Virus record (IMG/VR): IMGVR_UViG_3300044724_001206
Coordinates: 1-32,270 of that record
Origin: a virus
Lineage: Duplodnaviria; Caudoviricetes
Length of the DNA stretch: 32,270 nucleotides
Direction: 5' to 3' (one strand)
The notes under the pieces were generated by a model. That model saw only the letters and a program-made list of their open reading frames with translations, was not told where the DNA came from and did no database searches. The position numbers and the translations under genes are program-made. This document shows, in pieces, positions 1 through 32,270 of the stretch; position 1 is the first letter of the stretch, and each line of letters opens with the position of its first letter.

Positions 1-264
1 GCCCTCTTGTTCAGTCTTTTCAGCGATACGCACTAGGCGGCGTAATATATCATCCGCTTCAATTTTAGTGCGCTTTGTTTGTTCAGCCTTTAGTTCAGCG
101 ATCCTTGCCGATACGTTTGGATTACGAACAATCTGCCACGCATTCTTCTTGGCATGTTGTTCTCCGTAGCCCGCGCGTACAGCAGCTCGCAGTGCGTTGA
201 GATCTTTAATGAACTCTTGGCAAAACTGCTCTTGTTGCGGAGTTAGTGTGTCACCTTTAGGCAT
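1..264 (-). CDS. terS: Terminase small subunit, N-terminal part (runs off window start)
   Basis: Manual translation from ATG 264: MPKGDTLTPQQEQFCQEFIKDLNALRAAVRAGYGEQHAKKNAWQIVRNPNVSARIAELKAEQTKRTKIEADDILRRL. Matches the LT.KQ..F..E...DLNA..AA.RAGY HTH signature of Terminase_2-type TerS. Not in ORF track. Confidence 0.9.
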   Translation of the reverse strand, partial: MPKGDTLTPQQEQFCQEFIKDLNALRAAVRAGYGEQHAKKNAWQIVRNPNVSARIAELKAEQTKRTKIEADDILRRLVRIAEKTEQEG

Positions 265-271
265 AGTTAAT

Positions 272-300
272 ATTATACACGAAGTGGGCTTGTAATTCAA
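272..300 (-). promoter_or_regulatory. sigma70-type promoter for terS/late operon, probably leaderless mRNA
   Basis: TTGAAT (300-295) -N17- TATAAT (277-272). ATG lies 7 nt after the -10 box, with no Shine-Dalgarno. Confidence 0.7.
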
Positions 301-318
301 GTACCGTTGCTGTATAAT
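290..318 (+). promoter_or_regulatory. sigma70-type promoter divergent from and overlapping the terS promoter
   Basis: TTGTAA (290-295) -N17- TATAAT (313-318). No credible ORF downstream, only a structured segment. Confidence 0.6.
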
Positions 319-421
319 AGGGGGGCAGGGCCGAAAGGTCTTGCGTCTCCTGTATAGTGGGAGAGGATTCAGTGCAACACACACACTAACACTTCACACA
401 AAAGCACACCTCTCCCCTTTT
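319..421 (+). ncRNA. Candidate ~100 nt structured small RNA (GAAA-tetraloop hairpin, CA-rich-loop hairpin, U tract)
   Basis: Stem 319-332/337-351 closed by C(GAAA)G with several G-U pairs. Stems GGGAGAGG 359-366/CCTCTCCC 409-416 and GTGC/GCAC enclose a 28 nt G-free loop (376-403). TTTT follows; promoter directly upstream. Confidence 0.55.
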
Positions 422-427
422 ATCTCG

Positions 428-519
428 AAAAGCTAAAAAGCTAAAAAGCTAGAAAGCTAGCCGGTCGGCGGCCGGGCTGTCTTGAAAAGCTGAAAAGCTG
501 AAAAGCTAAAAAAAAAAAA
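428..519. repeat. Two arrays of 8-bp-period AAAGCT repeats flanking a GC-rich imperfect palindrome, then A12
   Basis: 4 units at 428-458, CCGGTCGGCGGCCGG at 461-475, GAAAAGCT x3 at 484-507, poly-A at 508-519. Confidence 0.85.
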
Positions 520-621
520 GTTTGAAATTTTGAAAAAATTTTTCGAGGTGCATATGTATATGTGTATGTGTGTGTAATTTTTCCTGCCCCCCTCAACCGA
601 TCGACCCACCCCCCACCAAAT

Positions 622-901
622 AGGGTGCGACAACTTGTCCCAACCTCGTGCCTTATTTCTGACACAATTATATGCTAAGGGATTTTGTTCTCGTTTTGTT
701 CCTCTCTTTATAATAGCAACCCGACCTCGATAACCCTGTGGATAAGACACAATCCTGCCACAATTAATCTTATTATAACCTTTTTGCTGACACAATGTGG
801 CCACATTTAGGTATTAGCTTTTAGTTATAGCAAGGGAGCTAGATACCTAGTCAATCCCTGTTTAGATTGCTACCCCTCGATAGGTTTTGAGGGTGCGACA
901 A
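622..901. repeat. Dispersed repeats upstream of the early genes (putative protein-binding sites)
   Basis: AGGGTGCGACAA at 622-633 and 890-901; GACACAAT at 661, 746, 789; GCCACAAT at 757; perfect palindrome AATGTGGCCACATT at 794-807. Confidence 0.65.
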
Positions 902-910
902 TCTGACTAT

Positions 911-938
911 TTGACTTGGTATCCTGTTCTGATATGCT
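911..938 (+). promoter_or_regulatory. Early promoter (extended -10)
   Basis: TTGACT -N16- TATGCT with TG at 930-931, upstream of SD GAGGT and ATG 959. Confidence 0.6.
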
Positions 939-958
939 TAGAAAAAGCGAGGTAAAAA

Positions 959-1234
959 ATGGCTGTAAACTATGGAAATAGTCACCGAGTTTATACAGAA
1001 AAGCAAACGCCAATAGGTCGTAGCCCTGTCTATAATTCGGTAAAAAATGAGTATGAAGTTGTGAGTGATCGCAATAAATTGATCGCTAGGTATCCCACTC
1101 ATAAAAGGGATTGTAGTGAGTTACGAATTGATGGCTTTCACAGATCAAAAGTCAATGAAGTAATTGAGAAAGCTAAAGCCAAAAAAGGTAGAAAACCCGC
1201 ATGGCTCAAAGAATTTAACAAAACTATTAGATAA
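959..1234 (+). CDS. Early hypothetical protein, basic
   Basis: 91 aa ORF with SD GCGAGGT. Confidence 0.75.
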   Translation: MAVNYGNSHRVYTEKQTPIGRSPVYNSVKNEYEVVSDRNKLIARYPTHKRDCSELRIDGFHRSKVNEVIEKAKAKKGRKPAWLKEFNKTIR

Positions 1235-1253
1235 GGCAATATTGCCTTATTTT
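1231..1253 (+). terminator. Perfect 20 bp palindrome ending in a T run (terminator or operator)
   Basis: ATAAGGCAAT|ATTGCCTTAT at 1231-1250 then TTT, at the stop of ORF 959-1234. Confidence 0.55.
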
Positions 1254-1300
1254 AAACATAATTATAAATTATAAACTATTTTAACAAAGCGAGGTATTTT

Positions 1301-1510
1301 ATGACTAAAAAAACTTTTGAAAATATTGCTCGTATCATTGGCCGATTATGTGCCAACGATTGCGAGGGATTGACTAAAAATAATCTTGTCAATGAATTTG
1401 TCAGTTTATTTTCTGATGAAAATCCAAGATTTAATTCTGAAAAGTTTCTTCGTTATATTGAGAGTAGTGAGGAATTTAATAACATCATAGCAAAAGCGAG
1501 GAGCAAATAA
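1301..1510 (+). CDS. Small conserved phage early protein (NPRF..F motif)
   Basis: MTKK.F..IA.II...F..ENPRFN.EKF pattern seen in many phage hypotheticals; SD GCGAGGT. Confidence 0.8.
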   Translation: MTKKTFENIARIIGRLCANDCEGLTKNNLVNEFVSLFSDENPRFNSEKFLRYIESSEEFNNIIAKARSK

Positions 1511-1511
1511 T

Positions 1512-1715
1512 ATGAGTAAATTATACATGAAAAGATTTAATCCTGTATTAGATCAATCACAATATGAACTATTAAATAGAACTGAAATTAAATACATTGA
1601 AACAATCGAAGATGATTTCGACAATTTCAGTTTTGAGGAAGAACAGACCCTTAACAAAGAATTGGGAATTGAATTTAACCAAGAAATAAATCGAGGTATC
1701 AAACAATGGTTATAA
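1512..1715 (+). CDS. Small acidic hypothetical protein
   Basis: 67 aa, E/D-rich; SD GCGAGGAG. Confidence 0.7.
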   Translation: MSKLYMKRFNPVLDQSQYELLNRTEIKYIETIEDDFDNFSFEEEQTLNKELGIEFNQEINRGIKQWL

Positions 1716-1819
1716 GTTTTACAGATTATGTTCTTGACTTCCAAGAGGAATTGCAAGAGAAATTATCCGAGCAAGATTACAACGAGGTAATGCTCGAAAA
1801 AGCAGACAGCGAAAATTAA
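1706..1819 (+). CDS. 37 aa acidic peptide (not in ORF track)
   Basis: MVISFTDYVLDFQEELQEKLSEQDYNEVMLEKADSEN; SD CGAGGT at 1692-1697. Confidence 0.6.
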   Translation: MVISFTDYVLDFQEELQEKLSEQDYNEVMLEKADSEN

Positions 1820-1911
1820 TACTTGACAATGCCTCTCAATAATATATGAGAGGTATTCTCAAATATTAGAATTAGCTAGTATTTGAACACGACAAATTAA
1901 AGAGGTGTTTT

Positions 1912-3108
1912 ATGACATTACTTGAATTACTTAGATCAAATTACGCATGGACTAATGACGAAATTTTAGACGTTATTCAAAATAAAAATATGCCAATGCG
2001 TGATTATGATAATTGTATTGACTTTGTTAAACAAATCCAAATGGGTGCATTTAGAATCCATAGACGTACAAGTCATACAGTTATGGCAACTGATCTCAAG
2101 CACAACAATAATCTATGGCATTGTGATGATTGCGAAATTATTGAACATTTTGATGACTTGAGTTCTGTAAATCATGGAGATTATTCTGTTTGTAATAGTT
2201 GCCTAGATGATAATTATTATTATTCGGAAAGCCATGATACTTACAGACATAATGATGATTATGATGAGTACGAGGAAAATTACCAACAAGACAATGGCAC
2301 ATACAATTATGATACCAACGTCTTGGATTATGTATCGCACCAAGAACTCAAACATGAGCGTAACCACAAAAACTTGCAATACTATGGTATTGAACTTGAA
2401 GTTGAGCGTAGAAAAGATTGTCCATATGATATTGCAGACAGCATTAATTGTATGTTTGATGATTTTGCTATCTGTAAAAATGATGGCTCACTCGACAATG
2501 GCTTTGAGATTGTGACAGCACCAGCCACTTATGGCTTTCACAAAGATCGTTGGGAAGATTTTTTCAACAGTAAATTGTGCCAAGAAAATCTCAAGGGTTG
2601 GAATACTGATACAGCAGGACTTCACATTCACATTGGTAGAAAAACATTGCGACCAACAGACATTGGTAAAATTCTAGTGTTTGTTAATGATGACATCAAT
2701 GAAAATTTTATCAATGGTATCGCAGGTCGATCATCCCAACAATGGGCAAAGCGATCACCGAAAAAAGTATCTGATGTGTTGCGACCTTCTGGCGAAAAGT
2801 ATGAGGCGGTCAATACTAACCATTATCATACTATCGAACTTCGTATATTCAGAAGTAATATCACAAGACATGGCTTTTATCGTGTTCTTGAATTTACCGA
2901 TGCTCTTGTAAACTTTGTTAAGCTAGGAACTACTCTAGCAAATACAACACTTCATTACAAAGCATTTTGCCATTTTGTGTCCAAACCAGAATGGAGATCA
3001 CAATATCCCAACTTACTCGCGTGGCTTATTCGCAAGGGTTATGTGAAGGATATGCAACCAAGTCGTAACGTTGTTGTTACTGACTTACTTGAAACAGCTA
3101 CTAACTGA
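1912..3108 (+). CDS. Amidoligase (COOH-NH2 ligase type 2, Amidoligase_2) with N-terminal CxxC...CxxC Zn ribbon
   Basis: Motifs GIELEVE, KNDGSL..GFEIVTAP, AGLHIHIG, KYEAVN, TIELRIFRS; CDDC and CNSC pairs; adjacent to a GATase. Confidence 0.88.
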   Translation: MTLLELLRSNYAWTNDEILDVIQNKNMPMRDYDNCIDFVKQIQMGAFRIHRRTSHTVMATDLKHNNNLWHCDDCEIIEHFDDLSSVNHGDYSVCNSCLDDNYYYSESHDTYRHNDDYDEYEENYQQDNGTYNYDTNVLDYVSHQELKHERNHKNLQYYGIELEVERRKDCPYDIADSINCMFDDFAICKNDGSLDNGFEIVTAPATYGFHKDRWEDFFNSKLCQENLKGWNTDTAGLHIHIGRKTLRPTDIGKILVFVNDDINENFINGIAGRSSQQWAKRSPKKVSDVLRPSGEKYEAVNTNHYHTIELRIFRSNITRHGFYRVLEFTDALVNFVKLGTTLANTTLHYKAFCHFVSKPEWRSQYPNLLAWLIRKGYVKDMQPSRNVVVTDLLETATN

Positions 3109-3120
3109 AAGGGGTAGATT

Positions 3121-4047
3121 ATGTGCTTAATTATAGCAACCGAAAATCCAAAACAACTATCATCAGCTTTATTGGAAACAGCTTATGAAAATAATTCTGA
3201 TGGTTTTGGTGTGATGTTTATCAATAAGGGTAAACTTCATACACACAAAATTGTACCAAAAACATTTGCAGACATTGAAAAGATGTGGTCTAAATATCAA
3301 GACCTTGAAACCCCAATGGGTATTCACTTTCGATTTGCAACCAATGGCGATACAAACAAATCAATGTCACATCCATTCCAAGTGCTATCCAAAGCTAAAG
3401 GGGATGACAGAGATATGTGGGTAATGCACAATGGCCCTCAGTTGCCAACACCTATGATTGATGATAACAAATCTGACACACATCAGTTTGTCAAGTGGGT
3501 GTTGCGACCACAACTATCAGCCAATCCAAAACTATTGCACAATGCCGAGTGGCAATCCATGATCGAAGAACTGATTGGCACAGACAAACTTTTATTTCTT
3601 GATGGCAAGACTAAGGAGTTTGTTATCTTCAACGAAGATCAAGGTAAACACATGGATAATATTGGGTGGCTATCCAATACATATTCCATACAACCTTCGT
3701 ACAGTTCCACGACACGCACCAAATATTGGAATGACAAAACTAATGAGATCGAGGATCGATCTAACAAGTGGACTTATGATGATGAGTATTGGTCTTATGG
3801 TCACTACTCTGGTAGGAATTATTACAACACTACTAAGACACCTATAAGTGTGCAAGAGCCAAAAACTAATACGCAACTTGCACTACCTTTATCGGAAGAT
3901 GAAACCGATGAAACCATGTGGAATGGCAAAACTCTCTTGTGGGAAGATGTTGTTACCTTAGATAAAGATGAAATCATATCGTTATGTGAAGAAAATCCTG
4001 TTGGTATGGGTGTTCTGATCAGCGAAGAATTTGTGGGGAATAGATAA
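3121..4047 (+). CDS. Class II (Ntn) glutamine amidotransferase
   Basis: N-terminal catalytic Cys (MC), N.DGFG, HFRFATNG, HPF, HNG and SDT motifs. Confidence 0.9.
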   Translation: MCLIIATENPKQLSSALLETAYENNSDGFGVMFINKGKLHTHKIVPKTFADIEKMWSKYQDLETPMGIHFRFATNGDTNKSMSHPFQVLSKAKGDDRDMWVMHNGPQLPTPMIDDNKSDTHQFVKWVLRPQLSANPKLLHNAEWQSMIEELIGTDKLLFLDGKTKEFVIFNEDQGKHMDNIGWLSNTYSIQPSYSSTTRTKYWNDKTNEIEDRSNKWTYDDEYWSYGHYSGRNYYNTTKTPISVQEPKTNTQLALPLSEDETDETMWNGKTLLWEDVVTLDKDEIISLCEENPVGMGVLISEEFVGNR

Positions 4048-4739
4048 TGACGAACTACTTTAAACCAACTGTTGATACTGACTACAACCAAACAATAGTC
4101 TTTGGTGTGTCAACCTCTAATCGTAAAAAAGATTTCGGTCTTGTCAAAGCATTAGGTTATAGATTTGACCGAGATACAAAACTTGAAATCGTATGGGCAA
4201 ATGTCCAAAAGATTAATGGGTTTCCACCTTTTATCCGATTGAAGAATGTACAATTTGGATATGTGCCTAGCGGCAAATCCAGTACTGATATTGTATGGGT
4301 AAATGACAAACGTTATATTCCTGTACGTGAAACACAGTACATTTGTTATCGAGGTGTGCGTATCCGAAAAGCAGAGTACGATACGTTACATAGACCAGAC
4401 CAAAAGGAATGGACAACTGTCGAAAGACAAATAAGACGTGACGAAACGTTGCAATTATCTTTATCTTCATTAGTGAAGAAGTGGAAAGATACTGGAATCT
4501 GGGAGCAGATTGGAACAAAGACCAAGACAAGTGAATATTTGTCAGCTCTTACCCCACACGAATTTCTATCACATAAAAGCTCTGGGCCGACAGCACGAAT
4601 TGCACAATCGATTGCAGATTTAAGGGGGCATTTCGTAATACCAATGAAAGCCTTAGCAGTGCAACTGGCCAATACTTATGGCGGACTTTCAATACAACAG
4701 TTGTTCTACGAAAACCAACCACGTTACGTTGCCGAGTAA
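4047..4739 (+). CDS. Hypothetical basic protein directly upstream of the origin-like repeats
   Basis: 230 aa ORF coupled to the GATase (TAATG overlap); no motif recognised. Confidence 0.75.
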   Translation: MTNYFKPTVDTDYNQTIVFGVSTSNRKKDFGLVKALGYRFDRDTKLEIVWANVQKINGFPPFIRLKNVQFGYVPSGKSSTDIVWVNDKRYIPVRETQYICYRGVRIRKAEYDTLHRPDQKEWTTVERQIRRDETLQLSLSSLVKKWKDTGIWEQIGTKTKTSEYLSALTPHEFLSHKSSGPTARIAQSIADLRGHFVIPMKALAVQLANTYGGLSIQQLFYENQPRYVAE

Positions 4740-4921
4740 CACCGAAAGAACACCGAAAGAATACCGAGCGTACCTGTTTTCCTGTTAGGGGGGCAGGTAT
4801 GTATTATTATATAATAAAAATAATAATAAATTTTAAATCGTTAATAGGGGTTTCGCATACCCCACTCACCCCAAAAGTGGGTACGTTCGGTGTCATATCG
4901 GTGTCATATCGGTATTATTCG
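4733..4921. other. Putative replication origin: inverted iteron arms flanking an AT-rich core
   Basis: 42 bp arms 4733-4774 and 4880-4921 are imperfect inverted repeats. ACCGA at 4741/4752/4763 and TCGGT at 4887/4898/4909 (11 bp period). 37 bp pure A/T at 4802-4838. Confidence 0.6.
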
Positions 4922-4922
4922 A

Positions 4923-4950
4923 TTGACAAATAAGGAGATTATGATATGAT
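4923..4950 (+). promoter_or_regulatory. sigma70-type promoter abutting the right iteron arm
   Basis: TTGACA -N16- TATGAT with TGn extension. Confidence 0.55.
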
Positions 4951-5047
4951 GACTTTTACTTTTTTAACTTTAATTAGTTTCATGTGTGGCATTGCGTGTG
5001 GCTTTATTGCATTTGGAACTTATACCTTTGTGAAGGGGGGCAGATGA
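4946..5047 (+). CDS. 33 aa single-TM peptide (not in ORF track)
   Basis: MMTFTFLTLISFMCGIACGFIAFGTYTFVKGGR; SD AAGGAG at 4932-4937. Confidence 0.55.
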   Translation: MMTFTFLTLISFMCGIACGFIAFGTYTFVKGGR

Positions 5048-5115
5048 AATGGTTGACACTACAGTTCTTTATACTGTTATTTTTATTATCGGTTTATTCA
5101 TCGTCTGGTATATAA
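5044..5115 (+). CDS. 23 aa hydrophobic peptide (not in ORF track)
   Basis: MKWLTLQFFILLFLLSVYSSSGI; ATGA overlap with the previous ORF. Confidence 0.4.
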   Translation: MKWLTLQFFILLFLLSVYSSSGI

Positions 5116-5119
5116 ACAG

Positions 5120-5626
5120 ATGATTATCGGAAAGTATATACCTGACAACGCATTGCAAGTGCGATACATACATCCATACTACGATACAGATGAAGATGGT
5201 TATCGTTACATAGTTAATGAAGATGAGGCGACCGATGTGTGGCAGCTTATCATGGATGTAAACAGAACAAGCAAACCTTTGTACTACAGGCGACGCGTAT
5301 CTGAATACGCAAGAGATGATGTGCGACGTTGGAACAGATCAATCAATGACGCCAACCGAAACACAACTGACTTTCAAGACTGGTATTATGTGCGTGTCAA
5401 AAAGGTAGGCCGACGTGTGTTGATTGTTCATGATCTAGCATACTGGATGAAAGTATATGAAAGATACAAGAACACAGTGCCGCGAAACCTAAATGTATTA
5501 AACGAGCCAAGACTAACAGCGGCTAATCGCAACCACAGGGTGTCCGCGTATATTGATGGGGCTTGGCAAGCTCTAGAAGAATCATGGGAAATGGAAAGGA
5601 GAAGGGCAGAAAATGACGAACGTTAA
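5120..5626 (+). CDS. Hypothetical protein (R/Y/W-rich)
   Basis: 168 aa ORF in an operon-like array. Confidence 0.75.
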   Translation: MIIGKYIPDNALQVRYIHPYYDTDEDGYRYIVNEDEATDVWQLIMDVNRTSKPLYYRRRVSEYARDDVRRWNRSINDANRNTTDFQDWYYVRVKKVGRRVLIVHDLAYWMKVYERYKNTVPRNLNVLNEPRLTAANRNHRVSAYIDGAWQALEESWEMERRRAENDER

Positions 5627-5894
5627 TATAAATAAAAAAGACTTAAACATTTTAGAGATAGAATGGATTGACGCAGTGTCGGATGATAACTCGTGGCAAG
5701 ACGTAACTGAATTGCAAAAACAAAAGCTAAGACCTGTCACAAGTGTCGGATATTTATTGAAAGAAGATAGCAAATCTACCATTATTGTGTCATCTTTTGA
5801 TGAAGAAAGTCAATGTGGTGGTGGAGGTGTGGTTATTCCTACCAACTGTATAATAAAAAAGACAATACTAAAAGGACAAATTGATGTTGAATGA
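5613..5894 (+). CDS. Conserved small beta-rich phage protein of unknown function
   Basis: IEW.DA...W...SVGYLL.E......SS.D.....IP..CI.K pattern common in phage hypotheticals. Confidence 0.8.
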   Translation: MTNVNINKKDLNILEIEWIDAVSDDNSWQDVTELQKQKLRPVTSVGYLLKEDSKSTIIVSSFDEESQCGGGGVVIPTNCIIKKTILKGQIDVE

Positions 5895-6300
5895 TTATGA
5901 TTGGAGAACTAATCTATTTGTCTATGGTACATTAAAGAAAGGGGGCAGACTTCACAGTGTGCTTGGCAACTCGGCAGAGTTTGTAGGACAATATGTCACA
6001 GCAGATTCTAAGTATGATTTGTTTAGTTACGCCAAGAGTTTTCCTATCATGGTGGCCAGAGAGAATGGATATAAAATAAGAGGAGAAGTGTGGTCGGTCA
6101 CACCAGAAAGTATGGACAGGGTAAATGCAATCGAGAGTGGCTCGCATTACTATCCATTCCAGATAGATGTGATGAATGAACACACAAAAGAATATGAAAT
6201 CGGTTCGGCTATGACATTTTTATTCCCGGGCAACAAGCACAAACTTATGCCTGTGTCGGATATAAATGAAGTCGAAGGAGTAAAGGAGTGGGTATGTTGA
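5884..6300 (+). CDS. Gamma-glutamylcyclotransferase (AIG2/GGCT-like)
   Basis: LFVYGTLKKG signature, I.GEVW.V, AIE...Y; ATG at 5884. Confidence 0.9.
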   Translation: MLNDYDWRTNLFVYGTLKKGGRLHSVLGNSAEFVGQYVTADSKYDLFSYAKSFPIMVARENGYKIRGEVWSVTPESMDRVNAIESGSHYYPFQIDVMNEHTKEYEIGSAMTFLFPGNKHKLMPVSDINEVEGVKEWVC

Positions 6301-6461
6301 ATGTAATCGCAAGTGTCTTGGTTATATTAACCTTGACAGCTATACCAACAATCAGTATAGTAGGATTCATTACTGATGAACAATACAGAAATCCATTTGT
6401 ATTGTTTTTAATAATAATGTTTATTTACATAGGAGCAAAAGCATGGATGAAACCAAGTTAA
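6294..6461 (+). CDS. 55 aa two-TM membrane protein (not in ORF track)
   Basis: MLNVIASVLVILTLTAIPTISIVGFITDEQYRNPFVLFLIIMFIYIGAKAWMKPS; SD AAGGAG; fills the gap between neighbouring genes. Confidence 0.7.
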   Translation: MLNVIASVLVILTLTAIPTISIVGFITDEQYRNPFVLFLIIMFIYIGAKAWMKPS

Positions 6462-6712
6462 AATTAAAACAAAAACCAGAACTAGAAATAGCAGACATTG
6501 ATGACCTCATGGAAGAGGGAGACTTTGTTATGGATGGGTATCAAGTTAACTTAGATCCCAACCAACATTATAACAATGATGATCTTGGGGTAGACCATGA
6601 TGATTATGAAAACATACAGGAGGAATATGGCTTACAATCCCAAGACGTACAACCTATTGCACTCGACAGATTTATCGAACGCATTGGAAAAAGCCGTCGA
6701 TCATCTAGATAA
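6443..6712 (+). CDS. Highly acidic small protein
   Basis: 89 aa, D/E-rich; SD AGGAG. Confidence 0.65.
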   Translation: MDETKLKLKQKPELEIADIDDLMEEGDFVMDGYQVNLDPNQHYNNDDLGVDHDDYENIQEEYGLQSQDVQPIALDRFIERIGKSRRSSR

Positions 6713-6950
6713 TAGTGAAAGTGATGAACCATTTTTAGAATTAAAATGTGACAAACCTTTCTCATTACAGATGAGATTGTATCGGTATGTGAAAGCATAC
6801 AAAGTTCAAATGCGTGACAAGTCTGAAGTTGATGAGTGTCGCTATGATCATTTGATATTTAAATCAACAGATGATTCGGTGCGAATCACATCAGCTTTAG
6901 AACAAGACACATCATTTGTTATCACAGATGAGAAAGGAAATAATTTATGA
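6627..6950 (+). CDS. Hypothetical protein
   Basis: ATG 6627 follows SD AGGAGG, in frame with track ORF 6597-6950. Confidence 0.7.
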   Translation: MAYNPKTYNLLHSTDLSNALEKAVDHLDNSESDEPFLELKCDKPFSLQMRLYRYVKAYKVQMRDKSEVDECRYDHLIFKSTDDSVRITSALEQDTSFVITDEKGNNL

Positions 6951-7270
6951 GCAAAGAACTATCAGACGTTAATCAAAAACTATTTGTTGATTGTCTAGAA
7001 GATTTGAAAAAACCTATTGCCGATCTGTGTGCCAAGTATCCAATCGCTTTGGTTGAGTCGGCACTGATTGAATTAGGTATGCGTATGATATTAACATCGG
7101 CAGGAAGTTTGCCCGCGTTACATATGCTATCGGTTTGTGTGCAGAACGCCACATCAATAGGACACTTAATAGAAAAAGACATTGCTTCCATGAGGGAAGA
7201 AGGTCAGGAACCAGATGCATTGGAGGATTGGTTATATAATGCAAACATTACAGGAAAAACAATACATTAA
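6947..7270 (+). CDS. Hypothetical protein
   Basis: 107 aa, ATGA overlap with the previous gene, SD AAGGA. Confidence 0.75.
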   Translation: MSKELSDVNQKLFVDCLEDLKKPIADLCAKYPIALVESALIELGMRMILTSAGSLPALHMLSVCVQNATSIGHLIEKDIASMREEGQEPDALEDWLYNANITGKTIH

Positions 7271-7421
7271 TCATGTTCCAACCCAACTAAAATATTGGGC
7301 AGATCAAATGTATGACGCAGAATTTGAGGAACGTTGGCGTGCATATCATGAAGCACAGGGTATGTACAATTATTACAAAGCATTAAACGATGAAGGGATA
7401 GAACATGAACCAAATTTTTAA
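7239..7421 (+). CDS. Small hypothetical protein (start uncertain)
   Basis: In frame with track ORF 7215-7421; GGAGG at 7222-7226. Confidence 0.55.
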   Translation: MQTLQEKQYINHVPTQLKYWADQMYDAEFEERWRAYHEAQGMYNYYKALNDEGIEHEPNF

Positions 7422-7659
7422 GGTTACACCGAAACATGATCTATCTTGGTACATTAAATGGGCGGCGACAGTTATTCTATTAACTGGCATGTCATTGACT
7501 AGCCTTGATGTTGCCCCCTTTAATCTGTTCTTTCATTTAGTGGGTGTGTCTGGTTGGTTAGTCGTGGGGATGTTGTGGCACGATCGCGCACTAATAACAA
7601 TCAATTCAGTAGGTGTATTTATTTTCTTGACAGGGATAGGTAAATACTATATTATGTAA
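7405..7659 (+). CDS. Three-TM membrane protein, DUF6552-like
   Basis: WYIKWAAT...G, P.NL..HLVG..GWLVVGMLWHDRALI..N pattern. Confidence 0.75.
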   Translation: MNQIFKVTPKHDLSWYIKWAATVILLTGMSLTSLDVAPFNLFFHLVGVSGWLVVGMLWHDRALITINSVGVFIFLTGIGKYYIM

Positions 7660-7677
7660 TTCAATAAGGAGGTGTGT

Positions 7678-7788
7678 GTGAAACAACTTTATAAATATAT
7701 TGCAAACAAAATACGTACGTTCAAGAAGTGGACAATGCGTAAGTACAAACCTCATAAAAAATATATGAGAGGAAGGAAGACCAAATGA
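7678..7788 (+). CDS. 36 aa very basic peptide (GTG start; not in ORF track)
   Basis: MKQLYKYIANKIRTFKKWTMRKYKPHKKYMRGRKTK; SD TAAGGAGGTG; ATGA overlap with the next gene. Confidence 0.65.
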   Translation: MKQLYKYIANKIRTFKKWTMRKYKPHKKYMRGRKTK

Positions 7789-8054
7789 AATTTGATGTAA
7801 CAACAAGTCATATGTTTACACAGCATTGGATAGTAGACGCAAAGGACAAGGACGCAGCGGCGCAACAAGTCATGCAGTCTGACATGAAGTTTGATAAACC
7901 AAGTCGTAAGTTTGTATCAAACAAATTGACAATGGGTTTGGTTACAATACCAGACGCCAAGATTATGGCAGTCGAACCGCTTGACCAATTAGAAACAAAC
8001 TATGATGAAATCAAAGTGGAAGACGTACCTTATGAAGGGACAGACCCAGAATGA
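7785..8054 (+). CDS. Hypothetical protein
   Basis: 89 aa, coupled overlaps on both sides. Confidence 0.75.
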   Translation: MKFDVTTSHMFTQHWIVDAKDKDAAAQQVMQSDMKFDKPSRKFVSNKLTMGLVTIPDAKIMAVEPLDQLETNYDEIKVEDVPYEGTDPE

Positions 8055-8176
8055 AAATAGATGTACGAAGTAACGAGTCTTTATATGTAGAACTCAATGG
8101 TTGGGTATACTACATTGATGATTCAACAGGCGAGCAGATCGTAAACAAATGGAGAGCTGATGACCAAGACGAATGA
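8051..8176 (+). CDS. 41 aa hypothetical protein (not in ORF track)
   Basis: MKIDVRSNESLYVELNGWVYYIDDSTGEQIVNKWRADDQDE; ATGA overlap; fills the gap. Confidence 0.7.
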   Translation: MKIDVRSNESLYVELNGWVYYIDDSTGEQIVNKWRADDQDE

Positions 8177-8393
8177 GTTAGAAATACCAACAGAACTTTT
8201 AGAAAAAGATCCGTTAGAGTTGGCCGAGAATCAACAAGACATAGATACAATCATTGCGTATTTAAAAGCAACTCGTGAGAATATTAGAGCCGCGGAAAAA
8301 TCTGGTAAAAGAATTACAGGTAAGACAGCGAGAACAAAAACAAAACCCGTTACTGAGGGGAGCATACTCGATGTGTTAGTTAAAGATGTCTAA
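8160..8393 (+). CDS. Hypothetical protein
   Basis: 77 aa; SD GGAG. Confidence 0.75.
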   Translation: MTKTNELEIPTELLEKDPLELAENQQDIDTIIAYLKATRENIRAAEKSGKRITGKTARTKTKPVTEGSILDVLVKDV

Positions 8394-9339
8394 GCCAGAT
8401 AAAGTACCTAAGTATATTTATGTAAACGATAAACCAAAACAAGTGGTGTGGGATACGTCAAGCCTTTCAACTTTCTTGGCGTGTCCTCGTTTATATAATC
8501 TAACAAACCTACGCGGGTATAAGTTAAAGAGTTATGGTACGGTCACGGGCTTTGGTTCCGCAGTGCATGACGCATACGAGATACTGGATAGGGGCAGGTT
8601 TCATGGTAAAGATAAACAAGAGACAATGCGTGAAGCTATTACATATACTTTAAAAACATACGGCCCAGATCTTGCACAAGCAGAAGATAAAGCGAGAGGA
8701 TTAGAAGCTACCCTTCGTGCAATCGTGTGGCGCGTAGAAGAATACTGGGATGATAACATTAAGATTGCGGCCATGCCAGATGGCGAGCCGTGTCTTGAGA
8801 AAAGATTTGAAGTACCTTTTGGTGAGACAGGTAAAAGATTTTCTGGCAGGATAGATAAGATTGTAGAGTTTGAAGGTGGCTTGTATTTATGTGATACCAA
8901 AACAACAAAGGCATCTTTATCTGAAATGTATTTCAGAATGTACCAACCAAACAATCAAGTGTATGCGTACCTATGGGCGGCGCGTCACATATTAGATTTA
9001 CCAGTGCGTGGATTTATTATTGATGCAGTACAAACAGGTGTGCATTTTTGCAGATTCAATCGTGCAGTATTTAATGTATCTAACTTATCTATTGATGAGT
9101 GGTACCATGACACAGCATATAATTTAAATGTGTCCGACACATACCATGAACATGAATACTACCCAGCTAACTTTACATCGTGTGGAAATTATGGTGGATG
9201 TAAGTTTAGAGAGATGTGTTCTGAATCACCCGATCATCGCATGACTATACTGAATGAAGACTTTGAAGTCTCGTTACATAATGACCTCGTTCGTGAAGGC
9301 GAGATCATTGACGCAAAAGAATTGTTTGGTAAAAAATAA
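8386..9339 (+). CDS. PD-(D/E)XK exonuclease, Cas4/AddB-like, with probable Fe-S cysteines
   Basis: SSL..F..CPR, GSAVH, E.RF, GRIDKI, DTKT, Q...Y motifs; C-terminal C.....C.....C. Confidence 0.88.
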   Translation: MSKPDKVPKYIYVNDKPKQVVWDTSSLSTFLACPRLYNLTNLRGYKLKSYGTVTGFGSAVHDAYEILDRGRFHGKDKQETMREAITYTLKTYGPDLAQAEDKARGLEATLRAIVWRVEEYWDDNIKIAAMPDGEPCLEKRFEVPFGETGKRFSGRIDKIVEFEGGLYLCDTKTTKASLSEMYFRMYQPNNQVYAYLWAARHILDLPVRGFIIDAVQTGVHFCRFNRAVFNVSNLSIDEWYHDTAYNLNVSDTYHEHEYYPANFTSCGNYGGCKFREMCSESPDHRMTILNEDFEVSLHNDLVREGEIIDAKELFGKK

Positions 9340-9342
9340 GTG

Positions 9343-9370
9343 TTGACAAAAATTTTAATTATGATAATAT
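9343..9370 (+). promoter_or_regulatory. sigma70-type promoter for replication genes
   Basis: TTGACA -N16- TAATAT with TGn extension, in the intergenic gap. Confidence 0.6.
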
Positions 9371-9391
9371 TACAAAATACAGGAGATAAAT

Positions 9392-10204
9392 ATGGCAAGT
9401 ATAAAGAATCATACATCAGTAGATGTAACCAAGCTACTACTCGTAGGAGATAGTGGCTCTGGGAAAACGGCTTCATTAGCCACCCTTGCAAATGCAGGAT
9501 ACAAGTTACGTATCTTAGATTACGACAACGGCTTAGACATTTTACCCGAGTTCCTAACGGACACAGGTGTCAACAACGTTTCTTATGTAACGTTGAAAGA
9601 TCCTATGGGTAAAGCGGAGGCATTTCGTAAGGGGGCAGCTTTGATTTCCAACTGGAAAGATGGCGACGAAGAGTTCGGCCCTGTATCTAAATGGACTAAC
9701 AAAGATGTGTTAGTTATTGATAGCTTAACGTTAATGGGTGAGGCGGCACTTCGTGCGGCTCTTGTTTTTAACAATAAGAAATCTACAGATCAAGCCTCGC
9801 AACCCGAATGGGGAACGGCGGCTCGTGATGTGCAACATATCATACAGTACATTACAGGATCGGAAACGCCTTGTAACGTTGTTGTTACAACGCACATGCA
9901 ATACATGGAAGGAGACTTGGGAGTGTCCAAAGCATACCCAACTAGCGTAGGTTCTAAACTATCTACAAAGCTAGGAAGATACTTCAACTGTGTATGCAGA
10001 ATTGATACACGTTCTTCTAGCAAAGGAACCGAGCGTACATTACGTACTGTATCTGATCATAGAATGGATCTCAAAGTTACTGCACCAAGTCTTATTGGTC
10101 AACAAACTGAGTTGGATCTAGCTAAACTGTTCAGTGCAATACAACAAAATGCACGCAAAAAATTGTCGGCTGACAATGTAGTAAACCTAAAAGGAGGTAA
10201 TTAA
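9392..10204 (+). CDS. P-loop ATPase, AAA_24/Sak4-like recombinase
   Basis: Walker A GDSGSGKT, Walker B VLVIDSLT, VVVTTH; sits between an exonuclease and an SSB-like gene. Confidence 0.82.
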   Translation: MASIKNHTSVDVTKLLLVGDSGSGKTASLATLANAGYKLRILDYDNGLDILPEFLTDTGVNNVSYVTLKDPMGKAEAFRKGAALISNWKDGDEEFGPVSKWTNKDVLVIDSLTLMGEAALRAALVFNNKKSTDQASQPEWGTAARDVQHIIQYITGSETPCNVVVTTHMQYMEGDLGVSKAYPTSVGSKLSTKLGRYFNCVCRIDTRSSSKGTERTLRTVSDHRMDLKVTAPSLIGQQTELDLAKLFSAIQQNARKKLSADNVVNLKGGN

Positions 10205-10644
10205 TGGCTGATATTCAAGACTTTTTATCGATGAACCCGGATGACGTACAGGAATCCATAGTGCTACCAGAAGGTAGCTATGACTTTGTGATCACCTCGT
10301 ATCGTTCGGATAAAGTTGGTGAAAACCAAAACGAAATCGTAAGACTCAACGTCAAGGCAAATGCTGTCTTGGAATCTGAGATTACGGACGGTGACTTAGA
10401 TCACTGTGAACCTACCAGACTAGAGTTCTGGGCGACATCCCGTGCAATGGGGCAAGGGAATCCTGTCATCTCAATCAAGAAGTTCTTAACCAACACCTTG
10501 AGTTTGAGTGGCGCTAGCTTTGGCGAAATGCTAGAGCAAAGCATCGGTCAAACTTTCTCTGGTGTGGTAAAGCACGAGATGGTAGGCAGGAATAAAGACA
10601 TCCTGCAAGCGTCTGTTAAACGAATAATTAACAAGGCGGCATAG
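10204..10644 (+). CDS. DUF669-like putative ssDNA-binding protein
   Basis: LPEG.Y...I N-terminal motif, beta-rich; typical position after Sak4. Confidence 0.65.
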   Translation: MADIQDFLSMNPDDVQESIVLPEGSYDFVITSYRSDKVGENQNEIVRLNVKANAVLESEITDGDLDHCEPTRLEFWATSRAMGQGNPVISIKKFLTNTLSLSGASFGEMLEQSIGQTFSGVVKHEMVGRNKDILQASVKRIINKAA

Positions 10645-10648
10645 ACAG

Positions 10649-11725
10649 ATGGGTGAGTATGCAGTAAATAAAAACGTAGCATCGCAACTTACTGAGGGGG
10701 CAAGGATTGCGATAGTCATGGACTACCCGACCGTGACTGAAGTACGATTGAACAAGATGCTTGCCGGGGATTATATTCTTGGCAAAGTTTGTAAACTAGC
10801 AGGGATAAAGCTAGAAGATTGCATGCTCACCCACGTCTTTCAAAGACGACCGGCACAGGAAAACTTACAAAACTTTTTTCACAAGAGGAGTGAATACAAG
10901 GCTTTGTGCAAAGGTACAGAGTGGCGAACACCCTATCCGTCCTCGACGCTAGGGTTTCTCAAACAGGAGGCGCAACCACATCTGGAGAGGCTGTACAAGG
11001 AGATCAATGATATTAAACCTAATGTTATATTAGCACTGGGGGCAGTATCATTGTGGGCATTCACAGGGTATGATAAGATTGGAACTTATAGAGGGGCGCT
11101 CATCTCCTCTAACACCTCGCACATCAATGATGATATAAAAATAGTTCCCTCTTATGCCCTGTCGAGTGTCGCTAGAAATTACGCATTGAGATCTATCATG
11201 TATTCAGATTTCAAAAAAGCATTACAAGAATCAGAAACAACAGACATAGTAAATATAGAAAGAGAACTCTGGATCGAACCGAGTATAAACGACTTAGATA
11301 AATTTAAAGAAGACTTCATAAAGAAGGATAACGCAAAACAACCTTTGTCATTTGACATTGAAACAGCAGGCGGGCGAATAACTTGTATTGGGTTTGCCCC
11401 CTCTCCGACTCATGCCATTGTAGTTCCATTCACATACGGATACTGGAAGAATGATGATGAAACTAAAGCGTGGGACTGGGTTCGAGATTTACTAGAAGAT
11501 AAACAGATTGTAAAGGTGGCACAAAATCAATCATATGATGTGTCATGGTTAAAGTATAAACAAAACATAGATGTAAAGGGTATTGTACATGATACGATGC
11601 ATGCTCAACATTCTTTACAACCAGAAATGGAAAAAGGTTTAGGCTTCTTAGGCTCCATATACACTAACGAGGGTGCATGGAAAACTCTAGCCAAGTTTTC
11701 TGATAGCACGAAAGCCGATGAATAG
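10649..11725 (+). CDS. DNA polymerase A N-terminal subunit: degenerate uracil-DNA glycosylase-like domain fused to 3'-5' exonuclease (ExoI and ExoII only)
   Basis: UDG family 4-like EI..IKPNVILALGAVS; exonuclease motifs LSFDIET (I), AQNQSYD (II), HDTM; no ExoIII motif before the stop. Confidence 0.85.
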   Translation: MGEYAVNKNVASQLTEGARIAIVMDYPTVTEVRLNKMLAGDYILGKVCKLAGIKLEDCMLTHVFQRRPAQENLQNFFHKRSEYKALCKGTEWRTPYPSSTLGFLKQEAQPHLERLYKEINDIKPNVILALGAVSLWAFTGYDKIGTYRGALISSNTSHINDDIKIVPSYALSSVARNYALRSIMYSDFKKALQESETTDIVNIERELWIEPSINDLDKFKEDFIKKDNAKQPLSFDIETAGGRITCIGFAPSPTHAIVVPFTYGYWKNDDETKAWDWVRDLLEDKQIVKVAQNQSYDVSWLKYKQNIDVKGIVHDTMHAQHSLQPEMEKGLGFLGSIYTNEGAWKTLAKFSDSTKADE

Positions 11726-12078
11726 TGAAGCGACCAAATTACTTTTCTGCCAAAGACGTTGATGAACGTTGGGCGGATCAAGTCAACACCGTCCGACTCT
11801 GGCGTGCCGTTATTGATCAAGTCTTACAAGATTTAATTTACGAAGGCAAAGGAAAAGACGACAAGCGATCACATTTAACTGCATGGGAGTGGTTAAATGA
11901 TACAACAAAAGGTAATGACTTTGCGTTTGTCTGTGAGTTAGCAGACTTAGATGAAGCAAGAACACGTAAAGAAATTTACAAACTAATGGAGAAATTTTAT
12001 GGTAATAAATATAGAAGAAAACTTAAGACAAGCCTTGAAAATCTTAAAAGGGCCAAGAGAAAAAGAGTACGGAAATAA
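11725..12078 (+). CDS. Conserved phage hypothetical protein
   Basis: LWRAVI.Q..QD...A.EW...DF..VCELA.LD pattern; GTG overlaps the previous TAG. Confidence 0.75.
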   Translation: MKRPNYFSAKDVDERWADQVNTVRLWRAVIDQVLQDLIYEGKGKDDKRSHLTAWEWLNDTTKGNDFAFVCELADLDEARTRKEIYKLMEKFYGNKYRRKLKTSLENLKRAKRKRVRK

Positions 12079-12277
12079 AAAAGATAATCATGAAAACATC
12101 GCAGGTTTATGGTCAGCATATTTAGATACTAAAGTTTCAGCACACGATGTTTCCATCTTAATGTTACTGTTAAAGGTAGCAAGATTAAAGTCTGGTCAAC
12201 CTTCCAAAGATACATACGTAGACATGGTAGGGTATTCAGCAATAGCGGGGGAACTGAGTGATAAAAGTAAGCAATAA
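11999..12277 (+). CDS. DUF6378-like protein (all-alpha, possibly nucleotide pyrophosphatase-related)
   Basis: R..EYG....N..NIA.LWS.YL....HDV...M.LLKVAR......D..VD..GY signature. Confidence 0.8.
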   Translation: MVINIEENLRQALKILKGPREKEYGNKKDNHENIAGLWSAYLDTKVSAHDVSILMLLLKVARLKSGQPSKDTYVDMVGYSAIAGELSDKSKQ

Positions 12278-13787
12278 TAATTTAGATTTAAAACCATACA
12301 ACGACGAGCAGATCAACTGGATATACTGTGCATTAGATTGTACGTTGACACAAGAGATTTGGTCTAAGATATCAGAAGAACTTGATGAGACAACAAAAGG
12401 TACGTATGAGTTTGAACTAAAAAGTCTCAAGCCTGCAATGGCTATGACGTTACGAGGTTTGAAAGTAGATGAAGATAAAGTCAAGGCAATAAAAAAACCT
12501 CTTAAAGAAAAGAGATTACGTCTTGAAAGAATGTTGCATTTGTTTTCACAAGCGGTATCTGGTAAAGATTTAAATCACAACAGCCCAGTGCAGTTGAAGA
12601 AACTTTTATATGAAGATTTAAATTTACCACCAGTTGTTTCTTATGCTAAAGGTAAACAAAAGATATCAACCAACAGAGATGCTTTAGAATCTTTATCTGA
12701 TTCTTATCCAAGAGCCAGACCTTTTTGCAGAACAATACTTGCACTACGTGACATTGATAAAAACTTAGGAGTGCTTGCGTCAAAGCGTGACCCTGATGGT
12801 AGAATAAGATGTTCTTATAATGTAGCAGGTACAGAGACAGGCAGGTGGTCATCAAGAGAATCACCATGGCGTACTGGTACAAACTTACAGAACATAACAA
12901 AAGATTTACGTGAAGTCTTTATACCAGATACAGGTAAGCAAATGTTTTATGCAGACTTAGAACAAGCGGAGTCGCGTGCCGTTGCATACTTGGCTGCGGA
13001 TGAAAATTATATCAGCGTGTGTGAAAGTACTGACTTGCATACTGAAGTTGTTAAAATGGTATGGCCTAACATGGGTTGGACAAACGATCCAAAACAAGAT
13101 AGAGCTATAGCAGATCGTAATTATTATCTACATCACAGTTACCGTGACATATGTAAACGAGCAGGACATGGAACAAACTATGGTGTGTCACCACACTCAC
13201 TAGCAAGACAGATAAAGATCAAAGTGTCACAGGCTACACGATTTCAGTTGCTTTATTTTGGTGGTGTGATATCATCAGTTAGTTTAGAAAGATGGCACAA
13301 ACAAGATCCAATGGGGGGCTATCAAGAATTGTTAGATATAGGAGAAAAGATTGGTAAAGATACGCTTAAGATTAGGGGGGCATTCCCGGGCATACGTGTG
13401 TGGCATAACACAATACAAAAAGAACTAATTGAGAAGGGTAGCTTGACAACACCTATGGGTAGGCGTAGACATTTTTGGGATAGACTAAAAGATGCGTCGA
13501 CCTTGCGTGCGGCGATTGCATTTGTACCGCAGTCAACAATAGGTGACTTGCTAAACTTAGGTTTGTGTCGAGTGTATGATGAACTACAAGAAGCAGGTGT
13601 AGAAATATTAGGTCAAGTACACGATGCAATACTGGGGCAATGTGATAAGGACAAAGTAAATGATCTTATGCCACAGGTTCTCGAGAGAATGCACAATCCA
13701 TTGATGGTCAATGGACGCAAAATGTTAATACCTTCTTCCGTAGAGGTGGGAGATAATTGGAAGGATTTAAAAACATGGACGATATAA
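12258..13787 (+). CDS. polA: Family A DNA polymerase catalytic subunit (ExoIII helix, thumb, palm, fingers)
   Basis: YCALD (ExoIII), NSP.QL..LLY, TETGRWSS, NLQNI, motif A ADLEQAE, motif B RDICKRAGHGTNYG, motif C QVHDA. Confidence 0.95.
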   Translation: MIKVSNNNLDLKPYNDEQINWIYCALDCTLTQEIWSKISEELDETTKGTYEFELKSLKPAMAMTLRGLKVDEDKVKAIKKPLKEKRLRLERMLHLFSQAVSGKDLNHNSPVQLKKLLYEDLNLPPVVSYAKGKQKISTNRDALESLSDSYPRARPFCRTILALRDIDKNLGVLASKRDPDGRIRCSYNVAGTETGRWSSRESPWRTGTNLQNITKDLREVFIPDTGKQMFYADLEQAESRAVAYLAADENYISVCESTDLHTEVVKMVWPNMGWTNDPKQDRAIADRNYYLHHSYRDICKRAGHGTNYGVSPHSLARQIKIKVSQATRFQLLYFGGVISSVSLERWHKQDPMGGYQELLDIGEKIGKDTLKIRGAFPGIRVWHNTIQKELIEKGSLTTPMGRRRHFWDRLKDASTLRAAIAFVPQSTIGDLLNLGLCRVYDELQEAGVEILGQVHDAILGQCDKDKVNDLMPQVLERMHNPLMVNGRKMLIPSSVEVGDNWKDLKTWTI

Positions 13788-13987
13788 ATAAATTATATGT
13801 AGAGAATGGAAAGATAATAGTAGAGGAACCTAATAAAGGCACAACCAAATGCGATGGAGCAGAGATTGAAGGGCCCTCCGTTTTAAAGCAAGACGATGAT
13901 GGAAACATATGGATAGAAACAAAAGCTAAAGTGGTAAAAATTGTGAAGATTCTGCCAGAAAACATTTCAATACCGAATGAAAAATAA
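13775..13987 (+). CDS. Small beta-rich hypothetical protein
   Basis: ATG 13775 in frame with track ORF; EIEGPS.L...WIET pattern. Confidence 0.7.
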   Translation: MDDINKLYVENGKIIVEEPNKGTTKCDGAEIEGPSVLKQDDDGNIWIETKAKVVKIVKILPENISIPNEK

Positions 13988-15246
13988 TGGCAAGAAAATT
14001 CAAAGACTTTGTTCAAGCGTCTGTTGACGCCATAAAAGATAGTCCAATACCAAAACCATTCGCTAAGTGGACAGCACTGTCTGCTATAGCCGGTGCTATG
14101 GGCAGACGTGTATGGTTTCCAATGGCAAACTATAACATTGGTTCTAATCTTTTTGTTATATTGATTGCACCACCGGGCAGAAATAAATCAGTAAGTTTGA
14201 TATTACCTTTCTCAAAAGTATTCAGCAGACTTACTACTCCTGTTGGTTCCACACCAGAAGATCATAATTTTAATTCTGGATTAGCGGAATATAATTTAAA
14301 AGATTATCCTTTGTATAGTATTCAAGATAGAATCACACCAGAAAAACTGGCAGTTGATATGACTAAAGTTACACGTATGGATATGCGGTTGGGTGATATT
14401 GAAAATGAGTTTCAATTTTATGATTCATCATTGACTCTTGTGACGTCAGAGTTCGGTACATTCATGGGTCGTAATGAAAGGTACTTACAAATGTTTCTTA
14501 CAGATATGTGGGATGCTAAAGATTCATACAGTCACAAAACAAAAACAGCAGGGGAGTATCTTATTCAAGGCCCTTGTTTAAACTGGATAGCTTGTGCTAC
14601 ACCGACACAGTTTGTTGACAACTTACCAGAAGACGCAAAGTCTCAAGGTTTGTTATCAAGAATTATACCTGTGTTTTATGAAGGCGAAAGAATACCACAA
14701 GACTTGCGACAAAAAGTTATTAGTGAACACACAATAAATGATTTACGAAATGATTTAAGTCTTATCGCAAAGATGCATGGGCCGATGCAGTTTGATAAAG
14801 AAGCTTTTGAAATTGCAAACCAAGAGATCTATGACAACATACAACCGGAACCAACTGATCCACACCTGTCCGAGTATGGGCAACGACGTGTATCACACTT
14901 CTTAAAGGTTGCTATGTCGGTATCAGCGGCGCGTAGTTCTTCACGTTTCATCACGAAGGGTGATTGGGAAACAACAAAAGAGATTATGTTTGATATGGAA
15001 AAAGACATGCCAAGAGCATTGGAAGGTTTTGGTATGGCAAAGACAGGGCGTATTGCTCACGACATGAAGGTGTGGCTAGATGCCACACTTGCTGCGAGTG
15101 GCAAGAACCATATGCAGTTGCGATTCTTTAAGAGAGAACTGTTAAGAAAGATACAAAATCCCGGCGAACTGGATCAAACCATCAAGGCGATGCAGGATTC
15201 TGGGTACATAAAGCTAGAAGGTAATTTAATTTTTCCAAAAAAGTAA
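13987..15246 (+). CDS. DUF3987/YfjI-like P-loop ATPase with C-terminal winged helix; candidate replicative helicase
   Basis: Variant Walker A APPGRNKS, ITPEKL, Walker B-like VTSEFG, GLLSR; directly downstream of polA. Confidence 0.7.
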   Translation: MARKFKDFVQASVDAIKDSPIPKPFAKWTALSAIAGAMGRRVWFPMANYNIGSNLFVILIAPPGRNKSVSLILPFSKVFSRLTTPVGSTPEDHNFNSGLAEYNLKDYPLYSIQDRITPEKLAVDMTKVTRMDMRLGDIENEFQFYDSSLTLVTSEFGTFMGRNERYLQMFLTDMWDAKDSYSHKTKTAGEYLIQGPCLNWIACATPTQFVDNLPEDAKSQGLLSRIIPVFYEGERIPQDLRQKVISEHTINDLRNDLSLIAKMHGPMQFDKEAFEIANQEIYDNIQPEPTDPHLSEYGQRRVSHFLKVAMSVSAARSSSRFITKGDWETTKEIMFDMEKDMPRALEGFGMAKTGRIAHDMKVWLDATLAASGKNHMQLRFFKRELLRKIQNPGELDQTIKAMQDSGYIKLEGNLIFPKK

Positions 15247-15275
15247 TTGCTTATGGAAACAAAAGATGCTATACT
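15247..15275 (+). promoter_or_regulatory. sigma70-type promoter for nrdAB
   Basis: TTGCTT -N17- TATACT with TGn extension. Confidence 0.65.
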
Positions 15276-15310
15276 ACAAAACTTTGTGTGTAAAATAATT
15301 GAGAGGAAAT

Positions 15311-17059
15311 ATGAAAGTAGAAATTGATTTAAATAAAGATGGCTTGTTGCCTAAAAATGCTGTGGATATCTTGCGTGACAGGTATATGTTACCAGAAGAA
15401 ATAAGTCCACAAGAATCCTTTGCCAGAGCATGTATGGCTTTTGCAGATAACAAGGCGCATGCCGAGAGATTATATAAGTATGTATCTAATCTGTGGTTTA
15501 TGTTTGCTTCTCCTCTCTTATCTAATGGTGGTACAGACAGAGGTCTTCCCATCTCTTGCTTCTTGAATTATGTACCCGACAGCCGTACTGGATTGTCTGA
15601 ACACTATACAGAAAACATATGGTTGTCTAGTATGGGGGGCGGAATAGGGGGTTATTGGGGCCATATTCGCTCACAGGGACAGTCTACAAGCAAAGGTAAT
15701 AAAACTACAGGGGTAATTCCTTTTATGCACGTAGTGGACTCTCAAATGGTAGCATTTAACCAAGGCTCTACCAGACGTGGATCGTATGCCAGCTATATGG
15801 ATATATCTCACCCCGAAATTATAGAGTTTATGGAGATGAGAAAGCCAAGTGGCGGCGATGTCAACAGAAAGAATCTAAACCTGCATCATGGTGTGGTAAT
15901 ACCAGACAAGTTTATGAAGGCAGTTGAAGGTAATCTAGATTGGGATCTTGTAGATCCAAACAGCAAGGAAATAGTAAAGACAGTAAAAGCTAGAACCCTG
16001 TGGATAAAGTTGTTGGAAACTAGAGTTTCAACTGGTGAGCCGTATATCATGTTTGGAGATACAGTCAACAAACATTTACCCAAAGAATTAAAAGCTAAAG
16101 GTTTAAAGGTACATCAATCTAATTTATGTAGCGAGATTACCTTACCAACTGATGAAGATAGAACAGCCGTGTGTTGTTTATCGAGTTTAAATTTAGAATA
16201 CTTCGATGAGTGGTCAAAGGATGAAATGTTTTTAGAAGATATTGTTAGAATGTTAGACAATACTTTAACATCATTCATCAAATCTGCCCCCTCTACGATG
16301 TGGCGTGCTATTAAAAGCGCAGAGTCTGAAAGGTCTATTGGTTTAGGGACAATGGGTTTCCATTCGTACTTACAAAAGAGTGGCATTGCATTGCAAAGTC
16401 CAATGTCTATGGGGCCAAACCTAAAAATATTTAAACATATTAAAAAGAAATGTGATGAAGCTAATATGTTATTAGGAAAAGAAAGAGGCGAAGCGCCAGA
16501 CATGAAAGGCACCGGAAAAAGATTTTCTCACATGACTGCAATCGCACCGAATGCAAGTAGTTCGGTTATATGTGGGAACACCTCGCCAAGCATCGAGCCA
16601 CTACGTGCCAATGCATTCTCGCAGAAAACACTTAGTGGTTCTTTCTTGTTAAAGAATAAATATCTCGAGGCATTATTAGAAAAGAAAGGGCAGAACACGA
16701 AGGATGTATGGTCTAGTATCATCACATCGGGGGGCAGTGTACAGCACCTAGAATTTCTAACACCGCAGGAAAAGAATATATACAAGACAGCTATTGAAGT
16801 TGACCAAGCATGGTTAATAGATCTAGCGGCGGAACGTCAAAAATATATTGATCAAGCTCAGTCTTTAAATTTATTCTTCCCACCAGATGCGGATGTGAAA
16901 AGATTAAATAGCGTTCACAAAAGAGCGTGGTCAAAAGGATTAAAGACTTTGTATTATTTACGAAGCCAAGCTATCAAACGTGCGGAAAATGTTTCACTTA
17001 AAGTAGAACGACAAGTCCGTGAAGATAGTGAAGATGAATGTGTAATGTGTCAAGCGTAA
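15311..17059 (+). CDS. nrdA: Class I ribonucleotide reductase alpha subunit, lacking the N-terminal ATP cone
   Basis: PISCF, SNLCSEI, VCCLSSLNL, APNASS, KTLYY, C-terminal CVMC; ATG 15311 after GAGAGG. Confidence 0.97.
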   Translation: MKVEIDLNKDGLLPKNAVDILRDRYMLPEEISPQESFARACMAFADNKAHAERLYKYVSNLWFMFASPLLSNGGTDRGLPISCFLNYVPDSRTGLSEHYTENIWLSSMGGGIGGYWGHIRSQGQSTSKGNKTTGVIPFMHVVDSQMVAFNQGSTRRGSYASYMDISHPEIIEFMEMRKPSGGDVNRKNLNLHHGVVIPDKFMKAVEGNLDWDLVDPNSKEIVKTVKARTLWIKLLETRVSTGEPYIMFGDTVNKHLPKELKAKGLKVHQSNLCSEITLPTDEDRTAVCCLSSLNLEYFDEWSKDEMFLEDIVRMLDNTLTSFIKSAPSTMWRAIKSAESERSIGLGTMGFHSYLQKSGIALQSPMSMGPNLKIFKHIKKKCDEANMLLGKERGEAPDMKGTGKRFSHMTAIAPNASSSVICGNTSPSIEPLRANAFSQKTLSGSFLLKNKYLEALLEKKGQNTKDVWSSIITSGGSVQHLEFLTPQEKNIYKTAIEVDQAWLIDLAAERQKYIDQAQSLNLFFPPDADVKRLNSVHKRAWSKGLKTLYYLRSQAIKRAENVSLKVERQVREDSEDECVMCQA

Positions 17060-17068
17060 GGAGGATTG

Positions 17069-18028
17069 ATGTCAGTATTTGAAGAAAGAAGTTATTATAA
17101 ACCATTCCAATATCCATGGGCTTTTGAGTCCTATGATATGCAACAGAAGATGCACTGGCTACCAAGTGAAGTGCCCCTTCATGAAGATGTAAATGATTGG
17201 AACAACCGTATGAGTGTAGCAGAAAAGAATTTAGTAAAACAAATACTAACTTTTTTTACACAGGGTGATGTTGATATTGCACAAGCATATATGGATGTCT
17301 ATATTCCTATGTTCAAACAACCAGAAATTAGAATGATGCTATCTGCTATCGCTACAAGTGAAGCAAACCATGCACACTCTTATTCTTTGTTGAATGATAC
17401 AATAGGTATGGATGATAAAGAATATAAAGCGTTTCAAGAATATGCAGCCATGAACGACAAGCATAATTATCTCTGGCAAAATAAAGGGGGCACAAGAGAT
17501 GAGAAACTTGTACGGGACATGGCTGTCTTCTCAGCATTTGGCGAAGGACTGCAGTTGTTTGCAAGCTTCGTCATGTTGCTGAACTTCCAACGTCATGGAA
17601 AGATGAAAGGCATGGGGCAAATCGTAGCGTGGTCTATACGTGACGAGTCTCATCATGTAGAAAGTATGATGAAGTTATTTCATTGTCTATTGGATGAGAA
17701 GCCTCATGTCTGGAACGACACGTTTAAGAAAAGTTTATATGATATATGCCGAGACATGGTAACGTTAGAGGATAGGTTTATTGATCTGGCTTTTGAACTA
17801 GGGCCAGTAGAAGGACTAGAACCTCATGAAGTTAAACAGTATATAAGGTATATAGCAGATAGAAGATTACTGCAGTTAGGATTAAAGCCTAACTTTGGAG
17901 TAAAAGAAAACCCTCTCGAGTGGGTCGACTGGGTAATAAATGGTGTAGAGCACACGAACTTTTTTGAAAATAGATCTACGGAGTACACAAAGGGTGCATT
18001 ACAAGGATCTTGGGACGATGCTTTTTAA
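17069..18028 (+). CDS. nrdB: Class Ia ribonucleotide reductase beta subunit
   Basis: HWLP.E, FFTQGD, EANHAHSY (radical Tyr present), EG..LF, DESHH, NFFE..STEY; SD AAGGAGG. Confidence 0.97.
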   Translation: MSVFEERSYYKPFQYPWAFESYDMQQKMHWLPSEVPLHEDVNDWNNRMSVAEKNLVKQILTFFTQGDVDIAQAYMDVYIPMFKQPEIRMMLSAIATSEANHAHSYSLLNDTIGMDDKEYKAFQEYAAMNDKHNYLWQNKGGTRDEKLVRDMAVFSAFGEGLQLFASFVMLLNFQRHGKMKGMGQIVAWSIRDESHHVESMMKLFHCLLDEKPHVWNDTFKKSLYDICRDMVTLEDRFIDLAFELGPVEGLEPHEVKQYIRYIADRRLLQLGLKPNFGVKENPLEWVDWVINGVEHTNFFENRSTEYTKGALQGSWDDAF

Positions 18029-18038
18029 AATAAAAGTG

Positions 18039-18067
18039 TTGACTTTAAAAATGTTTTGTGCTATTAT
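18039..18067 (+). promoter_or_regulatory. sigma70-type promoter
   Basis: TTGACT -N17- TATTAT with TGn extension. Confidence 0.65.
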
Positions 18068-18075
18068 ATAATCTT

Positions 18076-18127
18076 GGGGGGCAGAACGAGGCTAACTATG
18101 ATCACTCTTAGTTAGCTTCACTGTTTT
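18076..18127 (+). promoter_or_regulatory. Structured 5' leader, attenuator or terminator hairpin
   Basis: GAGGCTAACTA 18088-18098 pairs with TAGTTAGCTTC 18109-18119; lower stem GGGGCAG/CTGTTTT. Confidence 0.55.
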
Positions 18128-18132
18128 AGTGT

Positions 18133-18450
18133 GTGGATTTTACGACAGAACAATTAAAAAATTATATTAAAGACTATCAGAAGCGCGGTAAAGAAGCGTA
18201 TTCTAGATCACGAAGTACCCGTGTTGATATCAAAGACCGGGCGAAATATCATAGAGACTATCTTGATTCGCAAGCTATGATACGTAACATCAATAGTAAA
18301 TTAACAAAGAACGAATGGTTGTATGATGACTTACCAAATGGACATCACATAAAACATTTTAGAGTTCTAGCATCTGGTGATCCCAACAGGGTTGGTAAAT
18401 TAATAGATGGTTTTGGAAGAGAGTATGATGTACCAAGAGAAAGAAACTAA
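18133..18450 (+). CDS. Basic hypothetical protein (GTG start)
   Basis: 105 aa ORF downstream of the promoter and hairpin. Confidence 0.7.
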   Translation: MDFTTEQLKNYIKDYQKRGKEAYSRSRSTRVDIKDRAKYHRDYLDSQAMIRNINSKLTKNEWLYDDLPNGHHIKHFRVLASGDPNRVGKLIDGFGREYDVPRERN

Positions 18451-18655
18451 GTACGATGGTTACGCTAAGAAATTGTTTTATGATTGGCGTAACAAAAGAA
18501 AAATAAGACTGCCCATTTGGGAGAAACTAAATTACAAAGACCGAGATGAGTGGCGCGGTGTGGCTCAACTCATGAAACGTGAAAGAAAAGAAATGAAAAA
18601 ACTTTTCAAAAATACAGGAGATAAACATGAAAGACAAACTACTCGAAGCCGTTAA
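18425..18655 (+). CDS. Small basic hypothetical protein (start uncertain)
   Basis: In frame with track ORF 18407-18655; WEKL..KDRDEWR pattern. Confidence 0.65.
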   Translation: MMYQEKETKYDGYAKKLFYDWRNKRKIRLPIWEKLNYKDRDEWRGVAQLMKRERKEMKKLFKNTGDKHERQTTRSR

Positions 18656-19859
18656 TGCAGTTGTCTTAGCTAAGGGTAATAAATCAGATGCGGCTCGTAA
18701 ATTAAATATACCAAGGCCAACATTGATGACCCGTTTAGCGGCGGCGGAGCGTGAGAACATAGCACCTTCTGTTAAATCGCCAGACTTAGAAGTAGCTTTA
18801 GCGGAACAAAAGATGACGTATGAATTGCAGGTACGGGATTTAAAGAAACAACTAGAAGAGTCTACGTTACATAACATTACTGCAAGTTATGTTCGTAAAC
18901 ATATATTTAAATTAGGTGAGCACGAACCTAACCCACCGGAGTGGTTAATAAAAGCAAAGCCATCTAAGAGTACGCCGGGCGTACCTACATTATTCTTATC
19001 AGACTTTCACTACGGAGAAGTTGTAAAGAAAGATGCGGTTAATAATTTAAATAGCTTCAATAAAAAAATATCACAGAAGAGATTAAAAGAAACAGTAGAA
19101 AATGCTATTGATCTATGTCATAATCATATGGTCAATCCAAACTATCCGGGCATTGTCTTAGCGTTAGGTGGTGACATGATGTCTGGAAACATTCATGATG
19201 AATTAACCGAGACAAATGATGGCACAACTATCGATCATGTACTGGAATTGTTTGATCAAATGATATGGACAATTACTACATTGGCTGATAAGTTTGGTAA
19301 AGTATTTGTTCCAACAAGTTATGGTAATCACTCTCGTGCTTATCAACAATACAGGAACAAAGAAGCGGCGCATTTAAGTTTTGATTGGATGCTGTATAAT
19401 TTATTAGAGAAACATTTTAAATCTATTAAAGATACAAGAATTAAATTTCAGATACCAACTGGATTCGATGCATACTATAAAGTATACGACACTACATACC
19501 TACTAACACATGGAGATAGACTCGGTGTACGAGGAGGTACTGGTATTGTCGGAATGCTTGGGCCTATTGCAAGAGGAGTTCAGAAGGTTAGATCAGAATA
19601 TACTAGCGTTGGTAAGTCCATTGACTATGTTATCATGGGGCACTTCCACCAGTATATTTCTATCAAAGGAGCCATTGTAAATGGTTCCCTCAAAGGCTAT
19701 GACGAGTACGCTATGAGTAATCGTTTCGCTTTTGAAACACCTAAACAGGCTTTATGGTTTACACACCCCCAACATGGTGTGACTTTCCAAGTTCCTATCA
19801 TTGCAGAAGATGCACCGATTAAGAAACGAAAGAAAGAATGGCTTCAATGGGCGTCATAA
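18627..19859 (+). CDS. Calcineurin-like metallophosphoesterase with N-terminal Fis-like HTH and coiled coil
   Basis: GNKSDAARKLNIPRPTL HTH; SDFHYG, GGDMMSG, GNH, THGD, GHFHQ metal-binding motifs. Confidence 0.88.
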   Translation: MKDKLLEAVNAVVLAKGNKSDAARKLNIPRPTLMTRLAAAERENIAPSVKSPDLEVALAEQKMTYELQVRDLKKQLEESTLHNITASYVRKHIFKLGEHEPNPPEWLIKAKPSKSTPGVPTLFLSDFHYGEVVKKDAVNNLNSFNKKISQKRLKETVENAIDLCHNHMVNPNYPGIVLALGGDMMSGNIHDELTETNDGTTIDHVLELFDQMIWTITTLADKFGKVFVPTSYGNHSRAYQQYRNKEAAHLSFDWMLYNLLEKHFKSIKDTRIKFQIPTGFDAYYKVYDTTYLLTHGDRLGVRGGTGIVGMLGPIARGVQKVRSEYTSVGKSIDYVIMGHFHQYISIKGAIVNGSLKGYDEYAMSNRFAFETPKQALWFTHPQHGVTFQVPIIAEDAPIKKRKKEWLQWAS

Positions 19860-19868
19860 ATCCGATTC

Positions 19869-19893
19869 AAAGGGGGTTGCAACTGCCCCCTTT
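19869..19893 (+). terminator. Intrinsic terminator-like hairpin (possibly bidirectional)
   Basis: AAAGGGGG-TTGCAACTG-CCCCCTTT, just after the stop at 19859. Confidence 0.65.
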
Positions 19894-19905
19894 GTCTGAT
19901 ATAAT
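19877..19905 (+). promoter_or_regulatory. sigma70-type promoter for the lysis/envelope cluster, overlapping the terminator
   Basis: TTGCAA -N17- TATAAT with TGn extension. Confidence 0.7.
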
Positions 19906-19922
19906 GCAGCTTGGAGGTTATT

Positions 19923-20051
19923 ATGAATGATAACAAATGGACAGAAGATCAACAGTTTGCTATGGGTATTGTAAAAATTGGTGGCGATGCTGTGAAAGAA
20001 GGAGAATCAAATGGTGACTCGAGCGCAAACGAAGAAAATGGTGGAGAATAA
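19923..20051 (+). CDS. 42 aa acidic peptide (not in ORF track)
   Basis: MNDNKWTEDQQFAMGIVKIGGDAVKEGESNGDSSANEENGGE; SD GGAGG at 19913. Confidence 0.65.
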   Translation: MNDNKWTEDQQFAMGIVKIGGDAVKEGESNGDSSANEENGGE

Positions 20052-20052
20052 A

Positions 20053-20202
20053 ATGGATTTAAAGAAAATGAAAAGACAAGGAAAAGGTAGCTATGGCAAT
20101 CCTTTTTCAGCAGGATCTAGCACTGTAAAGAAAAAACCTAAGAAAAAATACGGTGCTCCAAAGAAAAAGAAAATGGGAATGCCAAAACGTAAAATAGCAT
20201 AA
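20053..20202 (+). CDS. Very Lys-rich small protein (possible DNA-condensing protein)
   Basis: MDLKKMKRQGKG...KKKPKKKYGAPKKKKMGMPKRKIA; SD GGAG; the longer start at 20011 is also possible. Confidence 0.65.
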   Translation: MDLKKMKRQGKGSYGNPFSAGSSTVKKKPKKKYGAPKKKKMGMPKRKIA

Positions 20203-20438
20203 TGATTAAAATATTTTTAATGGTGGCGTTTATGTCATCGCCGCCATGGCCTTCTGTTAGAACACAATCGTATGTGTATGCAGATCAACCAACATGTCAA
20301 CAAGCGGTAGCAGATTTTTTTAATTACTATGAATCCCAAAGTGAGTTCTATAAAAGCAACGTTGTAGTAGATGCACATTGTTTAGAGTTTGAATCATTTA
20401 TGATACCGGGATTTGAGCCAATGAGTTATGGATCCTGA
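20202..20438 (+). CDS. Small protein with hydrophobic N-terminus and two Cys
   Basis: 78 aa; TAATG coupling. Confidence 0.7.
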   Translation: MIKIFLMVAFMSSPPWPSVRTQSYVYADQPTCQQAVADFFNYYESQSEFYKSNVVVDAHCLEFESFMIPGFEPMSYGS

Positions 20439-20568
20439 TATGTGTCAAAATTGTGACCATGCGTGTCACTGTAGTAGTGGCGGTTCTTGCATGGGCGGTC
20501 AGTGTGAATGCGCTAACTGTGAACACAAATCAACTGAAGAAGAAAGAGTTTGGGATGGTGGGTATTGA
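20428..20568 (+). CDS. Cys/His-rich metallothionein-like peptide (not in ORF track)
   Basis: MDPDMCQNCDHACHCSSGGSCMGGQCECANCEHKSTEEERVWDGGY: 8 Cys and 3 His within 28 residues; alternative start at ATG 20440. Confidence 0.65.
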   Translation: MDPDMCQNCDHACHCSSGGSCMGGQCECANCEHKSTEEERVWDGGY

Positions 20569-21088
20569 TGCATTGATGAATCTTGTGCAAGCAGTTAAAG
20601 AAGCTGTTGGTGCAGGCACTGATAGTCCGCAACAAGAAATAATAGATCTGTTAAAAGACAAAGGATATAGCGACAAAGCTATAGCTGGTATCTTAGGTAA
20701 TATAGAGTTAGAAACTGGCGGAACATTTGATTATCAACAAAAAGAAAAAGGTAAAGGTGAAGGCTATGGTTTATTTCAGTTTGATCCGGGAGGTATGTTG
20801 CCTTACTACAATAAATACTTAGAAGAATCTGGCATGTCTGATTCAGCAGTAGCGCAAATAGATTTTATGGATAAAGTAGCAAAGGGTGAGATAACTTATT
20901 TTGATGGTGAAAGAGACGCACCAATATTAGGTGGTGGTAATGTTAATAAATTACAAGAGTCTTTTAACAAAGATAACGTAGCAGAAATAGCAAAAGATTT
21001 TAATAAACTTTTTGAAAAAGGAAAAATGGAAACAGAATATGGCAAAAGAGATGAGCTTGCTGAAAAAAATTACAGTCTGTATTTCTAA
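20555..21088 (+). CDS. Phage_lysozyme2-type (phage tail lysozyme) muramidase; candidate endolysin
   Basis: L..KGYS..AIAGILGNI..E.G and GYGLFQF motifs; next to a holin-like gene; start uncertain (20555 or 20576). Confidence 0.82.
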   Translation: MVGIDALMNLVQAVKEAVGAGTDSPQQEIIDLLKDKGYSDKAIAGILGNIELETGGTFDYQQKEKGKGEGYGLFQFDPGGMLPYYNKYLEESGMSDSAVAQIDFMDKVAKGEITYFDGERDAPILGGGNVNKLQESFNKDNVAEIAKDFNKLFEKGKMETEYGKRDELAEKNYSLYF

Positions 21089-21178
21089 TGAATGGAATGG
21101 TTAATAGCAATTATTACAGGAGCAATAGTCCGAGAGGGCATAACAGAAGCAACCCAAGTAACAAATGGAGGAGTTAAT

Positions 21179-21616
21179 ATGTTAGGAGGATTACCTGTAG
21201 AAATGATTACAATGCTTGGCTCAAGCATACTGGGTGGCGTAATGTCTATCTGGTCGCAGAGTATTAAAGCAAAACAAGATGAGCAAAAAATGTTATTGGC
21301 AAGAGCTGATAAACAGATGTCTTTCGTAGAGAAAGCAAGAACATATGAGAACAAAGGGTTTCAGTTTACCCGAAGGGTTATAGCTTTATCAGCGGTATTT
21401 GCTATAATTGTGTGGCCAAAAGTTGTACCAGTATTTTTTGATACAAGTGTTTGGATTACATGGACTGAGTTGTCAAGAGGATTTCTATTCTTGATAGAAC
21501 AAAAAGAGGTGGTAATGGATAAAGAGTTTTTTGGAATAGTAATAACTCCTCTAGATACACACTTAATGTCAGCAATCGTAGGTTTGTATTTTGGAGGTAG
21601 CCTTGTTAAAAAATAG
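21179..21616 (+). CDS. Holin-like three-TM membrane protein
   Basis: N-terminal Gly-rich hydrophobic helix, TRR.IA TM, and a C-terminal TM ending GLYFGG..KK, resembling 3TM/GTA holins. Strong SD GGAGGAG before ATG 21179 (track start 21092 also possible). Confidence 0.7.
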   Translation: MLGGLPVEMITMLGSSILGGVMSIWSQSIKAKQDEQKMLLARADKQMSFVEKARTYENKGFQFTRRVIALSAVFAIIVWPKVVPVFFDTSVWITWTELSRGFLFLIEQKEVVMDKEFFGIVITPLDTHLMSAIVGLYFGGSLVKK

Positions 21617-22301
21617 TTTATTAGTATTATTAATTGTATGTCTAACCACTGTAACCTTTGCAACAGATACCAACACGCAATCAAATCAAAGTGGTTCCAA
21701 CACCAACATAACAGGAGGGTACACTGCGACAACGAATAACACCTACTCTGGGGGGCAAACGAACACCACGACCAATTCCACTACATCAACTACCAATGGG
21801 TCAGATATACCTCCACCATCAGCAAATAGCCCATCCTACTCGAGCATGTCTCAAGATGTTTGCTCAATGGGTATTAGCGGTTCTGTTAGCACTGGGGTCT
21901 TTGGCCTTTCTGGCGGCAAACATGTAGTTGACGAGAACTGTGAGCGAATTAAACTCGCAAAAGTTCTGCAAGATTTTGGTATGAAGGTGGCAAGTGTGGC
22001 AGTATTGTGTCAAGATCCACGAGTGTTTCAAGCAATGGAATCAGCAGGTACTCCGTGTCCGTTTGAAGGAAAGATTGGTAAAGAAGCGGCTGACTTATGG
22101 GCAACATATGTTGAGCTTCGACCAGACTATGAATGGCACATGAAGAAGATAGAATTAAAAGGCAAAGTTGATGCGGCTATAATGTTAGAAGAAGAAAAAC
22201 AGAGGGCGGCAGAAGAAAAACAAAAAGAGATAAAGGAAACTTATGTTAAAAAAGAGTCTACTCATAATAGCACTCTGCCTCCTACCGCTCCACACCAGTA
22301 A
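21591..22301 (+). CDS. Exported protein with Thr/Ser/Asn-rich linker, 4-Cys domain and C-terminal coiled coil
   Basis: Signal-peptide-like KNSLLVLLIVCLTTVTFA; PPPSA.SP, DVC, DENCERIKL, LCQDPRV, GTPCP. Confidence 0.75.
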   Translation: MEVALLKNSLLVLLIVCLTTVTFATDTNTQSNQSGSNTNITGGYTATTNNTYSGGQTNTTTNSTTSTTNGSDIPPPSANSPSYSSMSQDVCSMGISGSVSTGVFGLSGGKHVVDENCERIKLAKVLQDFGMKVASVAVLCQDPRVFQAMESAGTPCPFEGKIGKEAADLWATYVELRPDYEWHMKKIELKGKVDAAIMLEEEKQRAAEEKQKEIKETYVKKESTHNSTLPPTAPHQ

Positions 22302-23685
22302 AGCAGATACTACAGGAAACCTATTATCAAATTCTACGTTTGATGATGGATCGTTAACAGGTTGGACAACCAATGACTCTAGTCAATATCATGATGGTGT
22401 TGGTAATGAATGTTTGGGGGGCAGCATAGATTTTGATTCAAGTGGTTGCGGTACAAGCGGTTCCGTGGCGTTTGTGCATGAGGGTTATATCGAACAAACT
22501 GTTTCTCTGCAAGAAGACGGCGGCTTAACTAAACAAGAAATCAATCAAGGCTTTGAATCTACAGTATCCGCGGATGCGTGGTTCTGGGGTGGTTCTAATG
22601 ATTCAGTTATTCTTAGACAAACTTTAGTAGATGATAACGGAAATGTTACAGTACAAACAAGAACGATTACAGGGTCAACAGATACGGTATACACTAACCA
22701 GTATGCTACATACACGGATAAAATAATTGTATCATCCAACACTCAAGAAGATTACGACATAACAGTTAGAGTTACGGGCACGGATGGCGGCGGAATTTCT
22801 GGTGGGCATAATGCCCCCGACCTCGATAACGTAACGTTAGATGTTACGTATCAACAGTATGTACCTGTTACCATTGAAGAAGAATTTGAAATAGAAGATG
22901 TTAAAATTAAATGGGAAGACGTTATAGATGATTTTGATACACAGTTTATCGTAGAAGATTATGAAGTTTCTTCTGCTTTCGAAGACGAAAGTTTTGAAGA
23001 AGTTGTAACGGAAGACTTTACAGAGTTTGAAGTTGCAGAAACAATGGAGGAACCAACCTATGAAGAAGAACTAGAAGAACCTGATAGTATAATGGAAGAG
23101 CCTAGCGGCGAAACATTTGACGAAGAACCAGAACCAAAAACTGAGGAGGTTCAAGATGAAGATACTATGGACGAATCTGGTGAGACAATGGAAGAAGAGC
23201 CAGCAAACGAAGGAAGCGCATCGGAGGTTGCTAAGAATGAAGATGAAGAAATGGAAGAAGGAGAATCCGATAGCGAAGACACTGAGGACACCGAGATACA
23301 AACTGCAGAGGGAAGCTCTGAAAAGAAAGTATCATCGACCGAGGCAAAAGCTAAACTCTCTGAAGATGTTGGAGGAACTTCAGTAAAATTACAGACAGTG
23401 GAAAAACAGTTATCGACGTTAGATAAATTGTTAATCCAACCAGAGTTAGATGAATATAAAGAGGTAGCTTTTTATAAAGCAAAAGATATTTACCTCAATA
23501 ACAATGTAGAATTATTTGAGAATCAGATAGACTTGGGGGCATATAGTGTCTCTATATATACTAATGTCTCCCTATCTGATTATAAACTAAATGATCCTAT
23601 GGAAATATTTAACAATAGAGTAGAATTTTTAGCTAGACAAAAGCTTTCAATTATGATAGAGTTGAAAAAACTAAAGGAGAACTAA
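22243..23685 (+). CDS. Exported protein with carbohydrate-binding (jelly-roll)-like domain and very acidic linker
   Basis: Signal peptide MLKKSLLIIALCLLPLHTSKA; NLL.N..F.DG...GW and LDNV.L motifs typical of CBM-like folds; ~170 aa E/D-rich tract. Confidence 0.75.
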   Translation: MLKKSLLIIALCLLPLHTSKADTTGNLLSNSTFDDGSLTGWTTNDSSQYHDGVGNECLGGSIDFDSSGCGTSGSVAFVHEGYIEQTVSLQEDGGLTKQEINQGFESTVSADAWFWGGSNDSVILRQTLVDDNGNVTVQTRTITGSTDTVYTNQYATYTDKIIVSSNTQEDYDITVRVTGTDGGGISGGHNAPDLDNVTLDVTYQQYVPVTIEEEFEIEDVKIKWEDVIDDFDTQFIVEDYEVSSAFEDESFEEVVTEDFTEFEVAETMEEPTYEEELEEPDSIMEEPSGETFDEEPEPKTEEVQDEDTMDESGETMEEEPANEGSASEVAKNEDEEMEEGESDSEDTEDTEIQTAEGSSEKKVSSTEAKAKLSEDVGGTSVKLQTVEKQLSTLDKLLIQPELDEYKEVAFYKAKDIYLNNNVELFENQIDLGAYSVSIYTNVSLSDYKLNDPMEIFNNRVEFLARQKLSIMIELKKLKEN

Positions 23686-24143
23686 TGAAAATTATAGATA
23701 AACTAAGTACATACGCCGCGCTGATTGGAACCATATCGGTAATCGGTGGAGGATTTTATGCGTGGGGTGAGTTTAATACTAGACTTTCTGCTATAGAAGG
23801 TACGCCAGCCGTAAACTTACAGCCATTACAAAACAAAGATAAAGAATTAACAACCACAATCAATGATAATAAGATTGATTTAATTGATAGAATTAAAAAA
23901 GTAGAAGATAAAATTCAACCTGTTGATTTGACTACGGTATTTAAAGAGATTGGTAAAGTTAGAGAAGAAGTAGCTATGATTAACATTCCTAACATAGACG
24001 GTATTAAAAAAGATATCAAAGAAATAAATACTATCATAACAAGAATAGAAAAGAAACTAGCTATACTAGAAAAAGAAAAAGAAGTATTGGCGATAGAGAT
24101 AGAGGAGATTAAACTTGAATCCAATAATCCCTTATCTAATTAA
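23685..24143 (+). CDS. N-terminal TM plus long coiled coil protein (i-spanin-like architecture)
   Basis: YAALIGTISVIGGGFYAW TM followed by heptad-rich sequence. Confidence 0.7.
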   Translation: MKIIDKLSTYAALIGTISVIGGGFYAWGEFNTRLSAIEGTPAVNLQPLQNKDKELTTTINDNKIDLIDRIKKVEDKIQPVDLTTVFKEIGKVREEVAMINIPNIDGIKKDIKEINTIITRIEKKLAILEKEKEVLAIEIEEIKLESNNPLSN

Positions 24144-27100
24144 TCTAACCCAAGCCTAATTCTTATATTACGCTTTTCATTATAATTCTTAATGCCCCCT
24201 TTTTCAAGTCTATAATTAGGATACACAGCTTGCAAAGCTTGATCAAATAGTCTCTCCAAGTCTGGAGTAAACACCATATGAGGAGGGACTTTACTGTTAA
24301 ACTTCATAATGTCTTTAGTAATCTCTTGTATCTTAGCTTGAGCGTCTAGTATTCTAGAAGTATCTCCTTCTTTTTGTGCCAATATAATATCTCTATAAGC
24401 ATTAGTAATTCGTGCGTTCATTCTTTGTCTATAACCAGATGTTGCACCACCTACTTTCTTTTCTAAATACAAAGCTTCTCTAGCTTTGGCAATCTTGTTT
24501 GGTGTATAACCCATAGATTGTATAAAAGCTTCTGTTAAACCTAGGTCTTCATTCAATACAACACCGTAACCTGTATACGCTTCCCCGTTGTACGCATAGT
24601 TAATTCCTTTGCCCACATTTTTTACGGCGTTTGGAAATAAATTCATTATCATTGCTCCGTAGTTACCCTCACGTATACCATCATTGATAACAGATCTTGC
24701 GGCACTCATATAAACAGAACCTGCTGCACCTAAGAACTCTTCCGCTCTAGCGCCAGTGGTTAATCCAAGTGTAGATAAACCAGCACGCACTTGTGTTGAC
24801 CAAGGCAAGTTACCAAAACCAATACGTCTTTGTATATCGATATTAGCAAAAGCATTAAATCCACCAGCTGTAGCAAACTCTATCATCTTAGGGCTAAAAC
24901 CTATTTCATATAACATTTTTCTAAACTCATCACGGATATCAGAATCTAAACCAGTTGCTAGTTTTCTAAACTCATTGTACATATCTTCCGCATCTTCACC
25001 ACCGGGTAATGCGAACAAACCACCTGTTAATAATATCATTAATGCCATACGCGCTAAAGTTTTTCTAGCTACTCTATTCTGTATTCTTGTTCTATTTGGA
25101 TACAAAGATTGAACACGGTATCCTTCCACTGTTTTTCTAATGGTCGGTGGGTTTAACATTTTAAACATCATACCAGTCATTTGAGAAACATAGGTCATAA
25201 ATAATCCAAAGACAGCACCAATACCTCGGCCAATGTTTTGTCTATTTATTTTACCATACACACCAAATGTTTCATTCGTAATAAATCTTGCCAGTATTTC
25301 TGGAGTTAATACGCCGTCATTCTTTTCAATTTGGAATTGGAAGTCTGCATTGTCAGCATATAGTTTCTTAGCTTGTTCTAACATTTTTGGATTAGCTGTA
25401 GCCATTCTCATGGTAGCAACAAACGCAGAGATACGTGAGAAAGCTTCGAAAGTATTGAATGCTCCACCTACGATAGTATTCTCAACTATCCTAAACGCTT
25501 GTTGTGCTTGGCTGCCGCCCATCATTTGCGTAACACCTGATTCCTGTATTGCCTGTCCTTGCTTAATAGTACCGTCAGCTACTGCGCGGAGCACTGCGTC
25601 TTTTACATCGGAAGGTAACTCATCAAGGTTAAGCATTGCATCTTCAAAAGCACTGCCTTTGACTGCCCCCCTAACCACCATTTTAGATGCCACTGCAAAA
25701 GAATCACCCAAGGCTTTGGTAACTTTTGCAAAACCAACACCCGGTAGAAAGCTAGGGTTAGCTAACTCCGCTAGTATAGGCCCCGTAAATTGCACCGCAC
25801 TGATTGTTTGTAAGAAAGCAGATGATAAATTTCCACCCAGATACCACCAGAAACCCATTCGTCTCGTACGCCCCCATTCTTGAGCCGGATCATCCGAGTA
25901 ATCCATCCATCTAGTGACAGCTTTCTGTAAATTAGAATCTCCTACTTCAAGAGAATAATCATTGACATTCTTATAATTCATAACAATATTTTTGTTGAAT
26001 CTATTTTGTGCGGATTGATTGGCAAAGCCCGAAATAAACTGTAATGTTGCTCGTGTAAAGTCTGGATCGTAACCCGGCACACCTTCTGCCCCTACTTGTT
26101 TATTTCTAGGCATGTAGAAATTTTTAAATGGCGCAACAAATCCTGTTTCTTTTTCTTTAAGTTCTTGTATATCTATTTTTAATTTTTTATAAAATTCTTT
26201 TCTAAGTTGTGCGTATTGTTTTGCATTTGTTCCTGATAAGAATCCAGAAATAGTATCAATAGAATCTATTTCTTTACTAAATATTTTTCTAATTTGGTCA
26301 ATAGTAATTAACGTTGGTTCACTTACTTGTGCGTCTGGATATTTTAATTTTAATTGTTCAGCTATGCCTCTAGCTTTTCTTTGTATTCCAAAACCACCCG
26401 GCACATCACTTTCAATTTGTTCATACCATATTAATTTACCATCGGTATCTTTTACAGAAATAAAGTATGTACCATATCTCATCAAAGGAGCGTAGTCGTC
26501 TTTAATTCTATCCTCATATGCTTGGGCTTGTGTCATAAAACCTTCAGATAATCTTCTTTGTATGTTAATTAAATTAGTTAAATCTTCTTCGGTCATTGTG
26601 ATACCAGTATCTATTGTATATAATCTGTTTTGATATCTAGTTGCTATAGCTTGTAATTGATCTAATAAAAATTGACCATCAGCTAATTTCATATTTTCTA
26701 ATATATCAGTAGCAGCTTCTGGTTTTAAACCTGTTAAATCTGGAATGCCTTGTGTACCCGGTAAAAATTTATTGATAAAAGTAATGGCATCTTTTATATG
26801 AACATGGTATTCACCTGCAATCATGTCACGCAAAATTTGTTCATTAATCATACCCATGGTCATGGTATAATTTTCATAAGCCAAAGCTACGTCACCTGTT
26901 AATACGATTGTTTCACCAGCTTTTACTGATTCGTTTTTATCACTGCTGTTAGAGGGGGCAGTTAAGACAATCTCGTCTTGAGCATTTCGTCTATACCTTC
27001 CGCCTGTCATCTGTGCAATGATATGTGCTTTGTTTAATGCTTCAGCAGCTGCCGGATCTTGTTTAATTCGTAAGTATACATCTCCAAGCATAGAAGAGAA

Positions 27101-30100
27101 GCGCATGGTTAGCATATTGATGTATCCGTTCTTCATCTGTACCGCGTTAAACAAAGGCGTAAAGACTGGATAGTCAGCGGCAATTCTTCTAAAGTGCCCG
27201 ATAAATCTAGAAAGCACGTTCATCTTTATTGGTGTAGTTTCTTTAGCTGTACCCTCTAATTCTTCTTTCATTTGCTTAGAATACTTTTCTATATTTCTAA
27301 TATATTTTCTTCTTTCTTGTCTCGTTAATGGTACATATTTATTTAATGGCGATGCGCCCGGATCATTGTACATTTTAACTTCTTTTCGTTTAGACTGAGC
27401 GGCCCTATTATTCGCGGCGTTTTGTACAGAGGCATCACGTTGTCCAATAATACCAGCATCAATCATTTCAAATATATCTGTTACTTCATTAAATCCAGAT
27501 GTACGAAGTGCGCCAGCTAAGCTAAAAATAAAGGCTTTAATTCTTTGGAATGCTCTACCTAATATAGAACCAAAAGTATTTCTGTTAACCATGTAATGCG
27601 CAAATGCTTCAGAGATAGCTTCTTCAATTTGTTCTTCTTGTGATAACTCTGGATATTTTTCTTTAATATTGAATTGATCTATCCAAGTTGTTCTTGCCGC
27701 TTCTTGTAATGATTTGTATTCTTCCGCTGTAAATAAACCTAAATCTTTTAAAGCATGTATTACTTCATGGTGCAAGGTATATAGTGTTGCATCTTGTTGA
27801 TTGTTATAGATGTCAGCGTCTGGTCTAGCATTAAGGGATATCTGTACTAATCGTTGACCAATTAAATATTTACCATTAACTTCAAAACCATCTGATGATA
27901 ATACTCTATCTAATACATCCAATTGAAACTTACTTAAACCTAATGCATCTAATCGACGTCTTAGTAATTGTGCTACTTTAATTGCATTGTCTTTAAACGT
28001 TTCACGTAGTCTAGGTTGTGCATTAGACATTACTGACCAACGCTCTGCTTTAGCTTTTATTTTTCTACGTTTAGTTATTGTTTCTGTTTGATCTAATCGC
28101 TTTCTTAAAGCGGCCAAACCTTTGACAGTACCATTAAATGTTTCCCAATTAGTAATAGGTTCTAAACTTAAAGACATAAGCAATTGATTAAGCCGTGCTC
28201 TGTTTCTCATTGCTCTTGTAATTAAACCACGATACGCCGCTAGTTGTTCTTCAACAAGTCTTCTTACATTAGGGTCAGGCGAGTTGAGTCTTTCGTCTCT
28301 TTGTAAATTATTAATAGCTTGTTCGGCGGTTCGGATAGCTTGCGGTGATCCAATCATTAATAAAGAAAACGGCGAACCTTTTGGTGCAAAAGGATTTTCT
28401 AATATGTGATACCCTTTATCTTTTAATTGTTTTAATTGTTGTTTAATTATTACTCTTGCTATCGGATCACTAGTAGATCTAAGTTCACTTTCTTTTCCTT
28501 TAACCGCTTCTAATAATGCTGGATAATATGGAGAGCCTGCAATTTTCCAACCTCTTGCATCAAGCGATTGAACTAATTCTCTGATTTCATTAAAACGTTG
28601 AGAGATATTCATGTTAAAAACATAAGTCGGTTTAGCATTTGGGTCAGCTAGTTTTTCTCCTGTAATACTAGAACGTTCTTCTGGTGTTAATGGTTCTATA
28701 ACTTCTACTTTTTCATCTACAATAGCTTCGTATTCCCTTGCAGATTTGGTAACAACATCTTCAAATCGTCTTTTATTATCAATGATATCTCTTAGACGTC
28801 TCATTCCTCGAGTTGTATTGGCAACGGGTGTAGTATCGTTAAGATGACGATTAATAGTTTCTTCTCCAAGTGGCCCGTTGAATCCTAATTCACTTAGTGT
28901 TTCTCTATCTTTCTTTGATATTTGATTTGAGTTTTTACCTTTGGCTTCTTCCTTTAATTGTTTTCGTCTTATTGCTGGATAAAATTTATTAACTGCTTCT
29001 CTTAATTTATCACCTTCTAATCCTTCAAATTGTTTATAAAATAAAGGCAATAAATAACCTTGATACTCCGTAGGTTTTAAAATTGCACGTTCTTCTTCAG
29101 GTTCTAACAACCACTCTTTTTCAGCTTCATCAGCTTTCTTTTGTCTATCTCTGCCTGTCTCTATTTCTTTCGCTATACGTTCTACTTCTTCTTCTCTATT
29201 TAAATAGTTATCCACTGCTTTATTGGTAGCTTCAGGAAGTACGTTTATTTGATTTAATTTCTTTTTACTTGCTTCGTATTCTTTTTTATTTTCTGGTGTA
29301 GCTTCTAGTTCTGGGTCAATTTCACCATCGTATTTATAATCAATCCCTGTTACTTCTGTTTTAACTTTTGGCGTCCTTTTAAAGATTGCGCCAATGTCTT
29401 CAATCGGAACAAACATTGCAGAAACGGTACCATCTTCTAACTGTTGATCTTGATAACCAATAACAAAATCGGTATCAGTATTACCTAACAATTTTAATTT
29501 AGGATCTTCTATCTTCTTGTCTGATTCTTTTCCTGTAAGTTGGCCCGCGTTATACACACCCGCTACACTTACATCGTCGTTAAATTCTAAATCAGAATCT
29601 TTTAGCAAATCTGGATTCTGATCAAAACTTCCAAACTTACCTTTAAACTCCGGGTCTGCCCCCTTAGCACCAAACTGTTTAAATGCCTTAACGGTAGGAC
29701 TAACTACACCAAAACCAAAACCACCAAAGAACCCAGCTGCCGCCGCTTCACCTATCTGTTTTACAAACTCTTTATTTTGATAAACTTCTTCAAAAGATTT
29801 ACCTGCTTGCAAAAATTCACCACCGGTAATATTAAGAGTTTCTTGTATTGATTCGGCAACTGCTTCACCGGCTCCTGTTTTTGCCATAGAAGTTGCTAAG
29901 TCTTTAGGATACTGCAAACCTTTCTTTAAAACTTTATTTTTAACTTCTTGCATTTCATTGGATTTCATTAAGTTATTTTTGAAAGTATTTTTACCAACAG
30001 TCTTACTCAAGAATGCATTTGATGCACCAAACAATCTTTCTGCGTAAGAATATGGCACAGCTAAAGCAAATGCTATTGCAGCATTAGGATCTTCTTCATC

Positions 30101-30742
30101 AGCCGCATCTATTTGAGCACCATAAAGGTCACCAAGAGCCATAGGATAAGCAGATAAAAAATAGCCAGTTTTACCTCCTATAGCAGCACCCACAGGCCCA
30201 CCTGCTAAAAATCCTGCGCCCGCCCCAGCTAATGTTGATAACGCTATAGGTATAACAGACATAGCTGTTTGTCCCATAGTTGAACCTAAGTATCGAGAAA
30301 AAGCTGTAAATTGTTTTTCATCATTTAAAACTTCTTCTACACTTCTTGGTCTAGGTATTATAGAACCATCTTCTTGTTGTCTAAAAATGTATGCCGATTG
30401 ATCTAATCTATATTGCTCATAAGCTTTTAGAGCTTCTTGCTGTTTTTCTTCTGCGCCAAAAACATCGTACATAGCGCCCATTACATTGGTGCCTATAGCT
30501 TTTAAATTAGTAAGGGTACTTTTAGCACTGGAAACAAAAGCATTATCATTAAGATTATCAGGTTGGAGCATGTCCACCGGTTGTAAGCCATACTTATATT
30601 CAAATCCGTTGACTTTCATAAAGTCTTCGAACTCACCTGATTTTAAAATGTTGACTATTTCTTCTGGATTAGCATCGGCATCGACCTTAAGCCTAGGCGC
30701 TTTAGGTGTATCAAACGTAATGTACTTTACTTTTTCTGCCAT
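24140..30742 (-). CDS. 2200 aa internal virion/ejection (polyvalent-type) protein with a zincin-like HEXXH domain
   Basis: Gly-zipper TM segments near the N-terminus, HHEVIH...EEAISE motif, C-terminal helical/membrane region; last of three ejection-type genes. Confidence 0.8.
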   Translation of the reverse strand: MAEKVKYITFDTPKAPRLKVDADANPEEIVNILKSGEFEDFMKVNGFEYKYGLQPVDMLQPDNLNDNAFVSSAKSTLTNLKAIGTNVMGAMYDVFGAEEKQQEALKAYEQYRLDQSAYIFRQQEDGSIIPRPRSVEEVLNDEKQFTAFSRYLGSTMGQTAMSVIPIALSTLAGAGAGFLAGGPVGAAIGGKTGYFLSAYPMALGDLYGAQIDAADEEDPNAAIAFALAVPYSYAERLFGASNAFLSKTVGKNTFKNNLMKSNEMQEVKNKVLKKGLQYPKDLATSMAKTGAGEAVAESIQETLNITGGEFLQAGKSFEEVYQNKEFVKQIGEAAAAGFFGGFGFGVVSPTVKAFKQFGAKGADPEFKGKFGSFDQNPDLLKDSDLEFNDDVSVAGVYNAGQLTGKESDKKIEDPKLKLLGNTDTDFVIGYQDQQLEDGTVSAMFVPIEDIGAIFKRTPKVKTEVTGIDYKYDGEIDPELEATPENKKEYEASKKKLNQINVLPEATNKAVDNYLNREEEVERIAKEIETGRDRQKKADEAEKEWLLEPEEERAILKPTEYQGYLLPLFYKQFEGLEGDKLREAVNKFYPAIRRKQLKEEAKGKNSNQISKKDRETLSELGFNGPLGEETINRHLNDTTPVANTTRGMRRLRDIIDNKRRFEDVVTKSAREYEAIVDEKVEVIEPLTPEERSSITGEKLADPNAKPTYVFNMNISQRFNEIRELVQSLDARGWKIAGSPYYPALLEAVKGKESELRSTSDPIARVIIKQQLKQLKDKGYHILENPFAPKGSPFSLLMIGSPQAIRTAEQAINNLQRDERLNSPDPNVRRLVEEQLAAYRGLITRAMRNRARLNQLLMSLSLEPITNWETFNGTVKGLAALRKRLDQTETITKRRKIKAKAERWSVMSNAQPRLRETFKDNAIKVAQLLRRRLDALGLSKFQLDVLDRVLSSDGFEVNGKYLIGQRLVQISLNARPDADIYNNQQDATLYTLHHEVIHALKDLGLFTAEEYKSLQEAARTTWIDQFNIKEKYPELSQEEQIEEAISEAFAHYMVNRNTFGSILGRAFQRIKAFIFSLAGALRTSGFNEVTDIFEMIDAGIIGQRDASVQNAANNRAAQSKRKEVKMYNDPGASPLNKYVPLTRQERRKYIRNIEKYSKQMKEELEGTAKETTPIKMNVLSRFIGHFRRIAADYPVFTPLFNAVQMKNGYINMLTMRFSSMLGDVYLRIKQDPAAAEALNKAHIIAQMTGGRYRRNAQDEIVLTAPSNSSDKNESVKAGETIVLTGDVALAYENYTMTMGMINEQILRDMIAGEYHVHIKDAITFINKFLPGTQGIPDLTGLKPEAATDILENMKLADGQFLLDQLQAIATRYQNRLYTIDTGITMTEEDLTNLINIQRRLSEGFMTQAQAYEDRIKDDYAPLMRYGTYFISVKDTDGKLIWYEQIESDVPGGFGIQRKARGIAEQLKLKYPDAQVSEPTLITIDQIRKIFSKEIDSIDTISGFLSGTNAKQYAQLRKEFYKKLKIDIQELKEKETGFVAPFKNFYMPRNKQVGAEGVPGYDPDFTRATLQFISGFANQSAQNRFNKNIVMNYKNVNDYSLEVGDSNLQKAVTRWMDYSDDPAQEWGRTRRMGFWWYLGGNLSSAFLQTISAVQFTGPILAELANPSFLPGVGFAKVTKALGDSFAVASKMVVRGAVKGSAFEDAMLNLDELPSDVKDAVLRAVADGTIKQGQAIQESGVTQMMGGSQAQQAFRIVENTIVGGAFNTFEAFSRISAFVATMRMATANPKMLEQAKKLYADNADFQFQIEKNDGVLTPEILARFITNETFGVYGKINRQNIGRGIGAVFGLFMTYVSQMTGMMFKMLNPPTIRKTVEGYRVQSLYPNRTRIQNRVARKTLARMALMILLTGGLFALPGGEDAEDMYNEFRKLATGLDSDIRDEFRKMLYEIGFSPKMIEFATAGGFNAFANIDIQRRIGFGNLPWSTQVRAGLSTLGLTTGARAEEFLGAAGSVYMSAARSVINDGIREGNYGAMIMNLFPNAVKNVGKGINYAYNGEAYTGYGVVLNEDLGLTEAFIQSMGYTPNKIAKAREALYLEKKVGGATSGYRQRMNARITNAYRDIILAQKEGDTSRILDAQAKIQEITKDIMKFNSKVPPHMVFTPDLERLFDQALQAVYPNYRLEKGGIKNYNEKRNIRIRLGLD

Positions 30743-30760
30743 GCCTTACAAAATGTATTC

Positions 30761-30774
30761 AGGGGTTGCCCCCT
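30761..30774 (-). promoter_or_regulatory. Small GNRA-loop hairpin in the intergenic gap
   Basis: Minus strand AGGGG-GCAA-CCCCT, upstream of ATG 30742. Confidence 0.4.
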
Positions 30775-30791
30775 TAGTGTTAATTAAGTTT

Positions 30792-31748
30792 TCAACCACC
30801 TTGTTTAGTGGTGGCATCAAACTCTTTCATTAAATCGGTATAACTCTGACTTGTCGAACCATCTCCGGTTCCAAGTAATTCTTGTAACTGACTTCTATAT
30901 GCGTCTCTTTCAGAAATTAATTCTTGTCTAACATTTTGATCAGTTTCAAATCTTAATCTTTCTCCAACGTCTCTAAGTAATTCTGATATTGCAATGGTTG
31001 ATTCACCAATATTTGCAAGACGTAATCTGTTAGAAATGAAGTCATTGTATGCAGTACTGCCCGGCCTTAAACCTCTCTTTTCTGCTTCGTCATAAACATT
31101 TTTCATTGTTGATGTATAGTATTGTTCAGGATTCATTGCCTTTTGAGCTTGTGCATATTTCAATGCCGCATCAGCCGCCGCCGCTTGTTGAGCAGAATAT
31201 TGAGTTTCTCCTTTTTCTATGCCCGCAGATATATCAGATAGTAAACCTCTAGCTTCACCCGGCTGTGTTGGTCTTACTAATTCTCTACCAACTGATCCTA
31301 ACATATCAAATAGTTTATTTCTTGCACTTTCATTCTTTGATAAGTATTCACCGAGTTTACCAAACGGCCCTTCATACTTTGGATCTGGTTCAGGTTTAGG
31401 CTTTGGGACAATTCTATTAGGATCAGCCTCTTTTAATTCATCGGATATATCCATACGATCCATACGTATTTGTTGTTTTTCAGTGCCACCTCGGCCAAAC
31501 GTTGTTGGAAATAATTGAGGTTGATCTATTGTTTTCTTAAGTAATTTATCTAAATCGTTTTGTATTCTTTTTCTAGCGGTTTCATTTTCAACAGTTTCTA
31601 ATAATTTTTGTAATCTAATTATTTCTGCTGTATTCTTTTCAGACGCTTCACCAAAACTAATATCTCTACTTTTTACCGGCATAGTAGCAGGCATATCACC
31701 AACTGCTATATCTGTTCCATATTTTCTAATAAACTCTTCTATCTTCAT
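30792..31748 (-). CDS. Probable internal virion/ejection protein
   Basis: 318 aa helical protein with an A/Q-rich segment, between the pilot-like gene and the giant virion gene. Confidence 0.65.
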   Translation of the reverse strand: MKIEEFIRKYGTDIAVGDMPATMPVKSRDISFGEASEKNTAEIIRLQKLLETVENETARKRIQNDLDKLLKKTIDQPQLFPTTFGRGGTEKQQIRMDRMDISDELKEADPNRIVPKPKPEPDPKYEGPFGKLGEYLSKNESARNKLFDMLGSVGRELVRPTQPGEARGLLSDISAGIEKGETQYSAQQAAAADAALKYAQAQKAMNPEQYYTSTMKNVYDEAEKRGLRPGSTAYNDFISNRLRLANIGESTIAISELLRDVGERLRFETDQNVRQELISERDAYRSQLQELLGTGDGSTSQSYTDLMKEFDATTKQGG

Positions 31749-31752
31749 TTAT

Positions 31753-32270
31753 TTAACCCATTGGTGATTTAAACGGTTGCCATCCAAGACCTGCCGCCGC
31801 ACCTAAACCTTGTAAGCCAAAGCCTAATAGCTGTTGACCAATAGGTGCACGAGTTTGTCCCGGTGACGTAGTTACTCTTTGTTCAGGGAATGCAGCACCT
31901 CTAATAATATTAGATACAAACCCTAACTGTTCTTTTGGATATTGTTGCTCTCTTAAGAAATCACTGTAAGCGATGTCTAAACCTTTTTGTTGTTGCTCTC
32001 TTTGTAAAGCACCAATACCTAATCTTTGAGCTACGTCCGACGCACCAAGTTGTGCGGCTGTTGCAGCCGTTGTACCCATGCCAAGGGCTGATCGTAATTG
32101 TTGTTCTCTATCTTTTTGTGATGCCGCTAAAGCAGTTTTGTAAGCATCTGCTTGTGCTGTTGCATATAAATCGCCAAGACCCTGCGTCAAACCTTTTTGT
32201 CTTTCAGCTTCCAATACAGCAAAACGTGAGGAATCAAGTCCACCCGCACCCACTGCTTGCGCTGCAATTT
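31753..32270 (-). CDS. DNA pilot/ejection protein, C-terminal part (open to window edge)
   Basis: G/A/Q-rich; G..Q...QQ..LD.AY..FL..Q.YP..QL motif and C-terminal Gly-zipper; no stop up to the window end. Confidence 0.7.
   Translation of the reverse strand, partial: IAAQAVGAGGLDSSRFAVLEAERQKGLTQGLGDLYATAQADAYKTALAASQKDREQQLRSALGMGTTAATAAQLGASDVAQRLGIGALQREQQQKGLDIAYSDFLREQQYPKEQLGFVSNIIRGAAFPEQRVTTSPGQTRAPIGQQLLGFGLQGLGAAAGLGWQPFKSPMG

What the first reader, a model, noticed from the sequence alone, without database searches (positions are those of the whole stretch)
313..421. Candidate phage small RNA with an exposed CA-rich loop, divergent from terS
Seen: its own promoter, a G-U-rich stem with a GAAA tetraloop (favours plus-strand RNA), and a second stem ending in a U tract that displays the G-free loop AACACACACACUAACACUUCACACAAAA. 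Established: CA-rich seeds pair with GU-rich RNAs (GcvB targets and the prophage anti-sRNA AgvB). Inference: a regulatory or sponge sRNA or, given its position beside terS and the terminal repeat arrays, a packaging-associated RNA.
Basis: partly seen in the sequence, partly recalled or inferred. Interest (0 to 1): 0.75.

Follow-up and report, generated by a model that had tools for sequence, protein, structure and literature searches.

The report
Marine phage anti-ribosome-site small RNA
An uncultured group of ocean phages conserves, back to back with its DNA-packaging gene, a folded non-coding sequence with an unchanging 9-base stretch that matches the ribosome-binding sites of several of the phage's own genes, so it is likely a small RNA that would turn those genes down; no transcript or pairing has been shown.

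Summary
It is a predicted ~97-nt two-hairpin RNA (about 324/325-421) behind a sigma-70-type promoter overlapping that of leaderless terS, in an uncultured ~60-kb marine podovirus group. The promoter pair is kept in 86 of 87 distinct loci; 19 of 22 base pairs show compensatory change; G·U outnumbers A·C 69 to 9 (plus-strand RNA). The CA loop varies (CU-rich in some clades; GcvB consensus in 0 of 59) and the U tract is kept in only 14 of 60. The invariant part is a single-stranded anti-Shine-Dalgarno seed, UCUCCUGUA (346-354). Its complement covers the ribosome-binding sites of Sak4 (9378), a nuclease (18613) and a 107-aa gene (6615). In relatives these sites change almost only in ways that keep pairing (38/42, 24/25; 30/188 in control phages). 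Best reading (0.6): a trans-acting sRNA repressing the phage's own recombination/replication genes. One subclade has a second RNA carrying the exact seed complement, a possible sponge. No Rfam match; transcript, host and timing unshown. This scan noted other anti-SD phage RNAs near terS on other DNA, none with this sequence.

The parts
1..264 (-). terS (terminase small subunit), cut by the window end; predicted leaderless (ATG 7 nt after the -10 box)
   Evidence: PF03592 E 2e-23, phrog_51; ATG 6-7 nt after the -10 box in 72 of 86 loci
272..300 (-). predicted terS/late-operon promoter (-35 TTGAAT 300-295, -10 TATAAT 277-272)
   Evidence: minus-strand -10 TATAAT or TATACT in 81 of 86 loci
290..318 (+). 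predicted sRNA promoter (-35 TTGTAA 290-295, -10 TATAAT 313-318); the two -35 boxes overlap as TTG-N5-CAA
   Evidence: arrangement kept in 86 of 87 distinct loci, -10 box 25-28 nt before the seed
325..344 (+). P1, 8-bp 5' hairpin with GAAA loop; sequence free, pairing kept
   Evidence: 98.7% of cells paired, 7 of 8 pairs with double-sided change; 5 pairs also found on the plain MAFFT alignment
346..354 (+). invariant single-stranded seed UCUCCUGUA (anti-Shine-Dalgarno; complement UACAGGAGA)
   Evidence: 59 of 59 distinct sequences; 73/73, 70/70 and 70/71 loci with enough upstream DNA, overlapping sets; median predicted P(unpaired) 0.94
356..418 (+). P2: G-rich/C-rich lower stem, 5'-side bulge (replaced by an extra hairpin in some relatives), short upper stem
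   Evidence: 96.6% and 89.4% of cells paired; 7 of 9 and 5 of 5 pairs with double-sided change; inserted hairpins in L022, L037, L055, L057, L062
376..403 (+). G-free CA-rich loop of P2; CA- or CU-rich and of variable length in relatives; role unknown
418..421 (+). T4 tract, possible 3' end in this lineage only
   Evidence: 14 of 60 loci have 5 or more T in 8 nt after P2
6615..6623 (+). predicted target: RBS TACAGGAGG of a 107-aa gene (ATG 6627)
   Evidence: seed duplex -14.6 kcal/mol, third of 39 start regions; ACAGGAGR in 5 of 7 homologues
9377..9387 (+). predicted target: RBS ATACAGGAGAT of the Sak4-like gene (ATG 9392), at the predicted 5' end of its mRNA (promoter TTGACA 9343 / TAATAT 9365)
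   Evidence: -17.0 kcal/mol, joint best; 8-mer pairable in 38 of 42 distinct relatives; tree count; promoter
18612..18622 (+). predicted target: RBS ATACAGGAGAT of the phrog_284 nuclease gene (ATG 18627)
   Evidence: -17.0 kcal/mol, joint best; 8-mer pairable in 24 of 25 distinct relatives

Best explanation
This is likely a trans-acting small RNA of about 97 nt whose invariant single-stranded seed UCUCCUGUA would pair over the ribosome-binding sites of several of the phage's own mRNAs and so lower their translation. Shown: a conserved promoter pair, two covarying hairpins with plus-strand G·U pairs, an invariant seed, and seed complements at the start regions of the Sak4-like recombinase, a nuclease and a 107-aa gene (in relatives also SSB-like, DNA polymerase, peroxiredoxin, GroES and its upstream gene). 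Inferred: host sigma-70 polymerase makes the RNA from the promoter that overlaps the terS promoter; P1 and P2 protect the ends and hold the seed open; an 8-11 bp duplex blocks the 30S subunit; expression tied to the packaging promoter damps recombination/replication proteins as packaging begins. The timing is the weakest step, since both promoters look constitutive. The P2 loop is probably a protein- or second-RNA-binding surface.
For: Structure: 95.8% of cells paired, 19 of 22 pairs with double-sided change, covariation 0.648 against 0.23 (shuffles) and at most 0.15 (slid). G·U 69, A·C 9. Promoter pair in 86 of 87 loci. Seed invariant while stems change freely. The three best seed duplexes among 39 start regions of the window are -17.0, -17.0, -14.6; the next is -12.0. 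ACAGGAGR makes up 34 of 166 AGGAG-type start sites in 8 contigs that carry the RNA, against 7 of 188 in 8 cultured phages without a model hit (Fisher p 5e-7; collapsed to gene families 11 of 75, p 0.003). Pairable 8-mer (G·U allowed): Sak4 38/42, nuclease 24/25, SSB-like 19/27; baseline 30/188. On the Sak4 tree (92 leaves) the base opposite the seed G changes 14 times but only 3 times out of C/T, whereas the four upstream flank positions change purine/pyrimidine class in 6/7, 8/9, 6/6 and 8/9 of their changes. Where peroxiredoxin is inserted at the head of the operon it carries AYAGGAGA (10 of 10 loci) and Sak4 keeps it in only 5 of 10.
Against: No discrete transcript: only low-depth, unstranded contigs from RNA libraries, one running 389-727 across the U tract. 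No conserved terminator (14 of 60). Five of the nine seed bases are simply the anti-SD core, so any AGGAG site pairs partly. The strict 9-mer enrichment is not significant at family level (7 of 75 vs 7 of 188, p 0.07). Phage DSL-LC04 has 4 ACAGGAGR and 5 TAYAGGAGR start sites among 33 with no model hit. The Sak4 site lies at a predicted transcription start and the nuclease and SSB-like sites overlap upstream codons, so other constraints could shape them. The seed's last A is invariant but the opposite target base is not (T in 26 of 42 and 6 of 25). On the nuclease tree the contrast with flanks is weak. Predicted targets include GroES-operon genes on the late strand, which does not fit a clean early-to-late switch. 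A3 was fitted to the model; the plain MAFFT alignment gave only P1. In several CU-loop relatives a downstream G run is predicted to pair with the seed if the transcript runs on.
Confidence: 0.6

Rival explanations
1. Same RNA and seed, but the main targets are host mRNAs (or a host RNA) bearing UACAGGAGA; the phage sites are by-products or secondary.
For: All 9 seed bases are invariant though phage targets keep only 8. Known phage sRNAs often act on host genes (PMC12197685, Table 1).
Against: Seed complements are enriched and wobble-conserved at the phage's own start sites. The host is unknown: no close terS relative in 185,579 prokaryotic genomes.
Confidence: 0.13
2. The seed's main partner is a second phage non-coding RNA ('RNA2'); the two form a pair or complex, and mRNA control is secondary.
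For: G001, G006, G007, G020 and L695 carry, behind a promoter-like site next to the putative origin, a conserved structured region with GTACAGGAGAT not followed by a start codon. It is the 11-nt complement of that subclade's seed, including the clade-specific C after it. In G006/G007 the next stretch is complementary to the P2 loop (-21 to -22 kcal/mol).
Against: No RNA2 in the window, nor in G002-G005 as far as held, nor in G016, G017, G018, G021; all are fragments. Loop pairing is weak for G001 (-9.8). The site is only partly accessible in the predicted folds. Only about five distinct sequences, closely related.
Confidence: 0.1
3. Packaging-associated RNA or transcription signal: a prohead RNA, or a transcript running into the neighbouring A-tract/GT block that helps terminase find its site.
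For: Fixed position at the terS promoter. In CA-loop clades a TG-rich block 30-120 nt downstream is complementary to the loop (window -18.0 kcal/mol; 15 of 300 dinucleotide shuffles as good). No conserved terminator.
Against: CU-loop clades mostly lack the loop-block match and cognate pairs do not rank first. The phage has a protein TerS. The G-free loop has no partner within the RNA. This reading leaves the anti-SD seed and its conserved complements unexplained. Contig ends show no fixed terminus here.
Confidence: 0.07
4. AgvB-like sponge: the CA-rich loop titrates a host GU-rich sRNA.
For: The loop is large, exposed and nearly G-free in all clades (3.9% G). AgvB uses a CA-rich stretch against GcvB (PMC4104026, passages).
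Against: CACAACA in 0 of 59; loop sequence and length vary and turn CU-rich; in AgvB the motif is in the 5' region of an Hfq-bound RNA with a terminator.
Confidence: 0.05
5. Not an independent RNA: a DNA element or a minus-strand leader/small ORF that uses TACAGGAGA as its own ribosome-binding site.
For: On the minus strand the seed reads as a typical RBS of this phage, and 17 of 59 sequences have a start codon 3-12 nt behind it.
Against: 42 of 59 have no such start, and the window sequence shows none; G·U over A·C 69:9 and GNRA/UUCG loops mark the plus strand as RNA; a plus-strand promoter sits at fixed distance.
Confidence: 0.05

Closest known systems
Cuckoo / alpha-r14 sRNAs of Alphaproteobacteria
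   Same: Free stems, invariant C/U-rich anti-SD-like motif.
   Different: Cuckoo RNAs have 2-4 hairpins each with CCUCCUCCC in the loop (PMC4615179, abstract). Here one motif, UCUCCUGUA, lies in the linker between two hairpins; no Rfam match.
P1/P7 c4 and P22 sar antisense RNAs
   Same: Phage-coded RNAs of 70-80 nt that act in trans on a phage mRNA (PMC12197685, Table 1 and passages).
   Different: They control one antirepressor message in temperate phages; here a short seed would address several replication/recombination genes. No Rfam match.
AgvB (EcOnc01) prophage anti-sRNA
   Same: Small phage RNA with a CA-rich single-stranded stretch.
   Different: No CACAACA, motif variable and in the 3' hairpin loop, no conserved terminator.
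phi29 prohead RNA (recalled, no call)
   Same: Structured phage RNA gene in a non-coding region tied to packaging genes.
   Different: No Rfam match; no complementary loop pair seen; the phage codes a Terminase_2 TerS.

Membership tests
trans-acting base-pairing sRNA with anti-SD seed | own promoter and no conserved ORF | tested here: met
   promoter in 86 of 87 loci; SD + start + 10 codons in 7 of 59 (plus) and 17 of 59 (minus)
trans-acting base-pairing sRNA with anti-SD seed | conserved structure with an exposed conserved seed | tested here: met
trans-acting base-pairing sRNA with anti-SD seed | seed complement conserved at translation starts elsewhere | tested here: met
   confounders listed under evidence against
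trans-acting base-pairing sRNA with anti-SD seed | discrete transcript | tested here: inconclusive
   only unstranded low-depth contigs
trans-acting base-pairing sRNA with anti-SD seed | intrinsic terminator with U tail (Hfq-type sRNAs) | tested here: not met
   14 of 60 loci; the terminator scan does not call it in the window
trans-acting base-pairing sRNA with anti-SD seed | pairing-dependent repression of a target | not testable with these tools
   needs a reporter assay
AgvB-type anti-sRNA | GcvB R1 target consensus CACAACA in the 5' region | tested here: not met
   0 of 59; definition from PMC4104026 passages
AgvB-type anti-sRNA | host with GcvB and Hfq | not testable with these tools
   host not identified
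cuckoo / alpha-r14 | 2-4 hairpins, each loop CCUCCUCCC | tested here: not met
   motif string in 1 of 59; seed lies in a linker; no Rfam hit
phi29-type prohead RNA | match to a curated RNA family model | tested here: not met
   no Rfam hit at gathering or at E up to 10 over the element other than a 10.8-bit chance match
phi29-type prohead RNA | bound to proheads and needed for packaging | not testable with these tools
   no isolate

The most novel reading that the evidence does not exclude
An RNA-only timing circuit in an abundant marine phage group: one small RNA, made from the back of the packaging promoter and lacking an Hfq-type tail, represses a whole set of the phage's own replication, recombination and chaperone genes through a shared extended ribosome-binding site, and in one subclade a second phage RNA made beside the origin sponges it until late in infection.
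Probability: 0.25. Interest if true: 0.85.

Novelty: new variant of a known kind. Interest (0 to 1): 0.63.

Why it matters
Functions of sRNAs in lytic phages are little known (PMC8244752, passages), and the phage sRNAs tabulated in a 2025 review are mostly from temperate phages of laboratory or pathogenic hosts (PMC12197685). Here an uncatalogued RNA family comes with a named seed, named targets and an evolutionary sign of pairing, so the mechanism can be tested in a surrogate host with a reporter, without culturing the phage. If true, phages can run a multi-gene post-transcriptional programme on their own genes by giving them a common extended ribosome-binding site.

Tried and rejected
Rfam: nothing at gathering in the window; only chance-level hits at 260-560; nothing for RNA2. 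blastn of 1-960 against 50,697 phage records: none. Model R2 on 8 cultured relatives by capsid or replication genes (HTVC023P, HTVC027P, CRP-901, 023Pt_psg01 as 50-kb parts; DSL-LC04, Kuura, PaP2, VS-ABTNL-3 whole): best 16.8 bits, E 0.17. Promoter+seed pattern scan of IMG/VR: 119 loci, 66 with a terS hit; in the printed part of the output the structured hits were all beside terS, the rest looked like chance. Host: no close terS in prokaryotic genomes; capsid of G001 58-60% to DSL-LC04/HTVC023P/HTVC027P, RNR about 61% to pelagiphages, primase about 25% to PaP2-like phages; not enough to name a host. Expression: 7 RNA-type runs listed, none with raw reads; 4 laid; contigs at depth 2-9 overlap the element but also other parts of the phage, so they show neither ends, strand nor level. 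Loop targets: best start region -16.2 at a doubtful GTG start; no convincing partner. Loop versus downstream TG block: clade-level match only. Fixed genome end near the repeats: no pile-up among 74 distinct contig ends. Linking seed flanks to Sak4 variants in more clades failed: metagenome records not held, five Sak4 contigs lacked the RNA region. Literature: 9 searches found no description of this RNA. The catalogue of over ten thousand viral RNA candidates (PMC10690425) could hold it: 4 of its 6 text-held supplements gave no hit for the seed, two zip files and three large files could not be read, and I do not know whether the searched tables hold sequences.

Full report
Setting. The window is a 32-kb piece (53% complete) of a virus record. 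Its genes are those of a podovirus-like phage: terS on the minus strand at 1-264 (PF03592), then on the plus strand an exonuclease, a Sak4-like annealing protein, a split DNA polymerase A, primase, RNR and a phrog_284 nuclease, and ejection proteins on the minus strand at the far end. Near-complete relatives are 57-60 kb (G001, G006, G007). The capsid protein of G001 is 58-60% identical to those of DSL-LC04 and pelagiphages HTVC023P/027P, the primase only about 25% to PaP2-like phages. No cultured member was found and the host is unknown. No integrase appeared among the 39 window proteins scanned; lifestyle is not shown.

The observation. The two hairpins, the GAAA loop, the 28-nt G-free loop (376-403) and the T4 tract are there. 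But 313-318 is the -10 box, so the RNA would begin near 324-326. The plus-strand -35 box overlaps the -35 box of a minus-strand promoter whose -10 box lies 7 nt before the terS ATG.

Conservation. terS searches gave 80 viral, 80 metagenomic and, with the G006 protein, 80 further (largely overlapping) loci. TCTCCTGTA was present upstream in 73 of 73, 70 of 70 and 70 of 71 loci with enough DNA; short loci were set aside (7 and 10 in the first two sets), and the one miss ends inside an inserted gene. The back-to-back promoters are kept in 86 of 87 distinct loci, the -10 box always 25-28 nt before the seed. In G006 a 74-aa gene is inserted before terS and the RNA stays with the promoter. I built a model from 9 close sequences with the structure given and aligned 61 chosen loci to it (59 distinct). 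In that alignment 95.8% of cells pair, 19 of 22 pairs change on both sides, and the covariation score is 0.648 against 0.23 for shuffles and at most 0.15 for slid pairings. The alignment leans towards the model; as a check, the plain MAFFT alignment gave P1 with 5 of 5 pairs compensated but misaligned P2, and single-sequence folds recover both hairpins in most variants. G·U pairs outnumber A·C 69 to 9 and P1 loops include GAAA, GCAA and UUCG, which marks the plus strand as RNA. Five relatives have an extra hairpin in the P2 bulge.

What is and is not conserved. Only the nine linker bases are invariant. The P2 loop keeps its character (3.9% G) but not its sequence: CACACA in 47 of 59, CUCUC in 19, neither in 2. 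CACAACA, the GcvB-target consensus carried by AgvB (PMC4104026, passages), is in 0 of 59. A U tract follows P2 in 14 of 60, so the family's 3' end is not defined by an intrinsic terminator.

Targets. The seed is an extended anti-Shine-Dalgarno sequence. In the window its exact complement lies 5 nt before the ATGs of Sak4 (9378) and the nuclease (18613), with a near match before a 107-aa gene (6615) and one exact match inside the large minus-strand gene. These three are the best of 39 start regions (-17.0, -17.0, -14.6; next -12.0). Over 8 RNA-bearing contigs ACAGGAGR is 34 of 166 AGGAG-type start sites, against 7 of 188 in 8 cultured phages with no model hit, and 1 of 75 in the three of matching GC; collapsed to gene families it is 11 of 75 (p 0.003). 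The strict 9-mer form is 22 of 166 (p 0.001) but 7 of 75 families (p 0.07). Among relatives the 8-mer stays pairable, G·U allowed, in 38 of 42 Sak4, 24 of 25 nuclease and 19 of 27 SSB-like leaders, against a baseline of 30 of 188; three neighbouring genes have AYAGGAGR in 0 of 30, 0 of 20 and 0 of 48 leaders. On a Sak4 tree the base opposite the seed G flips 14 times, 11 of them between C and T, while flanking bases change class almost every time; on the nuclease tree the contrast is weak. When peroxiredoxin is inserted ahead of Sak4, it carries the site (10 of 10) and Sak4 keeps it in 5 of 10.

Caveats on targets. The Sak4 site sits at a predicted transcription start and the nuclease and SSB-like sites overlap upstream codons, so other constraints may contribute. 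DSL-LC04 uses such sites (5 of 33) with no RNA hit. The seed's final A has no conserved partner, which hints at a target I have not seen. GroES-operon genes on the late strand also carry the site.

A second RNA. In G001, G006, G007, G020 and L695 a non-coding, covarying region behind a promoter-like site near the putative origin holds GTACAGGAGAT with no start codon behind it. These phages belong to the subclade whose seed is followed by C, so the match is 11-12 nt. In G006/G007 the next bases complement the P2 loop. It has no Rfam match and is absent from the equivalent place in the window. It may be a sponge or partner; the sample is small.

Expression. Four marine metatranscriptome assemblies from two studies have contigs over the element at depth 2-9 (278-428, 362-542, 385-542, 389-727), and three of them also elsewhere in the phage. 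They cannot show strand, ends or level.

Mechanism. Shown: promoter pair, structure, strand bias, invariant seed, conserved complements. Inferred: transcription, pairing, blocked initiation, and coupling to the packaging promoter as a way to damp replication and recombination proteins. I give this 0.6; host targets 0.13; RNA2 as main partner 0.10; packaging role 0.07; AgvB-like sponge 0.05; not an independent RNA 0.05.

Comparison and novelty. It works like anti-SD sRNAs (cuckoo family; PMC4615179, abstract) and like the trans-acting phage RNAs c4 and sar (PMC12197685, passages and Table 1), but fails membership of cuckoo, AgvB and any Rfam family. Nine literature searches found no description; the supplements of PMC10690425 that hold alignments could not be read and may contain it. 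Earlier notes of this scan describe other phage RNAs with anti-SD motifs near terS or integrase on other DNA (unchecked), none by sequence. Verdict: a new variant of a known kind, interest 0.63.

Noticed in passing
L203:15600-15825 (-), L205:17540-17765 (-), L210:5325-5566 (+), L695, L697; 5' half also in L692: Second conserved structured non-coding RNA (~220-240 nt) behind a promoter-like site, no Rfam match; modular; holds the exact complement of the sRNA seed. In G001 followed by tRNA-Cys.
   Followed up: partly
window 4740-4935: Probable replication origin: ACACCGAAAG direct repeats, an AT-rich core and inverted copies; same layout in G001, G003, G006, G007.
   Followed up: no
window 521-615: Conserved block downstream of the RNA: A/T tracts, GAGGT motif, TG- or TA-rich run, then a C run (CA-loop clades) or a G run (CU-loop clades). 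Possibly a terminase or host-factor site; in CA clades complementary to the P2 loop.
   Followed up: partly
window 427-520: GAAAAGCT 8-nt repeats flanking a GC-rich inverted repeat; present in some relatives only, copy number varies between strains.
   Followed up: no
window 290-300: Two -35 boxes overlap as the palindrome TTG-N5-CAA in 86 of 87 loci, so the sRNA and terS promoters would compete for polymerase or share a dimeric regulator.
   Followed up: partly
L050, L053, L056, L059, L065-L072, L076, L079, just 3' of P2: A GGGGG run after P2 is predicted to pair with the seed if the transcript extends, a possible switch or processing signal.
   Followed up: no
window 10649-11725 and 12258-13787: DNA polymerase A split into a uracil-DNA-glycosylase-like plus 3'-5' exonuclease gene and a polymerase gene, with two small genes between; the first has no AGGAG site in 48 of 48 distinct leaders.
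   Followed up: no
L519 (DSL-LC04) 18035-18870 and 26802: Four small genes share the start-site motif TACAGGAGAA although no copy of this RNA was found in that phage.
   Followed up: no

Follow-up and report, generated by a model that had tools for sequence, protein, structure and literature searches.

GGGGGCA, a word kept by selection on both strands of a marine phage clade, as a likely strand-specific site for primer starts

Why should an AT-rich phage genome carry one short G-rich word over and over, and what might read it? Within the window, by which we mean the whole 32,270-nt stretch analysed here, GGGGGCA occurs 26 times (16 plus, 10 minus) and is the top 7-mer, with an order-2 Markov expectation of 1.2 and a z of 22.6. 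A sequence-only reading had counted at least 25 copies where chance would give about one; all 25 of its listed positions are correct, and the minus-strand site at 29657 had been overlooked. Its 14 sites with the extended form GGGGGCAG become 15 of the 26, its "about six" four-G sites become seven GGGGCA sites beyond the five-G ones, and CA indeed follows most long G runs (26 of the 34 runs of five or more).

321 to 26960, plus strand: GGGGGCA sites (16), at 321, 4624, 4789, 5036, 5941, 9631, 10696, 11038, 13376, 16730, 17486, 18077, 21751, 22417, 23535 and 26954
585 to 30773, minus strand: GGGGGCA sites (10), at 585, 7512, 11395, 16285, 19884, 22812, 24193, 25664, 29657 and 30767
8591, 10449, 13634, 17614 and 19637, plus strand: further GGGGCA sites (5)
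17172 and 26087, minus strand: further GGGGCA sites (2)

Gaps between GGGGGCA sites average 1.8 kb on the plus strand (maximum 4.3 kb) and 3.4 kb on the minus strand (maximum 6.9 kb). Two sites lie in hairpins (19869-19892 and about 30760-30773), as had been described, and those at 321 and 18077 come after TATAAT-like boxes read by eye.

The excess survives a codon-preserving shuffle, which had been named beforehand as the refuting test: 41 hand-chosen genes of the window hold 19 copies, whereas 2000 synonymous-codon permutations average 1.13 and never exceed 5. Genic sites fall in all three sense frames (14 sites; 5, 2 and 7) and antisense (5), and seven more are intergenic. None of the 13 one-mismatch neighbours tested (of 21 possible) is enriched in the window (lowest p 0.15). 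Among relatives, fourfold sites within the motif are more conserved (0.77 versus 0.49; 0.52 versus 0.28), which answers the proposed check of synonymous positions. With the codon-permutation excess, this silent-site protection bears out the claim of a DNA-level signal under selection; GGGGGCA, with the core GGGGCA, is a DNA word kept by selection on both strands of a marine phage clade. A codon-pair preference, an RNA-level signal or mutational slippage within runs of G would fit the antisense window sites, which all read GCC-CCC, and the few sites directly 5' of start codons, and the permutation null did not preserve codon-pair frequencies. Such explanations are largely refuted and highly improbable in view of the sites in three sense frames, antisense and between genes, the unenriched neighbour words, the conserved silent positions, and a GGGGCA O/E at least as high antisense (5.5) as sense (4.5). 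With these ratios, the strand bias first given as 16 to 9, and now 16 to 10, tracks coding potential.

Pooled over eight genomes of the clade, GGGGGCA occurs 136 times against 9.9 expected (O/E about 14), and in all 10 of the 10 longer relatives the most over-represented 7-mer contains GGGGCA. The density of GGGGGCAS is 243-498 per Mb, and the reversed control is 0 in 10 of 11 genomes. The word tracks the clade (93 versus 16.2 in 11 clade loci), with little excess in 26 other phage loci that carry the DUF6552 gene (43 versus 36.9). Site positions vary from subclade to subclade, which indicates turnover. The clade genomes are 59-61 kb long at about 37% GC and encode a ribonucleotide reductase (RNR) and a family A polymerase (PolA) with an insertion. 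The clade is widespread: all or part of the stretch is present in 20 of the 24 listed runs, which come from 18 studies and mostly bear estuary, marine or seawater labels.

Sites recur about every 2.7 kb per strand. This per-strand spacing is more even than under strand-label permutation: all 11 of the 11 clade genomes lean this way, five of them at p<0.05; the Stouffer z over eight genomes is 4.38, inflated because these genomes are relatives, and seven control words give -2.7 to 0.6. Taken singly, the window (p 0.21), G417 (0.32, 0.69) and G419 (0.53) show no significant evenness, and phage Kuura goes in the opposite direction (p 1.0). Per-strand evenness in the clade together with the sense and antisense O/E indicates that the strands count separately, which a strand-blind binding site would not yield.

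This bears directly on the proposal that a phage protein binds or modifies the word in double-stranded DNA and thereby organises or protects the genome; one example would be a protein encoded here:

18627 to 19859, plus strand: HTH and metallophosphoesterase-like protein, phosphoesterase motifs by eye; a minor rival reader

The protein is kept at 57-99% in 9 of 10 longer relatives (the tenth, G007, is a fragment without a match) and was not found by BLAST among distant members; a PDB sequence search found no solved relative. In its favour, sites of the two strands combined are spaced more evenly than chance in 5 of 11 genomes, and several sites lie near promoters or within hairpins. A strand-blind reader nevertheless predicts no evenness beyond strand-label permutation, Pfam finds no methyltransferase in two complete relatives, and we consider this proposal very unlikely.

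What kind of strand-specific reader fits the shape of the word? In a substitution scan the 3' GGCA is strict, and changes there abolish the excess (largest residual 10 versus 5.2); the 5' Gs are tolerant, A being accepted at the first (61 versus 16.1). GGGGGCA thus has the build of a primase site, a short asymmetric word with a strict 3' triplet and a tolerant 5' part, and across the clade, though not by evenness in the window, its sites recur at kb spacing along each template strand. It was previously likened to an E. coli-type DnaG site through CTG. In the window the next base is G; in most relatives it is C (pooled counts: C 67, A 26, G 22, T 21), so CTG is not the conserved part; the base that gives it is present at 22 of 136 pooled sites, and the likeness is dropped. 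The suggested KOPS cue is rejected too: its consensus, which we take to be GGGNAGGG, has 0-2 copies per genome, and KOPS requires one polarity, yet both strands are equally enriched.

The closest likeness in shape is to the T7 and SP6 primase sites, which are also short, asymmetric and dispersed, with a strict 3' end and a G-rich, tolerant 5' part. The T7 site is 5'-(G/T)2GTC-3' in an excerpt of PMC12839067; the SP6 template triplet, 5'-GCA-3', in which GGGGGCA ends, is given in part of PMC5737085, where the 3' base of such triplets stays uncopied and it is proposed that in A/T-rich genomes a G/C-rich site makes the primer more stable. GGGGGCA is a longer word, in 14-fold excess and maintained on both strands throughout, and priming is here something that we infer. 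T7-family phages, moreover, encode a Toprim primase-helicase; none was found here.

Indeed, that no primase gene is visible holds on wider search. No cognate Toprim or AEP primase was recognised: Pfam finds no primase family in 75 of the 78 called proteins of G001 or 82 of the 86 of G002, two complete relatives, although it may overlook a divergent primase, and a six-frame search for Prim-Pol and Toprim_2 found none in five records. The genes that could take part in replication are these:

8386 to 9339, plus strand: PD-(D/E)XK exonuclease, candidate reader in a rival recombination model
9392 to 10204, plus strand: Sak4-like annealing ATPase (PHROG 124, Pfam AAA_24)
10204 to 10644, plus strand: DUF669-like protein, likely SSB (Atlas match with DUF669 on 12% of members; synteny)
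10649 to 11725, plus strand: UDG-like domain and 3'-5' exonuclease half of a split family A polymerase
12258 to 13787, plus strand: family A polymerase domain, with His in motif B (KRAGHGTNY)
13987 to 15246, plus strand: stand-alone DUF3987 SF6 (MCM-related) helicase, 419 aa (Pfam E 6e-12)

A 117-aa ORF at 11725 has look-alikes only among unnamed phage proteins. The DUF669-like protein presumably acts as the SSB and is a candidate priming partner of PolA, itself the candidate priming enzyme; the positional counterpart in vir526 matches DUF669 (E 1e-5), and in most of the inspected family members the gene after Sak4 is an ORF of similar size. The helicase belongs to the DUF3987 SF6 class by its motifs APPGRNKS, SEFG and GLLSR, which line up across 13 sequences and which we take to be Walker A, Walker B and an arginine-finger-like motif; the PHROG label "DNA primase" misleads, as this is an SF6 helicase without a primase domain. 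A PDB sequence search with it gave one match only (E 0.95). Elsewhere, a crude pattern search of the 2200-aa virion protein turned up no motif of the DFDGD type.

PolA of the marine clade carries a 39-aa insertion in the fingers region. As a specificity element it is a weak candidate, since its presence does not match the motifs: it is absent in Kuura, G417 and G419, and present in L316, which nonetheless has GGGGCA 3 versus 2.9 in 8 kb. Scans with the L122 PolA and with P0121 gave one locus each.

Several known systems resemble this module. The order exonuclease, Sak4, SSB-like protein, PolA and DUF3987 helicase, the converging replication and virion arms and the lack of a primase are common to 119X/PaP2 (Fredfastierviridae) and Kuura; 119X is in culture, has a helicase of the same family and shares PolA, the SF6 helicase, Sak4 and the DUF669-like SSB with the window phage, as does PaP2. 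Kuura has the closest cultured PolA (36%), likewise split. Helicase identity of these phages to the marine clade is only 24-25%, and the tie to Fredfastierviridae consists of helicase similarity (24%) and synteny only; PaP2 has a fused PolA and no sharp word, and the marine clade is set apart by its genomes of 59-61 kb, GC of about 37%, RNR and PolA insertion. The available part of PMC4889955 names 119X as an exception in lacking a primase and treats the priming of DNA synthesis in 119X-like phages as an open question. N4-like modules likewise link a UDG-like domain to PolA and use a DUF3987-type SF6 helicase, but N4 Dns, in excerpts of PMC4889955 and PMC10201439, has a C-terminal AEP primase domain that the 419-aa window helicase lacks.

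A further likeness, by gene content, is to CCPol-MP/PolA-SSB with the Cch2 helicase (PMC7581432; bioRxiv 2022.12.02.518924): one operon combines a PolA domain that lacks an exonuclease half of its own with a small SSB-like protein and an AAA+ helicase, and there is no DnaG or AEP. Here the PolA fold and helicase are present, and the small protein, a putative SSB, is DUF669-like by its Atlas match and its vir526 counterpart. CCPol-MP provides the precedent for PolA priming, its commonest start being dGTP opposite C with no unique consensus (PMC7581432). It belongs to Firmicutes integrative elements and has a loose start preference near the origin, whereas the present case is a phage with a sharp genome-wide word, an intact exonuclease on a separate gene, and the DUF669-like protein beside Sak4.

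The left end of the window had been labelled an origin:

1 to 264, minus strand: terminase small subunit, N-terminal part, cut by the contig end (Pfam Terminase_2 E 2e-23)
265 to 958, no strand: divergent intergenic region with AAAAGCT repeats, an A-tract/T-tract element common to relatives, and the sites 321 plus and 585 minus

That label is not established. A plus then minus pair of sites stands in the divergent gap in the window and G002, a single site in G001 and G004, and none in G007. Because the gap separates the terminase small subunit from the early genes, and in Kuura an A-tract directly precedes the terminal repeat, an origin is no more likely here than a terminus or packaging region.

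Recombination offers two other strand-specific readers. One is the host: GGGGGCA as a Chi-type site of AddAB/RecBCD, gathered on both strands against end degradation and for recombination. Per-strand evenness and graded specificity would both suit a strand-specific Chi site; the top words of some distant family members are rich in GCTGG; and nine listed matches in G041, G220 and G221 are all one-stranded. In excerpts of PMC3784561, Chi is likewise a short, strand-specific word that phages carry in excess in their coding DNA, with a median O/E of 2.3 in lambdoids, and according to part of 10.1101/2020.08.13.249359 the Chi words of most Proteobacteria are not known. GGGGGCA is a different sequence, however, unlike five GCTGGTGG-like words in that same text; its O/E is 14 against about 2 for lambdoid Chi, and its density is higher. 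Among 401 alphaproteobacterial genomes density peaks at about 250-280 per Mb (by eye) with controls at one-third to one-half of that, Pelagibacteraceae loci have 41 versus 35.1, and neither group matches the phage density together with its contrast to the reversed control. The 26 loci that share an accessory gene also lack the excess. In the search for a host, the helicase found no prophage in a bacterial genome collection, and RNR beta, scanned over 6 of 64 parts, gave matches of only 52-57%, almost all with alphaproteobacterial titles. Overall, a host Chi site seems unlikely.

The other reader would be the phage's own PD-(D/E)XK exonuclease/Sak4 pair, for which the word would be a Chi-like stop of the phage's own, or else a place where a nick sets off recombination-dependent or strand-displacement synthesis. 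Both are conserved core genes adjoining the replication genes, and a phage reader would explain strand specificity and the drift of the word within the family (GGGGCA, CGGGGCA, GAGGGAC in Kuura, GAGGGTC in G419). The same genes also occur in wordless members, and we know of no phage exonuclease with a genome-wide Chi-like site; we regard this reading as quite unlikely.

A word shared family-wide was not found among distant loci. GGGGCA pooled over 45 of them shows no excess (372 versus 398); among 31 fuller distant genomes only G417 (34 versus 19.2; top word CGGGGCA, 17 versus 3.2) and G416 (44 versus 29.9) have one, and a sharp dispersed word is absent in 7 of 9 annotated relatives, PaP2 among them. 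Kuura and G419 have words of their own, and G428 and G446 have the Chi-like top words GTGCTGG and TGCTGGTG. A candidate word in EBPR podovirus 3, GCGGCCGC, is part of a longer repeated sequence and was dropped. Most GC-richer family members are without the word; their higher GC (chance spacing 4.2 kb per strand) could account for this, as a post hoc rescue.

Taken together, we propose that GGGGGCA is probably a strand-specific, single-strand template site for primer starts. Priming had been one candidate of the sequence-only reading and is now the leading one; its selected DNA signal and its lack of a recognisable primase also stand, and its CTG, strand-bias, KOPS and origin arguments are not supported. 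In the proposed mechanism, the SF6 helicase would displace one strand, and the priming enzyme would recognise 5'-GGGGGCA-3', leave the 3' A uncopied and begin with G opposite C, so that the product would be a short, stable G-C-C-C-C-C primer. Because chance gives only one site per 13 kb per strand in an AT-rich genome, selection would write the sites, about one per 2.7 kb per strand, and they would shift as genes diverge. The enzyme may, tentatively, be the phage PolA together with its SSB; the host's DnaG, drawn to a strong site, is a rather unlikely agent, and an undetected phage primase a distinctly unlikely one.

If PolA is the enzyme, 119X-like phages might prime without DnaG or AEP, with PolA, SSB and SF6 helicase as a sequence-specific primase that starts at GGGGGCA every 2-3 kb per strand; GAGGGAC (Kuura), GAGGGTC (G419) and CTGACGGGGGG (vir526) are possible sister start words on the same tentative reading. 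A selected, strand-resolved word is a substrate for direct assay, and Kuura, a cultured Caulobacter phage with its own word, makes the reading testable. Should a host or phage exonuclease read the word, it would be a new Chi-type word; should PolA read it, the phage replisome would contain a sequence-specific PolA primase, of interest for primer-free amplification.

GGGGGCA ranks first among the 7-mers of the window, with 26 copies where an order-2 Markov model expects 1.2. Sixteen lie on the plus strand and 10 on the minus strand, and 15 fall within GGGGGCAG (whole-window count); the 25 sites listed in the sequence-only reading all stand, and one more, at 29657 on the minus strand, had been omitted. 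As that reading stated, runs of at least five Gs are mostly followed by CA (26 of 34), and sites occur in three sense frames, on the antisense strand, and in intergenic DNA. The codon shuffle it put forward as a possible refutation leaves the excess in place: in 2000 genome-wide synonymous-codon permutations of the window genes, the in-gene count averaged 1.13 and reached at most 5, versus 19 observed. None of the 13 one-mismatch neighbors tested by the same permutation was enriched.

The word extends across the marine clade, the uncultured marine phages related to the window. It is present in all 80 loci fetched with the DUF3987 helicase (473 versus 33.6 expected; 63–99% identity, many redundant), and in 10 of 10 longer relatives codon permutation ranks GGGGGCA or GGGGCAC first among the 7-mers. 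The core is GGGGCA, preceded by G or A, and its 3’ neighbor drifts from G in the window’s subclade to C in most others; in a substitution scan, the 3’ GGCA is strict and the 5’ Gs are tolerant. Pooled over 11 genomes, GGGGCA occurs 321 times versus 69.5 expected, or once per 2.7 kb of each strand rather than the 12.7 kb given by chance. Conservation at silent positions in close relatives, proposed earlier as a check, was borne out: fourfold positions in the word agree at 0.77 (1381/1787 comparisons, pairs at 85–97% protein identity) versus 0.49 in matched codons, and at 0.52 (1043/1992) versus 0.28 in pairs at 72–85%, over 92 codon columns and with pairs that are not independent. Word positions nevertheless differ from one subclade to the next. 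In the window the helicase gene is free of sites, while relatives have them at six other columns, and sites in the PolA gene occupy 13 columns. Because sites are protected at silent positions yet turn over, selection acts on the presence of sites rather than on where they lie. The word is real and selected, and its function we infer. Among other words in the pooled clade genomes, GCGGC is 1.85 times commoner than expected and is not evenly spaced per strand, and AGGGAC (25 versus 72.5) and GAGGGA (43 versus 87) are depleted.

The modest strand bias first reported did not survive correction for coding potential, with GGGGCA observed over expected at 4.5 sense and 5.5 antisense. This parity speaks against a polarity of the transcription, packaging, or KOPS-like kind. 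When strand labels were shuffled among real positions within each transcription arm, per-strand spacing was more even than the shuffles by direction in 11 of 11 genomes (p < 0.05 in 5), with a combined z of 4.38 over 8 less redundant genomes, a value inflated by kinship; seven control words gave z from -2.7 to 0.6. Taken by itself, the window does not reach significance for evenness (p 0.21).

The window is a phage fragment (CheckV 53%) that starts inside the terminase small subunit gene; complete relatives (G001, G002) are 59–61 kb. Its plus arm encodes a PD-(D/E)XK exonuclease, Sak4, a DUF669-like small protein, a UDG-like/3’-5’ exonuclease, PolA, the DUF3987 protein, and ribonucleotide reductase, and its minus arm the virion proteins.

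Features of the window
427-520, AAAAGCT repeats in opposed orientation on the two sides of a GC-rich spacer, followed by an A-tract and T-tract element with conservation in G001, G002, G004, G006, and G007; likely a terminus or packaging signal
1912-4047 and 5881-6300, clade-conserved amidoligase-like, glutamine amidotransferase-like, and gamma-glutamyl cyclotransferase genes
12258-13787, plus arm, PolA, with motif B KRAGHGTNY
13987-15246, plus arm, DUF3987 protein
15299-18028, plus arm, class Ia ribonucleotide reductase; its counterpart in G001 (118-2031) is class II (B12)

G001 also encodes several 2OG-Fe(II) oxygenases, Hsp20, GroES, and an arginyl-transferase-like gene.

No primase is recognizable in this lineage, and the earlier remark that no primase gene is visible is supported. 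Pfam primase families were absent from all scanned proteins of G001 (75 of the 78 called) and G002 (82 of the 86 called) and from 73 chosen proteins of four distant family members (G417, G419, vir526, and Kuura). Six-frame Prim-Pol and Toprim_2 searches found none in 5 records, the controls giving signal in 3 and 14, respectively, of 14 control genomes. The PHROGs label "DNA primase" for the DUF3987 protein was rejected, its alignment having helicase-type motifs only; such proteins are classed, in the account of Kazlauskas et al. (PMC4889955), as MCM-related SF6 helicases. Phage records matching the DUF3987 protein number 23; Pseudomonas phages of the PaP2/119X/PaMx group account for 15 (identity about 24%). 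The same account names 119X among the few phages without a detected primase and suggests a missed one or non-canonical priming (PMC4889955).

We somewhat favor the word as a priming site. SP6 GCA is described among primase triplets whose 3’ base is uncopied and whose middle base sets the first nucleotide, and G/C-rich priming sites have been proposed to stabilize primers in A/T-rich genomes (PMC5737085, PMC2034472). Read like an SP6-type triplet, GGGGGCA would give the primer G-C-C-C-C-C. In CCPol-MP, as described, a PolA domain with SSB can prime beside a 3’-5’ helicase, starting most often with dGTP opposite C; its starts have no unique consensus in that description (PMC7581432; bioRxiv 2022.12.02.518924). 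Besides PolA, host DnaG and a hidden phage primase remain candidates for the priming enzyme, and the latter may be very divergent.

The predicted structure of the window’s PolA (pLDDT 89) resembles Pol I large fragments. A 39-aa insertion that the marine clade shares with some environmental relatives is absent or nearly so in 23 distant genomes parsed and does not track motifs. The His of KRAGHGTNY, common to the family, stands where Pol I has Phe. The nearest cultured PolA is that of Caulobacter phage Kuura (36%). Many PolA relatives are 780–1120 aa with split matches (P0124, P0125, P0128, P0132, P0143), which suggests inteins or insertions.

The main rivals are Chi-type sites, read either by the host, which is unlikely, or by the phage exonuclease, which is slightly less likely still. 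Lambdoid Chi has a reported median observed over expected of 2.3 (PMC3784561), and Chi words beyond enterobacteria are described as largely unknown (10.1101/2020.08.13.249359). Among 37 viral loci with an accessory DUF6552 gene in common, which may share hosts, the word reaches 93 versus 16.2 in 11 clade loci and 43 versus 36.9 in the 26 others; in 24 Pelagibacteraceae loci, drawn mostly from a single orthologous region, GGGGCA stands at 41 versus 35.1. In the densest of 401 alphaproteobacterial genomes, a set that includes unpublished G254 and G054 with no claim resting on either singly, GGGGGCAS reaches about 250–280 per Mb, read by eye, and the reversed control one third to one half of that. 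Phage genomes carry 243–498 per Mb, with the control at 0 in 10 of 11. On contig C1 of G041, G220, and G221, the nine matches listed for each are all plus strand, which GC skew, overlap with KOPS, or a polar word of host type might explain.

The evidence is against GGGGCA as a family-wide rule. Pooled over 45 distant loci, it occurs 372 times versus 398 expected, and an excess is confined to G417 and G416 within a set of 31 fuller distant genomes, the others having unrelated top words, some Chi-like. At 45–64% GC, chance alone places a site roughly every 4 kb on each strand of these genomes, so excess may not be needed. Four distant members have a sharp word of their own (-log10 p 7–14, versus 3.4–4.8 in shuffled controls of a 21-kb locus); 7 of 9 annotated relatives, PaP2 among them, lack one.

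Own words of distant family members (observed versus expected)
Kuura (L082, OQ067476), GAGGGAC, both strands, 31 versus 5.3
vir526 (L088, BK063670), CTGACGGG, mostly extended to seven Gs, both strands, 16 versus 2.4
G419, GAGGGTC, both strands, 29 versus 6.6
G417, CGGGGCA, both strands, 17 versus 3.2

The Kuura word is more strand-clustered than permutation expects, which fits the Kuura coding bias but disagrees with the evenness pattern. The whole Kuura record holds 33 copies of GTCCCTC/GAGGGAC, including some at the terminal repeat; GTCCCTC reads along the top strand through the left half and switches to the bottom strand for the right half. In vir526, an 11–12 base word, CTGACGGGGGGG(T), recurs on both strands (20 TGACGGGG copies; per-strand evenness p 0.026) and, reversed, contains the window’s GGGGGCAG. 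Distant member G418 (L297-L298) carries CAAGGCC 96 times in genes versus 21 expected, on both strands and clumped, with related words in G434 and G445. In EBPR podovirus 3 (L086), an element roughly 20 bases long that contains GCGGCCGC recurs, single or in inverted pairs.

Repeated element of EBPR podovirus 3
9397-9443
13812
29049-29100
38968

In literature lying mostly outside subscription journals, we found no paper on GGGGGCA in phage and nothing on over-represented primase sites with PolA or on evenly spaced priming sites; what was found on the 119X group, Pseudomonas phages with the same replication-module type, was not about priming. The new element is a word of this kind where no primase can be recognized, together with a cultured relative that is open to tests.

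Follow-up and report, generated by a model that had tools for sequence, protein, structure and literature searches.

Polymerase-encoding viruses always carry their own replicative helicase, and among dsDNA viruses with a polymerase gene 98% also have one for a primase (Kazlauskas et al., 2016), a prior by which host priming would be an unusual route. The same survey named phage 119X, with its pair of a PolA polymerase and a DUF3987 protein, as a notable case without a primase. DUF3987 is itself a described family: PMC4889955 places it among the SF6 helicases, with a wHTH at the C-terminus and a predicted replicative role, and PMC11724360 reports by experiment that a PriCT-DUF3987 protein, AgaPH of a pAgo-associated mobile element, is an ATP-dependent 5'-3' helicase. 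In the Pseudomonas phages 119X and PaP2 (Fredfastierviridae) and the Caulobacter phage Kuura, the gene directly after PolA encodes a DUF3987 protein that stands alone and has about 400-420 aa. These phages also share a PD-(D/E)XK exonuclease and an AAA_24/Sak4 protein, and Pfam finds a primase in none of them. Coliphage N4 has a UDG-PolA (gp39, cluster 17 of PMC10201439), an exonuclease (gp42), the dns protein (gp43), a Sak4-like protein (gp44) and an SSB (gp45); dns is described as DUF3987 plus an AEP domain in PMC4889955. UDG-PolA fusions and the splitting of exonuclease and polymerase between genes have also been published (PMC10201439).

The DNA analyzed here (the window) is a stretch of 32,270 nt, IMG/VR record IMGVR_UViG_3300044724_001206, from an abundant uncultured marine podovirus. 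A preliminary description had offered its replication module as the best candidate for an undescribed system. That claim does not stand, because the SF6 family, the 119X case, UDG-PolA fusions and exo/pol splits are all in the literature, and the stand-alone form of DUF3987 is the norm in its subfamily (the best 150 representatives are all 488 aa or shorter). What is new is the membership, an estuarine and marine lineage (133 IMG/VR matches) that unites already published traits. CheckV places the window at about 53% of its genome, so statements about the rest of the genome rest on two relatives that CheckV rates as complete, G006 (60,616 bp) and G007 (59,435 bp). Pfam matches were judged against curated cut-offs, and structures were predicted for two of the roughly 40 window proteins, the DUF3987 protein and an OB-fold protein.

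Results

Kuura has the identical primase-less gene set in the same order; its UDG gene is separate and precedes two small genes and the polymerase gene, and its Sak4-like gene is followed by a DUF669-like gene of 146 aa. The set in PaP2 is similar. Sequence identity is low, at 24-28% for the helicase, and at 36% for PolA against Kuura. PaP2 differs in having PolA as one 801-aa gene and an extra SF1 Dda-like helicase, and genome size sets the marine phages, at about 60 kb and with RNR genes, apart from the others at 43-44 kb. The N4 parts list also matches the present module (UDG-type PolA, exonuclease, DUF3987-type helicase, Sak4-like protein and SSB), and a further parallel is a convergent gene for a very large virion protein, which runs toward the module on the opposite strand in N4 and here alike. 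However, N4 PolA is a single gene and dns is a 715-aa protein with a C-terminal AEP primase domain, whereas the window protein has 419 aa and a winged-helix end, so that the present set resembles that of N4 minus the AEP domain. BLASTP between dns and the window DUF3987 protein was not significant. The giant protein of the window likewise had no significant similarity to the N4 vRNAP; it resembles large polyvalent-protein clusters.

The recombination genes lie at the left of the module, all on the plus strand. The first (8386..9339, 317 aa) encodes a PD-(D/E)XK, RecB/Cas4-like exonuclease (Pfam PF12705, 64 bits, cut-off 22; PHROG 1218 'exonuclease', E 8e-22), with a homolog in 41 of 80 IMG/VR loci; the length of the loci limits this count. 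It is followed by a Sak4-type AAA_24 ATPase, a predicted single-strand annealing protein (9392..10204, 270 aa; PF13479, 55.5 bits, cut-off 27; PHROG 124 'Sak4-like ssDNA annealing protein', E 2e-19). The next gene (10204..10644, 146 aa) had no sequence-level family match in searches that included Pfam, PHROGs and NCBIfam. Its AF2 model (mean pLDDT 75.2) is an OB fold whose top PDB match is PrgE of pCF10 (E 1e-4, TM 0.58/0.64), followed by RPA, SSB and PriB chains; there were 78 BFVD matches at E<=1e-3, many of them naming DUF669, and the Kuura protein in the same position matches PF05037 at E 2e-3, under the cut-off. The protein is therefore described here as DUF669-like and as a predicted SSB partner of Sak4.

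The polymerase is encoded in two pieces on the plus strand. The first gene (10649..11725, 358 aa) carries a UDG-like domain (Pfam UDG, 26.4 bits, cut-off 24.3; NCBIfam UDG_fam4, E 7e-8 with a score far under the family cut-off) and the ExoI and ExoII motifs of a PolA 3'-5' exonuclease (DNA_pol_A_exo1, 46.3 bits, cut-off 23.6), and residues 238-322 of its product align with Klenow chain positions 39-125. The second (12258..13787, 509 aa; DNA_pol_A, 152.6 bits, cut-off 34.3) begins its Klenow match at residue 23, chain position 174, with an ExoIII-like YxxxD at residues 23-27. The gene break thus falls between ExoII and ExoIII, and because this leaves the first product with ExoI and ExoII and the second with ExoIII, the two polypeptides are predicted to assemble into a single UDG-PolA enzyme. 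Alignment with Taq pairs 'kraghgtnyg' with 'ktinfgvlyg', which puts His in the Phe762 position. The split PolA with His762 of the preliminary description is therefore borne out, and its pseudo-UDG is supported in that residues of the family-4 UDG motifs appear, on reading the sequence, to be replaced.

S-SBP1-like T7-type phages have exonuclease and polymerase parts in separate genes, and UDG-PolAs have a family-4 UDG-like domain N-terminal to the exonuclease (PMC10201439). The present phage combines both features, and differs from the S-SBP1-like arrangement in that two small genes separate the halves and the break lies at ExoII/ExoIII. The available text of the virioplankton study describes only Phe and Tyr forms at position 762, and the word histidine does not occur in that text. 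One of the small genes (11725..12078, +) encodes a 117-aa protein, conserved over about 95 aa, that is found in 71 of 80 loci (alignment A2, 33 sequences) and had no match in Pfam, PHROG, NCBIfam or PDB-profile searches. The other (11999..12277, +) encodes a 92-aa DUF6378 protein (PF19905, 98.5 bits), a position held by a DUF3310 gene in G006 and G007. Immediately before the helicase gene, an ORF of 76 aa (13757..13987, +) occurs in 31 of 80 loci and has no family match and no Cys motifs.

The last gene of the module (13987..15246, +) encodes the 419-aa stand-alone DUF3987 protein (PF13148, 45.9 bits, cut-off 27), a predicted replicative helicase. The variant Walker motifs of the preliminary description are in this protein, APPGRNKS at residues 61-68 and VTSE at 152-155, and neither varies among 20 sequences of the lineage. 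Among 34 diverse homologs K67, R225 and E338 never change, and conservation is at least 90% at E155, R300 and R301; 'LLSRI' with R225 stands where the 'SRFD' arginine finger of MCM presumably sits. The structure model is weak (mean pLDDT 56.6, core below 50). Even so, Foldseek gave 23 PDB matches at E<=1e-3, and among the matches listed all were MCM or MCM-loading-complex chains; VIA-align of residues 1-343 gave MCM-family chains as the top 11 (Z 8.7-11.6), and the tail (349-419) matched the MCM8 WH domain (Z 8.5, rmsd 2.0, 65 residues aligned within 354-419). A sequence-level search against PDB chains found no match. The model therefore suggests an MCM-like AAA+ core (about 1-343) with a C-terminal winged helix (349-419), in agreement with the AAA+-like helicase and winged-helix-like tail of the preliminary description. 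This structural likeness to archaeal and eukaryotic MCM helicases does not extend to the N-terminal OB/zinc domain, which is missing because the protein begins about 60 residues before the P-loop. MCM translocates 3'-5'. In contrast, the sole assayed DUF3987 helicase, AgaPH, runs 5'-3'; as described in PMC11724360, it shares with the window protein the DUF3987 ATPase, Walker A/B motifs and a small C-terminal domain, but has an N-terminal PriCT and an adjacent AEP PrimPol partner, neither of which the window protein has.

To the left of the module, at 4733..4921, is an iteron element in which three AAYACCGA repeats, phased at 11 bp, are followed by an AT-rich spacer and then by three copies in inverted orientation. 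The 3+3 architecture is also present in the related loci L004 and L033 and in G007 and G006, with a different repeat word in G006, so the proposed iteron element is real and conserved; it is a candidate origin, though it could alternatively be an operator or promoter region. Just right of it (4923..4950, +) is a consensus match to a sigma-70-like promoter (TTGACA, 16-nt spacer, TATGAT; 11 of 12 positions). Although the G006 iterons differ, the recognition helix of the winged-helix domain hardly varies across lineage sequences, which argues against the helicase reading the iterons.

By sequence comparison, the interval 8386-15246 contains no gene of any catalogued primase family. Searches of the window ORFs against Pfam, PHROGs and NCBIfam gave no primase, DnaB, RNA polymerase or integrase family match, and the word 'primase' appeared only in PHROG names assigned to the DUF3987 protein. 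For the window and the relatives G006 and G007, six-frame Pfam searches were empty for Prim-Pol, DNA_primase_S, DNAG_N, Zn_ribbon_DnaG, DnaB_C and Phage_integrase (none of three at E<=1); RNA_pol was also zero of three at E<=1, but its control was equally silent, so that this zero carries no information. Toprim_2 was absent from all ten records of relatives, a set separate from the window, and Pfam scans of 81 of 82 ORFs in G006 and 73 of 74 in G007 found no primase. The absences listed in the preliminary description are thus upheld, in that none of the TOPRIM, AEP, DnaB, T7-type RNA polymerase and integrase families was detected in the window or in these scans of the two complete relatives. 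The window ORFs common to G006 and G007 that lack a clear assignment encode 117, 107, 77 and 117 aa, and for two early proteins, of 398 and 308 aa, there are weak amidoligase-like and amidotransferase-like matches only.

Discussion

Since no primase is recognizable, primers for this replication-recombination module are likely to come from the host and from recombination intermediates, a reading given about an even chance here. In this model replication would start at the iteron/AT-rich element (4733-4921), where host RNA polymerase, transcribing from the adjoining promoter-like site, would perhaps supply the initial primer. The DUF3987 protein would act as a hexameric replicative helicase and host DnaG would prime lagging strands. 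Later rounds may be recombination-dependent, with the exonuclease resecting ends, Sak4 and the SSB pairing 3' ends, and PolA extending the paired ends into concatemers.

An alternative is that the phage has its own primase, too divergent or novel for the tools used, either in an unassigned ORF or as an unrecognized activity of a known protein such as the UDG-like domain or an HTH-metallophosphoesterase at 18627-19859. The 98% prior favors this, Kazlauskas et al. allow that primases of 119X may have been missed, and according to PMC4889955 the AEP domain of N4 dns was recognized only through sensitive profile-profile comparison; structures cover just two window proteins, and the unfolded hypothetical ORFs include 4047-4739 (230 aa), 5120-5626 (168 aa) and 22243-23685 (480 aa). 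However, no unassigned ORF of at least 150 aa is common to the window, G006 and G007, the replication operon ORFs have no CxxC pairs of the zinc-ribbon type, the best conserved of the unknown proteins has an OB fold and not that of a primase, and the matches of the 410-aa protein are phage genes with metallophosphoesterase or exonuclease annotations. In G007 a subclade-specific insert of 221 aa separates the genes for polymerase and helicase; the window lacks it, and the HxD...H pattern of the insert looks oxygenase-like by eye. A divergent primase is therefore considered unlikely. The missing primase would also be explained if the DUF3987 protein were an origin-binding initiator or loader that recruits host DnaB-DnaG, with the phage giving only the polymerase, and the C-terminal winged helix and unusual P-loop (PPGRNKS) are compatible with this. 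It is an improbable reading, however: the entire subfamily typically shows P-loop variation and an 'xE' Walker B, conservation extends to the catalytic Lys, Glu and Arg residues, the helix of the winged domain stays constant while the iteron word varies, polymerase-encoding viruses always supply a helicase, and a DUF3987 protein has measured helicase activity.

Very improbable is a start without de novo primers, in which a phage protein nicks or opens GGGGGCA[G/C] and PolA and the helicase extend by strand displacement. The dispersed GGGGGCA sites of the preliminary description are strongly enriched (26 in the window against 1.25 expected, 20-fold or above), in all three reading frames, both senses and intergenic DNA. 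The word ranks first or second among enriched 7-mers in G006 and G007, its positions turn over among relatives while density is maintained, the eighth base differs by sublineage (G in the window, C in G006), and spacing is slightly more even than random (CV 0.64-0.79 against about 0.95), though by a weak test (P 0.015-0.15). However, the supposed link between motif and module fails: PaP2 has a similar module with GGGGCA at 0.5x and no GGGGGCA enrichment, and GGGGGCA is not among the most enriched words of Kuura. No nickase was identified, the phage with the closest full-length homolog of the HTH-nuclease has no enriched word, and the genome would be fragmented if so many sites were nicked on the two strands. 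A host-related (Chi-like) signal or a modification site fits the motif equally well. At least three of the intergenic copies belong to terminator-looking G5/C5 hairpins, with flanks read by eye and one of them also found by scan.

Gene content and the absence of a catalogued primase

The window is a single contig of 32,270 bp with an estimated completeness of about 53% (CheckV). The small-terminase gene, which runs off the left edge, and the genes for an ejection protein and a 2,200-aa virion protein in the right part are on the minus strand, and the early, replication, nucleotide-metabolism and lysis genes form a single block on the plus strand (959-24143). The GC skew changes sign at about 24 kb, the point where both gene blocks converge. 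Family scans of the window ORFs with Pfam, PHROGs and NCBIfam resolved the replication module, all on the plus strand, into a PD-(D/E)XK exonuclease (8386-9339), an AAA_24/Sak4-like ATPase (9392-10204), a 146-aa protein of no family (10204-10644), a UDG-like domain with a PolA 3'-5' exonuclease (10649-11725), a 117-aa protein of no family (11725-12078), a DUF6378 protein (11999-12277), a PolA polymerase domain (12258-13787), a 76-aa ORF (13757-13987) and a DUF3987 protein (13987-15246). Class I RNR genes follow on the same strand (15299-18028). No tRNA genes or Rfam families were found in the window.

The same three databases placed no primase, DnaB, RNA polymerase or integrase family on any window ORF, and a relaxed Pfam scan at E<=1 together with NCBIfam on the window unknowns (twelve in the relaxed scan) added nothing. 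The sole "primase" labels were PHROG names attached to the DUF3987 protein itself. CxxC or Cx4C pairs were absent from the operon ORFs except for the early 398-aa protein and the RNR tail. Because the window is only half a genome, complete relatives were sought. In IMG/VR, 133 stretches encode close relatives of the DUF3987 protein and 80 of these loci were kept (63-99% identity), including two contigs rated 100% complete, G006 (60,616 bp) and G007 (59,435 bp), whose gene order is that of the window. Pfam recovered from both the replication genes seen in the window together with capsid, terminase, SU10-type adaptor, chaperonin and RNR genes, and no primase, DnaB, RNA polymerase or integrase among 81 of the 82 ORFs of G006 and 73 of the 74 ORFs of G007 (each omitted ORF spanned two sequence pieces).

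Six-frame searches at E<=1 of the window and these two genomes gave matches in none of the three for Prim-Pol (PF09250), DNA_primase_S (PF01896), DNAG_N, Zn_ribbon_DnaG, DnaB_C (PF03796) and Phage_integrase, and the positive controls for all six worked. RNA_pol was also found in none of the three, but this says little because its controls were silent. Toprim_2 was found in none of ten relatives' records. At the level of sequence, the lineage thus appears to encode neither a DnaG/TOPRIM primase (zinc ribbon, DnaG N-terminal core, TOPRIM) nor a DnaB-type (SF4) helicase with the DnaB_C RecA-type domain. The preliminary description had seen no primase, DnaB or integrase in the module or the window, and profile scans with working controls bear this out for catalogued families; the canonical primase or helicase that it allowed for elsewhere in the genome was not found by Pfam in the two complete relatives. 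The lack of a primase is a stable feature of the module, not a product of incomplete assembly.

The DUF3987 protein as a predicted fork helicase

The 419-aa DUF3987 protein matches PF13148 at 45.9 bits against a curated cut-off of 27, with residues 147-325 aligned to profile positions 144-342 of 364. It had no meaningful match among PDB sequences. AlphaFold modelled it with low confidence (mean pLDDT 56.6); the ATPase core stays below 50 and the C-terminal third scores higher. Foldseek with this model returned 23 PDB matches at E<=1e-3, and all of those listed are MCM or MCM-loading-complex chains. The top 11 VIA-align matches, which cover residues 1-343 and so a core modelled at pLDDT below 50, are also MCM-family chains (Z 8.7-11.6). 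The two aligners concur despite the weakness of the model, which suggests that the core is an AAA+ domain structurally related to MCM. The winged-helix tail proposed from sequence also holds up, as residues 349-419 (block-mean pLDDT 59-87 from residue 351) match that of MCM8; VIA-align superposes residues 354-419 on the MCM8 winged-helix domain with Z 8.5 and rmsd 2.0, and many other winged-helix domains match too.

The strings APPGRNKS and VTSE, quoted earlier as variant Walker motifs, are present at residues 61-68 and 152-155 and are invariant in 20 lineage sequences. Among 34 diverse homologs (22-60% identity), the Walker A lysine (K67), R225 and E338 never vary, the Walker B glutamate (E155), R300 and R301 are at least 90% conserved, the position before E155 varies freely and the P-loop often departs from the textbook GxxxxGK[ST]. 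This pattern indicates that the "variant" motifs are normal for the subfamily and are no sign of a dead enzyme.

Kazlauskas et al. (2016) place DUF3987 proteins in SF6 as MCM-related proteins with a C-terminal wHTH, predict them to be replicative helicases and note that an AEP or DnaG primase frequently precedes them or shares their polypeptide (PMC4889955). With only about 60 residues ahead of its P-loop, the window protein cannot accommodate a primase domain at the N-terminus. HMMER, run in full against 1.84 billion representatives, gave 4,154 relatives at E<=1e-3, and the best 150 of these are all at most 488 aa long. A separate search for near relatives listed close relatives only, and a word-based search, which is weak evidence, found no longer or fused forms (735-2095 aa). 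The family phrog_14296 (E 5e-49) has the same primase-free architecture, since positions 1-339 of its 417 align to residues 5-367. A 2025 paper shows that AgaPH, a PriCT-DUF3987 protein, unwinds DNA 5'-3' with ATP and binds the adjacent PrimPol (PMC11724360); no other DUF3987 protein is known to have had such activity measured. The window protein may act as the fork helicase, presumably as a hexamer.

A split PolA with a UDG-like domain

The ORF at 10649-11725 matches UDG over residues 33-183, with 26.4 bits against a cut-off of 24.3. Its residues 220-339 match DNA_pol_A_exo1, which places a UDG-like domain directly N-terminal to the PolA 3'-5' exonuclease. UDG matches were also obtained for the homologs in G006, G007 and the Caulobacter phage Kuura. 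The NCBIfam family-4 UDG models gave 32.4 on this domain against a cut-off of 125.3. By eye, 'MDYPT' and 'VPSY' appear to stand at the positions of the family-4 UDG motifs GE[AG]PG and HPS. Czernecki et al. (2023) describe UDG-PolAs as an N4-like cluster in which the UDG catalytic residues are not conserved, plus others outside it (PMC10201439). The UDG-like domain may be a non-catalytic DNA-binding or processivity part, as that study proposes for the N4-like enzymes. A literature search combining uracil-DNA glycosylase-like, polymerase and phage returned nothing relevant.

ExoI ('DIET') and ExoII ('NQSYD') lie together in this ORF, and the Klenow match of the polymerase ORF begins at query residue 23, which corresponds to chain position 174, the ExoIII tyrosine by our count. 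The exonuclease domain is therefore itself interrupted by the gene break, which separates ExoII from ExoIII and leaves room for two small genes between the PolA halves (10649-13787). A histidine in the polymerase ORF aligns to Taq F667, the position of Phe762 in E. coli Pol I. The split PolA with His762 reported in the preliminary description is thus supported by the Taq and Klenow alignments, and the lineage unites three features: a UDG-PolA, separate exo and pol genes, and histidine as residue 762. The two polypeptides would be expected to assemble into one enzyme. Splitting of exo and pol genes in S-SBP1-like T7-type phages was presented as the first case for PolA (PMC10201439). The second gap gene encodes DUF6378 in the window and DUF3310 in G006 and G007.

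Possible sources of primers

The observations amount to a parts list and the absence of catalogued primases. From these parts, replication can be pictured with the DUF3987 protein unwinding the fork and a two-part PolA extending primers supplied by the host. The origin would be primed by a transcript of the host RNA polymerase and the lagging strand by host DnaG, and later replication would depend on recombination by the exonuclease, Sak4 and an SSB. This overall picture is given about an even chance of being correct. The recombination part draws on the ATPase gene, which matches AAA_24 (55.5 bits) and a Sak4 PHROG (124), and on the next gene, whose 146-aa product is modelled as an OB fold (mean pLDDT 75.2). 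The best solved match of that model is PrgE of pCF10 (E 1e-4, TM 0.58/0.64), followed by RPA, SSB and PriB chains, and its best viral matches are DUF669 proteins. The two genes thus appear to form a pair of an AAA_24 ATPase and an adjacent predicted ssDNA-binding protein of the DUF669/SSB type, and because the Sak4 gene adjoins, the 146-aa protein is most simply read as its cognate SSB.

The leading alternative, that the phage encodes a hidden primase, is considered unlikely, and other alternatives are ranked below it. In its favor, divergent AEPs such as that of N4 dns are reported to be recognised only by sensitive profile-profile comparison (PMC4889955). The window ORFs that have counterparts in both G006 and G007 and still lack an assignment are small (117, 107, 77 and 117 aa). 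Several larger proteins were weighed for this role. The 146-aa protein was set aside because of its OB fold. The 410-aa protein (18627-19859) has an N-terminal Fis-type HTH and a metallophosphoesterase (Mre11/SbcD-like) domain; its homologs are phage genes annotated as metallophosphoesterase or (repair) exonuclease, and a full-length homolog with 42% identity adjoins the lysis genes in the temperate podovirus MW202713, so it was set aside. Searches of PDB sequences gave no meaningful match for the 410-aa, 146-aa or 117-aa proteins. G007 has a 221-aa gene with an HxD...H pattern between the polymerase and helicase genes, which was set aside because it is confined to a single subclade. The giant virion protein (24140-30742, minus strand; 2,200 aa in the window, 2,413 aa in G006 and 2,860 aa in G007) was weighed as a hidden primase too; its gene converges on the replication block like the vRNAP gene in N4. 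It was set aside since neither N4 vRNAP nor any solved chain is significantly similar to it and it groups with large polyvalent-protein clusters, with a weak ART-PolyVal match in the G007 homolog.

A further alternative dispenses with a primase altogether and takes GGGGGCA[G/C] octamers, found every 1-2 kb, as the starts of synthesis, by nicking or by an unrecognised template-directed priming activity of the phage's own proteins. The motif itself is real and lineage-wide. GGGGGCA occurs 26 times in the window against 1.25 expected, for example at 4789, 5036, 9631, 13376 and 24193, and none of 100 shuffles reached 26. Among 7-mers ranked by enrichment it comes first or second in G006 (26 copies) and G007 (31 copies), and the GGGGCA core is 3.3-9.4-fold enriched in all 38 IMG/VR loci of at least 12 kb. 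The dispersed sites of the preliminary description are therefore confirmed, but their proposed tie to the module is not: the core stands at 0.5-fold in the Pseudomonas phage PaP2, Kuura has no comparable enriched word (nor does MW202713), and from one phage group to another the motif and the module part company. No finding ties the motif to priming, a literature search on the motif words found nothing relevant, and synthesis starting at the octamers is regarded as very improbable.

The sites fall in all three frames (15 sense, 6 antisense and 5 intergenic), with a strand bias no larger than composition predicts, as estimated from GC skew, and a spacing only mildly more even than random. There are no copies in the early region 585-4624. 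Some sites are kept in position between relatives and some turn over. The preferred eighth base differs between sublineages, being G in the window, which favors GGGGGCAG (15 copies), and C in G006, which favors GGGGGCAC (24 copies). Intergenic copies at 4768-4802, 19884-19905 and 30767-30785 supply the G-rich arm in terminator-like G5/C5 hairpins, and a few of the 26 copies may exist for this reason.

A candidate origin

The intergenic region 4733-4921 carries three copies of AAYACCGA with 11-bp phasing and three more in inverted orientation, the two sets separated by an AT-rich spacer, followed by a strong sigma-70-like match (11/12) at 4923-4950. The 3+3 layout is found at the equivalent place in the relative loci L004 and L033 and in G007 and G006, and a strict script for phased 3+3 iterons retrieved only the window, L004, L005 and G007 (4 sources). 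G006 keeps the layout with a different word, which fits a protein-binding element that has evolved together with its binder. The element is a candidate origin, though it could equally be an operator region. The DUF3987 protein is probably not the iteron reader, because its winged-helix helix hardly changes among sequences with different iterons. In the region separating the terminase gene from the early genes, tandem 8-bp repeats (428-535; four copies of AAAAGCTA and 3.8 of TGAAAAGC) could be a second regulatory or origin-like element.

Comparison with known phages

Kuura shares the gene order of the window: the PD-(D/E)XK exonuclease gene is followed by genes for an HTH protein, AAA_24, a DUF669-like protein of 146 aa and an unknown of 236 aa, and then by the UDG gene, two small genes, PolA and DUF3987; Pfam found no primase. 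In PaP2, which also lacks a primase, the exonuclease, AAA_24 and DUF3987 are accompanied by a PolA of 801 aa that is not split and by an additional SF1 helicase. The coliphage N4 has the same kinds of parts, but with an AEP domain C-terminal to the helicase on dns (PMC4889955). These comparisons make the module a recognisable and widespread type. The best phage-database matches of the window helicase are Pseudomonas phages 119X and PaP2 (24% identity), and BLASTP against N4 dns was not significant. The supplement of PMC4889955 places the 417-aa 119X protein among replicative helicases and, as read from the tab positions of one row, leaves its primase columns empty. The module had been put forward as a candidate undescribed system; instead, the window is an abundant marine example of a known primase-less PolA/DUF3987 type. 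Near-identical DNA of the lineage was found in 20 sequencing runs from 19 studies, in addition to the 133 IMG/VR matches. No literature on replication in Fredfastierviridae was found by title or abstract.

In the 2016 survey nearly all viruses with their own DNA polymerase carry a primase (98% of polymerase-encoding viruses), and the handful of exceptions was left unexplained (PMC4889955). The survey raised the question of how such phages prime DNA synthesis, and the lineage by itself reveals no new mechanism. One of the exceptions, the pairing of PolA with an MCM-like DUF3987 helicase that stands alone, turns out not to be peculiar to a few Pseudomonas phages. A module whose gene order persists both in a Caulobacter phage and in a common estuarine and marine lineage is good comparative material and gives depth on the primer question, and the iteron element and the enriched octamer are conserved cis-elements that could serve as experimental handles. 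Were the octamers to prove starts of synthesis, the lineage would offer a tractable model of the phages with a "missing primase", to which 119X first drew attention.

Outside the replication genes, the early genes at 1912-4047 and 5881-6300 look like a peptide-modification gene set, with a 398-aa protein (a weak amidoligase-like signal, and Amidoligase_2 matches in its relatives), a gamma-glutamyl cyclotransferase and a 308-aa protein in which class-II amidotransferase signals are weak. The two complete relatives exchange accessory genes: the RNR is of class I in G006, where C1q-like fibre genes are numerous, and of class II in G007, which also encodes several 2OG-Fe(II) oxygenases, one apparently located between polymerase and helicase. 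Both genomes carry Cpn10 and Hsp20 genes in the structural arm.
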